DNA of 64,000 nucleotides from Tubulanus polymorphus (GCF_964204645.1 NC_134030.1:4754778-4818777), one strand, 5' to 3'; numbered from the stretch's first letter, positions 1-64,000 are shown. Numbers and translations are program-made. The notes: generated by a model from the letters alone, not told the origin.

Positions 1-705
1 CCCTAGTTAACTTGAAACTCACAACTGTGGAACTGGATTCAGATGAGAGGAAACAGTGGAACTGAGGGTAGAACTTACTAGAAGCGGAAGCGTCGAAGCG
101 ACTTCCGTTTATTTGGAATGATACGAGAGGTTCAGGTAAACCGTAAGGCGGGTGACACGGTATCAAAGCTACGTTGCCTTCCGTCGTATTCACTATTAAA
201 CTAGGTTTCTCTTCGCTGTCAAACTTCTTGATATCTGAAATGATGAGCCAACGAAAACATGAAGAATAGGACTGAAGAATGAATGAAGCAGACCTGACTA
301 CCTGATGACTGTCACAGGATTGTCAACTAGTGACGGAGTGACGTACCGATGTCGATGTGGATATCTTAAACTAACTGTAATAGTTTTCCTCAAAAATGAG
401 AGTAATTTGGCATCAAAAATTATAATTCAATGGATAAAGAACTAGAAATCATCCCGATCATGACAGGATTTTGACAACTCTTACAAGGCTCTTTCTTCCC
501 ATTTACAAATACCCTGATTTTTCCATGTGATTACACAAAATTCCCTGAATAAATCTGAGAAATTTCTAGGTTTAAAATGTAACAATTCAATTATTCCCCG
601 AGTTTTCCAGGTTTCCCAGGTTAAAAAGAGTAGAACAACTCTCAAATAGTAGTCGTAGTTAGGTATTTTTTATAGGTAGCAAAAATATCATATAACTACA
701 CTTAC

Positions 706-996
706 TAGCCCTGCGGACCTCGACGGGTCGACTGACGATCGATCCTAAAGGCGTCGTAGCTACGCAGTGATACGTGCCCGCGTGCGGTTTATGACTACGC
801 GTGTGTTTGAATGATTTTATATGCAGAATACCCTTCGTGATGATGACGCCTTGGTTTTCGTTGGTCGAGATGAAGTCACCGTTGTAAATCCAACGAATAC
901 GCGCGTCCGACGGGTGGACTTTACAGTGCAATACGACTTTACCGTGAGGTCGCGCCGTCACTGAGTCCGGCTCACGGATAAACCGAGGCAAATCAT
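706..996 (-). CDS. Internal coding exon: first Ig domain of a CDON/BOC/ihog-like Ig-superfamily receptor (gene continues left of the window)
   Basis: Translation (D)DLPRFIREPDSVTARPHGKVVLHCKVHPSDARIRWIYNG...GILHI...GTYHCVATTPLGSIVSRPVEVRRA has the Ig C...W...YxC pattern. From memory it resembles CDON/BOC Ig1 (VVLHC..P....I.W..NG, GV.IT.G.L.I, G.IVS.P..V); a DCC/neogenin-like protein is the alternative. Acceptor tttcag at 997-1002 and donor GTAAGT at 705-700 on the minus strand give a 291-nt phase 1-1 exon, typical of Ig exons. Confidence 0.85.
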
Positions 997-1103
997 CTGA
1001 AATATAGAAAAAATATACTCAATGATTGTCAAATTCGTTTCTTTAATTTCTTTATTTGCTATGGACTGGATACAGCAAGCACCTTGCTTTTATCAATAAT
1101 AAT

Positions 1104-1339
1104 CAGGGTGGCCACTTTTATTTGAATTGCCCTTTTCCTGACTGGATCTGCTAAGAATCTAATCAATTAACAGAGTAAAAATATGTAGACAAAAAATGAA
1201 TAGATGGAAACTTTTTGAATTTACACACGATCTAACTTTCTCAACAAATTCCCCTGACTTTTCCCTGATTTTTAACTTTTTTACAAAAATTCCTGACTAT
1301 TCTCTGACTGTTTTAAAGAAAAGAAAAGTGGCCACCATG
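1104..1339. mobile_element. hAT-like MITE (related copies at about 15657-16006 and 16368-16608)
   Basis: TIR CAGGGTGGCCACT...AGTGGCCACCATG; 8-bp TSD ATAATAAT/ATAATGAT; internal CCCTGA repeats shared by the three copies. Confidence 0.7.
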
Positions 1340-2108
1340 ATAATGATAATAAATATAGCTGCAAAGCAGGGATACTGGTTTTCTGCCTAGCTGCACTGCT
1401 GTCAGTACAACTGAAGGAAAATACAGAAAATTGTTAAGATAATGATGACAAAAAATTGAGTCCTCATCTGTATTTGGATTTCCTTTTTTTAGAGAAAGCT
1501 GTCATTTGGATAATTCCTTTTGATTGTTCCAACTACGACTTTGACTAAAACGAGTTTCAACTGTATTCATTTAATACACCGACTACACTTGATGGAGACA
1601 CGAGAATCGAATCAGGAGTAAAAAAAAATCTCCCGACGGATTCAATCATCAATCGCTCTAACAGAGAGAGACATCGAATCTATCGATCGCGTTGACATCG
1701 ACGACGACAACAATGTCAACGTTAATCGCCGCGACGATGAAAATAAGATCATCGATCGGCGTGTCTGAATATCGTCATAGCGATGACAGACGGATCCGAT
1801 TGAAAATATCCCGATACTTATCATTATAGATAATCAATGCATTTTGTTATTAGATATTGAATCTAAGTCTAGTCGATGTATAGGGAATTTATTAGACCTA
1901 TTTCAATAACTCAGATGACGGATCCGCCGATGGAAATTTTCGAATAAATGAAAACAAATTAAAATGTTTGTAACTTGCTGAAAATCTGATCGACTTCTTT
2001 GTATATAATACATATTCTGTTTGATGAATTATACATATTTTCATCACAATTTCTTTCCCTCCTTTCGGGATATTTTGTCCGATAGTGTTGGTCAAATATA
2101 CGTTGTTT

Positions 2109-2315
2109 TATCATTGAGACAAACTCACAATATCAACTCAAACAGCTGTTATTGTTTTACTTTTTCTTACAGTGGAATTCTTCTTTCACCCTTCTCCAGA
2201 TTTTATTGGAAAATAAACTCATTTTCAAATTAACTCTGAAGAAGGATGTAAGGAAACGTAAGTGAAAACAATAACAGTTGCTTAGATTGATATTGTGGGG
2301 TTTCTCTCAATGATG
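2109..2315. mobile_element. MITE-like palindromic repeat (related copies at about 17292-17490 and 23945-24630)
   Basis: Inverted ends TCATTGAGA..AA.CCACAATATCAA / TTGATATTGTGG..TT.CTCAATGA recur at several loci. Confidence 0.55.
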
Positions 2316-5300
2316 TTCATCAAGACTGGAAATAGTCTCAACTTACTATTTACAAATATGTCGTTTTATTTTTCTTCCTGCTCTGGAAATATGGCTGCTA
2401 GAATCCCCTCATGTGAGGTTTTTTTTTAGAAAAACCGGTTCACCGGTTTTAATTAGATAGAATTGTGTCTACTTTGTTGGTCGTTAATCTTTATTACTAA
2501 CTATAAAACAGCTGTTTCAATATACAACTCATTACGAAATTATTCATGAAATATTCATTCACATTTTCCTCTCATCCACTTATCATCATCATCTTCGACG
2601 ATGATGATAAGTTTGACCGCTTATCGGCAATGACGTTTTTTTTCTAAATCTGTTTTTGTTTCGAAAAAGAAGGAAAACGTTGAAAATATTCCTACCGTAT
2701 ATGAAAAGTGGTGCCAAGAAAAGCAGTTCGTGAATAAATAGAAAGCGCAAACATTTGTTTGCAATAAAATAATTACAGCGGAGCTCAGACTTCTGACTAC
2801 AAACCGAACCGCTATACGCGAATAGTTAGTTTTTCTTGCCATGTTATTTGGAATTCAGAAGCATAAAAGCCGTCAAAATAGCCGTGATAGTCTTACGTAT
2901 AAAAGCAATTGTAACGAACTAACACAATTTATAAAAAAAACTCGAAGCTTCTCATAAAACATATAACAACTTAAATTTACACAGTTGTAAGACTGGAGAA
3001 GATTTATTTACGAAAAGAACAGGATGACCTTGGACAATCTGGCATAGGTTTCTACCACCTAGCTCGCGGCAATTAACTTTCTGGCAGATGCACCTCAAAA
3101 AACTCAGATGAACAGGCAGTAAAATACCTTACTGTCAAAGGCTTTCACCTTCCTATTTTCTAACTGTTGAACTTTCATATCATATCACGACCATAAACAT
3201 ACTAAGAATCTGCATGAATAGATTGAATACAGCTAATGGGCCTGTGCAGAATTTTCCCCAGGAAGGTATGATGGGTATCGTTGGGTGCGTTTAGTGAATT
3301 GTAATGATTTAACATAATAGATTTGGCTCAGAAAAGTAACAGCTGCTGTAAACATTGTATTAGAAGACTCAGTCATATCTAGATCATAAGGGCAGGTCTG
3401 GTCTGCCTTTCCATTGAGATTGCCCGATTTATCAAGACAGAGATTTTCAAAACCTGTAAGAACATTCATCAACTCAGAAATTGCATCTATTGCATTCAAA
3501 GCGGGGGGGGGGAGCTATGGAATGGCATGCCTCCAACCGCCCTTCTGCCCACCATCCTTTTTTCCTAGACCCCCTGTTCAGTCCCTATTGCAGTCCCCCA
3601 GGAATGAATGCTATAAGTAACAAAATTTCAATAATTACTGAAATCATTTATTTTAATCTATCCAAACTTCACAGAGTAAAGCGCTGTATTTTTATATTGT
3701 TGTTGATTTGTTAGCAGCTGGTGTAGAAACTGTATCCAATAAAGACAGGTTAGTCTGTGTAATCTATCATTCACTGACAAACTCAATATAACCCATACAT
3801 CAACATATCTCCCATCAGACACATTCACACTGGATATTGGAACCGTTGGTGCACCATTCTACCAACCAGTAAACAGGGTTGATAAACTTTAATTACTGCT
3901 ATAATGGGTACAGTCTGATTTGTGGTGGACTAAAAAGCCCGGATCACAAAAGCATTTTTGACCCAGTCCAAATTTGGTCCCGGCCTTGGTCTGTACCTAT
4001 GCAGGCCAAATCTGGTCTAAAAATGTCAGACCAGACCTGTGCCAAGTTTTAGCATGGGTCAAATTACTTCATATGAATGCTTACTGCTTCTGAAAGTCAC
4101 TCAATTTCACTTGCTTTTAGAGTAACCAGTGACTGTTAATGAATTGGCTCTGATTTATATAAACATGGGCCAATTTGACTCGGGTCCGGTCTGGGTTAAT
4201 TCCACTCAAGCCCAAATGCCTCTGTGCGATCAAGGCTTATAGTCGACAAACCTTGCAAAAGCGATTAATGCTGATGAATCAATGCGAATAATTGTTAATG
4301 AACTGATAGTTGATTTAGAAAATCAACACCCCTTTATTTTACCTGCAATTGGCCAAAAAATGCTAGAAATGCGAACTTCTCATCAATGGAAACTCGACTC
4401 TCGGCGGTTTGATGGGAATTTTTTTCACTTTAGTTTGACCAGTGGGGGTTAATACGTTATTTTGCCTTCACCGAAGCGAGCTGACAGCGCGAGCTCGCCA
4501 CGACTAGAGAAGTTTCGCCGGGCCCCGTCGAGTCAGTAATTAACCCTACCACGCTGTAGCGAACATTGCTTACATACCAACATCGTTCAGCATCGAAGCG
4601 AAAGAGACTAAAATTAACGATCTCCGTTTCGGCCTTCCGCGGAATCAGTGAAGTGTTATCAAACCCTGACTGTATTTCAAACTCATTGAACTTTTCAGAT
4701 TTTTTATTCTTCCTGTTTTGCAAACAACACCCTGTTTAACCCCTGTTTACAACTATTTACGCGCGTTTGATAGATTTTCAAATTTTGGTAATCTTTTTTC
4801 TAATAACAAATACATAGGTACAGAAAAATAGAACAATTTTCAATAAACGTCAAGACAAAAACTATAGCATACTTCTGTCTCCATCTCTCTCTCCCTCTCT
4901 CTCCTCTCTCTCCTCTCTTTCACTCTCACTCCCTGAGAAGTAATGAGAAATGTGGGGAAGGAAAGAAAGGTAGACGCGGCATACCTCGAAATCACAAACT
5001 GTATCTAACCATCAGCCGTGTACATATGCTGCCATCATTCACGGCGAATTCCAAAACTTCATTAAATAACAGTTATTAATTACGCGTGTTGCTACAGCAG
5101 GGCAATAACAGTCAAGGGCACGACAAAATCATACTAAAATTATCCCTCCTTAAAAAATTAATGCCAAATTTTTCACCTCGAGTATTGACCCCATACGAAT
5201 ATCATGATTCTGTTTATCATTTCGGAACAGTCACTTTTCAAGTTTAGATCATTGATGAGAAATTGATGGTGAAACACTCCGATATAGAATATCACATTAG

Positions 5301-5596
5301 TAGAAAAGGATATCCTAAATTTTCTCAAAAAGAAGGAGAGGCTGAAAAAGCTTTCTTGAGTGAGTTATGCCTGAAGATGACAATCACGAGATACCGCTGC
5401 TTGAAGAATTGAAAATAAATCACTTAATTTAGGGCAACCTTTTCGGATGGCTTTCTGAATGTGGAATCATTACAACATGGACATAGTGATTCATCAGTGA
5501 TTATCTCGCCATCATTGCCGACAAGCATATCTAAGATAGCTGAAGTCTTAGGCCTATATGATATTGTCAAACCCTGGGTTAATCAAAATAGCTTAC

Positions 5597-5669
5597 CGTG
5601 CACGGAATCCACTACGGACAACGCTCCGATCACTAACAATATCGGCGGTAAATCAAACATGGTCGACAT
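5597..5669 (-). CDS. Start/signal-peptide coding exon of the same Ig receptor (full exon 5597-5691)
   Basis: Minus strand reads ttttttttctccag|...ATG TCG ACC ATG TTT GAT TTA CCG CCG ATA TTG TTA GTG ATC GGA GCG TTG TCC GTA GTG GAT TCC GTG CAC G|gtaagc = MSTMFDLPPILLVIGALSVVDSVH. It has a hydrophobic core and an in-frame TGA just upstream, and its phase-1 donor joins the phase-1 Ig exon in frame. Too short for the ORF track. Confidence 0.75.
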
Positions 5670-8403
5670 TCATCATTTACTTGCGACAAATCTGGAGAAA
5701 AAAAATGAAAAATGTCTTAACATCATATCATTATTGGTTAATACTATGAAGACTTAACATGAAAAGTGATGAATAATTCAGTGGAACCAATATCCATCTG
5801 TTAACATCTTCAGAACATCAGCCTGACCTTAGATGTTAATGTCCTCTGTTCGATGGAGTTATGTGATCAGCAGTAAATTATGACCAAATATATACTACAT
5901 ATAGACCTTGATACATGATACACAATATACAGGAATCTTTACAATAATGAATGCACTAATTCCACTCAACAGATAATTGAATAATTAAGTGCGCATTAAA
6001 TTAGCTGATTAATTAATAATAAGTGATTAACACGTCTGTATCAGTAGTCATTGATCAAGTGCTGTTACCAGACAATCTGATAGGTAACTTCAAACAACTG
6101 CTAGATACTAGACGAGCCCTACCCACCTAACTGTTGATCAAACATTTCACCTGCGTTGTGACAATGATACATAAAGAATACCACAATAATCACGAAAAAA
6201 ACTTAATATCTTCAACTGTGAAGTAATAGAATAGATTGAATCAGAAGAAAATGATATCGAAAATGGGTGTCTTCTTCTTAAAACAGTGGAGAATGTAGCT
6301 GAATTCCGAATTGCAGAGTGCGCTTTTTCCGAAAGGTTTCCTTACACTGTTACTAATATTTTTCTGATCATCAGAAGCTTAAGCTCTTCTCCCTCCCGGC
6401 AGCTTATAGCTGTAGATGATGCTCGAGAGTTGATATTATAAATGACATTCGTATATTTACTATTAAACCCTGCAGGGAAAAGAGATAGTTCGCACCAAGT
6501 ATTAGACAGTTTTACTGATAACTTCAAGTGATATACTTCACCGAGGTCTGATCTCATCATCTCAATAACGTCTTCTTTTACTCTACAATCCACAGAGATA
6601 GAGAGAGAGAGAGTGGAAAGAAATTGTTACAACTATCGCGGATAACTTTTTTTGTTTTTCGAGTAAACCGCAGCAGCGGAGTTCAGAGTGAAATTTCCTC
6701 ACGTACACACTCCTCGCTAATTGACCTGTTTAACCTAACATACCATTAATTACCGCTTACCGATTTTAATATCTGTGACATACGTAGAAAAACCTTCAAT
6801 TCGACTTCAATGAACATTTTCAGATGCACTAGACACACCTTCCAACGCAATCGTTGTCTTTGAAGTAACATTAATGTACATAATCAACATCCAGATTCAT
6901 CCAGAAAAAAATCCATAATCTAGCTGATGATCTGAGTGATAATTATACAGTTGTCGGTATATGGTATTGTCATCTATCGTTATTACCATTTATGGGTATT
7001 AATAGCAGAAGACGCCTGCGACTATAGCAGGGTAGACACGGTCGATAAATCCATAATTAGCATCAAATTCTTACGCTGTATTTCAAAGGTAACGCTATAA
7101 TATTATATTACGTAGGTAAAATACGTAGCTAGTAACTGAAATATGACAATTTCTAAGTAAAAATGTATATAAATAGTAAACAAAGTAGTTTTGAAAAGTC
7201 TAGTACAAGCAAATAGCACAGCAAGTAATAAAAAATTACTAGATAACCGATATGGTTTTAGAAAGGATTCTTAGAAATTGACATTGTCTCAATAACAGAC
7301 ACAGTTTTATTCATGCATAGACAACAATGAAATCTGTCAGCGGAATTTCCTGTGATGACATTGATTCAAAAAAGTGAGTTGAGTCCAGGATCTTAAGTAA
7401 GATGATAAGTAAGCACTAATCAGGGCCTGTCGTAAATTAAGCCCTTAAAAAGTAAGCCCTTTTCAGACTCATTACAAACCCCGATCTATGATAACGATTT
7501 GCTCTCCACCTATTTTAAAGAAAATCCCCGGAAAATGTAAATTAAAATTGTTGATTTTCCGCGCTACGCGAAATTCTAGACGAGAAAATAATCTTCGACC
7601 GCGGTGAAATTAAACGCGTCATAAATCAACAAACTGCGGAAATCATCGGCTCACGGTAAATCCCTGCGCAGATATAAATCTCTCCCGGATTAATTCCATT
7701 TATAGACGAAATTCTTTATACGGATGAGAAACTGCATCGCAACCTGGGAATACGTGGGAAGGGGATAGAATAACAAAGCTTTTTTTTTAAAGTGGAAATT
7801 AAACAGTTAAATAGATGAATGTGGAAGCATTTTCTGTTGTTGTTCTACCTGGTGGTAAACTAACAATACCTAACAAGTTTCAAACACATCAGGCTCAGCA
7901 GGGGTATCAGTCAATGTATATGTAACATTAACCAGGAAGAGTCATGGTGGACCTGTACAGAGTATTCCTAATCTGTAAATGGCCAAATAAGCTGTATCAG
8001 TGGTTCCGCTAAAAATGCTCGAATCTTTAGACTGGTCTTAACAATAATAATAGTAGGTATGTATCTTTTTTATATCCTTTAAAACTATATTTTTCTATAA
8101 ACAGACCTGGTAGATGAATGGGAAAGGACTAGGCCCATTGCCTAAAGAAATATGGGTTTGTGGTTAAAATCCCCTCGGTAAAAATCCCCAATTATTCAAG
8201 GTAGGTCATTTCTCTCATCATTTCCTTTCATAAAGAAACATCGAGCTAGTTAGCCTTCTTACTATTTTGATCAATAAACAAATATTGTCTGTTAAAACAG
8301 TTATAAATAGAGCAAGTTTCAACCGGATTCAAAATACAAGATTTGTCTACATGACACCGAGCACGTAGTGAGTAGACCACACTATCCTGCAGCGAGTAAC
8401 CAC

Positions 8404-8876
8404 GATCCAGCCATCAATCCATCCATCCAGCCATTCATCCAGCCAGCCATCAAACCAGCCATCCATCCATCCAGCCAACCATCCATCCATCCATCCAGCC
8501 ATCCATCCATCAAGGTATCCATCCATCCATCGATCCAGCCATCCATCCATCCAGCCATCCATCCAGCCATCCACCCAGCCATCCATCCAGCCAGCCATCC
8601 ATCCTGCCATCCATCCAGCCATCCATCCAGCCATCCATCCAGCCATCCATCCTGCCATCATCCAGCCATCCATCCTGCCATCTATCCAGCCATCCATCTA
8701 GCCATCAACCCAGCCAGCCAGACATCCAGCCAGCCATCCAGCCATCCATCCATCCATCCAGCCAGCCATCCATCCAGCCATCCATCCAGCCATCCATCCA
8801 TCCATCCATCCAGCCAGCCATCTATCCAGCCATCCACCCAGCCGTCCATCCTGCCATCCATCCTGCCATCCACCCT
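8404..8876. repeat. Compound (CCAT)n/(CCAG)n tetranucleotide microsatellite
   Basis: Direct inspection. Confidence 0.95.
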
Positions 8877-10202
8877 GCTCGATTTTTTTCTACCAACGTC
8901 AAATCATAAGTTCGTGATTCCTACAGGTATTCAACTCACACACACGAGCACTGCATCGTTTCTATGGTAACATGCATTTTCTTCACACGGGAATGATCAT
9001 GCATAATGCACGCGGTGGTCGTTGATCATATCATCACGACAATGAAGAAACGAAAGCATTACCCGTATTACCAGTATTACACGTATAGACAATGATGATT
9101 TACTGATTCAATCACGAGTTGCAAGAAAATCTTAAGCTCTATTTCACTATGAGACTTTTTACTCGGCTAGCAATGAAAACCCAGACCGCATTAAAAATGG
9201 CTGCTTCCATCATGGTGAAAACGTTTTTTCGTACGTTTGGTGAAGCATTGAACACTTCGCTGAGTGAAGTCACGACTTAGGATTAATTAACATGTGATTT
9301 AAGATTCCATACTGCAGTCATCCTTAGATCAGATCATCCTGGTCTCTAATAGCACACCTGACTACCCTTTTAAGTAGTTTTTAGGGCAAATGATAGATAT
9401 CAATAATAGTAGTTTAATTGAAAATGAATTCTAGTATCTTAATAATTTTGAGAGTAGTTTTGATTTTGGTAATAAATGAGCCCACAAAACTACTATCAGA
9501 TAGTAATGGTATTCAGGTTTAGTAATCAGACTAAGGTGCAATACTATTCCTTATGCATGTTGTCGTCTTGTACTCGTCCGTCGCTAGCGATGACTCATCG
9601 CTGAGATTATTGATTTATCTTCCTCATCCTCCTTATCGATTTTCACCTGACAAATTAATACTGCATTCCCGTCAATGGCTGCTGCTGCAGTCTGTAACAG
9701 TCCAGTACTGTAGCCACACATAGCTCTAGTTAGGGGCGTTACCAGCCGCAATGCTAGCGGTTTGTTCTGGAAAAATGCCTTTCACACTTCTGTTGTTCAT
9801 ACTAAACTTCCAGTCCAGAATTATTTGAAAATTGATCTTAAATCTAAGGACTGATTTTAAGTTGTTAGATTGGCTATAGAATTAAGGTGGTCTTTGACTG
9901 GATTTAGTCTATGATCTGACTATAGAAGCAGCATCTGCAAGACGGTGGGAATCTTTTCAAAAACGATAGGTCTATTATACACAGTAAAACTCCCTACAGA
10001 TCCTAATCTATATTTCCAATTCACTTTCCTTACGGTAAGTCATCATTTGGACAAGTCGTCAACATAAAATTCATTCCAACCAAGACATATTTCATGGTCA
10101 CATTCTTCACCTAAACTACCATAGGCCTTTATTTAACCCTATGAACCTGATCGAGAATGAACTGAACAATTCCCAGGTAAACAATAAAATTGCAGTACTT
10201 AC

Positions 10203-10260
10203 CGTATTGAATAAACACAAGTCAACAACTAAACATATTTCAACACACGACTAGTTGATT
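10203..10260 (-). other. Candidate 58-nt non-coding 5'UTR exon of the Ig receptor gene
   Basis: Strong acceptor tgttttatgttttgcag| and strong donor CG|gtaagta on the minus strand, between the putative promoter and the ATG exon. Confidence 0.45.
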
Positions 10261-12359
10261 CTGCAAAACATAAAACATGAGAAATTTGATTAGAAAAATT
10301 TATCAAAAGAAAGTTCCATCCAAGATGTCAGGGCTTTTGTCGTAAGCAGCTTTAGTTAGTCCGTTCTCATTTAACCGATACCAATTTAGAATCAGACCAA
10401 ATCACTGCTTTTAAATACTTGCTGAGCGTTGCTAAACAATGTCACAATTAACAGGCTATTCACAGAGAAATGGTCCATTTCAAAATTCGAAAAACGGACC
10501 ACACCTCGGTCAGTCTTTTTGGTTAGTCTAAATTGGTAAGTTCTAAAATGGAGTGGACCAATAAAGAACAGACTTTTACAACAAACTGTGAAAACTTCAC
10601 TCGGTCCATTTTAAATTGGAACTGACTTAATTTAGCCTGTACTGAATAATGAAGTTTGAACGTTGCGGCTAAACTCTCGGTACCTGTCCCCGCAAATTGT
10701 TTCAGATCATTGTAATTCCACGCACACATACGACCAACAGTTTCTCTCTTAAAACATATCAAGTGTCGGTCGTAACAAAACACTGAACACTTATCATCCG
10801 CGCCAACAATAGTTATATCACCCATGGCAACAATAGACCGTTGTCGGCAATGTATATAAAATGTAGCAATATGTCACCGGATGTATGAAGAGCTCTCAGC
10901 GCAGAATATGTGGCGAGCATAGACAATCTACACCAACCCTGGTTATAGAGGTATGCGACGAGTTAAACCAGCAACGGTACGATTATCGTACTGCCACGAT
11001 GAAAGATGTCACAATTGTCCCGTACAGAGTCGGTCAAACTATTCCAAAATTCTTGGTTGATACCGCTGTAATGTTCGCTCGGACATTACTGAAACTGTTC
11101 CCAGTTTATGTTTATCTTGCTTAACATCGTTTGGATCTTAGTTTCCCAAGACTAACCCTATTGGAGTTTTCGCGATGATGGGACCACAGCCTTTCAAGTG
11201 TTGCCCGCACACTGTAAGCAACCAGCAGTAATCAGAATGGTAGATCCATCTAGCTGTGGTCACCAACCCACATACTCAAGGCCAATACTAACCACTCAAA
11301 CTGTAAGCAATATGAGCATAGTAGTCTTCACGAGAATTTTTCAAACGTAACTGATATTATAGAAAATATCAGAAAACAAATCACGAAGATCATTCGTAAA
11401 AGTTCGTAATCTATTGGTCAGGCATGAAGCAATCGTATACTGCTGTACGCAGACCTTTTAGCGAATTAGCTTCTAGAAGTTATTGAATTGATTCCGAAAC
11501 TAAAATCCTGAGAGATTTAGCATCTATACTGTTGTCGAGCAAAGAAACCAAGACGACTCACCTGGAACTCACCTGGGTAGTGAACGACACCTAATATGAT
11601 ATTGAATTACAACTACATAGGACCTGTGCTCCTGTGAAACCCAATCCCTAGCATCACACGTTCTATTCATATTCATAAATTACTCAAAATTCTCTCCTCA
11701 AAAATACAAATCACACTGATTCGAGTACCGCTCGAAATAACTGCGCAATATTTTCGAACTCATTTTCATATTGTTTCATCACGAACTGAACTCGCGATCG
11801 AACATTTTTTAGCAAAATGTGTCGATATTTTTCGACGACCCTTCGGCGTGCGATAACTTTGTGAAATGCGTCGAGAATTTACCTCGAAAATATCGTTACG
11901 TCGAAAATTTCGGGCCTATCGAATGATTGAAAATGTAACCAGATTCCGATGAAGTATGTTAACGTGAAGGACACTCATATCGTGTCAAGATTTACACACA
12001 TCGTAGCACTTCAAAAAATAATACCTCGTAACCAGCACGTTTTAAGTGAGATATAGGCAATATATATATCACACTAGATAAAAACATCAACGTATCAAAT
12101 ATGCCCCGTGTATTGTCCTCGTATAGCCATCACTTTCTCAACAGCATCAGCCGAACAATCGCACAGGAATCTACTTCGGAGGATAGTTCTCTCACGTTCA
12201 AGCAGTTCATATATCCAAACTTTTTTCACTCAGACGGCATATGATACAAAACTGCATGCCCAAGAAGATGTCATCAAATTCGAATCAAATTCTTTTGGAA
12301 CAGACCCAAAATCCTTGGGGACGCTTTTATGCATTCGGTCCTATTTTCTAACAATTCCC

Positions 12360-13560
12360 ACTTCATGAATCCAGCCTCCAGTACTTCATGAATCCAGCCT
12401 CCAGTACTTCATGAATCCAGCCTCCAGTACTTCATGAATCCAGCCTCCAGTACTTCATGGATCCAGCCTCCAGTACTTCATGAATCCAGCCTCCAGTACT
12501 TCATGAATCCCGCCTCCAGTACTTCATGGATCCAGCCTCCAGTACTTCATGGATCCAGCCTCCAGTACTTCATGGATCCAGCCTCCAGTACTTCATGAAT
12601 CCAGCCTCCAGTACTTCATGAATCCAGCCTCCAGTACTTCATGAATCCAGCCTCCAGTACTTCATGAATCCCGCCTCCAGTACTTCATGGATCCAGCCTC
12701 CAGTACTTCATGGATCCAGCCTCCAGTACTTCATGCATCCAGCCTCCAGTACTTCATGGATCCAGCCTCCAGTACTTCATGAATCCAGCCTCCAGTACTT
12801 CATGCATCCAGCCTCCAGTACTTCATGAATCCAGCCTCCAGTACTTCATGAATCCAGCCTCCAGTACTTCATGCATCCAGCCTCCAGTACTTCATGAATC
12901 CAGCCTCCAGTACTTCATGAATCCAGCCTCCAGTACTTCATGGATCCAACATCCAGTACTTCATGAATCCAGCCTCCAGTACTTCATGGATCCAGCCTCC
13001 AGTACTTCATGGATCCAGCCTCCAGTACTTCATGGATCCAGCCTCCAGTACTTCATGGATCCAGCCTCCAGTACTTCATGAATCCAGCCTCCAGTACTTC
13101 ATGGATCCAGCCTCCAGTACTTCATGAATCCAGCCTCCAGTACTTCATGAATCCAGCCTCCAGTACTTCATGCATCCAGCCTCCAGTACTTCATGAATCC
13201 AGCCTCCAGTACTTCATGAATCCAGCCTCCAGTACTTCATGGATCCAACATCCAGTACTTCATGAATCCAGCCTCCAGTACTTCATGCATCCAGCCTCCA
13301 GTACTTCATGAATCAAGCCTCCAGTACTTCATGCATCCAGCCTCCAGTACTTCATGGATCCAGCCTCCAGTGCTTCATGGATCCAGCCTCCAGTACTTCA
13401 TGCATCCAGCCTCCAGTACTTCATGAATCCAGCCTCCAGTACTTCATGGATCCAGCCTCCAGTACTTCATGAATCCAGCCTCCAGTACTTCATGAATCCA
13501 GCCTCCAGTACTTCATGAATCCAGCCTCCAGTACTTCATGAAACCAGCCTCCAGCACTTC
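12360..13560. repeat. 23-bp minisatellite, roughly 50 copies of CTTCATG[A/G/C]ATCCAGCCTCCAGTA
   Basis: Head-to-tail units with no spacers; variation concentrated at one position. Confidence 0.95.
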
Positions 13561-16500
13561 AGATGCGCTTGTCGAAAATGATGGTGTCTGCACTCAAGGG
13601 TCAAGTCATGTCAAACGACTGTACCTGAAAACAGCCCTAATCGATTCACTCAGATTAACCAATAATTAACCCTCTCCTCACCAATCATAACTTGTTTCAT
13701 TTTCGCGCGGCTTCATGACATGTGTTTTAGATTTACGCATTATCATCAAATCGTGTTTTAAGTAATTACGATGACGACGATGGATTGAGTTAACGATGTT
13801 AATTAATACGTCGTATTACTATGAATAACGAGAGGAATAAATCGGTTAATTAGACCGTATCCTCATCTTGAATAATAATTAACACAATTCCGACGCGCCG
13901 CGCCGATGATGATTTCCGCGGTTTGTTTGTGCAGTGTCAGATTTTTTCCCACTGAAAGAGCGACGACGGCATTCTCAGAAATATAACATTTTAATGAAAT
14001 TTGAAACGCCATAACAGAAACCTTGCTGATGAATGAGGAGCCATTTGGATCTTGAAATAAGGAATTGTTCTTATTTATCTGATTGATTGATTTTGCGTCC
14101 ACCACACGTTCCAGAAATGAAACATGTTAACCCGAAGTCAAATAAGTAAATGCGAAGACTAGTGGTAGAAATTTGAAGGTTAAGCAAAACTCAGGTGGCA
14201 CTTAGATCCGATCTGATTGCCTGCGATTCGATATAAGGAACACTGATGTCTCATTCCTTACGACCCGTCGATTGATCAGATCTGATGCAACCTGAGTTAG
14301 ACTCTAGGCTTGATTTAATTAAAAATACCAGGTATCAATCAAAGCGCAGTAGCTTCATCGGGTAAATGAGGAAATGAGATCATTTACCTGTTCAATGAGA
14401 GTAAAGAGAACAGCCATTGAAGAAGGATCAGGTCATCGCAGGGAAGTTCCAGGCATAGAATTTTTGTAACAGCCATCGTCGGGCTAGGTGAAAATGAAAC
14501 ATAATTTTCCCAAAATGAAATTATCTATTCGCATTGTTCGGTAAGTGCTCAAAAAAGTGAACAACCCTTATTAACGCCGCTGCTCCGGCAAGCGAGCTGT
14601 AATGAGTAATTATGTTAAATATGTAACAGTATAGAATTACAGTACTAGGCACAGTACAGTGTAAAGCATAGTTGTTTAGAGGGGGTTGAGTAATGTTACT
14701 GTTGTATACATCAACCAAGTTTTCAATAAACACAACTCGCATGCCAGAGGTGGCTCCATTCTATATCAATAATCATAAGCAGCATCCCGAACCTAGAAAT
14801 TCACAGAGCACAGCGTTCCGTAATTTATGGACCAAATATCAGATTTTATACGTGATCATTTTTTCACGTCTGGTAATTGTTTATTCTATAGTACTATACA
14901 ATGGACTCCGGACGCGACGCCGATAAACTTTCAAAAGACGCCTCCCGAAAGATTGATACATTTCCGACAACAATCGCTAATAATAAGACAGTAGCGAAGC
15001 GAGTTCTTCGAAAAACGCGGGTTTTTCAATAGAAACCATCGCTCAATAAGACAGACAACCCACATTATACTGCCACCAGAAATAACCACGTAATTTCAAC
15101 AACAAAAATACATCCGACCTATTAAGCCTGGAATGATGACGATTCTCGTAGTAGAATTAATACGATTTCAATCTTCTGATCGAAGTCTCGATAAAAACTG
15201 CATTTTTCTTCATTCGCGAAATGAAAATAAGACGATTAAATCGATTCGATCGATAGCGTTCAGACGCTGTTGAGTGTAGTTATTGACGACGACGATTTCA
15301 GACCGGGCGAACGAAACGAACGAACAATCTCGATCGAGGCATCCTTCAAAAACCAGTTAGCCATTACCCCTGACTGACTGTAACCACTAGTTTCCATGGA
15401 AACCGATTAAAGAATTCATTATCTATGCGAGGGTGCGGAGAAAATATCTAAACTCCGGGAAAGGTTTTTCCGTATTATAGCATTATTGTACCCAGAATAC
15501 CTCGATAAACTGATACTTATCTGAAATTACCAAAGAGAGAGTAAAGAAGAGAGGCAGGTGCACTTACAAAATCAACATCTTAATCAACGATCAATTTCAG
15601 GTCTACATCGATATCATACTCAACAAGGTCATTGAAATTGGGACCTATAATCCTAACAGAGTGGGCACTTTTACTTTCCCTGACTATTCTACTGTTATTT
15701 GACTCGTTTTTTCTCGTTGACTATTTATTCCCCGACCTGCATGTTGTTTTCCCTGTCTTGATCTGCATAGAATCAAAAATTCATTAAGTCTTTACGGATT
15801 TTTGATAGAATGCAATCATCAAGTAACACGGTCAGAATACGTAAGACATAGACGAAAACTGTTTGATTCAACATGCGATCTAGAAATTTCAACAACTTTT
15901 CCCTGATTTTCAGCTTATTTACAAAATACACTGACTATCTTCTAACTTTTTTAAAGAAAAGAAATTCTCTGACTTTTTGCTGATTTCCAGGTAAGTGGCC
16001 ACTCCATCTAATCATATACGAAATAATCCGGGCAGTAAATACAAACTAAAGGCAGGATGAAAGTTTCAAATAACAGTAGATTAATATCAGCCTGCGGCAG
16101 GTATGTAACTAATTTATTAATATCAAAGTCGATGGCGGATTGTTTTTCACGACGTCGCCCTGTAATCAAATTTCATTTCTCAATCTTGAAGATCAAGGTT
16201 AGTGAATTGGTATCCTGCTGAAGGAAATTAGTGATTTCCTGATTTTAGCCATTTTTTTCATCATTAGTGTTCAATAGTTGCTAACAATAAGCAGACTGAA
16301 TTCCTGAGGGTATGAATTTGGTGACAAGGTAATGATGTGGACTTGACTGATGACATCAAATGATAACCAGGGTGGCCACTTTTTATCAATTTGACTTATT
16401 TTTTCCCCTTACTTTTGCCTGATTTTTCCCTGACAAATACCTTGACAAAATATAAGACATAGACGGAAACTGTTTGATTTTACGCAATCTCAACAAACTT

Positions 16501-18328
16501 CCTAGAGTTTCCCTGATTTTTAGCTTTTTTTCACAAAATTCCCCGACTATTCCATGATTTAAATAAAGAAAGGACATTTACCTGATTTCTAAGTAAGTGG
16601 CTATCTTGATTATAGATTTGACGATGAATTAAGAAAAGTTGTCAAAGTTCCTTAGATTCAAGTCAAATCATTTTAAAGAACTGTTCGAGGCATCGCTATT
16701 TCAGATTTCTGCAGGGAAGTTCAACCCAGAGCGTGGTTAATTTGGCAAATTTTTATACGATGAATGTTCGCATGTTTCTTCACGGGCGTCGGAATTCTAA
16801 AGAAATATTTCAATACGGATATAGAAACGCTACGGGCTACGAAGATGTAAAATATATCAATTACCGGTTAGCATTTTCCTCGAATTCCTGTCCAACCGAA
16901 AAACCAGATCATTTCCGCGTATAGAAGGTCGCTCCGTAAAGATTTTCATTACACGTGGGCGAAAACAACATACCTTACACGTGTTAAACAAATACCTGCT
17001 TTAGGTGATTCAAGGTATCTCAGAAAATACCGAAACATTCTCAGATCAGTGCGGATTCCATTTATTTCTCATCGAAATTCAAAACTTATATGTTTAAGAC
17101 ACGAATGAGATCATACAGTATGAACTATGTGAATTGATTATATTAGAATAGCCACACAGTAAGACGTGCAAAATAGATTATAAGATTAAAACCTAATAAA
17201 TGAAATCAATCTATGAAGAATTTAAATCTAAAGCCACTATGCATCTGCGTTTGTAAATAATTGAAATTACTTCCAGTCTTGATGAATAATATCATTGAGA
17301 AAAACCCACAATAAATTCGAACACCTGCAATTGTTCTTTTTTGATATTTTGGGCGGAATCCTTCCAGTCACATTCAGAGTTTATTTCAGAGTTTTAATTC
17401 AAATAAACTCCAATGGACGGAAGGATTGCAACCAAAACATCAGCTAAGAACAATAACAGTTAAATTGATATTGTGGGTTTCTGTTAATGAATTTCTGATC
17501 TCTAGAGAACATTGTCAGGGGTGAATAAATAACTTAAGGGGGGACAAATCAATTTGAGTAAATAATTGAGTGAGCAGGCCACTCAGTAACTCATTTGTTC
17601 CCCCTCTCATTTAGTATCACTTTACCTCAGATGGTGGTCAATAGAGCCCAAAATGCCTTGTTTCTTAATTCTAATTCTTGGTAAATATATTTCGTTTTTT
17701 AATCTTTCAAATTCTGCGTACAGTGGCTTTCAATCTGATTGTGAATTGATTACTTTCGAAAACGCTTGATTACTGACTGCGAAATCGACACAGAAATGAA
17801 ACGACGACAACGACACTGACTGAGTTTCAATGATTGATAACGCTTTGTTATGAAATCACGCGCGATTAATTCCTCGTATAATCTTATTTCGTCGCAGACC
17901 GAATCGAATTAAATTTTCCGAACGCGTTTTATGAAATTTCGAATCCGTGATTCATTCCCCGATTCACGACGTGATCCGCCGTATATAACACTGATGGGAA
18001 TTAGACGTTCTGACGGGTAGATTATAAATGATCTAAGTAAGCCACAGATAAAGATTCGATCTAATTCCATTTATGACAATTACTTGCTTTGTTTTTGTTC
18101 ACAGAACTATAAATTATGATCAGAGAGTCAAAGATAAAACTGAAGATGCTTCATCCAAACGTGACAGAAAACAATCATTTTTACTGTTTCTCATGAGAAT
18201 CACTTTTGGCGTGAATCCAAAGCAAGTATCTACACTAATCAGAATTCTATTCCATATATCCTAATATAAGGATCCCTTCTCCCTATCCCAATCCATTCTC
18301 TCCCCCTTCTCTCTCTTAAATCTATCCA

Positions 18329-18570
18329 CCTCCTCTCTCTCCCTCTCCCTCTCTCCCTCTCTCCCTCTCTCCCTCTCTCCCTCTCTCCCTCTCTCCCTCT
18401 CTCCCTCTCTCCCTCTCTCCCTCTCTCCCTCTCTCCCTCTCTCCCTCTCTCCCTCTCTCCCTCTCTCCCTCTCTCCCTCTCTCCCTCTCTCCCTCTCTCC
18501 CTCTCTCCCTCTCTCCCTCTCTCCCTCTCTCCCTCTCCCTCTCTCCCTCTCTCCCTCTCTCCCTCTCTCC

Positions 18571-18605
<35 letters not shown>
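18329..18605. repeat. Polypyrimidine (CCCTCTCT)n/(CT)n microsatellite
   Basis: Direct inspection. Confidence 0.95.
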
Positions 18606-19720
18606 AACTGGGATAGCTAAATGGCTTCTCGATCACCAGCTCATCCAGAAGCAGCTATCATCCAGAGACACAGAAGCCCTCAGCCACCCAGCTTTCTAAT
18701 CTGAGAACTAAGACCCTTCTATTCAGCTGTCATTGTATTTTCACTAAATCAGGAACCCAATTATAAATTGCCATCATCGGTCGATGTACACTAAGAATTG
18801 AACAACAATTGCGAGCGAGTACAATAATAAGAATGATTACTAGGAGACAGATATCGACGACGGATATTACCGGAATTCTGATTCAACTTCGATATTATTG
18901 GACCTGACTCAGTCGAATCAGATATTAGGTTATAGTGTATACAGCTATAATCCGGCAGCGACGATCTCTATCTCTATTGTTCGTCTGGTAAGAATCGCGC
19001 CATGTCACAAGACAGAATCGATAGATTCATCCGCCGGTGACAACTAACGTCTCCCGATTGAATGTTATATAAACGGCAAACTCTGTACAATAACGAGCAT
19101 CTGCGATCTTGAATAAAATGTCGGAGAACATTCCCAGATTTTTCTCCACTCATTCGTAGAGAAAACCGTGGATAACGGATGGGGCAGCATTGCACAGAAC
19201 CACCTCATGGTCACGGTCAGAACCACCTCATGAAATCACTTCACCATTTTACAAGATATATTTCATTGACTGAAGTGAACTGATATAAATCTCAATATAT
19301 AACGATAATGAGGTTTAGAATTAACCTCGAAACCGTTAGAAAATAATATTTTTCTATGAATCTACTGCAGATTTCTTTTTGATATATTTCATTATATCAA
19401 ATACTCACACGTATTTCATAAATTCTGTTTGACGCTTAATTCATGAATAAGTTCATCGAAATATTCCTAAAATTGTTGAATATTTCGTAAGAGCATTTCC
19501 CCCTCGCTGTGAGAAACAGACTCTTCAAGTTCTGAAGCACCAGTCCTTTGTTTATGATTGATGTTAAAATCACATCGGCCAATTTCCTGTCTCGGTGTTT
19601 GTGCTTTCGATGCACCGCAGAGAAAAGAGAAAATAACCATCTCTCAAGAAATCGGCAGTCGTAATCACTGAGGAGTCAGTATGCGTGCAACGGTCATCAT
19701 CATATACGCAGTAAACAAAC

Positions 19721-19960
19721 ACCCCAATCAGTCGCCTGTCAGTTCTGGCTGGTTGGATGATTGTTCGAATGAACCGCAACCAAATTTCCAAATCATGTAC
19801 TTCGATTTAAACAAAATTCTCTGTAAATTCGACTGCAGATCACACAACTGTATCTGTACTTTGATGTACTCCCATTTCCGATTTTCAAAATCAAACCCCC
19901 TGTTTCGCTCCCGGCAGGTGTGGTGGGTTTGTAAGAGACACCAAATCAAGACAAATGAAA
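19721..19960 (+). mobile_element. Interspersed SINE/LINE-tail-like repeat (second copy about 27123-27375; 3' remnant on the minus strand about 53730-53795)
   Basis: Shared ACCCCAATCAGT...TCAAAATCAAACCCCCTGTTT...CCCGGCAGGTGTGGTGGGTTTGTAAGAGACACC followed by a (CAAAT)-like tail. Confidence 0.6.
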
Positions 19961-21855
19961 TGAAATCTACTGATCAATTAAATGACATTGATAAACAAGC
20001 TGAAAGAACAAATTTACATACGAGCTATGAAAGGAATATGTAAAATTGATAACCGAAAAATCATGAAAACAGCGTGTAACTGAATATGTGAGAAAGGTCG
20101 TTTTGCAGGGATCCACTGTAAACACAAGGCACAAGGTAATCAGTATTCGAAAAAGTTTCGTTAAACTTGGTCCAGCAGTCGATTCGACATTCTACCATCG
20201 CAAATGGTATTTTCATGTCTTTTGACTATCCCAATCAGCGTCGGGTAACTTAGCTGTTACCCATATCAATATTAGACCCGCCGTTTTCGTAAACAGCGCC
20301 AGTGTTTCACATTCTATTGCGAGATAGTTCCCAGCAGATAATCCCCATTATTATCATAACATATAAGCTATTTATTTAGATATAATAGCGTTATTTACCA
20401 GCGATGATAACCGCGCAGTTGCTCACGTAGACCGAAGAAAATAAATTTTGAAAAAATTTCCTAATGACAATGTTTATTTTTCTACATTGGAATAAGCTCG
20501 CTGCTACGAGGAAGGCATTATTCGAATATGATTTCACGGGTCATTTAGTTTTTTGTTATCACCGACTAAGGACTGTTTTCCTTAAAGTACATCATATTTT
20601 TGTAGCTCGAAATAACAAAAGCAGCTCTTAACATAGCGTCCTTTGGGTCCTTTTTATAACGCAGTTGTTGGTTCCTCCGGGCAAACCGTTTCTTTGAGCA
20701 GTGCCAACATTCTAACAACAGCACATCCCATATGAAGCTGCTTCATCCTTAAAATCAAAATTCAATAACAATTTTTTCCAAAGGGATTTATAACAATTTT
20801 TCCCTAAATCTTTCAAATGACATTAATGTTATTAGACTGAAGTAGACCCTAATCTCACTATCAGCGCTTCCTGTCCAAGGATGGCTTCGAAAAAAATGTG
20901 AAAAATATTGTGATTATCATTCAGATTCGGCTGCTGTAGTTTTAATAACAGTCACAGTAAGTGTGTATCTGATTGTTATTAATGTTCAGCTGGGGACGAC
21001 ATTTTTATGTTTTCATGATGAAATCATCGTTAAAACGCTTGAGATTATTATCGCTTTATCAGCGAGCCATATGTCAGGCGTTAGGGCCTGTAAACTAGTT
21101 GTTTTATCGGAATATGTATCAGATATATTCTATCATGTTCAACTCTAGTTTTATTACAGAAAAGGCTAATTTTAATTGAGATATATATTTTCGCTTATTT
21201 CAATCCTAGAATTACAGAAAATGCCAATTTCAGTTTAGTTATATGTTCAATCCTAGTTTTATTACAGAAAAGGCCAATTTGCAGACTAAAACTCCGTTGC
21301 TACATAACCTAACTACCAACTACTGAACACCACCTGCCTGTGTCCATCTCTTAGAATCTACAGGGTCAGCTCTGGACCTAACACCTGCTACCACAGAGGT
21401 TTGCTATAACTTCACTCCCAGCATGGACGCACAATGTTCCCTACATCTCAACACAGCATCTATACACAGCATCCCTACACAGCATCCATGCACAGTATTG
21501 AGAGGTCAGTAGGATAATGTACTAAAATATAACTGGTCAGTGAGCAGAGATTTCTTCTTTCCACCTTATTGTTGTATCCATAAGAATTCTTGAAATTGCT
21601 CAGTAAATGAATAGAGTATGACTATCGATGGTAGGGTTTTTAGAATTGAGAAGTCCTAGCGCTGTTCACCCTGGTCCAGGTGAGCAGGTGAATGGTTATT
21701 TGTATGAATAAACTGCAGAGTATTATCAGAATGAACGTTGTAGATACAGTTACGAGCTGCAGAGAGAGAGAGTGAGAGTGAGAGAGAGGAGAGAATGAAC
21801 AATCTACAAACATTCCAACCCTTAACGTGTTTAAAAGAAACAAACCCACATCTGA

Positions 21856-21886
<31 letters not shown>

Positions 21887-22760
21887 CACACGAGAGAGTG
21901 AGGTTAAGAAACCTATAGGCCATTCAGTACATAAATACAGGGGACATTTAAGTACATTTAGCAATGTAGCTTCCACATATCCTAGAATATAGGAAGGATT
22001 ACCAAACTACTAGACCTAATGATTTCTAGTAAAGGAATGTAGCATCGTAAGGGAACTTATGAAAATTCCCCGAAGCATATAAACCGGCGTAATTAGCTAA
22101 TATGATTGAATTTGACTATGAATTCATAATTAAGACGGTATTCTGTGGTACATTGTGAGAAATGTTTCAATCCACTGGTCATCGGTTTGTAACACGATTA
22201 CTCAGACTGTTTCTCAGAATAATCGACCAAACAGCCATAAACACAAACACTGCGGCGCGAATATAGTCAATTAAACTCATAAAATACCCACGAAAACCTT
22301 AAACACTAAAACATCGACGGCTTTATACGAACCATAAAAATCCAATCAAATCCACGCTCTCAACATTCCAATTTGTGCATGTTCGTACAGATTTATGTTG
22401 GAAGCTTATAAGACGTATTTACGAAGAAAGCTTAGAGCTTTAAGATCCATATTCAATGAAAATGTCATACGTTGACATCATAATTATTTGCATAAACTGA
22501 AGTCACTTAACTACTATCCTCTTTCTTTGACCTTTCTTACAATTGATACCATGTAAATCTGGGTAACTTTATAAATATGATACGATGATAAACGTAATTT
22601 CATACAGTTGATAGTCATAATGTCACCCTCAATATCTGGAATCAAAACTCGAGCGTATCAAACAATCCCTCTCGAAAATAGCTTACCTACCCCGCTCACA
22701 TTTCATTACTAGCCCACAAAAAGGCTAGATGTAATTTCTATGGTAACAGTAAATACTCAC

Positions 22761-23294
22761 TTCGCACTGGGTTTTTCGCGGGGATATCTTTTGTCTCGTC
22801 TCGAATAAAACTAATCGAATAATCCCGAGTCAGAAACAATAACTATCCGATATACGAACAATGAATCAGGAATAACGGTTCATATACCACTACTCTCCGC
22901 GAGTCAAACTTATCTTCGCTCTCCGAATAAAAATACGATTAAGTATTTCACTTATCCGCTTTCCATTCATGCGATGATAAGCTCTACGGTAAGACGACAA
23001 CCGCGATAAGTTTTTTATTCCCAGACTCTCGGCGGTAAGAGAGAGATAGAGTTATATGAAGAGTTAGATCCTCAGTTTTTCACCAGCGTTGTGATGATGA
23101 TGATGATGATGACGATCTGATCGCGTGGTGGATACAACTTCTTCTATGCCGGGAGTATCTTTTGTTGCGTTGCTAACACGCTCTATAATTAAGCACAGTG
23201 TGTGTACACGCACTCTCTACACACATGAATGTCAGAATAGTTCGTTCTCTCTCGCGAACTCATTATACTCCGTTTCCAATTCAATACAAACTGA
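22761..23294 (-). promoter_or_regulatory. Candidate first (non-coding) exon and TSS of the Ig receptor gene
   Basis: Donor GTGAGT at 22760-22755; Inr-like TCAGTT at 23294-23289; CpG-richer stretch upstream with two CCGGCGCG motifs (about 23329 and 23359). Confidence 0.4.
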
Positions 23295-24344
23295 TACGTA
23301 AACAGCCGTGTGCAAAACTAATTCCTTCACCGGCGCGTACAGCGAGGTACAAAACAGACCGGCGCGCATTTTGACCACGGATTTGAGGCCTATAGCGAAT
23401 TATGTGACTACGATTAAGACATGAATTGTGAACAGGCTTAACCTATAAAGAACCGGTTGGTCACCCCCGTTGGCAAAATCTAAACCGGCAACAATTTGAC
23501 CTGGTTTTTTTTCGGCACGGGATGCGTCACTTTTCCTTCGAAGAGTTTGACGCGTTAAATTACAACAAATGAACAATGTCGCCATCGTCCGGGCGACGGG
23601 CGACTTACAGACTGGTATTGTTGGACTATGGCAACCGCTATTGTCAAACTAGGTCGACGCGGGGTTGTCTCCTCGCGAGAGGCAGCCACGAAAAATCGGA
23701 AAATTTCTCATTCTTCTGCGGCGACAAAAAACGAGACAGTTGGACATTTTTAAGATTAAAAATCCATCGCTAATTCAATTTAAATCCGGGAGGCAATAAA
23801 CACCGTCTCTTTTTATCACGCTTCAGACTTCAAAATCATTACATAACAAATAGAGAATAGAATCGCGTGGTTCCCTGGATAGATCAGCAAATATGAGAAC
23901 GAGTTAGGATTGATTTACAGTTGTCATCACAGTCTATACAAAAAACAACCCCACAATATTGACCAAGCAACAATAACGACACAATCCGTTTCACTGACTT
24001 TTCCAGGATAGAAAAAAACTCAAAACTTCAGTTTCTGAAAATGGCTCATAGATTTGAGACAAAATGTTAGAACCAGGGGCGGATCCAGGGACCACTGTCG
24101 AGGGTAGCACAACTTATAAAAAGGGCATTTTGAAATCTAAAGGGCTCTCTGAAATGTTAAAAATCTGCTTTTTGCTGCAAATCCCAGGCAATTAAAGCCC
24201 TGACGCGAAGTGCTTTCTAGCATTTTAACTGCATTGAGATGTAGTTTCCAGGAAATAAAGACAAAATCTTGAAGAATTATGTGCTTATTGTTTAAAATCA
24301 TCTACCTCGTCTATTATTTACATTGGACTCGTCAGAAACCAACA

Positions 24345-24453
24345 GGATCCATTTCCATATTTGTGAGTTAGTGTTAACTCTGAGTTAAAGTTAGTTCATT
24401 TTCAATGAGTTGACTTGAGTCAAATCTTAACTCAGAACTGCGGAACTGGATCC
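24345..24453. mobile_element. Short palindromic MITE-like element (fragment also at 1-40)
   Basis: GGATCCA.TTCCA.A.TTGTGAGTTA...TAACTCAGAACTGCGGAACTGGATCC inverted ends. Confidence 0.5.
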
Positions 24454-27400
24454 AGTTGTTTTAATTGATATTGTGGGTTTCATTTTATGACATTATTTCT
24501 ATTCATCTTCAGAGATTAATTCAAGCGAAAATATTTTTTTGAATAATTCTCAGAAAATGGATAGAAATGTCTACAAATCCAAAACATCGAAGTGAAACAG
24601 ATCGTTGTTTGTCAATATTGTGGGATTTTTTTATATACGCAAGAATGAGTTTCTTATAAAAGGCCAGACATCGCAAAAAATATGATTTCGATTATGAATC
24701 AGACCTGATTTTCAGATGCCGGGGAAAAAAGTTAGCTAAGTTGCGTGGAAACTACTTGCTGCGCACTACATTCATTAACCTAACCCGTAATAACAACATA
24801 GCTTTATAAACAGTCAATTATACGTTGAAACCTCACATGTAATTAACCCCGTTCTGATACAATTACTATATTAATCACTTTGATTTATAACATCTGTACG
24901 GTTTAGGCCTATAGCCATTTTTCCGCCGAAGTACTTTTTTCAGGGCAGGGGTGGATCCAGGGTCCAATTTAGACGATCTCGCCAAAGGAAAAAGTGGTTA
25001 TTTTCTGTAAAAAAAGACGCATTATAGGAATCAAAGCCATTCACAAAACGGTATTAATATCAAGCGGAACCATGAAACAGTGGCTGATAGAAACTGCGTA
25101 TCTAACTAGTGGAATGTTGGCCAAATGCCCGTATGCTGTTTCCTGGTGCAATTTTTTTTAGGGACAAGGGCCTCGATCCTCACCTATCAACTCATTGGAT
25201 TTGATGCGCTTCAAAATCTACTCCTCACGTGTTAAAGATTTCATACACGTTGTCAATTATTTTAGCCTAACCTGAAAAAGGGCATTTCAGATTTTTCCTC
25301 CTGGCAAAGCACCCTGGCTGCAACCCTGCAGTTGGTGAGGGTAGACGTATTTGGCGGATGCGATGCGGAGATGGGGTATAGATCCAAAGACACAAACAAA
25401 CACGAAAGGGCCCCTATGGGTTGAAATATTGAAAGTTTGCAGTAGTGACCAGCGCTGAACTACAAAACAGTATCCTGGACCAGTTTCAAATTACAGTAGA
25501 TTCTGTTTAGCCCGAAGTCCTCGGATTAATGCGTGCCCCGACAATATATTACAAATAATCTCACTCCAATTCACCGTGATAATGAACAAACCCTGCTCCA
25601 AACCCTGCTCCAGAATTCGTATCCCTCAGAGAGAATTAATCGGTCGCCCTAGAGACAAACAGAGTCTAATGTATTCAAAACAATTTGGAAACAAACTAAC
25701 TTTAACTGCAGGACCTCGAAATGTGGAGATTCGAGACCACGAGAATAAGTAAAGGCAACAAAACTCCTGCCTATTATGAGAGATAAAATCCCGATCGATA
25801 GGTTTACTCGGTTCCCGAGTTCGAAGCAGCAGGTTTAAATCTTTTCAAGAAGTGAAACGGGGTAAATAACTGTTCGATTCATTCCTGAAAACAGCATTAA
25901 CAACCAACAAACAGAACGAAGAAGAAAAAATAATTTACGAGTTAAAACCAGTTGTTTCAAGGATAAATCATCGACTCTTTTCAAGTTTTTCTCCCTCCCA
26001 TGTGGCGCGGAAGCCATGAAATGCAGATTTTTACCGACGTGTGGAAACGTGTAACAGAAAATAGCGCACAAGCACGCAAACCGCACTAATCCGATAGTAA
26101 ATAATTCTAAATATAGAGGGCAGTGTTGAAACGCTTACTCGAAGAGATGGAAATCTCGAAGATGTTTATTGATATCTATTGGCAGATTTACGTGCTCGCC
26201 TAAAAGTGCGAGGAAAAGAATTTGTACCAATCAGTTCCAACGCAAGTGTGTCTTCAAACGAGTTGCCTTCTTAAGTACTTCACTTTTCCACATAATCTGC
26301 AGGGAGACCCAAAGACCAATGATAGACAAAATGTCTGACCACCGACGTATAAACTAGACCAATGAAGGATCCGGCTTGATTTGGTGCTCCCCTGCATGGG
26401 CGTCACTGAGGGAGTGCAGGGGTATGAGCGAACCCCTATTTAAATCCAAGTTCCGCATATTTTCTAGTTCCAAATTTCGTATTTTCACATGCCGGAAATT
26501 TCAGAGATATTTTACTCTCTCGAGATTCGAATTTCAAAAATAAAGACAATAAGAACATTCAAGCATTTTCGATGATTCAGAAATGCTCGTTTGCCTTCGA
26601 CGCTCGGCAGATACAGCGCAAAGTATGGCATACAGTTCCTCTTGTATTACATCTGGACCCCTTTAAAAGATCATAGTGACGACCCTGCCCTGATATCAGG
26701 GTACAATATGCCCTCTAATGCAGCATCAGCGTTGCTGCTGAGTCGCAGTCATTTACTATGGTATTTTTATTTGTTATGTAATGGAATTGACGTGAGATTA
26801 TTTATAAATGTCACTATACGAACCTTATCGAATTATACAACACTGATTCAATTATGCACAACATACATATACATATATACCGGTGCTACAGGAATACACC
26901 CTGTTTTATTTCAGCCCTAGAAATAAAATAAATGTTCGCTTTTTAATCTAGTCAACAGGCGGGACAATAGACTTACAGGACTTCTACATCGACGTATACC
27001 TGAGAAATACTACAATCGGGCTATTTACACGTGAAATACAACCAAAAAATATAGAATTGGACAAAATGCTGTAATCATTTCCAAAATTGTGAGGTATCAT
27101 TGTGAGGCAGCCGACATAATTAACCCCAATCAGTTGTTTGCCAGTTCAGGTTGGTTGGAGATTGTTTGAATGATCAGGTTGGTTGGAGATTGTTTGAATG
27201 ATGCGGAACCAAATTTCCTAATATGTACTTCTATTCAAACAAAAAATTCTGTAAATTCGACCACCGATCACAAAACTATGATTCTCTTTCAGATTTCAAA
27301 ATCAAACCCCCTGTTTCAATCCCGGCAGGTGTGGTGGGTTTGTAAGAGACACCGAATCAAAACAAATCAAACCAAATCTCCTAATCGAAAAAATAACGAG

Positions 27401-30400
27401 GACAATCCCTATTTCAAGATTAAGAAAAATAAATTTTCTCAAAGAGCGTCAAAGGGCGTCGTTGTAACGATGCACTTTTTTCGCGTCGCGACCAGACGAA
27501 GGATCGGCCGCTCGAAGTTCGGTGTCATCGAACAAAACCCGACTGCCGATAAAATACACCACCGACGACAATACGAACCAAACACCCGACAACAATAAAC
27601 CAACAACTTATACCGATTAATAGTTACCCCCGCTGCCTCGCTCAAATTACCCTCGCCTAGACACCGCCTACCGTCGAATCTGTCTTTGAAAATTGAAAAA
27701 GATTTATTCATTCGCGTTCGAAAGGGCGATGAAAAAAAATCTGGAAGCGACGATGAGATTTCAATGAAACTCATTATATTCGGCTGAGAAAATCAACCAA
27801 ATGACCCGAACTACGACTGCTGTTCAGCCTCACAGCCAGTCAATAACAAACAAATTGTTGCGTAATTCGTTATGGTGTATTATTTATTATTTTCAATTGG
27901 AGGCATTGACCTACACTATAACCATGAATTTTATAAGCCAAAAATCCTCACATAGCGACCTATTCATTATTAATAAAAATGTTTGCTTCCAAAACACCTC
28001 CAACTAGTGAGAAGAACTGGAATGGAGAAGTTAATGAAAGCTGGACTGGCTAACTTCATAGAAAGATACAACCAGTCCGCACCAAAATATGCATTGATGC
28101 TATCAGTAGTCTTTCCTAATTTGGTCCATGCCAGGAATGGACCAAATGAATGCTGTCCTTTCTAAATCGGACAGGCATAACTTATAATGACTGCATCACG
28201 CGAAAGCAGCTATAGTTTACTCTGATCTCATAAATCCCCGCTTATTCCGGGGGCTGAAGACGACAACGTTCGGAAAAATAATATTTCTTTTATAAGCGAT
28301 GTCAATGACTTCTTATTAAAACAGCTCTCTAGGCAGCTCAACTCGATCAGGCAAATATAAACAAACCGTGTGAAGAAAGTTATTATTAGTAGAAGACACT
28401 ACAGCTGATTTATGACTAAGCTATTGTCTCAGGGCATGAGAATCGACTAACGAATGCAACACCAGCCGCAAATATTAATTAATAAAACTAATTCACAAGA
28501 GGTTTTAATTGATAAATAGCTTTCGATTAACCCTCATACAAACGGAAAGACTTTTGTCGATTTTGCTGTTCATCTTTGTAAGTAGTTTATTACGTGTGTT
28601 TTGCGAAAATGTGGTGTGCCTGATAATAATAGTAGTACATACCCCTTTAGCAGCGATTGCTTTAGGAACGATGATACATCCAGTTTTAAGCCCTAATAAC
28701 ATTAAATGAAATTTTCCTATTTCACAAAAGAGTTTTCGATTGGTTCAGTCGGTTTTTATTTCGAGTCTCGTCTAGCACATGTTACGACATCATGACAGAT
28801 GCGAAATTAAGCCATAAATGCAATAAACGAACTTTGCCACAAACAGTATTAGTTTTTAACCCTTATTCAGGAAGCACACGTGACAGGAAACGATTTCACC
28901 AATCCTTTTAAAAATGGTCACCAAGAAACTGAAACCTTAGAAGTTTCGAATAGTGTTGATAATAATAATTAACTTTCTTATAGAGCGCTTTAATAATTGA
29001 AATAATCACGGCCCTTTACACAAAATATGAAAGCATAAGAATCATAAAGATACAATAAAACATTGAGATATTAAGAAGCAGAAGGTATAAAAAAGCACTT
29101 CAAATGTTGTTCGAAAAAGTTTTAAGATTACGAGGAATTATCAAGGAGTCTTAAAGAAGGCAATTTCAAGGAAGTATCCGTATCACTGTCCGTGTCGTAT
29201 TACCATGGACTCCTACCAAATCACTACTATCTCTATCAGTTGTTTTGTGAACAATTTTTTATCCTTTACGCTACCTAAGCTAAGTGTCTAATTTTGTAAC
29301 TGCCTAATTGGGTAAATAAAATCCTGGTCCCGATTGTACCCTATTGCACTAGGCATGGTCTACTGCATACCTACAAATTAGACAATTGCCAATTACTGAA
29401 AAATTAAGGAGCTTTAAAGGAGTTTCAGGCATTTTGCTCAAATTAGAGGACTTTCAAGCACCTATAAAAAGCACTTTCCATTTTGCAGGAGTTTTCACAC
29501 ATCAGGTTCGAATCCCTGCCGGGGGAGGATGGAGTTTTCAAGGAATCTAGAAGTCGTAGGGCCCCTGACTGGGTATGAAAGGGTTAACAATGGCGTCTGG
29601 TGTCAGTTGACAGTGTGGTTTATTCCTCAGAGCGCCCCCCCCCCGCCCCGACCCCCCCCCCCCCCGACGACATGTTTTACCATCATTAAAGGAATCTCTC
29701 CGCCATTTACGGCATAGAAACATATAACACGGGATACACTGAGAACAGATACCACGCCAGACTTGTCTCAACGGTATGAAAAAAATATCCTTCATTCATT
29801 CATTCATTCATTTCGTTGCATTTGTCCTGATGATGACTCACACACGAGTCTCTCCTCACCGCAGTCTGTCGTAACCATGGTAACTCCTAGAGCAAACGAA
29901 ATCGAATAAACCGGGCCCCTGAGAGCCTCCAGGGTATCTCTCTCATACGACTCTAATAATGCCAGGTGCCGATAATTCGTAACTTTTATAAATGACAACT
30001 TCTTTATAGTTTCCGAATCATCACAAATGCCTTCAGCACTTCTTTTAACATTTCATAAATCTATTTTAAGTTCTGCGCTTAGCTTCCAAAGGAAATCTAA
30101 CAAACGCAAATCTCAAGATTGCAGCAGTTTTCAAATTCTAGCCCTTGGAATTGCATGGACTAAAGCTACAGTCCACAAGAATAACAATTACTCAAGAGGC
30201 AACTCTTCAGAAGCTAATGACGATAATGACATTTTTTTTGTTTTTTCTAAATCAAATATAACCAATCCAATAGTCTGGTCGGAAAAAACCTATCCCAGCA
30301 AAAGCCAATCGTATACTGCTTTTTAAAAAAAATTCTAAAATCTGTACAGTACATACGGGACATATGGTTCTCGGCAGGTTGAAACAATCGAAACGTACTT

Positions 30401-33400
30401 CATTTATTTATAAAACAAACAGAAACATTCCATTGTGCGTCTGTTCACAGTCTATTGAAAATACATCAACTGTATTCATTTGTAACAACCGTATAAAAAG
30501 TTCGCTGAACTCCAAAAAATTCGAGTTTCACGACGGATAGGCCTACAGAAGCGGATCCAGACAGGAACACAAGCTGTCGTAATTTTCCTGTGCCCTTTTG
30601 AAAATACAATGGCATTTTTTCAGAAGACTTTTTCTACCCACAACTAATAAGACAACGGTCCGCAGCATAAGATTTAGGTTGTATTATCTTTAAAGTCCCT
30701 AAAGTGCCTAGAAATTATAAGAAAATGCACGGGAATTTCAAAATTTTCCAGACCCCTCTGTTTTGGCTTGGTACTCGCGCTGCGTTGAAATTTGCCCTTT
30801 TTAACTGTATGCCCTTTTCACTTTTTTGTGTTCCTGTCAAAGTCTGCCTCTGGATGCGCCCATGGTATGAGATGCCCGATGGAAGGGCATCCCTGTATTG
30901 GTGAATTTTGAGGGCATTAGAGACAAATTTGGCCAGTATCTAGGAGGCACACCCGGGTATTTGGCACTGGTGTGAACAGTTGGCCGAGGCCTTATCTGGC
31001 ATGGACAACATTTTGCCAGGTCAAAAAAACTTTAGTGTAATTGCGGCTCGAGGTCATACCGTCACAATTTTCGCTCCAAATGTTACGAATTCGACATTTC
31101 TCCTCATTTTTATCAACTGTCTGCCGCCCAACTAAATTATCATTATTATCAAATAAATACCAGTGGAAAAACAGCGCGGCCAGGTTTTATTTTGGTAACC
31201 TTGAAAGTGATTGTTTTGACAAGGCAGAGGTTATTGCGGTACTTCTTCGAGTGACTGTTGGTTTATTCAGACTGTTTATTAAAACACATTGTTTCGATAT
31301 CTTCGACATCCCTTTTCAATCAGATAATCACTTGCCACAGCCGGCTCACCTTATAACTAATATATAAGTCTTCATCGCACGCGGTTCTTCATCCAAACAT
31401 CATTCACTCGGGAGCAGATTCTTAGCTTTAATCTGAAAAAGATACGTATCTGATGTTTGAAATGTGCTAATGACAGCCACGCTCATTAGAGCGAACATGT
31501 TACATAACAGATGAATTATTTTGACTCATCGCCTTTAAAAATCATCTCGCCGATTTCTACGATATGAAAAGAGAGCGCGACGCGCGATAAGAGAAATTCG
31601 GTTTCTTTCATCGACTGAAATCAGTGACACTTGTTTCTGCCAAACGGATGACAAGAAATCGCGTATGGAATGTCGATGATGTTGCGCGAATTGATGACGA
31701 AATCTTCATTAACTCAGAAAAATATGTACGATGCAGAAAATACGTATTCAGTAAAGAGCAGAGTTTATTCTGTACGTTAGGGTTGGTTCTGTAGGGAAAT
31801 CCAAATGAATTCTGAGGCTGTTCCTTAAAAGCTGCAATCACGAGTACGGCCTTGAATACGCGTGCCAAATGGTCCCGTGCCTACTTGGCCCAACCGATAT
31901 CGTCAGACCAGGCCCGAGGTCAATTTGGCCCGGAACAAATCATCTCCATGTGATCGCAGCTGTAGGTGCCTTTTTGGCGGAAAGCTTCACTTTTGGAATT
32001 AAGAACAACACTAGAATTTTCTGAAGGGCCTGGAAAGAAGGAAAGTCGCACAGAATATCTATTGTAGTAGTAGCCTACGATACAGAATACAGATACGGAA
32101 GTTATTTGGCCTTGCGGCTTGACTCATCAGGAAAGATAATTAAAACCGAGTAACAATACACGAGTAATGAAGCATTAAAATGACCTGGAGACAACAAAGG
32201 CAATCACGGATTGTAATGTGTCCCTCGGGTAAAACAGTCACAGTCACGATGACCTCACTACGCGACATAACACACTGAGTTATAACCGAAATATACACAG
32301 CCAGTTCGACATGTACATCGCGTTGACCAAGCGCTCTTCACCTCAGATCTATGAATTCTAATAATGACTTGTTTTTAGTCTCTGCTCATCAGGATAACTT
32401 ACTTATCAAACCGAACTAGCCGAGCTTTATCAATACTGGCCTCAAGCCTAAAGCCAAGTTCAGGTGGAATCTTGAGGGGTAGTTTCACAGTCGTAGCTTA
32501 GAATCAAGACCAGTATTAGAACACCTTACTTCTAACAACTTAAAAGACTCCTAGTCTTGAAATTCAAGACCACTGTTGGACTTAAGACAACAAGATGAGA
32601 ACCTTCGTTCACAACTCAGTTTGTCACAAATTGGGTCTGACTAATAACTGTTTTCCAATTTACCGAATAAGGCACACATTTTCAAGTGTACTTTTCTTAG
32701 CCAAGCGCAGTAAGAGTATAGAAATATAGAATAGAAAAGGGTTAAAACTGGCAATTTATTTGATGCTTAATGCGACGTGTAATAACAGTTTTCTAGTTGA
32801 ATTGCTAACAGTAACCGGCCAAATCGTTATACCTAATATCCGCTCTGTCAAGGCTACCAGGAGATGTATTCTACCTTAGACACGCCCGCAGAGAAAAAAT
32901 ACATTCCTAATAACAGTTGGCATATTTGTTCATTGAATTCACCGATCGAGCTACGGTGGTCCCAAAACCCGCCAGAAGGCACCGCATAGTTTAAGCTCCA
33001 ATGATTAAGTTGATTCATTACTTCAGACAACTTAAAAAGCTTTTAATTTAATGCCTCGCAAATATTTCCATAGCTGAGAAAAAATTAAGCGCTGGAAAAA
33101 ACTATACCAATCCACATGTTTATTGCGCCTAACAGTCTGATTTTCTAATGGGGTACCATGAGGTATATAATCCACCCACCCTACAGCCGCCATCACATGA
33201 GTGTCTCCGGCTCAGGACAAATTGGACCCAAAACCACGGTGGTACACACGGGTGCCAAATTTGGTCCTAGTATGTATTAAGTGGTTTATGTGTGAATGCA
33301 CTCTCTAATAAGCCTTTTTACAGTTTCGAGGCACCATTTTTTGGGGTACCCGCTGGGTCCGCATTGTTGAATTTTTTGTCCCTATTTCCCCCCCCCCCCC

Positions 33401-35142
33401 CCCCCGTTTAATGTTTTTATTTCGTTCATATCTCTGGATTGGATTAAGATAGAAACAAAACAAAGAAGAAATATCAGATGAACTCAGTTGATAATTAAGT
33501 TTTTTATGATATTACTCAATCATAATGCAACAATACGCGCAGGTGAAGCTATAAACATTGATATCGTCTTATTAGGAACGAGCCAAATTCGACTCAGGTC
33601 TGATCCGGGCCAAATCATCCCCGTGTGATCATAGCTTATATTGCTTTTAACCCGTGGTGCAGTGTATCCATGTTATTATTGATTAGGCCTAGTTTAAATA
33701 TATATTGAAAGATGGCAGCACCTGTCCATCATGTGAAATATTAGGATACACCGCACAGTGGGGTAGGTCTACATAGTGGCATCCCCATCACAAATACATC
33801 GCACCAGGGTGAAGTTTTCCAAAATCATCAAATCATCTCCAGCATTTTAGGGTTAGAAGCTGTCAGCACTGAAAGGGTTAAGTAGCTTTTAACAGCAGAT
33901 CTGATATGAAAATGTCTAATATCTGAAGTCTAAAGTCTGAATTCGAAGATCTCTCGTCTTCATCTACATAAAATGATTCAGACGACGCATCAAAATCATT
34001 AGAATCTCGAACTAAATTTAATCACCATCGTCATCACCGTGGAAACGTAACAATTATACGGCGTTATACGAATAGATACGAAGACCGAAGTCGGACTATC
34101 TCGAAATTAATAGTCAATACAATGACAATTTCATGCGTTAATAAATGCAAGATAATTCGGTTTAAGAATATCGCGCGTCGGGGAAAACTATGAATAATAA
34201 TGACACCAGCGCGCTGTCGCGGGTGAGTCAAAAACTTGTCAGTGAAAATCCGGCAAGTTTTCGAAAACTATTCCGACGAGATGATCATAGTTTATGCTAC
34301 GATTATTGGTGAGAGATGATTGAAAATGTAGAAAACCATAAAAGCATATACATTACAAATAGATAACAACGATTAAACCTTGGAAGTAATCATTAATGAC
34401 ATACTTGTAAAATGGTTAATGAAATGACACACTTATAACTGCATTTCATTCCCATTGGTTTTCGCTTTTAGTGAGGAAATGAATCTACAATGCTTTCAAA
34501 TTTTCAAAATTTTCTTGGGGAGGATTGTGGCACTTGCAATTGCTGGCTGTACCGGCAAATGAGTTCCATCCAACCTATATTCGCACCATCCTACCCCCTC
34601 CTAAAAAAATACAGCGTATATGGGCCCGCTTACCATAACAAGTATAGGTTGGACAATTGATATATTTTTTTGCAATAGGCCTACAGAGATTATTACAAAC
34701 ATAGATTGGAACTGGACAGAGATCACATATAGCACATGTCATTATACATTAAGACCTCTGCGATAAAAACTTAGACGTTAAATTTTGGTCACTGAAGTAC
34801 TAGACAATTCGCAAAATTTCTACGGACGTCATTTTCAAGCTTATCGGGAAGAAATGTAGCGTAGTGTCGCGGCGAGCACTTCCACATAAGAGGTGGTTTA
34901 ATGTATGGACACTACAGCAACTACGAATGAGTCACGCCTATCACTCACAGACTTACAGTACCTGGTGACAGTTCACCTTAGAGATTGAGCCACCACAGTA
35001 CTACACCTAACATTAACCATTATCCATCCTGACGACGCAATATTAACCCTTTAATTGCCAATATAACCATACAAGATATCAACCCTTTAATTGCCAATAT
35101 AACCATACAAGATAGATGATGGCTATTACTAAAAAATCCTAA

Positions 35143-35363
35143 GGCTAAACAAAAATGATACCTTGTTTCTCCGCAGCGGCCGGGTCATTTTTGTAAAATA
35201 TGATAAAATTTATAAACAGTTCATTTCTATAGCGGCCGGGTCTGTTATGGTTTAATTGATCACGATTTTAAAAAAAAGTAATGTATAGGGTAGATAGGCG
35301 GCCGACCGGGTCAACATTTAAGCTCAGCAGAGCGGAGAAACAAGGTATCAATTTTGTTTAGCC
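35143..35363. mobile_element. PIF/Harbinger-type MITE
   Basis: TIR GGCTAAACAAAA.TGATACCTTGTTTCTCCGC at both ends, TAA TSD on both sides, internal GCGGCCGGGTC repeats. Confidence 0.8.
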
Positions 35364-37842
35364 TAAAATCAGTTTTTATACTAACCATACAACTTAATTA
35401 ATATACAATACCTTCAAGGGACCAAATAATCTTGTTTGTTATAACCGTTATATCATGTATGAAATGATCAAATAGTGCCATTTAGAGATCAAAATCTAGG
35501 TTTGTAATAACCAGTGTAGCCTATTGCAAAAAAAAACATCGAGCCTTCATAGCATTACAATGCTCAATTTTGGCTGAAACTTCTCTTAAAATCTGCTCGT
35601 TGAAAAGCAAACTATAATCGATACGACTAAGAATATAGAAGAATTGTTTGTTATGAAAACACCTGTCCGTACTGAAATCAGGGAAAACATTTCACGCATC
35701 ATTGATACATTCAATCATCGCAAAATTTCAATCCAATCGAAGATAACGTCAAGAAAAAAATTGCCGCAAGGCGCAAGAATTCCACAGATACTTGAAAGTT
35801 TCAATTTACCAAAAAGGCACTCGATCAATAATCAGAGTACCGCGATTCATTGAGACCCGCAGAGAAATTCTACAGATTGATTTTAATGGGATTTCGATTC
35901 TCCAAATGGTTTATTACTGTGGGCGAATTGCTTAGTACTTTAAGTTAATTTAAGTCAACCAAATCTGCTACAAACGATGATAACAATGCCGGTTTAAATG
36001 TCACTCTGCCAGTAATCCACTGGTTACCTAGTTAAAACTAACATTCGGGCTACTGGACCCCGTTCAGTGGAACTGGGTCCTGGAGCCGGTTCAATAGTCA
36101 GGGCTTAAACATGTCTACGATAATCTTAGTTCTAGAGTTAATCTAACAACATAAGACCAGCCTTAAAGTTTAAGATCATTTTTTGGACTTTAAAGTGGTC
36201 CACCGTGGAAGCGGCCGCTAATTCTCGATTCGTCAAGATCGCATATACGCCTACAAGACAAATATGGAATGAGCACGGATTTAAATGCTTTTGGAACATG
36301 GATGTATCCGCTTTTTACAGTACAAATATTCTCAACAAGTCTCCCCCTACGGTACTATCTGAAATGCATCGCAAACAAATTTCCATCACTTCGTAGTTGT
36401 GTAGAGCGATACAGCAGGACACAGGACAGTAAAAAAAAAACGACTGAGTCACAGAAATGAGCCTGTTGACTCAGCGCACAACGACTCAGTGAGTTGTCCC
36501 GAGCAACCACTTGATAGAGCGGGGTGATTTATTACTGAATATAACCACCACGCAACTCTCAAACTGACAGATAAACTAACTCATAAAACCCCTAATGAAT
36601 TACACACATATCAGCTACGATATTCATTCTTTCCAGACTCACGGGCTTGTGACACAATTTTATTTACTCCAGTATCCTAGGTACCATCCATTAAAAAAAT
36701 TGTGTCTTTTTTATTTCACATCTATAGGATACCGAGTAGGCTAACTGAAGTTGCGTTACAGGTCCCTATGCCACAAAGAAATAGTAGAACGTTAGCCTCC
36801 AGTGACATGACACGTCGCATCATGCAGAATGACTGGTAATAAAGGCTTTGAAGACTCACTGCCTACCACATCACATTTCTATTCTGTAGTATTCAAAATC
36901 ATATAGGGGGCCAAACTTTTAACCAAAATTACTGAATTAAACAGAATAAACACCTTTTATCACATCATTTTTTAGTTCAATATAAGGCAACATATTTTGT
37001 GAGGTATCATTTTGAAGATGAATAACTTTAAAGTTTAGCGCTCAAATTAGATGAAGTTATAACACTTTTTTGGAAGTATGAATTCAGTTTGAAGGGAAGG
37101 GAATATTATACCAATACAGCAGTAGGCCTAACTTTATCAATGATCTAGATCATTACGTTTTTTTCAAACAGTTTTCATGATCAGTTTAATTTGTGTAGGC
37201 CTATCCGTCTATTGATTTGGGAACTAGTCTATAGGCTATGAATTCCTTTTCATTAAAGCAGGACATGCTCCGTTTAACACTTTTCAAACTTGTAGCCAAT
37301 AATGGTTGACTTGCATTCTTATCATATTCATGCATGATTCGATTGTATATTGTAATACATGTAGTAGGCCTAGTAGGCTCTACAGTGTGTAACCGTGTAG
37401 GTTTCTGGAGTCAGTAAGACTCTTTCTTCAGTTTCAGGGCGAATAGACTAATCTAGGATTACTAATGGTCTCAATAGACGTCTCTATTGAAGTTCTATAG
37501 ACCATTTGACTTGTTATTTGAGTTCACACTGAATTTTCGTTATCAAGAAACATATCTATCAATTATATGTCATTGTCATTTTACGCCGAAGCTAAGTAAA
37601 TGTCAACAAAAAAAACAAAAGGTTTGCGTCAGGCGTGAGGTAATTTTATCAAATTCAAATAAAATCAATTCAATTCACCAACAACAACAAAACGCGATCT
37701 TTTCTCTCCAATTAAACAAAAAACATGTAATTAAATAAATGAAAAACACGATTATATGCGACTCAATGATAGATTGATTTCCGTACGGTTTTCAAATTTG
37801 CTTAAAACGACCCAGAAACACTGGAAAATCGAATTTTCTTAC

Positions 37843-38288
37843 CCTATTGTCGATTTCTTAGGATTTCTTTTAGAACTTTTTGTTGTTTATCGAATTCAGC
37901 GCCATCTTGTTTTTCCCGGGGAACTAAGGTGGCAGCATCATCTTACGGAATACTTGTGCCGACATCGTTAATCGTCATTCGCCAATCGTCAATCGCTTTC
38001 GTCATTCGTTGATCGTCGAATGCGTCGCACATGCGCATATACACCGATGTCGGCGCTATTAGCGGCAATTCAAATAATGAAGCAAACCTAAGAGCTGGAT
38101 AAGTATGGAGTACGGAACCGCCGCCTCCCAGAATTCTGCAAAATCATCAATTTATAAAAAAATTTCCTTAGTTTTCCTCCGTGTTTTCATCACAATTTTT
38201 CGTTTGTTGTTTTTTTTTGATAATCCGTCTTAATATTCAATCTATTATTGATTTCTAATTAATTTCTAATTTTAGTATCTTGTAGAAG
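37843..38288. promoter_or_regulatory. Candidate bidirectional promoter: minus-strand first exon (donor 37842) and plus-strand first exon (donor AAG|gtaagt at 38289) feeding ATP-grasp gene A
   Basis: YY1-type AAGATGGCG on the minus strand at 37908-37900, CpG-rich core, TGCGCA motif, and outward-facing consensus donors on each side followed by T-rich intron-like sequence. Confidence 0.4.
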
Positions 38289-40241
38289 GTAAGTACATTT
38301 CAATTTTCAATCTTATGATTTGCAAGTTTAGTTTTTTTTTTCATTTCTCCCATCATTTGAATGAAATTCATCACAATTTTCACACAATCTTACTTTTTTT
38401 CTGCAGTCCTCCCGAGGTTTTATGTGGAAAATACTCAAATGACAAAAAGAATTTTGTGTTATGTTCTGTTCCCTTCCATAAAACGCCTATTAAATAATTT
38501 GATTTTATTTTCATTATTTTTCCTTCGCCCTCCCACTTTTTTGCACGTTTAATTTCTGTATAGTCCGGTAATCATACTGTCTAGATCTTAAGTCCCTAAA
38601 GAGATTTGTCGGTTGTGATATATATTAAGTGTTTCTAAATATTCCAGAAACCACAGTTAATAGATCCAGTTTCCTCTTTAAAGTTCAATTGACTCGTGTT
38701 AAAAGAGTGAACAAAAATAATCTAAGGCTAAAAGTCACACTGAACCGAGAAATGCGGAGGTTGAGTCCGGGACAGTTGGACTGGGTCCACTGAACTGAGA
38801 ACTGTGGAAGTCGAATCTGGGATAGTGGGACTGGGTCTAGGACTGTTTACGACGTACATGGACTTCTAGTTTTTCTTACTTTCCATACATTCATTTTTTT
38901 CAATTTAAAATGTATTTTGTGAAATCCTGTACAGAATACAAGAAAATGAAGTGCGAAGAAATTAAAAGAAAAAAAATAAACATTACAAGTTACAAATAAA
39001 CGAATCTATGTTCTGACGTGCTTGATCAATGATCAAGAGTTACCGCCGTTAGGGACCGAGCAACTCTACCCGTCTGTGGACTGGTTTCCTGTCCAATTCA
39101 ATCTTATCGATCGAAGAAGGAGACCGGTAACCAGTCTATCTTCATCCTAGACCCAGTCTAGCCTTCCTCATAATATCTACAAATGCTATTTAGAGAAATA
39201 GATTTTCAGGAAGGTACGAATATACAATAGCACCCTGATTAACGATTGGCAATAAGTGAATGACGAAAAGTAATTGACGATTGATGATAAGCGATTAATA
39301 GCGAATGACCGCTGACAATGTCGGCGCAGGCCGGTGAACTGAATTGAACGTATTCCGGTATTTTTTTACCTTGTGCTATTTTTATGAGGGATTAATATTA
39401 CCTGTTACCTGTTTAAACCGGTATTATTTGTATAAACGATAGTCCTGTAGATCAACATGAATGAATTTCTATCATATTGTATATTGTATATATTGCATTG
39501 TATTGTTGTGTTAAAAGGACTTGTATATATTGGATATCGTCGCATAATGATCTGGCCCGACCGCGGGTTAATCTTTTAAACCGCATTGGTATCGATTATT
39601 GGCATATGTGCGACGTGTAGTTTTGCATTATATGCGTGTGTGGCTCTCATGTAAAATGTAAGTTCACTTTTATCAAAAAGTAAAACGAGACGGATAGCAC
39701 TTTGTTAATTTTTTATAACTTGTTTTTTTTATAAGTGAGAGCTTTCGAAGGCCTTTTTAATCTCTTGGAATACGGAATTTTTTGAAGAAAACATTGGATG
39801 GCGAAGGGATACAAAATAAGAATGAAATTTCCGGGATCTAACAGATCGAATTTATATATAAATTCGATATAAGACACGAGGAAAGAGAAACGGATTATTG
39901 GCGAACATTTTAATATTTCAAGCCACACCATCAGTAACTTGGAAGTGGTGGCATTACATACAATCTGAACACTTCCAATAAACATTTGCGCGAAATTATG
40001 GAAGAAAAACTCATACTACAATGCAGTGATACTGTGTTAACCAATTAAATCTATATATGTACAGTCTCTTGCCATGACTCTCTGGACTTATTTGCTCGCA
40101 TTTATTATCAATATCTCTCTTTCACCATTACTATCTCTTCCTTTTATGTATATTCAACTCTTTCATAATCTATTTTACTTACATTCATTTTATCGTTGTT
40201 CTGCACTATGAATATTTTGGTTTTAGATATTGACCGAAAGA

Positions 40242-41627
40242 ATGATGGCGGCACCATTGACAAGAATAGCAATTCTATGCTCGGGACGAGAGGAAGAGGC
40301 GTATGCTGAAGATATGCTCGGAAATATTCCACAAGAAATGAAGACGGAAAATGTTAAGTTTGTCAATATCCTGCTGAAAACCGAGGAGAGTCTGCTAGAA
40401 TTTACGCTTCGATGTATAGAGCAAATAAAACGAGAAAACTTCGACTTCGTCATATCATTAACCGACAGTACAGCGGTAGTACACGCTAAAATCCATTCCG
40501 TTTTACCAAAGATTCCCGGTCCGTCGTTGGATTCGGTAATGGCGGCGTTTAACAAGATACACGCACGCAAATTCCTAATGAAAGATGGTGGAGGCGTGAG
40601 GTATACCCACTTAGACGTGAATGCTAGTCCGCAAGATATATCAGATGCCGTCAAACTGGTCGGTTTACCGGCGTTCATTAAGCCAATTTGTTTGCACGAT
40701 TCAATAGGTGTAGCGAAAATCAAGAATGAAAATGATATCAAACCGTGTTTACAAATCATAGAAGAGTCGAAAACACGGTACCGGAGGAACGATTTTATTG
40801 GAGTGGGTGAAATTAGACCTGGTGAAGATGGGGCTATATTGGAAGAATACATCGATTCAAAAGCAATAGCTTCAGTTGAAGGGTGCGTTGCAAATAGAAA
40901 TATCATTCATTGGTCAATAACGGATACGTTGTTTTGGCCCAGCAGACCTAGTGCTGTTCTAGGCTGTACATACCCCCCTCCATTCTCACGCGCTCTTCAA
41001 AATGAAATATGGCATGAATTTGATGATATTGTCGGGCGTATGATTGAACTAGGATTCGACAACCAATTCGTCCACGTTGAAATGTTTATCATGGCCGATA
41101 ATTCGATCAAAATAATCGAAATAAACCATCGCTTGTCGACGGTCGTAGCGCCACTTTACAGAGCGTGTCTTCACGATGGTAACGTAGGGGTCGCTCTGAT
41201 GGAAATGAACCGAGGGATAATTCCGAAACACCCGCGGCCGAACGGGAAGTGTGGTCTCGGTGGACAAGTGGTAACGTTTAAATCTGACTTAGCTAAAGAT
41301 CTTATCGACTTTGAATACGCGAAGTCGATTCCCGATGTTGTTATCATAAAATCACCAAATGAAAATGTAGTTTATCCTGGTGATGATGGTGGATGTTTTA
41401 TAGGTGTCGTCAGCGCCTTTGGTGACAACCATCAAGGTAAACCAATGTATCTGAAATATGTCATGTCAAATATCAAGAATGCATTTACGTATGCCATGAA
41501 TAATTCTACGTTTCTCTTCCACATTTCAGATGCATTCAAAAAGTTTTTGCGCATTTCTAGAATGATTTTGAAACAACCTGAATACAGCCCTTCTGAGATC
41601 ACTGATGGTGAAGGCACTTCTGATTGA
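40242..41627 (+). CDS. ATP-grasp amide/peptide ligase, copy A (L-amino-acid-ligase/carnosine-synthase-like fold); join(40242..41436,41530..41627)
   Basis: Motifs NK..AR, VGLPAFIKP, ILEEYI, HVE.F and IIEINHR (ExNxR) are the ATP-grasp signature. Acceptor ttttag at 40226 before the ATG; 93-nt phase-1 GT-AG intron whose position is conserved in paralogs; AATAAA near 41864. Confidence 0.9.
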   Translation: MMAAPLTRIAILCSGREEEAYAEDMLGNIPQEMKTENVKFVNILLKTEESLLEFTLRCIEQIKRENFDFVISLTDSTAVVHAKIHSVLPKIPGPSLDSVMAAFNKIHARKFLMKDGGGVRYTHLDVNASPQDISDAVKLVGLPAFIKPICLHDSIGVAKIKNENDIKPCLQIIEESKTRYRRNDFIGVGEIRPGEDGAILEEYIDSKAIASVEGCVANRNIIHWSITDTLFWPSRPSAVLGCTYPPPFSRALQNEIWHEFDDIVGRMIELGFDNQFVHVEMFIMADNSIKIIEINHRLSTVVAPLYRACLHDGNVGVALMEMNRGIIPKHPRPNGKCGLGGQVVTFKSDLAKDLIDFEYAKSIPDVVIIKSPNENVVYPGDDGGCFIGVVSAFGDNHQGKPMYLKYVMSNIKNAFTYAMNNSTFLFHISDAFKKFLRISRMILKQPEYSPSEITDGEGTSD

Positions 41628-42575
41628 CCCAAACTGTACTACACGATTGTCCTTCGATCACCCGCTCTACATTGCATTTCTACTACATGTAGCAGCTAAT
41701 TTATTAACATTTTATTGGAAATATCTATATATCTTTCAATGAAATTCATCTTATATGAGTCGCATTTACTTTCGTTGAGATACTCTCTGCTTTCTAACCA
41801 AATGTCACTAAAGGTGTCCTCAACACGTAAATGAATGATTGCAATACAAATTATTTTTTGGCAAATAAATAAATACATGTGATCGAAAGTTTAAATTATT
41901 GAATCTATTTGATCTATCCATCCTTTCGTTGTGGTATTAAACTTGGTGGTTTCGTTGAATAAAGTGCTGTGTTTTAGGCTGAATTAATTTTGAAAATGTC
42001 ATAACGCTCGTGATCCGCGCTGACCTCATTCAAGAGGTAAATATGTATGCACAAGAAATGTATGAAGCCGAGTTCGAGTAACATTTTGACTATCAAACCA
42101 TCGCCAAGATAACAAACCGTACCGTATTAAATCATAAGTACTCTTTCTTGGCTTAGTTATCAATCTATTGATTATAAGACTTCCTTTGCACAGGTCATAG
42201 TAAATTCAAGGTTTATTTAACCTAGAATGAATTCAGATTATACCGCACCTATGTTAGACACTCGTGGTATCTTCAATTCAATAAGTAAGTTTACCGTTTA
42301 TTACTGATTGTTTCACTCTTAAATTGTTGTTTTCTTGGTTTTGAATATAAGGAAGATATTTCTAGTTCGTTGGAAACTTAGATAATTTGATACCATAACT
42401 TATGAAAGATTTATCTCCCTTAAGTACGAGGATCAACGCGAACGCTGTTAGATCGCCTTCTTATCTATAAGTCATATCCTTGTAAATCAACGGTCGATTA
42501 CAAAAAGGTGCGCTGTGTAATCACTTTCTGCATCGGTTATTTCCCGGTTTCAGATATAATACGATATAAATTATC

Positions 42576-43943
42576 ATGGCAGCATCAATAAAAGTAGCGA
42601 TCCTGTGCTCAGGAAAGGAGGACGAGGCGTATGCGGAGGATGTAGTCGAAAATATTCCAGAAGAAATGAAGACGGAAAATGTTACATTTGTCAATATCAT
42701 GCTGAAACCCGAGGAGAGTCTGCTAGAATTTACGCTTCGATGTATAGAGCAAATAAAACGGGAAAACTTCGACTTTGTCATATCATTAACCGACAGTACA
42801 GCGGTAGTACACGCTAAAATCCGTTCCGTTTTACCAAAGATTCCCGGTCCGTCGTTGGATTCGGTAATGGCGGCGTTTGACAAGATTCACGCACGCAAAT
42901 ACCTGATGAAAGATGGTGGAGGCGTGAGATATGCCCACTTAGACCTGAATGCTAGTCCGCAAGATATATCAGATGCCGTCAAACTGGTCGGTTTACCGGC
43001 GTTCATAAAGCCAGTGTCCTTGCAGTATTCAATCGGAGTGGAAAGAATTGACGACGAAAATGATATCAAACCATGTCTTCACATTATTAAAGAAATGGAT
43101 ATTCTATACCAGAAAAATGATGTCACCGGCGTCTTCGAAATTATACCTGATGAAGATGGGGCCATATTGGAAGAATATATCGATTCAGAAGCAACAGCTA
43201 CAGCTGAAGGTTGTGTCGCTAACGGAAATATCATTCATTGGTCAATAACGGATACGTTGTTTTGGCCCAGCAGACCTAGTGTTATTCTAGGATGCGCTTA
43301 CCCGTCCAAACTCCCTCGAGATCTTCAAGATAAGTTATGGCGTGAATTTGATAATATTGTGGGGCGTATGATTGAACTAGGATTCGACAACCAATTCGTC
43401 AACGTTGAAATATTCATCATGGCCGATAATTCGATCAAAATAATCGAAATCAACCATCGTTTGTCGACGGTCGTAGCGCCACTTTACAGAGCGTGTCTTC
43501 ACGATGGTAACGTAGGGGTCGCTCTGATGGAAATGAACCGAGGAACAATTCCGAAACACCCGCGGCCGAACGGGAAGTGTGGTCTCGGTGGACCTCTGGT
43601 TATATTCAAATCAGGGGTAGCTAAAGATCTAATCGACTTTGAATACGCGAAGTCGATTCCCGATGTTGTGATCATAAAATCGCCGGATGAAAATATATTT
43701 TATCCTGGTGATGATGGTGGATGTGTCGTAGGTACAGTTGGTGTATTTGGAGAAAACCATGAAGGTAAATATATGTTATGTTGTTATATCAGTCAAACAT
43801 CAAGACGCGGATAATTTTATCTATTTCTGGTTATTGCAGATACATTCAAAGAATTTTTGCGCATTTCGAGACGAATTTTGAAACATCCGGAATACAGCCC
43901 TGCTCAGCTCACTGGTAGTGGTTACACACACCATCGCGTCTGA
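42576..43943 (+). CDS. ATP-grasp amide/peptide ligase, copy B; join(42576..43764,43840..43943)
   Basis: Tandem paralog of A with the same motifs. A 75-nt intron at the same position restores the C-terminus DTFKEFLRISRRILKHPEYSP...*. The 5'UTR intron 42285-42553 has its splice sites conserved in copy B'. Confidence 0.9.
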
Positions 43944-44790
43944 TCGACCTCCACTCAATACTGTGGTTGGCCTTTCAACTTATTTTGCGTATGGCTGCAC
44001 GTTGTAAACTGTTGCCTCGCTTTGAACCAGGAAAAGACGATCAATGTCCGTACTATTATGGATTTTATCCATGTAATCAACTATTTTAGTTTTGTTCCAA
44101 TTAATCTTTCGTGATCTATTTACAGGTTCTTCGTTGGTTTCATTTATTATTGTTGATTTGCTAGAAATTTTGATTTCGATAGGGCAATGAACATCTGAAA
44201 ATAGTCGGTCGAAACACAACACTTTAAAATGCACGATTTTTTCAAATAGGGGATAACTCGCTATGCCGTAATCGACCACAGGAAAATTATCTGACTTATC
44301 TGACTTAACGCATGTGTGTTTGCCCACAATTTTATCTTCACCGAGACGACCATTACATATTTAGCAAGGAGTATTTTTATCTGGAACTGCGGATTGTGTT
44401 TTTATGTTTAAATATTGTAATCAATATTTTGCCAGGTCATTTGTAGCTAAGAAAACATATTTGTAGATTTTTCCTATGTCCATTAATGGATCTAACCCTT
44501 AGTCTTTGTCACTTTTACCCGGATACCGTTTTGGCAGCTCAAGTAGGCTGTCTTGTTTAGTGAGTACTTTGTCTGCCCAGCGAACTGGCACTATTTTTGA
44601 ATAAGTGATGTAATAGCAATATAAACAACTCTCAACTCACCTGCCCTCGCAACTAGTTTAGCTCTCATCAGGTAATTAGTGTCTTAATATGTCATTAAGA
44701 TTTGGATGAACCAATCGCTAGAAGTTTTGGTCACTAATTTCTTGATGGGAGTGTCTTAATCAACTTGGTTTTTGGCAGCACAGATTTGAT

Positions 44791-47700
44791 CACTCTGTGC
44801 CTGCTATCCAACTGATTAAGACGTAAAATAAACTGGTATTAACACATAAATTCAATCGTTTGAATTTTCAGGTGAGTTACATCCATTTTTCATAGTTAAA
44901 TCTTATATATGTTTTGGCATAAATGTGTACCTAGGCTTAGCTGAGAAATCAGACCTTTATGTAACACGTACATTTGGTACTGAGAGTCAATTTTTATAGA
45001 TTAGGTATTTAATCTAAAATGACGGCTAATGATTATTTGTTTGTAGAAATAGGCCTTTGTATTAAGTATGTAGTTAAAGAAAAGTCATTGTAGGACAATC
45101 TCAGTTACGATCTGATGAAGTATGAGTAATCAAGTAGTATAATATTCGATTCTATTCTGTGTATACTGTAACTAATAAAGAAGTTTCCAGTTTCTAGGCG
45201 CCATTTTGTGGCGGTCCCTCGAGGTCCCTATTGTTGCGATAATTTGCGCTCAATTTTAAAACATAAGTTTAGATTGAATATCATATAGTTCTGCAGTCCC
45301 TTGCTCGACGAAATCAATTTATATACCATTTTAAAGGAAATGAAATGCAGATATTTGCTGGCGATTCTTGGAATTTTTGAACTCAACAATTGAGAACAGT
45401 GACGACGTGAAACCAAGGACCGCATATCTTAACCGTGCGTAAAAGAAATCGCAATATTTATTAATTTTAAAATATCTAAGTATCTCTTCAAGCTATATTT
45501 CCTATTTTCACAGAGGTTAAAGAGGGTTATTTGCAGTTTAAGCCTGCGTTGAATTTTTTTTAATATCTTTCCTGACGACTGATCTGTACCCGCTTGAGTT
45601 TGAGATTACGCGCAAAAGGGGTCTCCCCACTGCGCACCGCCATTTCACTGAACATTGAGATTTGTGAAAAGAAATCGCAAAAATGAAATTTTTTACTGGT
45701 TTGTAATTATCAATATTGCTTCTGATGGTTATATATTACCTTTATTTTCGTATGGTTGAAAATGGACTTTAAGTGTTTTGATGAATTCGAGTTTTGTAGC
45801 GTTGGGAAATTAAAGGATTTCTTGTAAGAGTGGGGACTTTCTGTGTTGGTTGCAAATGTGGCCTAGTTGAGAACCTAATTTGCGTTTCAACCGAATGTAC
45901 CACTCATGGTTGGATACTAGAAAAAAAATCTAAGTTTTTATATATTTTTGAATATGCGGCGCAGCTAAAAGTTGCCAAACTGGACGTTGACCCCCTAAAA
46001 CAGAATATCAAATGGGGGACAGATATGAACCCCTTTAAATATTATATTGGAATTTTATATCAGTAAGGTTTTCTGGTAGATGTTTTCCAGCAAGAAGGTT
46101 GAGATTCATTAAATTCATCGTATGATCGTAGAATGAGGGATTACCAGAGAGAGATATGTGTTAAATATGTCCTAAGCGTTTAAATTGACTGGCACATTTC
46201 ACCATCGACTCTAAAACGTTTGATTTCACCGAACACAAAATCGGCGCTAGGCTGGACGGACTGTATACGACAATTCCTCAACTGGGCCGTTCACACTTCA
46301 ATAGCGGGACAAACCGGATCCCGAAACCAGATTAACGAATTGCCCCCGCCAAAATACGGTACAAAGAAGATATGGATTATCATCTCAAAATATCCCCATG
46401 GAAAATGTGAAGAAATCAAATTACATATAAAAATTTCTTGTCGCAAATCTCAATGTTCAGTGAAATTGCAATGCGCAGTGGGAGACTCCTTTTGCGCGTA
46501 ATCTCAAACTCAAGCGGGTACAGATCAGTCGTCAGGTAAGATATTCAAAAGATTTTAACGCAGGCTTAAACTGCCAATAACCCTCTTTAACCTCTGTGAA
46601 AATAGGAAATATAGCTTGAAGAGATACTAAGATATTTTAAAATTAATAAATATTGCGATTTCTTCTACGCACGGTCTAGATATGCGGTCCTTGGTTTCAC
46701 GTCGTCACTGTTCTCAATTGTTGCGTTCAAAAATTCCAAGAATCGCCAGCAAATATCTGCATTTCATTTCCTTTAAAATGGTGTATAAATTGATTTCGTC
46801 GAGCAAGGGACTGCAGAACTATATGATATTCAATATAAACTTATGTTTTAAAAATGAGCGCAAATTGTTGCAACAATGGGGACCTTGCGGGACCGCCACA
46901 AGATGGCGCCTAGAAACTGGAAACTTCTTTATTATCATAACACTCTGTGCCTGCTATCCAACTGATTAAGACGTAAAATAAACTGGTATTAACACATAAA
47001 TTCAATCGTTTGAATTTTCAGGTGAGTTACATCCATTTTTCATAGTTAAATCTTATATATGTTTTGGCATAAATGTGTACCTAGGCTTAGCTGAGAAATC
47101 AGACCTTTATGTAACACGTACATTTGGTACTGAGAGTCAATTTTTATAGATTAGGTATTTAATCTAAAATGACGGCTAATGATTATTTGTTTGTAGAAAT
47201 AGGCCTTTGTATTAAGTATGTAGTTAAAGAAAAGTCATTGTAGGACAATCTCAGTTACGATCTGATGAAGTATGAGTAATCAAGTAGTATAATATTCGAT
47301 TCTATTCTGTGTATACTGTAACTAATAAAGAAGTTTCCAGTTTCTAGGCGCCATTTTGTGGCGGTCCCTCGAGGTCCCTATTGTTGCGATAATTTGCGCT
47401 CAATTTTAAAACATAAGTTTAGATTGAATATCATATAGTTCTGCAGTCCCTTGCTCGACGAAATCAATTTATATACCATTTTAAAGGAAATGAAATGCAG
47501 ATATTTGCTGGCGATTCTTGGAATTTTTGAACTCAACAATTGAGAACAGTGACGACGTGAAACCAAGGACCGCATATCTTAACCGTGCGTAAAAGAAATC
47601 GCAATATTTATTAATTTTAAAATATCTAAGTATCTCTTCAAGCTATATTTCCTATTTTCACAGAGGTTAAAGAGGGTTATTTGCAGTTTAAGCCTGCGTT

Positions 47701-49171
47701 GAATTTTTTTTAATATCTTTCCTGACGACTGATCTGTACCCGCTTGAGTTTGAGATTACGCGCAAAAGGGGTCTCCCCACTGCGCACCGCCATTTCACTG
47801 AACATTGAGATTTGTGAAAAGAAATCGCAAAAATGAAATTTTTTACTGGTTTGTAATTATCAATATTGCTTCTGATGGTTATATATTACCTTTATTTTCG
47901 TATGGTTGAAAATGGACTTTAAGTGTTTTGATGAATTCGAGTTTTGTAGCGTTGGGAAATTAAAGGATTTCTTGTAAGAGTGGGGACTTTCTGTGTTGGT
48001 TGCAAATGTGGCCTAGTTGAGAACCTAATTTGCGTTTCAACCGAATGTACCACTCATGGTTGGATACTAGAAAAAAAATCTAAGTTTTTATATATTTTTG
48101 AATATGCGGCGCAGCTAAAAGTTGCCAAACTGGACGTTGACCCCCTAAAACAGAATATCAAATGGGGGACAGATATGAACCCCTTTAAATATTATATTGG
48201 AATTTTATATCAGTAAGGTTTTCTGGTAGATGTTTTCCAGCAAGAAGGTTGAGATTCATTAAATTCATCGTATGATCGTAGAATGAGGGATTACCAGAGA
48301 GAGATATGTGTTAAATATGTCCTAAGCGTTTAAATTGACTGGCACATTTCACCATCGACTCTAAAACGTTTGATTTCACCGAACACAAAATCGGCGCTAG
48401 GCTGGACGGACTGTATACGACAATTCCTCAACTGGGCCGTTCACACTTCAATAGCGGGACAAACCGGATCCCGAAACCAGATTAACGAATTGCCCCCGCC
48501 AAAATACGGTACAAAGAAGATATGGATTATCATCTCAAAATATCCCCATGGAAAATGTGAAGAAATCAAATTACATATAAAAATTTCTTGTCGCAAATCT
48601 CAATGTTCAGTGAAATTGCAATGCGCAGTGGGAGACTCCTTTTGCGCGTAATCTCAAACTCAAGCGGGTACAGATCAGTCGTCAGGTAAGATATTCAAAA
48701 GATTTTAACGCAGGCTTAAACTGCCAATAACCCTCTTTAACCTCTGTGAAAATAGGAAATATAGCTTGAAGAGATACTAAGATATTTTAAAATTAATAAA
48801 TATTGCGATTTCTTCTACGCACGGTCTAGATATGCGGTCCTTGGTTTCACGTCGTCACTGTTCTCAATTGTTGCGTTCAAAAATTCCAAGAATCGCCAGC
48901 AAATATCTGCATTTCATTTCCTTTAAAATGGTGTATAAATTGATTTCGTCGAGCAAGGGACTGCAGAACTATATGATATTCAATATAAACTTATGTTTTA
49001 AAAATGAGCGCAAATTGTTGCAACAATGGGGACCTTGCGGGACCGCCACAAGATGGCGCCTAGAAACTGGAAACTTCTTTATTATCATAACACTCTGTGC
49101 CTGCTATCCAACTGATTAAGACGTAAAATAAACTGGTATTAACACATAAATTCAATCGTTTGAATTTTCAG
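44791..49171. repeat. Near-perfect 2150-bp tandem duplication (2 units plus 81 bp of a third)
   Basis: CACTCTGTGCCTGCTATCC... recurs at 44791, 46941 and 49091; identical ORFs are offset by 2150. Confidence 0.95.
45175..46932. mobile_element. Foldback-type element with about 500-bp TIRs (duplicate at 47325-49082)
   Basis: ATAAAGAAGTTTCCAGTTTCTAGGCGCCAT... is inverted at the far end; TIR similarity extends about 45175-45685 vs 46432-46932; flanked by TA (or AT if the termini are shifted inward). Confidence 0.85.
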
Positions 49172-52100
49172 TTTTGTAAAATTGGCAACGCGCAAAAAGT
49201 CCGTTGCTAAACATATAAATATAGAGTGTGATTTACAAAATTCGACTAATCTGTAACCATAATTGTTGATGCCGTTATCGGAATTGGTTCTTTGTAGCAT
49301 ATCATTTACAGTTAACGAGCGAACAGCTAAAACGTCGTCTTGAAAAATTTCACCAAGGTCTGAATATTCTATATATCTGTCATCAATGGGCGTATAGTCT
49401 AAAAGGTTGCGAGTGTGAGCGTTGAAATCGCCACACAATAAGAGGTATTAGTTGTCACAGTTATAAAGTGATATTAATTCAGAATGTAAATCGTCGAACA
49501 ATTCGGCTCTTCCGTAAATACTACTCTCAGGGGGGATATACGCGGAACCTAAAAGTAAATCTTTATCTTCATTTAACATTTTTTTAATCAAATTTAAGCC
49601 AGTGAATTAGTTTACTCGTTTTCTTCTCCATGGTTACACATTTTTTCAGTATCTTTTTTAATAAGAATGACAATTCCACCTGACCGTCTCACTGATAGAT
49701 TTGTTCGGTTGTTCACATATGGGAAAAATCCAAGCTTTTCACAGAAGTCATTCAGCCAAAACTCGTCTGAACTGTCTAGTTTTGTCTCGGTGAGAATTAC
49801 TATATCGTTACAGAGTAGAAGATCAATAAATTCATCGTATTTACTTTTCGATTTAAGCCCGCAAACATTTAAGTTCAACAGTGATATACTAGGGGTTTTT
49901 CCACTTTTCGTATCCACCCAATCCTATTCCGCGTTCATCTCTAGTATTGCCCGTGCATTTTCTAAGGCGGCACTAATGCTATCGGGTCCAGTGTTTTCAG
50001 TAATCACGCTGTCGGTCGATGTCGATGCTTTCGCTTTCTTAGGTACTTGTTTCACCCTCTCTCGTCCGCTATTATTTTGCTGCTGTTGTGTGGGGGTTTC
50101 TTCCGTGATATCTTCGGATGGGGGTCTCTCGCATTTTCTGTCTTCTTTTCTTCTAGCTGTTTCTACGTGTCTGCTCGTATTATCTTCTTTGGTGTTATAA
50201 CGATTAGTATCGGTGTGTAGTTATAATCGGGCTCTTGGTTGTTGATCAATCGACCGTTGCTAGCCATTTTTAGATTTTTTCCACCAGGTATCATGTGTAA
50301 TAGTTTACGGGTGTTAATTTCGTGAAGGCGCTCTATATGAGATTTGCTGCTTCTGAGCCATACAGCTACGAATTTCCTGTTATTTTTCAGTTTACGCTTA
50401 GCTCGCAATATTTTGATTTTAATTTTTTTTCTCGAATGCTAACTTGACGAGTGGTGGTTCCTTGGTTGTTCGTTGTCTGAGTCTAATACACTTTACAATT
50501 TTAGGGGCAGGTTCTGCAAGCAGGGAGAGCATTTCGGTACAATAATTGTTCAAGTTCTCGTTTTCTTCCATTCTGAGTCCAGATATGATCACACAGTTGT
50601 CGGGGTCGTCTAGGGGATCTCGCTTTATTTTGGAATTCACTTCTATTTGCAAATCCGTGCATAAATTTTCCATTTTTTTCATGTCGGATTTTGATGCTGC
50701 TAACTCACTTTTGCATTTTGCTATCGTGGTATTGGCTTTTTTAAGTTTCGCGGTGAGGGCGGCATTTTCTTCGGCTATATCATCTAGTTTTGCGCTGGCG
50801 AACTCAGAGGAAGTTTTAAGATAGGCTTGTATATGATGCCAGCGCATTTGAAGTGCTCTCGCCCTGACGTCATGGCAATTATTTTAAACCGGTTTGTTAT
50901 TCTGAATATACTGCGCGATATGCCGTATAAAATGCATAATGCATTCACCAGTGCGCATGTGAAAACGTGTAAAAAATATTTGTGACAAAGGTAATGTCTA
51001 GTGCATCAAATATTTGATATACCAGTAAGCTTAGCTTATGTGAAACATCCGAAAACAAGAAACATAAACAAAATCAGTTTACTACCAATTGCTGATTTAT
51101 CACTTTTATCAAAGCTTCAAATGATACTTTAATATCGAATTAGGTAATATTTTGATTACTAGTTAACTAACTGCGAACGGTTCTGACGAATAGATTATTA
51201 GATATAATGATGTATAGAGATTCTGTGAAAATTGCTCTTGGTGCTTTATGTAATACAACGGCATAAGATTATCGCGAGTGGACTACATTTCATTGAATGT
51301 AGTTTGAGTTCAGAATTGCGATGGATGTGTATATTTTTCTCAACATCGCTCTCAACCCATTTCCCGAACTGTGGCTGATTTGGTAGTATTTAACTTATTT
51401 CTGAATTAGAATTTCGCTTTTGAAAGGTAATGTCTTATCCTGTGCTTCAAAGTAATTGAAAACTATTTTGGCACGCATATATCAAAAGGATCAAGAAGTA
51501 TTTGCGTACATTTTGAATGTGGTAAAACATATTCACTGATAAAGAATGGCTAAGTGCATTTTAGATATTATGGGGAAATAACTTAATTTATTTGTAGAGA
51601 TAAATTTTATTTTGCGAGTGTTGTAAGAAGTAGGTTTTTATTCGTAACATTTGTTGGTTACGTGCACTCATCATCTTTTTGTGAATTCTTTATTATTATT
51701 ATCATTATTATTATTATATAATAATTATTATTATTAGATTTATTGGATTGTAAATTTATATTGTCGGGTGAATCTTGTACATATTAATATACGTATAAAT
51801 ACATTATGTTCTATCTCAGTCAACAAATAAACAAACGAACGATGTATCTCTAAAAAAGGTTTCCTTGTTGTTTCGGCGTTCAAGTAGTGAATGATGGTAC
51901 ACAGAGGTCGACGTCATCAGGACTGTTCATTGTCATGCACCATGGATCGTGACCCTCATTATAACGAGAAAACTGAATCGAAAGTTAATTGGCGCCTTGA
52001 AGAAAAATAACACATATATTGCCAATGAATAATTTGATATATTATTAAGAATCAATAAGGTTAATTTGAATCAGGAAACTAATAGGCCGCGAGACCACAA

Positions 52101-52356
52101 ACCCTTGATTGTTTTTGTAGAATATACATAGGTACCGGTACGTAAGTCTCTCAGTTGCACAGTCATATCTTTAATCAAAAAGCGATCATAAATCCTAGAC
52201 TGGTCTATTGTTAGTACAATGAAACCTATTCATGTGACTGCGTACCTTATTGGCCACGATGAAGTCATACAACAGTTTGAAATATTTCATATTCTATATT
52301 GCAACTAAATAGTTTTTTTTCAAGCGGGTTATTTGGTACATTTTGACTTCGGTTTC

Positions 52357-53163
52357 TTATTCGGTATCAATCGGTAGAATTCGCCATAATCCCCAATCTT
52401 CGACAAATGTTTCCACGACCACTGTTTTATGCCAAAAAAGTTCGAGGCGCATTTCTGCTTCTTTCGCCTTTTCTTCCAGGATGTCAATTTGACCACAAGC
52501 GCTACTAAAACAAAAATACGCATTTCCACCGGGTCTCAGATATTTACGCGCACCTGCGATGAATCTACCGATGCCCTCGTAACCGGGATCGATGAATCCT
52601 CTTTCGACAATCTTCAGGTCACCGGTCTCGGTGTGGGTCGGGCTAAAGAATGGAGCATTCCAGAAAACAAAATCGAACTTTTCATCTTCGGAAATCGCCT
52701 GGAACACGTCTGAATAGCGCACCTCTCCCGGAACTCCGTAACGCTCGAAATTCGCTTTAGTATTTTCTAAAGCTTGTGGATTGATATCCACCGCTAGAAT
52801 AAAACTAATCTTGGATTTGTTTTGCAGATAATGTATGGTGCTCACACAACCATTTCCGCATCCGATTTCTAGAACCCTCGCATCTTTGCGTGTTTCATCT
52901 GGTAAATTTAGCGCTACATCATCGTAACCTTCAGTAAAACATACATCGGTGAAGGTGACGAATTTCTTACCACAGAATGTTAACTCAGCCTGACCTCCCG
53001 ATTCGATGATCGTGTTTTGATATTCACCAACAAGTTTTCGAACGGTTTCCAAAAGTTGTTTGTGTGTTGTGTCACTAGACATCTTGTCACGTCTGGCGTC
53101 CCGCCCGGCTTTAATCGCAGTCAGAAAAATGTATCGTTTATATGCTCCTGGTTCCAATTTCAT
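52357..53163 (-). CDS. Intronless class I SAM-dependent methyltransferase, HemK/PrmC (MTS)-like; start at ATG 53163 or 53082
   Basis: Motif I VLEIGCGNG, post-I VDINPQAL, SDVF, motif IV DFVFWNAPFF (NPPY-like) and YLRPGG; uninterrupted 270-codon frame. Confidence 0.9.
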   Translation of the reverse strand: MKLEPGAYKRYIFLTAIKAGRDARRDKMSSDTTHKQLLETVRKLVGEYQNTIIESGGQAELTFCGKKFVTFTDVCFTEGYDDVALNLPDETRKDARVLEIGCGNGCVSTIHYLQNKSKISFILAVDINPQALENTKANFERYGVPGEVRYSDVFQAISEDEKFDFVFWNAPFFSPTHTETGDLKIVERGFIDPGYEGIGRFIAGARKYLRPGGNAYFCFSSACGQIDILEEKAKEAEMRLELFWHKTVVVETFVEDWGLWRILPIDTE

Positions 53164-53322
53164 TGCCAAGTTAATTTTCCAATTAAAATATGGTGAACTT
53201 TAATCCTTTTATTTGGAAATTGGCGATAAGAACTCGGTAAATATACTTTTGGTTATGATGTTATCGCCAATTTCAATAGGGTCTGTCAACATTATTTGGA
53301 AAAGAGTACAGAGTACAGCTTT

Positions 53323-53466
53323 ACTAATTGTAAACGCCAATAAAATAGAAATATGGTGACCTTAATCACTTCATTTAGAAACCAAAAGCTTATCTAATGG
53401 GCTTTCTTATCACCCATTTCATAATAAGGTCACCATATTTGTATTTTATTGACATTGAAAATTAGT
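53323..53466. mobile_element. Small palindromic MITE-like element upstream of the methyltransferase
   Basis: CAATAAAATAGAAATATGGTGACCTTA ... TAAGGTCACCATATTTGTATTTTATTG inverted pair. Confidence 0.6.
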
Positions 53467-54326
53467 GAAATTGTGCTCTACCTTTCTTCCAGACGATACT
53501 GAATATGCTTTCGGTATCGTAGAATATGGTGACCCGAATCACTTAAAAACACAGCCCCCAGCCCAACTCCCGAGTTCAGGGATAACTCTAACTCGCGGCG
53601 GTGGAATTTGGTTTCTGAATATGAGTATTTGGTTCTTCGGTCAGTCCACTCCTGTCTAATTAGCACATATAGATTATAGCTACTTTCTTCTTTCGTATAC
53701 GTTCTTCATCTTGATGTTCCTTCTTATTTATTTGATTGGCGAATTTAATTTGATTTGACTTAATTTGGTGTCCCTTCCAAACCCAACAGTCATGTATTAT
53801 ATAGTCTTCAGGAAGCAAAACATTTTTGAATATGAATTCAGCAACCTGATGATTCACTCAGATATTGAACGATATTTTCCGGAACTTGATTTCTACTTGG
53901 TCTACTACACTGCCCCATGATGTGATTAAAGCAGCTAGAAGTCGTGCATTGTCTTCGTTATCAAATGATGAATTATGATCTGTTTTCAATTATTTTCGAA
54001 AATCATAAAAGGTGCGTCTTAGTTCTTTGCGGGGGTGTACAACAATATTTCCATTAAACTGATTAAAGGTTGATGAACTTCCAAAAAGTATTGACTATTA
54101 GTTCATACTTACAATGCCATCCATCATGAATAGACGCAGTATTTATTTTTAAATCTTGCAATCTTAAAACTTAAAATGCGTCTGTTTCTAATGGATTTAT
54201 ATTGATACACAATACTTGTATTCCAGCTGCAGGCTGTTATTATGTGCTTGGTACATGTATTAGGTTTTAGCAAATGCTTTTATCAGCCATTATGATACAT
54301 GTATATGTGATTAGATGGGGTAGTTT

Positions 54327-55236
54327 TCATGATCGAAAACACTGTTTCAGCGTTTTCCTGAATTCGGCTCCCGTCAAACAATATATGTAAAAATTCACGG
54401 CACAATTTATGCTAAAGATGAATTGCGCCGTATCTAACCAGTTTGCAAAGTCTGGTGTATTCGGTAAAGCCGCCACAAGAATACAAAGACTGGCCGATGG
54501 AGTGAGCAGAATTATAAACGTTATCGACACAATGAGAACGGTGAAAGTTATTTTCCTGGTATTATTCGAGTGAATTTTTGTTTTATTACTTTGTATTAAC
54601 GACGGCGACGTCGTTAAAGATCTGATTATGATGATGTTTAGTAAGGCTATGATACATATCGGTGAATAGATGAAACTGGACGGGGCGATCACGTAGTGCG
54701 CCTTCATTCCGCGTAATGATGATATGAAGCAACCGAATTCACTGTCGTACGAGGTAATTGCGGCCGCGTAAGAAGTGAATGCAAATGAAAATGATACAAC
54801 CGAAGCCGTAATAATCCATGCTACTTTTCGAGAACAGAATATTCTGGCAGTGAAGGGACTGACAACGGCGAAGCATCTTCCTAGTGTTATCGAAACGATA
54901 ATCCAAGAACTTATTAAATTAGACGCATAGAATACATGTTCGTGTAAACGGCATTTGTTGACATCTGTAAATCGTATGATAACGTCACCAGTTAAAGAGT
55001 AGGCAATTAGATTTATTGAAGCCATGAAAGTACCGACCAAACAGACAGTGTCACTTATAGCCAAAACCGCCATATACGCGCTGTAAGAATGACGGCGAAA
55101 TCGATGATCGAACATTAAGACCAGCGACAGCGAGTTTCCAGTCAGTCCGCAAATGAAAACAATCGGATAAATGTAAAGAAAAATACTCGATGAAACTCAC
55201 CCAATGGGGACGTATAAAGCTAATATTTGGCTGCAT
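54327..55236 (-). pseudogene. Single-exon rhodopsin-class (class A) GPCR, peptide/chemoreceptor-like, with one frameshift before TM1 (pseudogene or homopolymer error)
   Basis: TM1 YPIVFICGLTGN, TM2 LAISD, TM3 Cys and GRCFAV (DRY position), TM6 F...TP, TM7 NCAVNFYIY, helix-8 EFRKTL. The N-terminus MQPNISFIRPHWVSFIEYF (ATG 55236) joins TM1 if one base is removed from the A5 run at 55179-55183. Confidence 0.8.
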
Positions 55237-55299
55237 TACTATCTGTTTTAAAATCTTTTGTTAACTTGGTCCATGAATACTACAAGTCTAACCACCAAC

Positions 55300-55400
55300 A
55301 TCCTTCCCAGCAGCGATTCGAACTTCGATGGCATCGCTACACTCAACCACGGCGCAAGACCCTGCCACACTAGACTGGGTGCGCAGGTTTAACCGGCACA
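55300..55400 (-). mobile_element. Possible tRNA-derived SINE head
   Basis: Minus strand CCAGTCTAGTGTGGCAG (A-box-like) ... AAGTTCGAATCGC (B-box-like); no complete cloverleaf. Confidence 0.35.
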
Positions 55401-56280
55401 ATCAGATTGCCCGTTGTATGATCTCTGAGGCAAATTTCACGGATAAACTAAAATAGAACGAAGTATACACTAGGATATATACTGCGACAGGTGGTTTGCA
55501 AAGTTATTGAGGAATAATGATAAAGATCTAGTTCTTCCAGTTATGGAGCTAGAAGTCATAAAGATTGAATGAACCATAATTCATAATAAGTAGAATATAC
55601 AAAGTATGAAAAATTAGAAGAAACGGGCTCAGGCTTGAATCTGTCGTCACTGACGTATATGCATTAGGCAACCCCGAAATTTCCATGCGTTAGTTCACAT
55701 TGCACTTCGGATATGTTGTATATACCCAGGGCCAATAGCTAAATTTCGTCAAGACAGCCCCCAAATTGCCACGGGTTAATAGAGTTGGTATAAATAGGTT
55801 TTCATGCCAAAGGTAGAAAGGTTGAAAAAAAGTAAAGAATTGAGAAAAGATTAAAAAAGTGCTAAAACGTTAGATTATGTCAATCTTTCCAGTAAGCAGG
55901 GTGTAAAGAAAAAAATCATTCCATACCAGAATTTCTATAGGAGTAGGTAAAAATTTGATAATTACTGGATAAATGCAACAAATTATAGATAAAAAAACAA
56001 TTAGATAAGGCAATGTTTATTCATAAAAGCTATGATCCCTAGAGAGAATGTTATAGAATTATTTTTGAAGTTTATATGAAACAATTCGATAAAAATGCTT
56101 CTACTCATTCAAATAAAAAATATAATCCTGGGGCCAGTGCTCAAAAGTTGGTTAGAGTTAACCATGTGGATAGTTGACATAGTGACAATTAAATTTCATT
56201 TCATTTTCATTTCATTTCGTTTATTGATTTAACTTAAATATCGTTCATGTAATACATAATATAATATAATGGCAATACAT

Positions 56281-56734
<454 letters not shown>

Positions 56735-58381
56735 TTGTGTGCTTTCAGAAACTTACATAATTTGACAAGAGTATTTTTTGGGGAATTGAAAAGGGTTGTC
56801 AGTTTATAATGACTAGGTCTTGTTAAACAGAATTGTGGTAAGCACTGTGATCTTAGAATTGTATATTCTGGACATTCAAATAAAAAGTGATATTCATTTC
56901 CAATTACATTTTGGTTGCATTTTAAACAAAATCTCTGGTTTTCAGGTGTATTACTATATCTACCGGTTTCAATCGGTAGTTTGTGATTACTACATCTAAA
57001 CCGGCACAATGTGCGTCGCAATGAAATAGGGAGGTCATGCAAATATGGTTCGAACTTTAGTTCAGTTTTGATCATAGAATACATTAGTCCTTTTGAGCTG
57101 TTACGGCAATCGGCCCTCCATTTTTGAGTAAATTGGTCTTGAAGACGCTGTTTGATCAATTCACCAATAAGTTCAGGATTAACTCGCTCGTGATTTACCC
57201 AGTAGTTCATTAAACCACACTCTTCTAGTGTGCATTTTATATAACTTAACCACTTGGTTGTTTTTCCATGGAGCAAGTGCATATTAAAAAGAATTTCATA
57301 CATTTGACCCGATAATGTCGATACATCATTACATAAAAGCTTTGCCCAGAACTTAACCATTTTACTCTTGATGATTATCGCAAGCGGGGTTCTACCTAAT
57401 TCACCATAGACCATATAATTTGGGGTAGACCGGTTTAGATGTAGTAAATATTTACAAAAACGCAGGTGGTATTTCTCTAAAATAGCAGTTGATTCGTAAC
57501 CCCATATTTCACATGCATACGTAAGGATTGGTTCGACCATAGCATCAAAAAGTTCTAAACCTATGTCTGTATCTAAAGAGTACTGTTGGACCTTTTTCAA
57601 GACAAAAAATAGAGCTTTATTTGCACTTTCCCCAATTTTCTTTCGACATTTTGCAAATGTACCAGTGTAATTAAATAATATTCCTAAGTAGACAAATTCG
57701 TCAACAACTTCGACTTCATGTCGGTGTATAAAAAAAGTTGGTTTTAATCTTGTTTTCCTTTTTTGGAATATTAGTATTTTAGTCTTTGCTGGGTTAATTT
57801 TCAATTTCCATAGGTCACAATATTCAGACAAAGAATCAAGTGCTAATTGTAGGCCTTCCGTCGAGTCAGATAAAATAAGGGTATCGTCTGCATACAAAAG
57901 CACTAAAAGTCTCAACCAGAAATTTACTTCATCATTGTTATCAATACATACACTTTGACAGCCTTTACTCAATAGAAAGTTTTCAAGGTCGTTCACATGT
58001 AGACTAAAAAGTAGTGGGGATAGATTATCTCCCTGCTTGAGACCAATATGACTATGAAAAAACTCGGAATTCCTTCCGTTAGTCGAAACACAACATTTGA
58101 CGGACTTATACATATTTATTACGATATTGTAAAATTTACCTGTGATTCCGTGGTTATCTAATTTTTTCCAAAGTGCTTTTCTCCAGATTTTATCGAACGC
58201 TTTTTCATAATCAATAAATGCACAGTATAATTTGCGATTTTTACCCAAAAACAAGTCAACAACTGATTTCAGTGTAAATATATGGTCAGTAACCCCATGT
58301 TTCTTACGGAAGCCGGCTTGTATAAGATTTAACAACTGGTTGAACTCTAGAAATTCAGATAATCGACTGTTAACCAGACTA

Positions 58382-58881
58382 CTGTCTGTCACACCTACTC
58401 TCCGTGCGACGTTTTGGTCCTAAATGTCGTTAATAATCGGTTTATCTACCTTTATTACGCATCAATTTGTTCAGTGAGGAATTTGCATTCAGAAATAAAC
58501 AACAATTTTCACTTAAGTTGTTTTTGTTTTCATTTATCAGCGATAGTTTACTCAGCATACGCTCGCGTAATGCTGAAAAACCCGCTCCGCGGACGCTCGG
58601 AAACGTTACAGTGACGTCATCACCTGCTCATTAGCATATCAAAATACAGTAGGTGGCGCCACGTGACGGGCCATAAAAGCCGTTTTTCAGCATTACGCGA
58701 GCGTATGCTGGGTAAACTATCGCTGATAGATGAAAACACAAACAAATTTATGCCAATTCATGATTTATTTCTGAATGCAAATTCCTTACTGAACAAATTG
58801 ATGCATAATATTTACAGATCAACCGATTATTAACGAAATTACGGATCAAAACGTCGCACGAAGAGCAGGTGTGACAGACAG
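58382..58881. mobile_element. 500-bp Tc1/mariner-type MITE inserted in the LINE RT
   Basis: TA|CTGTCTGTCACACCT...AGGTGTGACAGACAG|TA with about 200-bp imperfect TIRs. Removing it restores the reading TSCLGKLFT-SLVNSRL. Confidence 0.9.
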
Positions 58882-61766
58882 TAGTAAATAGTTTGCCTAG
58901 ACAGCTCGTTAAATGCCCCGGTAGTTATCTGGGCAATTAGGATCCCCTTTGTTTTTAAAAAGTGGAATTATTGTTGATAGTCCCCAGTCGTGTGGGTAAA
59001 TTCCTGAGTCCAAGATACGATTAAATAAGGTAGTGAGAACAAGTGATAAATCATTTGCAACTGATTTAAGCATTTCGTTGATTATCTCATCGGGTCCGGG
59101 TGACTTGTTATTTTTTAGTTTTTTGATTGCATTTATAACCTCTTCTTCAGTTAGGTCTCTATTAAGGGCATCAAAATTCAACGTTGCAAAATCGAAATCG
59201 AAATGTCCCTATGGGGGCTCAGTATTATCATAGTTGGGTTTTCTATTTAGTTTATGAAAATGGTTCACCAAGTCGTCAAAATTTGCTTCACATTGTGGTG
59301 CATTCGCCTTTTTGCGGAAAAACTTCCAGAAACTTTTAGGATCAGACTTCTTTAACATTCTAATTTCTTGATTAGTTCCTGTCGTGCGCGCATTTCGTTC
59401 ACGATTAACCGATTGTTTATAGTTAGTGTATGCGTTGTTCAGAAATTGTTTAGTTTGTTCATTTTTGGTACTCTTATAGTGCCTTTTGGCACGCCTATAT
59501 GCCCGGCGCTTTTCTATGACATTACGTGAATGGTGACGTGAGGCTTTATCATTGTTGGTACGTTTACCTAGTAATCTTTCCCCCATTGTATCTGGAGCCG
59601 TTCGCTTTAACGTGTCATAGAGACGTTTGTTACAAGTGTTAGGTTCCGCCTGGTTTAATAAATCTTGCTGGATAATATCAATGCCCGTACTATTATGGAT
59701 TTTATCCATGTAATCAACTATTTTAGATTTGTTCCAATTAATCTTTCGTGATCTATTTACAGGTTCTTCGTTGGTTTCATTTATTATTGTTGATTTGCTA
59801 GAAATTTTGATTTCGATAGGGCAATGAACATCTGAAAATAGTCGGTCGAAACACAACACTTTAAAATGCACGATTTTTTCAAATAGGGGATAACTCGCTA
59901 TGCCGTAATCGACCACAGGAAAATTATCTGACTTATCTGACTTAACGCATGTGTGTTTGCCCACAATTTTATCTTCACCGAGACGACCATTACATATAAA
60001 TATAGAGTGTGATTTACAAAATTCGACTAATCTGTAACCATAATTGTTGATGCCGTTATCGGAATTGGTTCTTTGTAGCATATCATTTACAGTTAACGAG
60101 CGAACAGCTAAAACGTCGTCTTGAAAAATTTCACCAAGGTCTGAATATTCTATATATCTGTCATCAATGGGCGTATAGTCTAAAAGGTTGCGAGTGTGAG
60201 CGTTGAAATCGCCACACAATAAGAGGTATTAGTTGTCACAGTTATAAAGTGATATTAATTCAGAATCTAAATCGTCGAACAATTCGGCTCTTCCGTAAAT
60301 ACTACTCTCAGGGGGGATATACGCGGAACCTAAAAGTAAATCTTTATCTTCATTTAACATTTTTTTAATCAAATTTAAGCCAGTGAATTAGTTTACTCGT
60401 TTTCTTCTCCATGGTTACACATTTTTTCAGTACCTTTTTTATAAGAATGACAATTCCACCTGACCGTCTCACTGATAGATTTGTTCGGTTGTTCACATAT
60501 GGGAAAAATCCAAGCTTTTCACAGAAGTCATTCAGCCAAAACTCGTCTGAACTGTCTAGTTTTGTCTCGGTGAGAATTACTATATCGTTACAGAGTAGAA
60601 GATCAATAAATTCATCGTATTTACTTTTCGATTTAAGCCCGCAAACATTTAAGTTCAACAGTGATATACTAGGGGTGTTTCCACTTTTCGTATCCACCCA
60701 ATCCTATTCCGCGTTCATCTCTAGTATTGCCCGTGCATTTTCTAAGGCGGCACTAATGCTATCGGGTCCAGTGTTTTCAGTAATCACGCTGTCGGTCGAT
60801 GTCGATGCTTTCGCTTTCTTAGGTACTTGTTTCACCCTCTCTCTTATTTTGCTGCTGTTGTGTGGGGGTTTCTTCCGTGATATCTTCGGATGGGGGTCTC
60901 TCGCATTTTTTGTCGTCTTTTCTTCTAGCTGTTTCTACGTGTCTGCTCGTATTATGTTCTTTGGTGTTATAACGATTAGTATCGGTGTAGTTATTATCGG
61001 GCTCTTGGTTGTTGATCAATGTACCGTTGCTAGCCATTTTTAGATTTTTTCCACCAGGTATCATGTGTAATAGTTTACGGGTGTTAATTTCATGAAGGCG
61101 CTCTATATGAAATTTTCTGCTTCTGAGCAATACAGCTACGAATTTCCTGTTATTTTTCAGTTTACGCTTAGCTCGCAATATTTCGATTTTAATGTTTTTG
61201 TTCTATGATCACACAGTTGTCGGGGTCGTCTAGGGGATCTCGCTTTATATTGGAATTCACTTCTATTTGCAAATCCATGCATAAATTTTCCAATTTTTTC
61301 ATGTCGGATTTTGATGCTGCTAACTCAATTTTGCATTTTGCTATCGTGGTATTGGCTTTTTTAAGTTTCGCGGTGAGGGCGGCATTTTCTTCGGCTATAT
61401 CATCTAGTTTTGCGCTGGCGAACTCAGAGGAAGTTTTAAGATCGGCTTGTATATGATGCCAGCGCATTTGAAGTGCTCTCGCCCTGACGTCATGGCAATT
61501 ATTTTAAACCGGTTTGTTATTCTGAATATACTGCGCGATATGCCGTATAAAATGCATAATGCATTCACCAGTGCGCATGTGAAAACGTGTAAAAATATTT
61601 GTGACAAAGGTAATGTCTAGTGCATCAAATATTTGATATACCAGTAAGCTTAGCTTATGTGAAACATCCGAAAACAAGAAACATAAACAAAATCAGTTTA
61701 CTACCAATTGCTGATTTATCAATTTTATCAAAGCTTCAAATGATACTTTAATTTTTTTTGTTTTAG

Positions 61767-62493
61767 ATAACATATCATTCATTGGTCAGTAACAGTTGTT
61801 TTGGCCTTGCAGAAGTGCTGTTCTAGGATGCGCTTACCCGTCCAAATTCCCTCGAGATCTTCAAGATAAATTATGGCGTGAATTTGATGATATTGTCGGG
61901 CGTATGAATGAACTAGGATTCGACAACCAATTCGTCCACGTTGAAATTTTCATCATGGCCGATAATTCGATCAAAATAATCGAAATCAACCATCGTTTGT
62001 CGACGGTCGTAGCACCACTTTACAGAGCGTGTCTTCACGATGGTAACGTAGTGGTCGCTCTGATGGAAATGAACCGAGGAATAATTCCGACACACCCGCG
62101 GCCGAACGCTAAGTGTGGCATCGGTGGACAAGTGGTAACGTTCAAATCCGACTTAGCTAAAGATCTTATCGACTTTAAGTACGCGAAGTCGATTCCTGAT
62201 GTTGTTATCATAAAATCACCAAATGAAAATGTAGTTTATCCTCGTGATGATGGTGGATGTTTTATAGGTGTCGTTAGCGCCTTTGGTGACAACCATCAAG
62301 GTAAACCAATGTATCTGAAATATATCATGTACCAAATATCAAGAATGCATTTACGTATGCCATGAATAATTCTACGTTTTTCTTCCACATTTCAGTTGCA
62401 TTCAGAGAGTTTTTGCGCATTTCTAGAATGATTTTGAAACAACCTGAATACAGCCCTGCTGAGATCACTGATGGTGAAGGCACTTCTGATTGA
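61767..62493 (+). pseudogene. ATP-grasp copy A': 5'-deleted, frameshifted pseudogene; intron 62301-62395
   Basis: Homology starts only at IIHW (about residue 220 of A), with small deletions near 61790-61815. The 3' exon and 3'UTR match A. Confidence 0.85.
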
Positions 62494-63346
62494 CCCAAAC
62501 TGTACTACACGATTGTCCTTCGATCACCCGCTCTACATTGCATTTCTACTACATGTAGCAGCTAATTTATTAACATTTTATTGGAAATATCTATGATGTT
62601 TTTTTTTTGGTAAATAAGTAAATACATGTGATCGAATCAATGAATTCTCTAAGTTTAAATTATTGAATCTCTCTGATCTATTCATCATTTCGTTGCTGTG
62701 TTAAACTTGATGGTTTCGTTGAATAAAGCGCTATGTTTTATGTTGCATTAATTCTGACTATGTCATAACGCTCGTGAGCCGCGCTGACCTCATTTAAGAG
62801 CTTAATATGTATGCACAAAAATATATGAAACCGAGTTCGAGTTACATTGTGACTATCAAACCATCGCCCAGATAACAAACCGAACCGTAATAAATGAAAA
62901 TTACTCTTTCTTGGCATAGTTTTTAATGTATTGATTATAAGGCTTTCTTTGCACAGGTCATAGTAAATTCAAGGTTTATTTAACCTACAATAAATTCAGA
63001 TAATACCGCACCTATGTTAGACATTGGTGGTATCTTCAAGTCAAGAAGTAAGTTTAACGTTTATTACCGATTGTTTCACTCTTGAATTGTTGTTTTCTTG
63101 CTCTAAGGAAGATATTTCTAGTTCGTTGGAAACCTAGATGATTTAATACCGTAACTTATGAAAGATTTATATTCCTTAAGTACAAGGACGAACGCAAACG
63201 TTGTTATATCGCCTTCTTACCTATAAATTCATATCGTTATTTGTAGAAAAAATCTGATCAACTGTCAATTACAAAAAGGTGCACTGTGTAATCACTTTCT
63301 AAGTCGGTTATTTACCGGTTTCAGATATCGTACGATATAGATTATC

Positions 63347-64000
63347 ATGGCAGCATCGATAAAAGTAGCGATCCTGTGCTCAGGAAGGGAGGGCGAGGCG
63401 TTTGCCGAGGGTATATTCGGAAATATTCCACAAGAAATGAAGACGGAAAATGCCACATTTGTCAATATCCTGCTGAAACCCGAGGAGAGTCTGCTAGAAT
63501 TTACGCTTCGATGTATAGAGCAAATAAAACGGGAAAACTTCGACTTTGTCATATCATTAACCGACAGTACAGCGGTAGTACACGCTAAAATCTCGTCCGT
63601 TTTGCCAAAGATTCCCGGTCCGTCGTTGGATTCGGTAATGGCGGCGTTTAACAAGATTCACGCACGCAAATACCTGATGAAAGATGGTGGAGGCGTGAGG
63701 TATACCCACTTAGACCTGAATGCTAGTCCGCAAGATATATCAGATGCCGTCAAACTGGTCGGTTTACCGGCGTTCATTAAGCCAGTGGCCTTGCAGTATT
63801 CAATCGGAGTGGAAAGAATTGACGACGAGAATGATATCAAACCATGTCTTCACATTATTAAAGAAATGGATATTCTATACCAGAATGATGTCACCGGCGT
63901 CTTCGAAATCATACCTGATGAAGATGGGGCCATATTGGAAGAATATATCGATTCAGAAGCAACAGCTTCAGTTGAAGGGTGCGTCGCGAACGGAAATATC
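63347..64000 (+). CDS. ATP-grasp copy B' (partial; frame open to the window end)
   Basis: MAASIKVAILCSGREGEAFAEGIFGNIPQEM... is colinear with B apart from one in-frame 3-nt deletion. It is absent from the ORF track because there is no stop inside the window. Confidence 0.88.
   Translation, partial: MAASIKVAILCSGREGEAFAEGIFGNIPQEMKTENATFVNILLKPEESLLEFTLRCIEQIKRENFDFVISLTDSTAVVHAKISSVLPKIPGPSLDSVMAAFNKIHARKYLMKDGGGVRYTHLDLNASPQDISDAVKLVGLPAFIKPVALQYSIGVERIDDENDIKPCLHIIKEMDILYQNDVTGVFEIIPDEDGAILEEYIDSEATASVEGCVANGNI

What the first reader, a model, noticed from the sequence alone, without database searches (positions are those of the whole stretch)
40242..64000. Candidate animal biosynthetic gene cluster: tandem ATP-grasp ligases plus a HemK-like methyltransferase (plus GPCR)
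Seen: four stand-alone ATP-grasp genes (the complete copies about 430 aa) flank an intact intronless SAM methyltransferase within 24 kb of an animal genome. Known: ATP-grasp ligases make non-ribosomal amide bonds (carnosine synthase, BacD/L-amino-acid ligases, NikS), and ligase plus N-methyltransferase is the logic of anserine/balenine synthesis and of many microbial clusters. Physically clustered small-molecule pathways are rare in animals. Inference: the locus may make a methylated dipeptide or amide (toxin, pheromone or osmolyte), with A and B taking different substrates.
Basis: partly seen in the sequence, partly recalled or inferred. Interest (0 to 1): 0.88.

Follow-up and report, generated by a model that had tools for sequence, protein, structure and literature searches.

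The report
Ribbon worm ligase-methyltransferase gene array
A ribbon worm carries a recently duplicated stretch with three apparently intact copies of an unstudied enzyme predicted to join small acids to amines, next to a bacterial-type enzyme predicted to add methyl groups to small molecules; each likely makes or modifies a small compound, but whether they work as one pathway or are only neighbours is untested.

Summary
The genes are real and the host is the nemertean Tubulanus polymorphus (source names of paralogues). Ligases A and B are 430 aa with one shared intron, D runs off the window, and C is a 5'-truncated fragment. The GPCR copy is frameshifted. The ligases have a full L-amino-acid-ligase-like ATP-grasp fold with intact catalytic residues and dN/dS 0.29. 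They belong to an uncharacterised family also found in acorn worms and amphioxus, whose nearest named bacterial relatives lie in cyanobacterial amino-acid-tailoring operons. The methyltransferase is not HEMK1 or N6AMT1. It groups with bacterial enzymes, and its top fold match is a carbamoyl N-methyltransferase. So both enzyme types look like small-molecule enzymes. A shared pathway is not shown: the block is a young, LINE-rich segmental duplication, older worm paralogues of the two enzymes lie on different contigs, and no bacterial locus joined these two families. Verdict: a real candidate, roughly one in three to be a functional cluster.

The parts
40242..41627 (+). ATP-grasp ligase A, 430 aa, two exons (40242-41436, 41530-41627)
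   Evidence: public model P0002 equals its last 331 aa
42576..43943 (+). ATP-grasp ligase B, 430 aa, two exons (42576-43764, 43840-43943); 80% identical to A
44040..51133 (-). 5' piece of a LINE-like element (44040-44360 and 49211-51133, 98-99% like 59677-61752), interrupted by a repeat with 503-bp inverted ends
52357..53082 (-). HemK-fold SAM methyltransferase, 241 aa, motif FWNAPF...DPGY; a second in-frame ATG at 53163 would give 268 aa
54327..55236 (-). rhodopsin-family GPCR, frameshifted near its start in this assembly (7TM frame 54327-55196)
56671..61752 (-). broken LINE-like retrotransposon (reverse transcriptase 56671-58419)
61772..62493 (+). ligase copy C, 5'-truncated fragment without start or N-terminal half; same intron (62301-62395)
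   Evidence: its junction also stands in contigs of 3 of 4 laid runs
63347..64000 (+). ligase D, cut by the window edge; 93% identical to B when continued by public protein P0001

Best explanation
This is a young tandem duplication in a ribbon worm that holds three apparently intact ATP-grasp genes, predicted to make an amide from a small acid and an amine, beside a bacterial-type methyltransferase predicted to N-methylate a small molecule, and the two are likely co-amplified neighbours rather than an old conserved pathway. Mechanism committed to: each ligase phosphorylates a carboxylate with ATP and lets an amine attack the acyl-phosphate (inferred from fold and residues); A and B/D probably differ in substrate (inferred from 20% divergence under purifying selection); the methyltransferase holds an amide or amine nitrogen at its NAPF motif next to SAM (inferred from fold matches). 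The ligase family is old in marine invertebrates; the methyltransferase family probably came from bacteria into the worm's lineage (inferred from trees with thin animal sampling). Both came to lie in one repeat-rich block that has been copied several times together with an orphan GPCR. Shown: gene structures, duplication, folds as models, family placement. Not shown: expression, activity, substrates, coupling.
For: Duplication: 40900-41728 matches 61772-62594 at 93% and 41851-43232 matches 62600-64000 at 90%, LINE pieces at 98-99%. Further ligase and methyltransferase paralogues (P0004, P0005) are recorded on a contig of the same length, 23,044,209. Divergent GPCR copies exist too (contigs with 54 of 367 and 80 of about 495 laid letters different). 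Ligase integrity: model pLDDT 91, top Foldseek hits BacD/YwfE and BL00235, VIA Z 30.1 to 3vot and 31.3 to PurK; K109, K151, E205, E283, E296, N298, R300 kept in the four Tubulanus rows that span them and in 29-31 of 36 rows (their roles are recalled); dN/dS A vs B 0.29 over 418 codons. Old animal family: of 20 homologues looked up, 11 carry names: 6 acorn worm, 3 amphioxus, 1 Tubulanus, 1 Okeania; the worm copies sit with acorn-worm proteins inside a 30-row clade (SH-aLRT 97) apart from the Okeania clade. Methyltransferase: separated from NPPY-type PrmC/HemK2-like rows by a 99/93 branch, grouped with Streptomyces, rhizobial and Roseobacter-group proteins at 94/91; top fold hit 9l4q carbamoyl N-methyltransferase, then GenN. 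Not conserved as a pair: older paralogues P0006 (ligase) and P0202 (methyltransferase) lie on contigs of 16.5 and 21.6 Mb; 0 of 5 ligase-bearing cyanobacterial genomes matched the worm methyltransferase at E<=1e-5 with this query; none of 5 plasmid loci of its closest relatives held the ligase family.
Against: Two rare small-molecule-type enzymes are immediate neighbours, which chance does not favour. The ligase's bacterial relatives do sit beside (unrelated) SAM methyltransferases: Pfam-confirmed in 3 of the 7 loci (L006, L009, L011, the only three whose candidates were scanned), weak profile hits in two more, so ligase plus methylation recurs as a logic. The methyltransferase's relatives lie in biosynthetic-looking gene runs in 3 of 5 loci read. 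Both facts favour the functional-cluster rival. The unlinked older paralogues do not exclude a young cluster, and other paralogues may have been missed by the word-based searches. VIA Z for 9l4q (21.8) is only about 1 above human HEMK2 (20.8) and PrmC (20.7), so the fold alone does not fix a small-molecule substrate.
Confidence: 0.52

Rival explanations
1. A true, lineage-young biosynthetic gene cluster: the ligases make an amide or dipeptide and the neighbouring enzyme N-methylates it (or its precursor); the block was amplified for dosage and product variety.
For: Adjacency within 9 kb; amide/amine N-methyltransferase fold matches (9l4q, GenN, AerE); cyanobacterial ligase operons hold PLP decarboxylase, BBOX/TauD oxygenase, reductases and a SAM methyltransferase; 2 of 5 methyltransferase relatives lie directly behind an asparagine-synthetase-like amide-forming gene; P0003 and P0005 differ at three residues just after the NAPF motif and along the C-terminal hairpin, as expected if substrates diverge; coral terpene clusters show that animal clusters exist (PMC11784711, passages).
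Against: No conserved linkage shown; older paralogues unlinked; the bacterial partner methyltransferases are not detectably homologous to the worm enzyme by tblastn, so the pair was not inherited as an operon; the GPCR and LINE pieces were co-duplicated as well, so co-duplication is not selective for enzymes; 21 amino-acid changes against at most 32 base changes between the two methyltransferase copies suggests weaker constraint than on the ligases (my arithmetic).
Confidence: 0.33
2. The methyltransferase is a protein or RNA methylase (release-factor or RsmC-like) with a housekeeping or unrelated role; only the ligases do small-molecule chemistry.
For: RefSeq-derived name of the paralogue P0005 is 'release factor glutamine methyltransferase-like'; PrmC, HEMK2 and RsmC are near the top of the sequence and fold lists.
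Against: 48.4 bits against a cut-off of 199.1 for PrmC and 62.1 against 87 for HemK2/MTQ2; no N6AMT1 hit at E<=0.001 although such chains are in the library; NAPF instead of NPPY; a clade with the two NPPY-type 195-aa rows is rejected, p-AU 0.002 (group named, no animal HEMK1/N6AMT1 in the tree).
Confidence: 0.1
3. Bacterial contamination or an assembly artefact.
For: Bacterial-type enzymes; a 2231-bp stretch is 100% duplicated at 44791/46941.
Against: Shared GT-AG intron in A, B and C; LINE, microsatellites, GPCR and an Ig-domain gene around them; contigs of independent DNA runs bridge upstream non-coding DNA into gene A and flanks into the methyltransferase (table 8; the best holder may be the assembly's own sample); relatives in other animals for the ligase.
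Confidence: 0.03

Closest known systems
L-amino-acid ligases BacD/YwfE, BL00235, RizA (PDB 3vmm, 3wo1, 3vot, 4wd3)
   Same: Three-domain ATP-grasp fold with C-terminal domain over about 400 residues (Foldseek E 1e-20 to 1e-17, VIA Z 26-30); E-x-N-x-R and lysines kept.
   Different: 13-17% identity; PurK, PurT and GAR synthetase fit equally well; NCBIfam BacD score 14.9 against 850; substrates unknown; animal gene with an intron.
Carnosine synthase CARNS1 plus carnosine N-methyltransferase CARNMT1 (PMC6920838 and PMC11514484, passages)
   Same: Animal ATP-grasp ligase followed by N-methylation as pathway logic.
   Different: Single 430-aa module here; CARNS1 is about twice as long with two modules and is not clustered with CARNMT1 (both recalled). 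No CARNS1 sequence was available to compare. The methyltransferase is HemK-fold.
HemK-fold small-molecule N-methyltransferases Asc-Orf2 (9l4q), GenN (5u1e), apramycin N-methyltransferase (23lq), AerE (7rc2)
   Same: Top sequence-profile and fold matches; similar size; lacks a PrmC_N Pfam hit.
   Different: 16-20% identity; functions taken from PDB titles only; the worm enzyme belongs to an uncharacterised WNxP..DPGY subfamily.
Uncharacterised cyanobacterial operons of Okeania, Lyngbya, Dapis (loci L006-L012)
   Same: Nearest named bacterial ligase relatives, 27-30% identity, beside a SAM methyltransferase and amino-acid-tailoring enzymes.
   Different: Their methyltransferases are other families; the worm locus has no decarboxylase, oxygenase or reductase in the window.
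Soft-coral terpene biosynthetic gene clusters (PMC11784711, passages)
   Same: Co-located specialised-metabolism genes in an animal genome.
   Different: Those have enzyme activities shown; here no activity, product or conserved linkage is shown, and the chemistry would be amide formation.

Membership tests
ATP-grasp carboxylate-amine ligases | Three-domain ATP-grasp fold | tested here: met
   AlphaFold model pLDDT 91, pTM 0.91 of paralogue P0004; Foldseek and VIA matches over residues 8-429
ATP-grasp carboxylate-amine ligases | ATP/Mg-binding lysines and glutamates, E-x-N-x-R | tested here: met
   K109, K151, E205, E283, E296, N298, R300 present in A, B, D and P0004; roles recalled from the family
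ATP-grasp carboxylate-amine ligases | ATP-dependent amide formation | not testable with these tools
   needs an enzyme assay
BacD / L-amino-acid ligase | Curated family score | tested here: not met
   NF053745 14.9 bits against 850; works like one by fold, is not a member
Carnosine synthase CARNS1 | Long two-module ATP-grasp protein (recalled) | tested here: not met
   A and B are single 430-aa modules with own start and stop
Carnosine synthase CARNS1 | Orthology in a tree with CARNS1 | not tested
   no named CARNS1 sequence came from any call
PrmC / HEMK1 | Curated score, NPPY motif, N-terminal PrmC domain | tested here: not met
   TIGR03534 48.4 against 199.1; NAPF motif and separate clade; no PrmC_N hit
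N6AMT1 / HemK2 | Clear sequence similarity to human N6AMT1 | tested here: not met
   not among the 4 hits at E<=0.001; with a family profile N6AMT1 scores 43 bits, below 9l4q at 66; TIGR00537 62.1 against 87
Small-molecule HemK-fold N-methyltransferases (Asc-Orf2, GenN type) | Closest fold match and SAM-binding motif | tested here: inconclusive
   9l4q ranks first in both fold searches but only about 1 Z unit above HEMK2 and PrmC; EIGCGNG motif intact
Animal biosynthetic gene cluster | Non-homologous enzymes side by side | tested here: met
   ligase B end 43943, methyltransferase 52357-53082, ligase copies from 61772
Animal biosynthetic gene cluster | Linkage conserved beyond recent duplication | tested here: inconclusive
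   no animal genomes could be searched; older paralogues in the same species lie on different contigs
Animal biosynthetic gene cluster | Co-expression | not testable with these tools
   see Tried and rejected
Animal biosynthetic gene cluster | Sequential reactions giving one product | not testable with these tools
   needs reconstitution and metabolomics
Gene of bacterial origin (methyltransferase) | Nested among bacterial sequences, embedded in animal DNA, missing from other animals | tested here: inconclusive
   nested at 94/91 with long branches; embedded; the only named animal rows among 44 hits are Tubulanus, but that search is word-limited and was seeded partly with cyanobacterial rows

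The most novel reading that the evidence does not exclude
The block is a newly assembled animal biosynthetic gene cluster: an old, never-characterised family of single-domain amide ligases of marine invertebrates has been joined in the ribbon-worm lineage by a bacterial-derived amide/amine N-methyltransferase, re-creating independently the ligase-plus-methyltransferase pairing seen in cyanobacterial operons, and the duplicated copies make a small family of N-methylated amides for defence, signalling or osmotic use.
Probability: 0.3. Interest if true: 0.82.

Novelty: new variant of a known kind. Interest (0 to 1): 0.52.

Why it matters
Even without coupling, the locus exposes two uncharacterised animal enzyme families: a stand-alone amide-ligase family expanded in acorn worms, amphioxus and a nemertean, and a bacterial-type N-methyltransferase so far seen only in Tubulanus among named animals. 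Both are short, nearly intron-free and easy to assay. If coupled, it would be an animal gene cluster for non-ribosomal amide chemistry caught while forming, and a first genetic handle on small-molecule chemistry of palaeonemerteans; the passages read of the nemertean toxin review (PMC6410017) list pyridine alkaloids, TTX and peptides, and showed no product that fits these enzymes.

Tried and rejected
No whole genome is held, so neighbouring windows and other animals could not be read. Expression: no RNA holder listed; the one run guessed to be RNA laid 0 contigs; this says nothing either way. Contig depth over the methyltransferase and GPCR was two to four times that over ligase A in X1, but the tool states depth is no copy number, so it is not used as evidence. 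Joints 52071-39121 and 55355-39120 were considered as links between methyltransferase copies and ligase A's upstream region and rejected as probable small repeats (sequence, high repeat depth at 55300-55483). Single-sequence searches found only Tubulanus paralogues and no PDB sequence hit for ligase B. Metagenome scans: worm methyltransferase 0 relatives among 182 candidate stretches; Streptomyces-clade alignment gave 80 mostly generic methyltransferase loci, one with a weak ATP-grasp hit of 21.5 bits, uninformative. Cyanobacteria: ligase family in 3 of 401 genomes searched, methyltransferase match in 80 of 401, mostly PrmC-like by motif in the 11 put in the tree; the two DPGY-type genomes (G283, G149) were not among the three with the ligase. 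A recalled indolmycin precedent (Ind2 as N-methyltransferase) was wrong: Ind2 is a reductase and Ind7 the methyltransferase (PMC8246080, passages); dropped. Recent bacterial transfer of the ligase was rejected. Literature: no paper on this family or locus surfaced (search listings; 0 papers), nor the term ATP-grasp in the two supplementary files of PMC4729200; subscription journals and bioRxiv supplements were not searched, and PMC10262820 was not held. Earlier-findings look-ups gave nothing for this genome or these sequences and only unrelated bacterial loci by words. Pfam on 95 further open frames found only an Ig domain. No complex prediction was run: enzymes of a small-molecule pathway need not bind.
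Full report
What is there. The window is animal DNA of about 38% GC with microsatellites, LINE pieces and an Ig-domain gene at its left end. Source names of paralogous proteins give the host as the ribbon worm Tubulanus polymorphus. Four ATP-grasp segments lie on the + strand. A (40242-41627) and B (42576-43943) each give 430 aa after one GT-AG intron at the same position, and are 80% identical. The public protein P0002 equals the last 331 aa of spliced A. C (61772-62493) starts at about codon 230, has no start codon and is a fragment; its junction also stands in contigs of 3 of 4 laid runs. D starts at 63347 and runs off the window; public protein P0001 continues it. The methyltransferase is one open frame of 241 aa (52357-53082, - strand). 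The GPCR frame (54327-55196) has its likely ATG at 55236 out of frame; contigs of 3 of 4 laid runs carry a net 38 more bases there, which puts it in frame, so this copy is broken and others are probably whole.

The block is a young duplication. The 3' half of A with its downstream DNA matches C at 93%, the A-B spacer and 5' half of B match the C-D spacer and D at 90%, and LINE pieces match at 98-99%. A further ligase (P0004, 429 aa) and a further methyltransferase (P0005, 91% identical) are recorded on a contig of the same length as this window's genes; their positions could not be read. Divergent GPCR copies exist as well. So co-duplication covers enzymes, receptor and transposon alike and is by itself no sign of a pathway.

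The ligases. A model of P0004 from 36 rows has pLDDT 91. Foldseek ranks BacD/YwfE and BL00235 first; VIA gives PurK Z 31.3 (rmsd 3.3, 359 aligned), BL00235 30.1 (3.6, 363), PurT 29.4, BacD 28.3. Identities are 11-17%, so fold gives the chemistry class, not the substrate. The ATP-grasp residues K109, K151, E205, E283, E296, N298 and R300 are kept in A, B, D and P0004 (roles recalled). dN/dS between A and B is 0.29 over 418 codons and 0.17-0.35 in every 60-codon window, including the first 120 codons that the public models of A and D leave out, which argues for full-length proteins. A search of 1.84 billion representatives gave 514 hits at E<=0.001. Of 20 looked up, 11 carry names: six acorn worm, three amphioxus, one more Tubulanus, one Okeania; nine are unnamed. 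In a 52-row quick tree the worm copies group with their older paralogue P0006 (99) among acorn-worm proteins (88), inside a 30-row clade (97) apart from the Okeania clade (rows were chosen by length and rank). The family is therefore old in marine invertebrates, with a possible remote bacterial link. Seven cyanobacterial loci were fetched. Their neighbours include a PLP decarboxylase, HD protein, BBOX/TauD oxygenase, reductases and a class I methyltransferase (L009), or a betaine-type binding protein, an amino-acid dehydrogenase and a SABATH-type methyltransferase (L006) (17 frames from 4 of the 7 loci were scanned). This supports a role in amino-acid-derived small molecules by inference from gene neighbourhood. 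The family was in 3 of 401 cyanobacterial genomes searched; two of those lacked such an operon in the frames scanned.

The methyltransferase. It scores below the cut-offs of PrmC (48.4 vs 199.1) and HemK2/MTQ2 (62.1 vs 87), and does not hit human N6AMT1 at E<=0.001 although those chains are in the library. It has FWNAPF and a downstream DPGY shared with an uncharacterised bacterial subfamily. In a 32-row careful tree the three Tubulanus proteins are one clade (100/99), grouped with Streptomyces, rhizobial and Roseobacter-group proteins (94/91, unstarred) and cut off from NPPY-type rows by a 99/93 branch; forcing them with two NPPY-type 195-aa rows is rejected (p-AU 0.002) (32 of the 57 rows; no animal HEMK1 or N6AMT1 was available; branches are long). 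A model (pLDDT 91) matches first 9l4q, titled carbamoyl N-methyltransferase Asc-Orf2, then the gentamicin N-methyltransferase; by VIA 9l4q has Z 21.8 (rmsd 2.9, 201 aligned) against 20.8 for HEMK2 and 20.7 for PrmC, a thin lead. Of 60 plasmid records with a match five were read: three lie in biosynthetic-looking runs, two of them right behind an asparagine-synthetase-like gene; two do not. Among 44 profile hits the only named animal rows are Tubulanus, from a word-limited search. A bacterial origin is likely but unproven. A contig matching P0005 at the diagnostic sites I checked by hand differs from the window by 32 bases over 52205-53126, while the proteins differ at 21 residues; that implies dN/dS of roughly 0.6 or more (my arithmetic), relaxed or diversifying.

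Is it a cluster? For: two rare small-molecule-type enzymes are immediate neighbours; the methyltransferase fold suits amide or amine nitrogens; ligase relatives in cyanobacteria sit beside methyltransferases. Against: those bacterial methyltransferases are not detectably homologous to the worm's; 0 of 5 ligase-bearing genomes matched it with this query and none of the five plasmid loci holds the ligase family, so the pair did not arrive as an operon; the older worm paralogues P0006 and P0202 lie on contigs of 16.5 and 21.6 Mb, apart from each other and from this 23.0-Mb contig; tandem arrays seem usual for this ligase family (three near-identical Ptychodera paralogues with neighbouring accessions); no other tailoring enzyme was found in the window. 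Conservation in other animals, co-expression and chemistry could not be tested.

Comparison with the known. It works like an L-amino-acid ligase plus a GenN/Asc-Orf2-type N-methyltransferase, and echoes the carnosine-to-anserine logic (PMC6920838 and PMC11514484, passages), but fails membership of BacD, CARNS1 by architecture (recalled), PrmC and N6AMT1. Animal clusters are known for coral terpenes (PMC11784711, passages). Microbial-like genes in acorn worms and amphioxus are known (PMC4729200, passages and a term search of two supplementary files), without the term ATP-grasp. The searches listed under Tried and rejected found no paper on this family or locus.

Verdict. Observation largely right, with C a fragment and the GPCR broken. 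Best reading (0.52): a co-amplified neighbourhood of two uncharacterised small-molecule-type enzymes in a young duplication. Functional cluster 0.33. Novelty: new variant of a known kind. Interest 0.52; 0.82 if coupling is shown.

Noticed in passing
window 44791-49171: A 2231-bp stretch is repeated at 100% identity with period 2150; each unit has 503-bp inverted ends (95%) like a non-autonomous DNA transposon. It interrupts a LINE piece; other copies skip it (joint 44354-49211). The perfect tandem may be real or an assembly duplicate.
   Followed up: partly
window 54327-55236: Orphan rhodopsin-family GPCR (7tm_1, Srsx/Srw hits) with several divergent copies in the runs and a frameshifting loss of 38 bases in this copy.
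   Followed up: partly
window 2-1018: Exons of an Ig-domain gene on the - strand; Cdon/Ihog- or protogenin-like by recalled resemblance only.
   Followed up: no
window 12360-13561: 23-bp minisatellite, 52 copies, with a 69-bp higher-order unit.
   Followed up: no
L008-L012, about 6000-14500: Uncharacterised operon in Okeania, Lyngbya and Dapis: PLP decarboxylase, HD protein, ATP-grasp ligase, BBOX/TauD oxygenase, AlaDh/PNT-family enzyme, SDR, SAM methyltransferase, DUF2785.
   Followed up: partly
L006 205-4738: Okeania run of betaine-type binding protein, Glu/Leu/Phe/Val dehydrogenase, SABATH-type methyltransferase and the ligase; suggests an osmolyte-like product.
   Followed up: no
proteins P0057, P0065, P0090, P0097, P0127, P0132; L041 9077-11296: Ligase relatives are fused to a thiol dioxygenase (PCO_ADO), an acyltransferase (AAT), flavin monooxygenases, a gluconolactonase-like propeller, and in P0132 (a distant hit) a methyltransferase.
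   Followed up: no
alignment, rows P0031, P0034, P0040, P0044, P0045: One clade of the ligase family has lost the conserved lysines and E-x-N-x-R, so likely inactive or repurposed.
   Followed up: no
window 40242 and 63347: Public models of A and D start at an internal Met (residue 98-100) and omit the N-domain, though the upstream frame is open and constrained; B has no exact record among the cluster members seen.
   Followed up: partly
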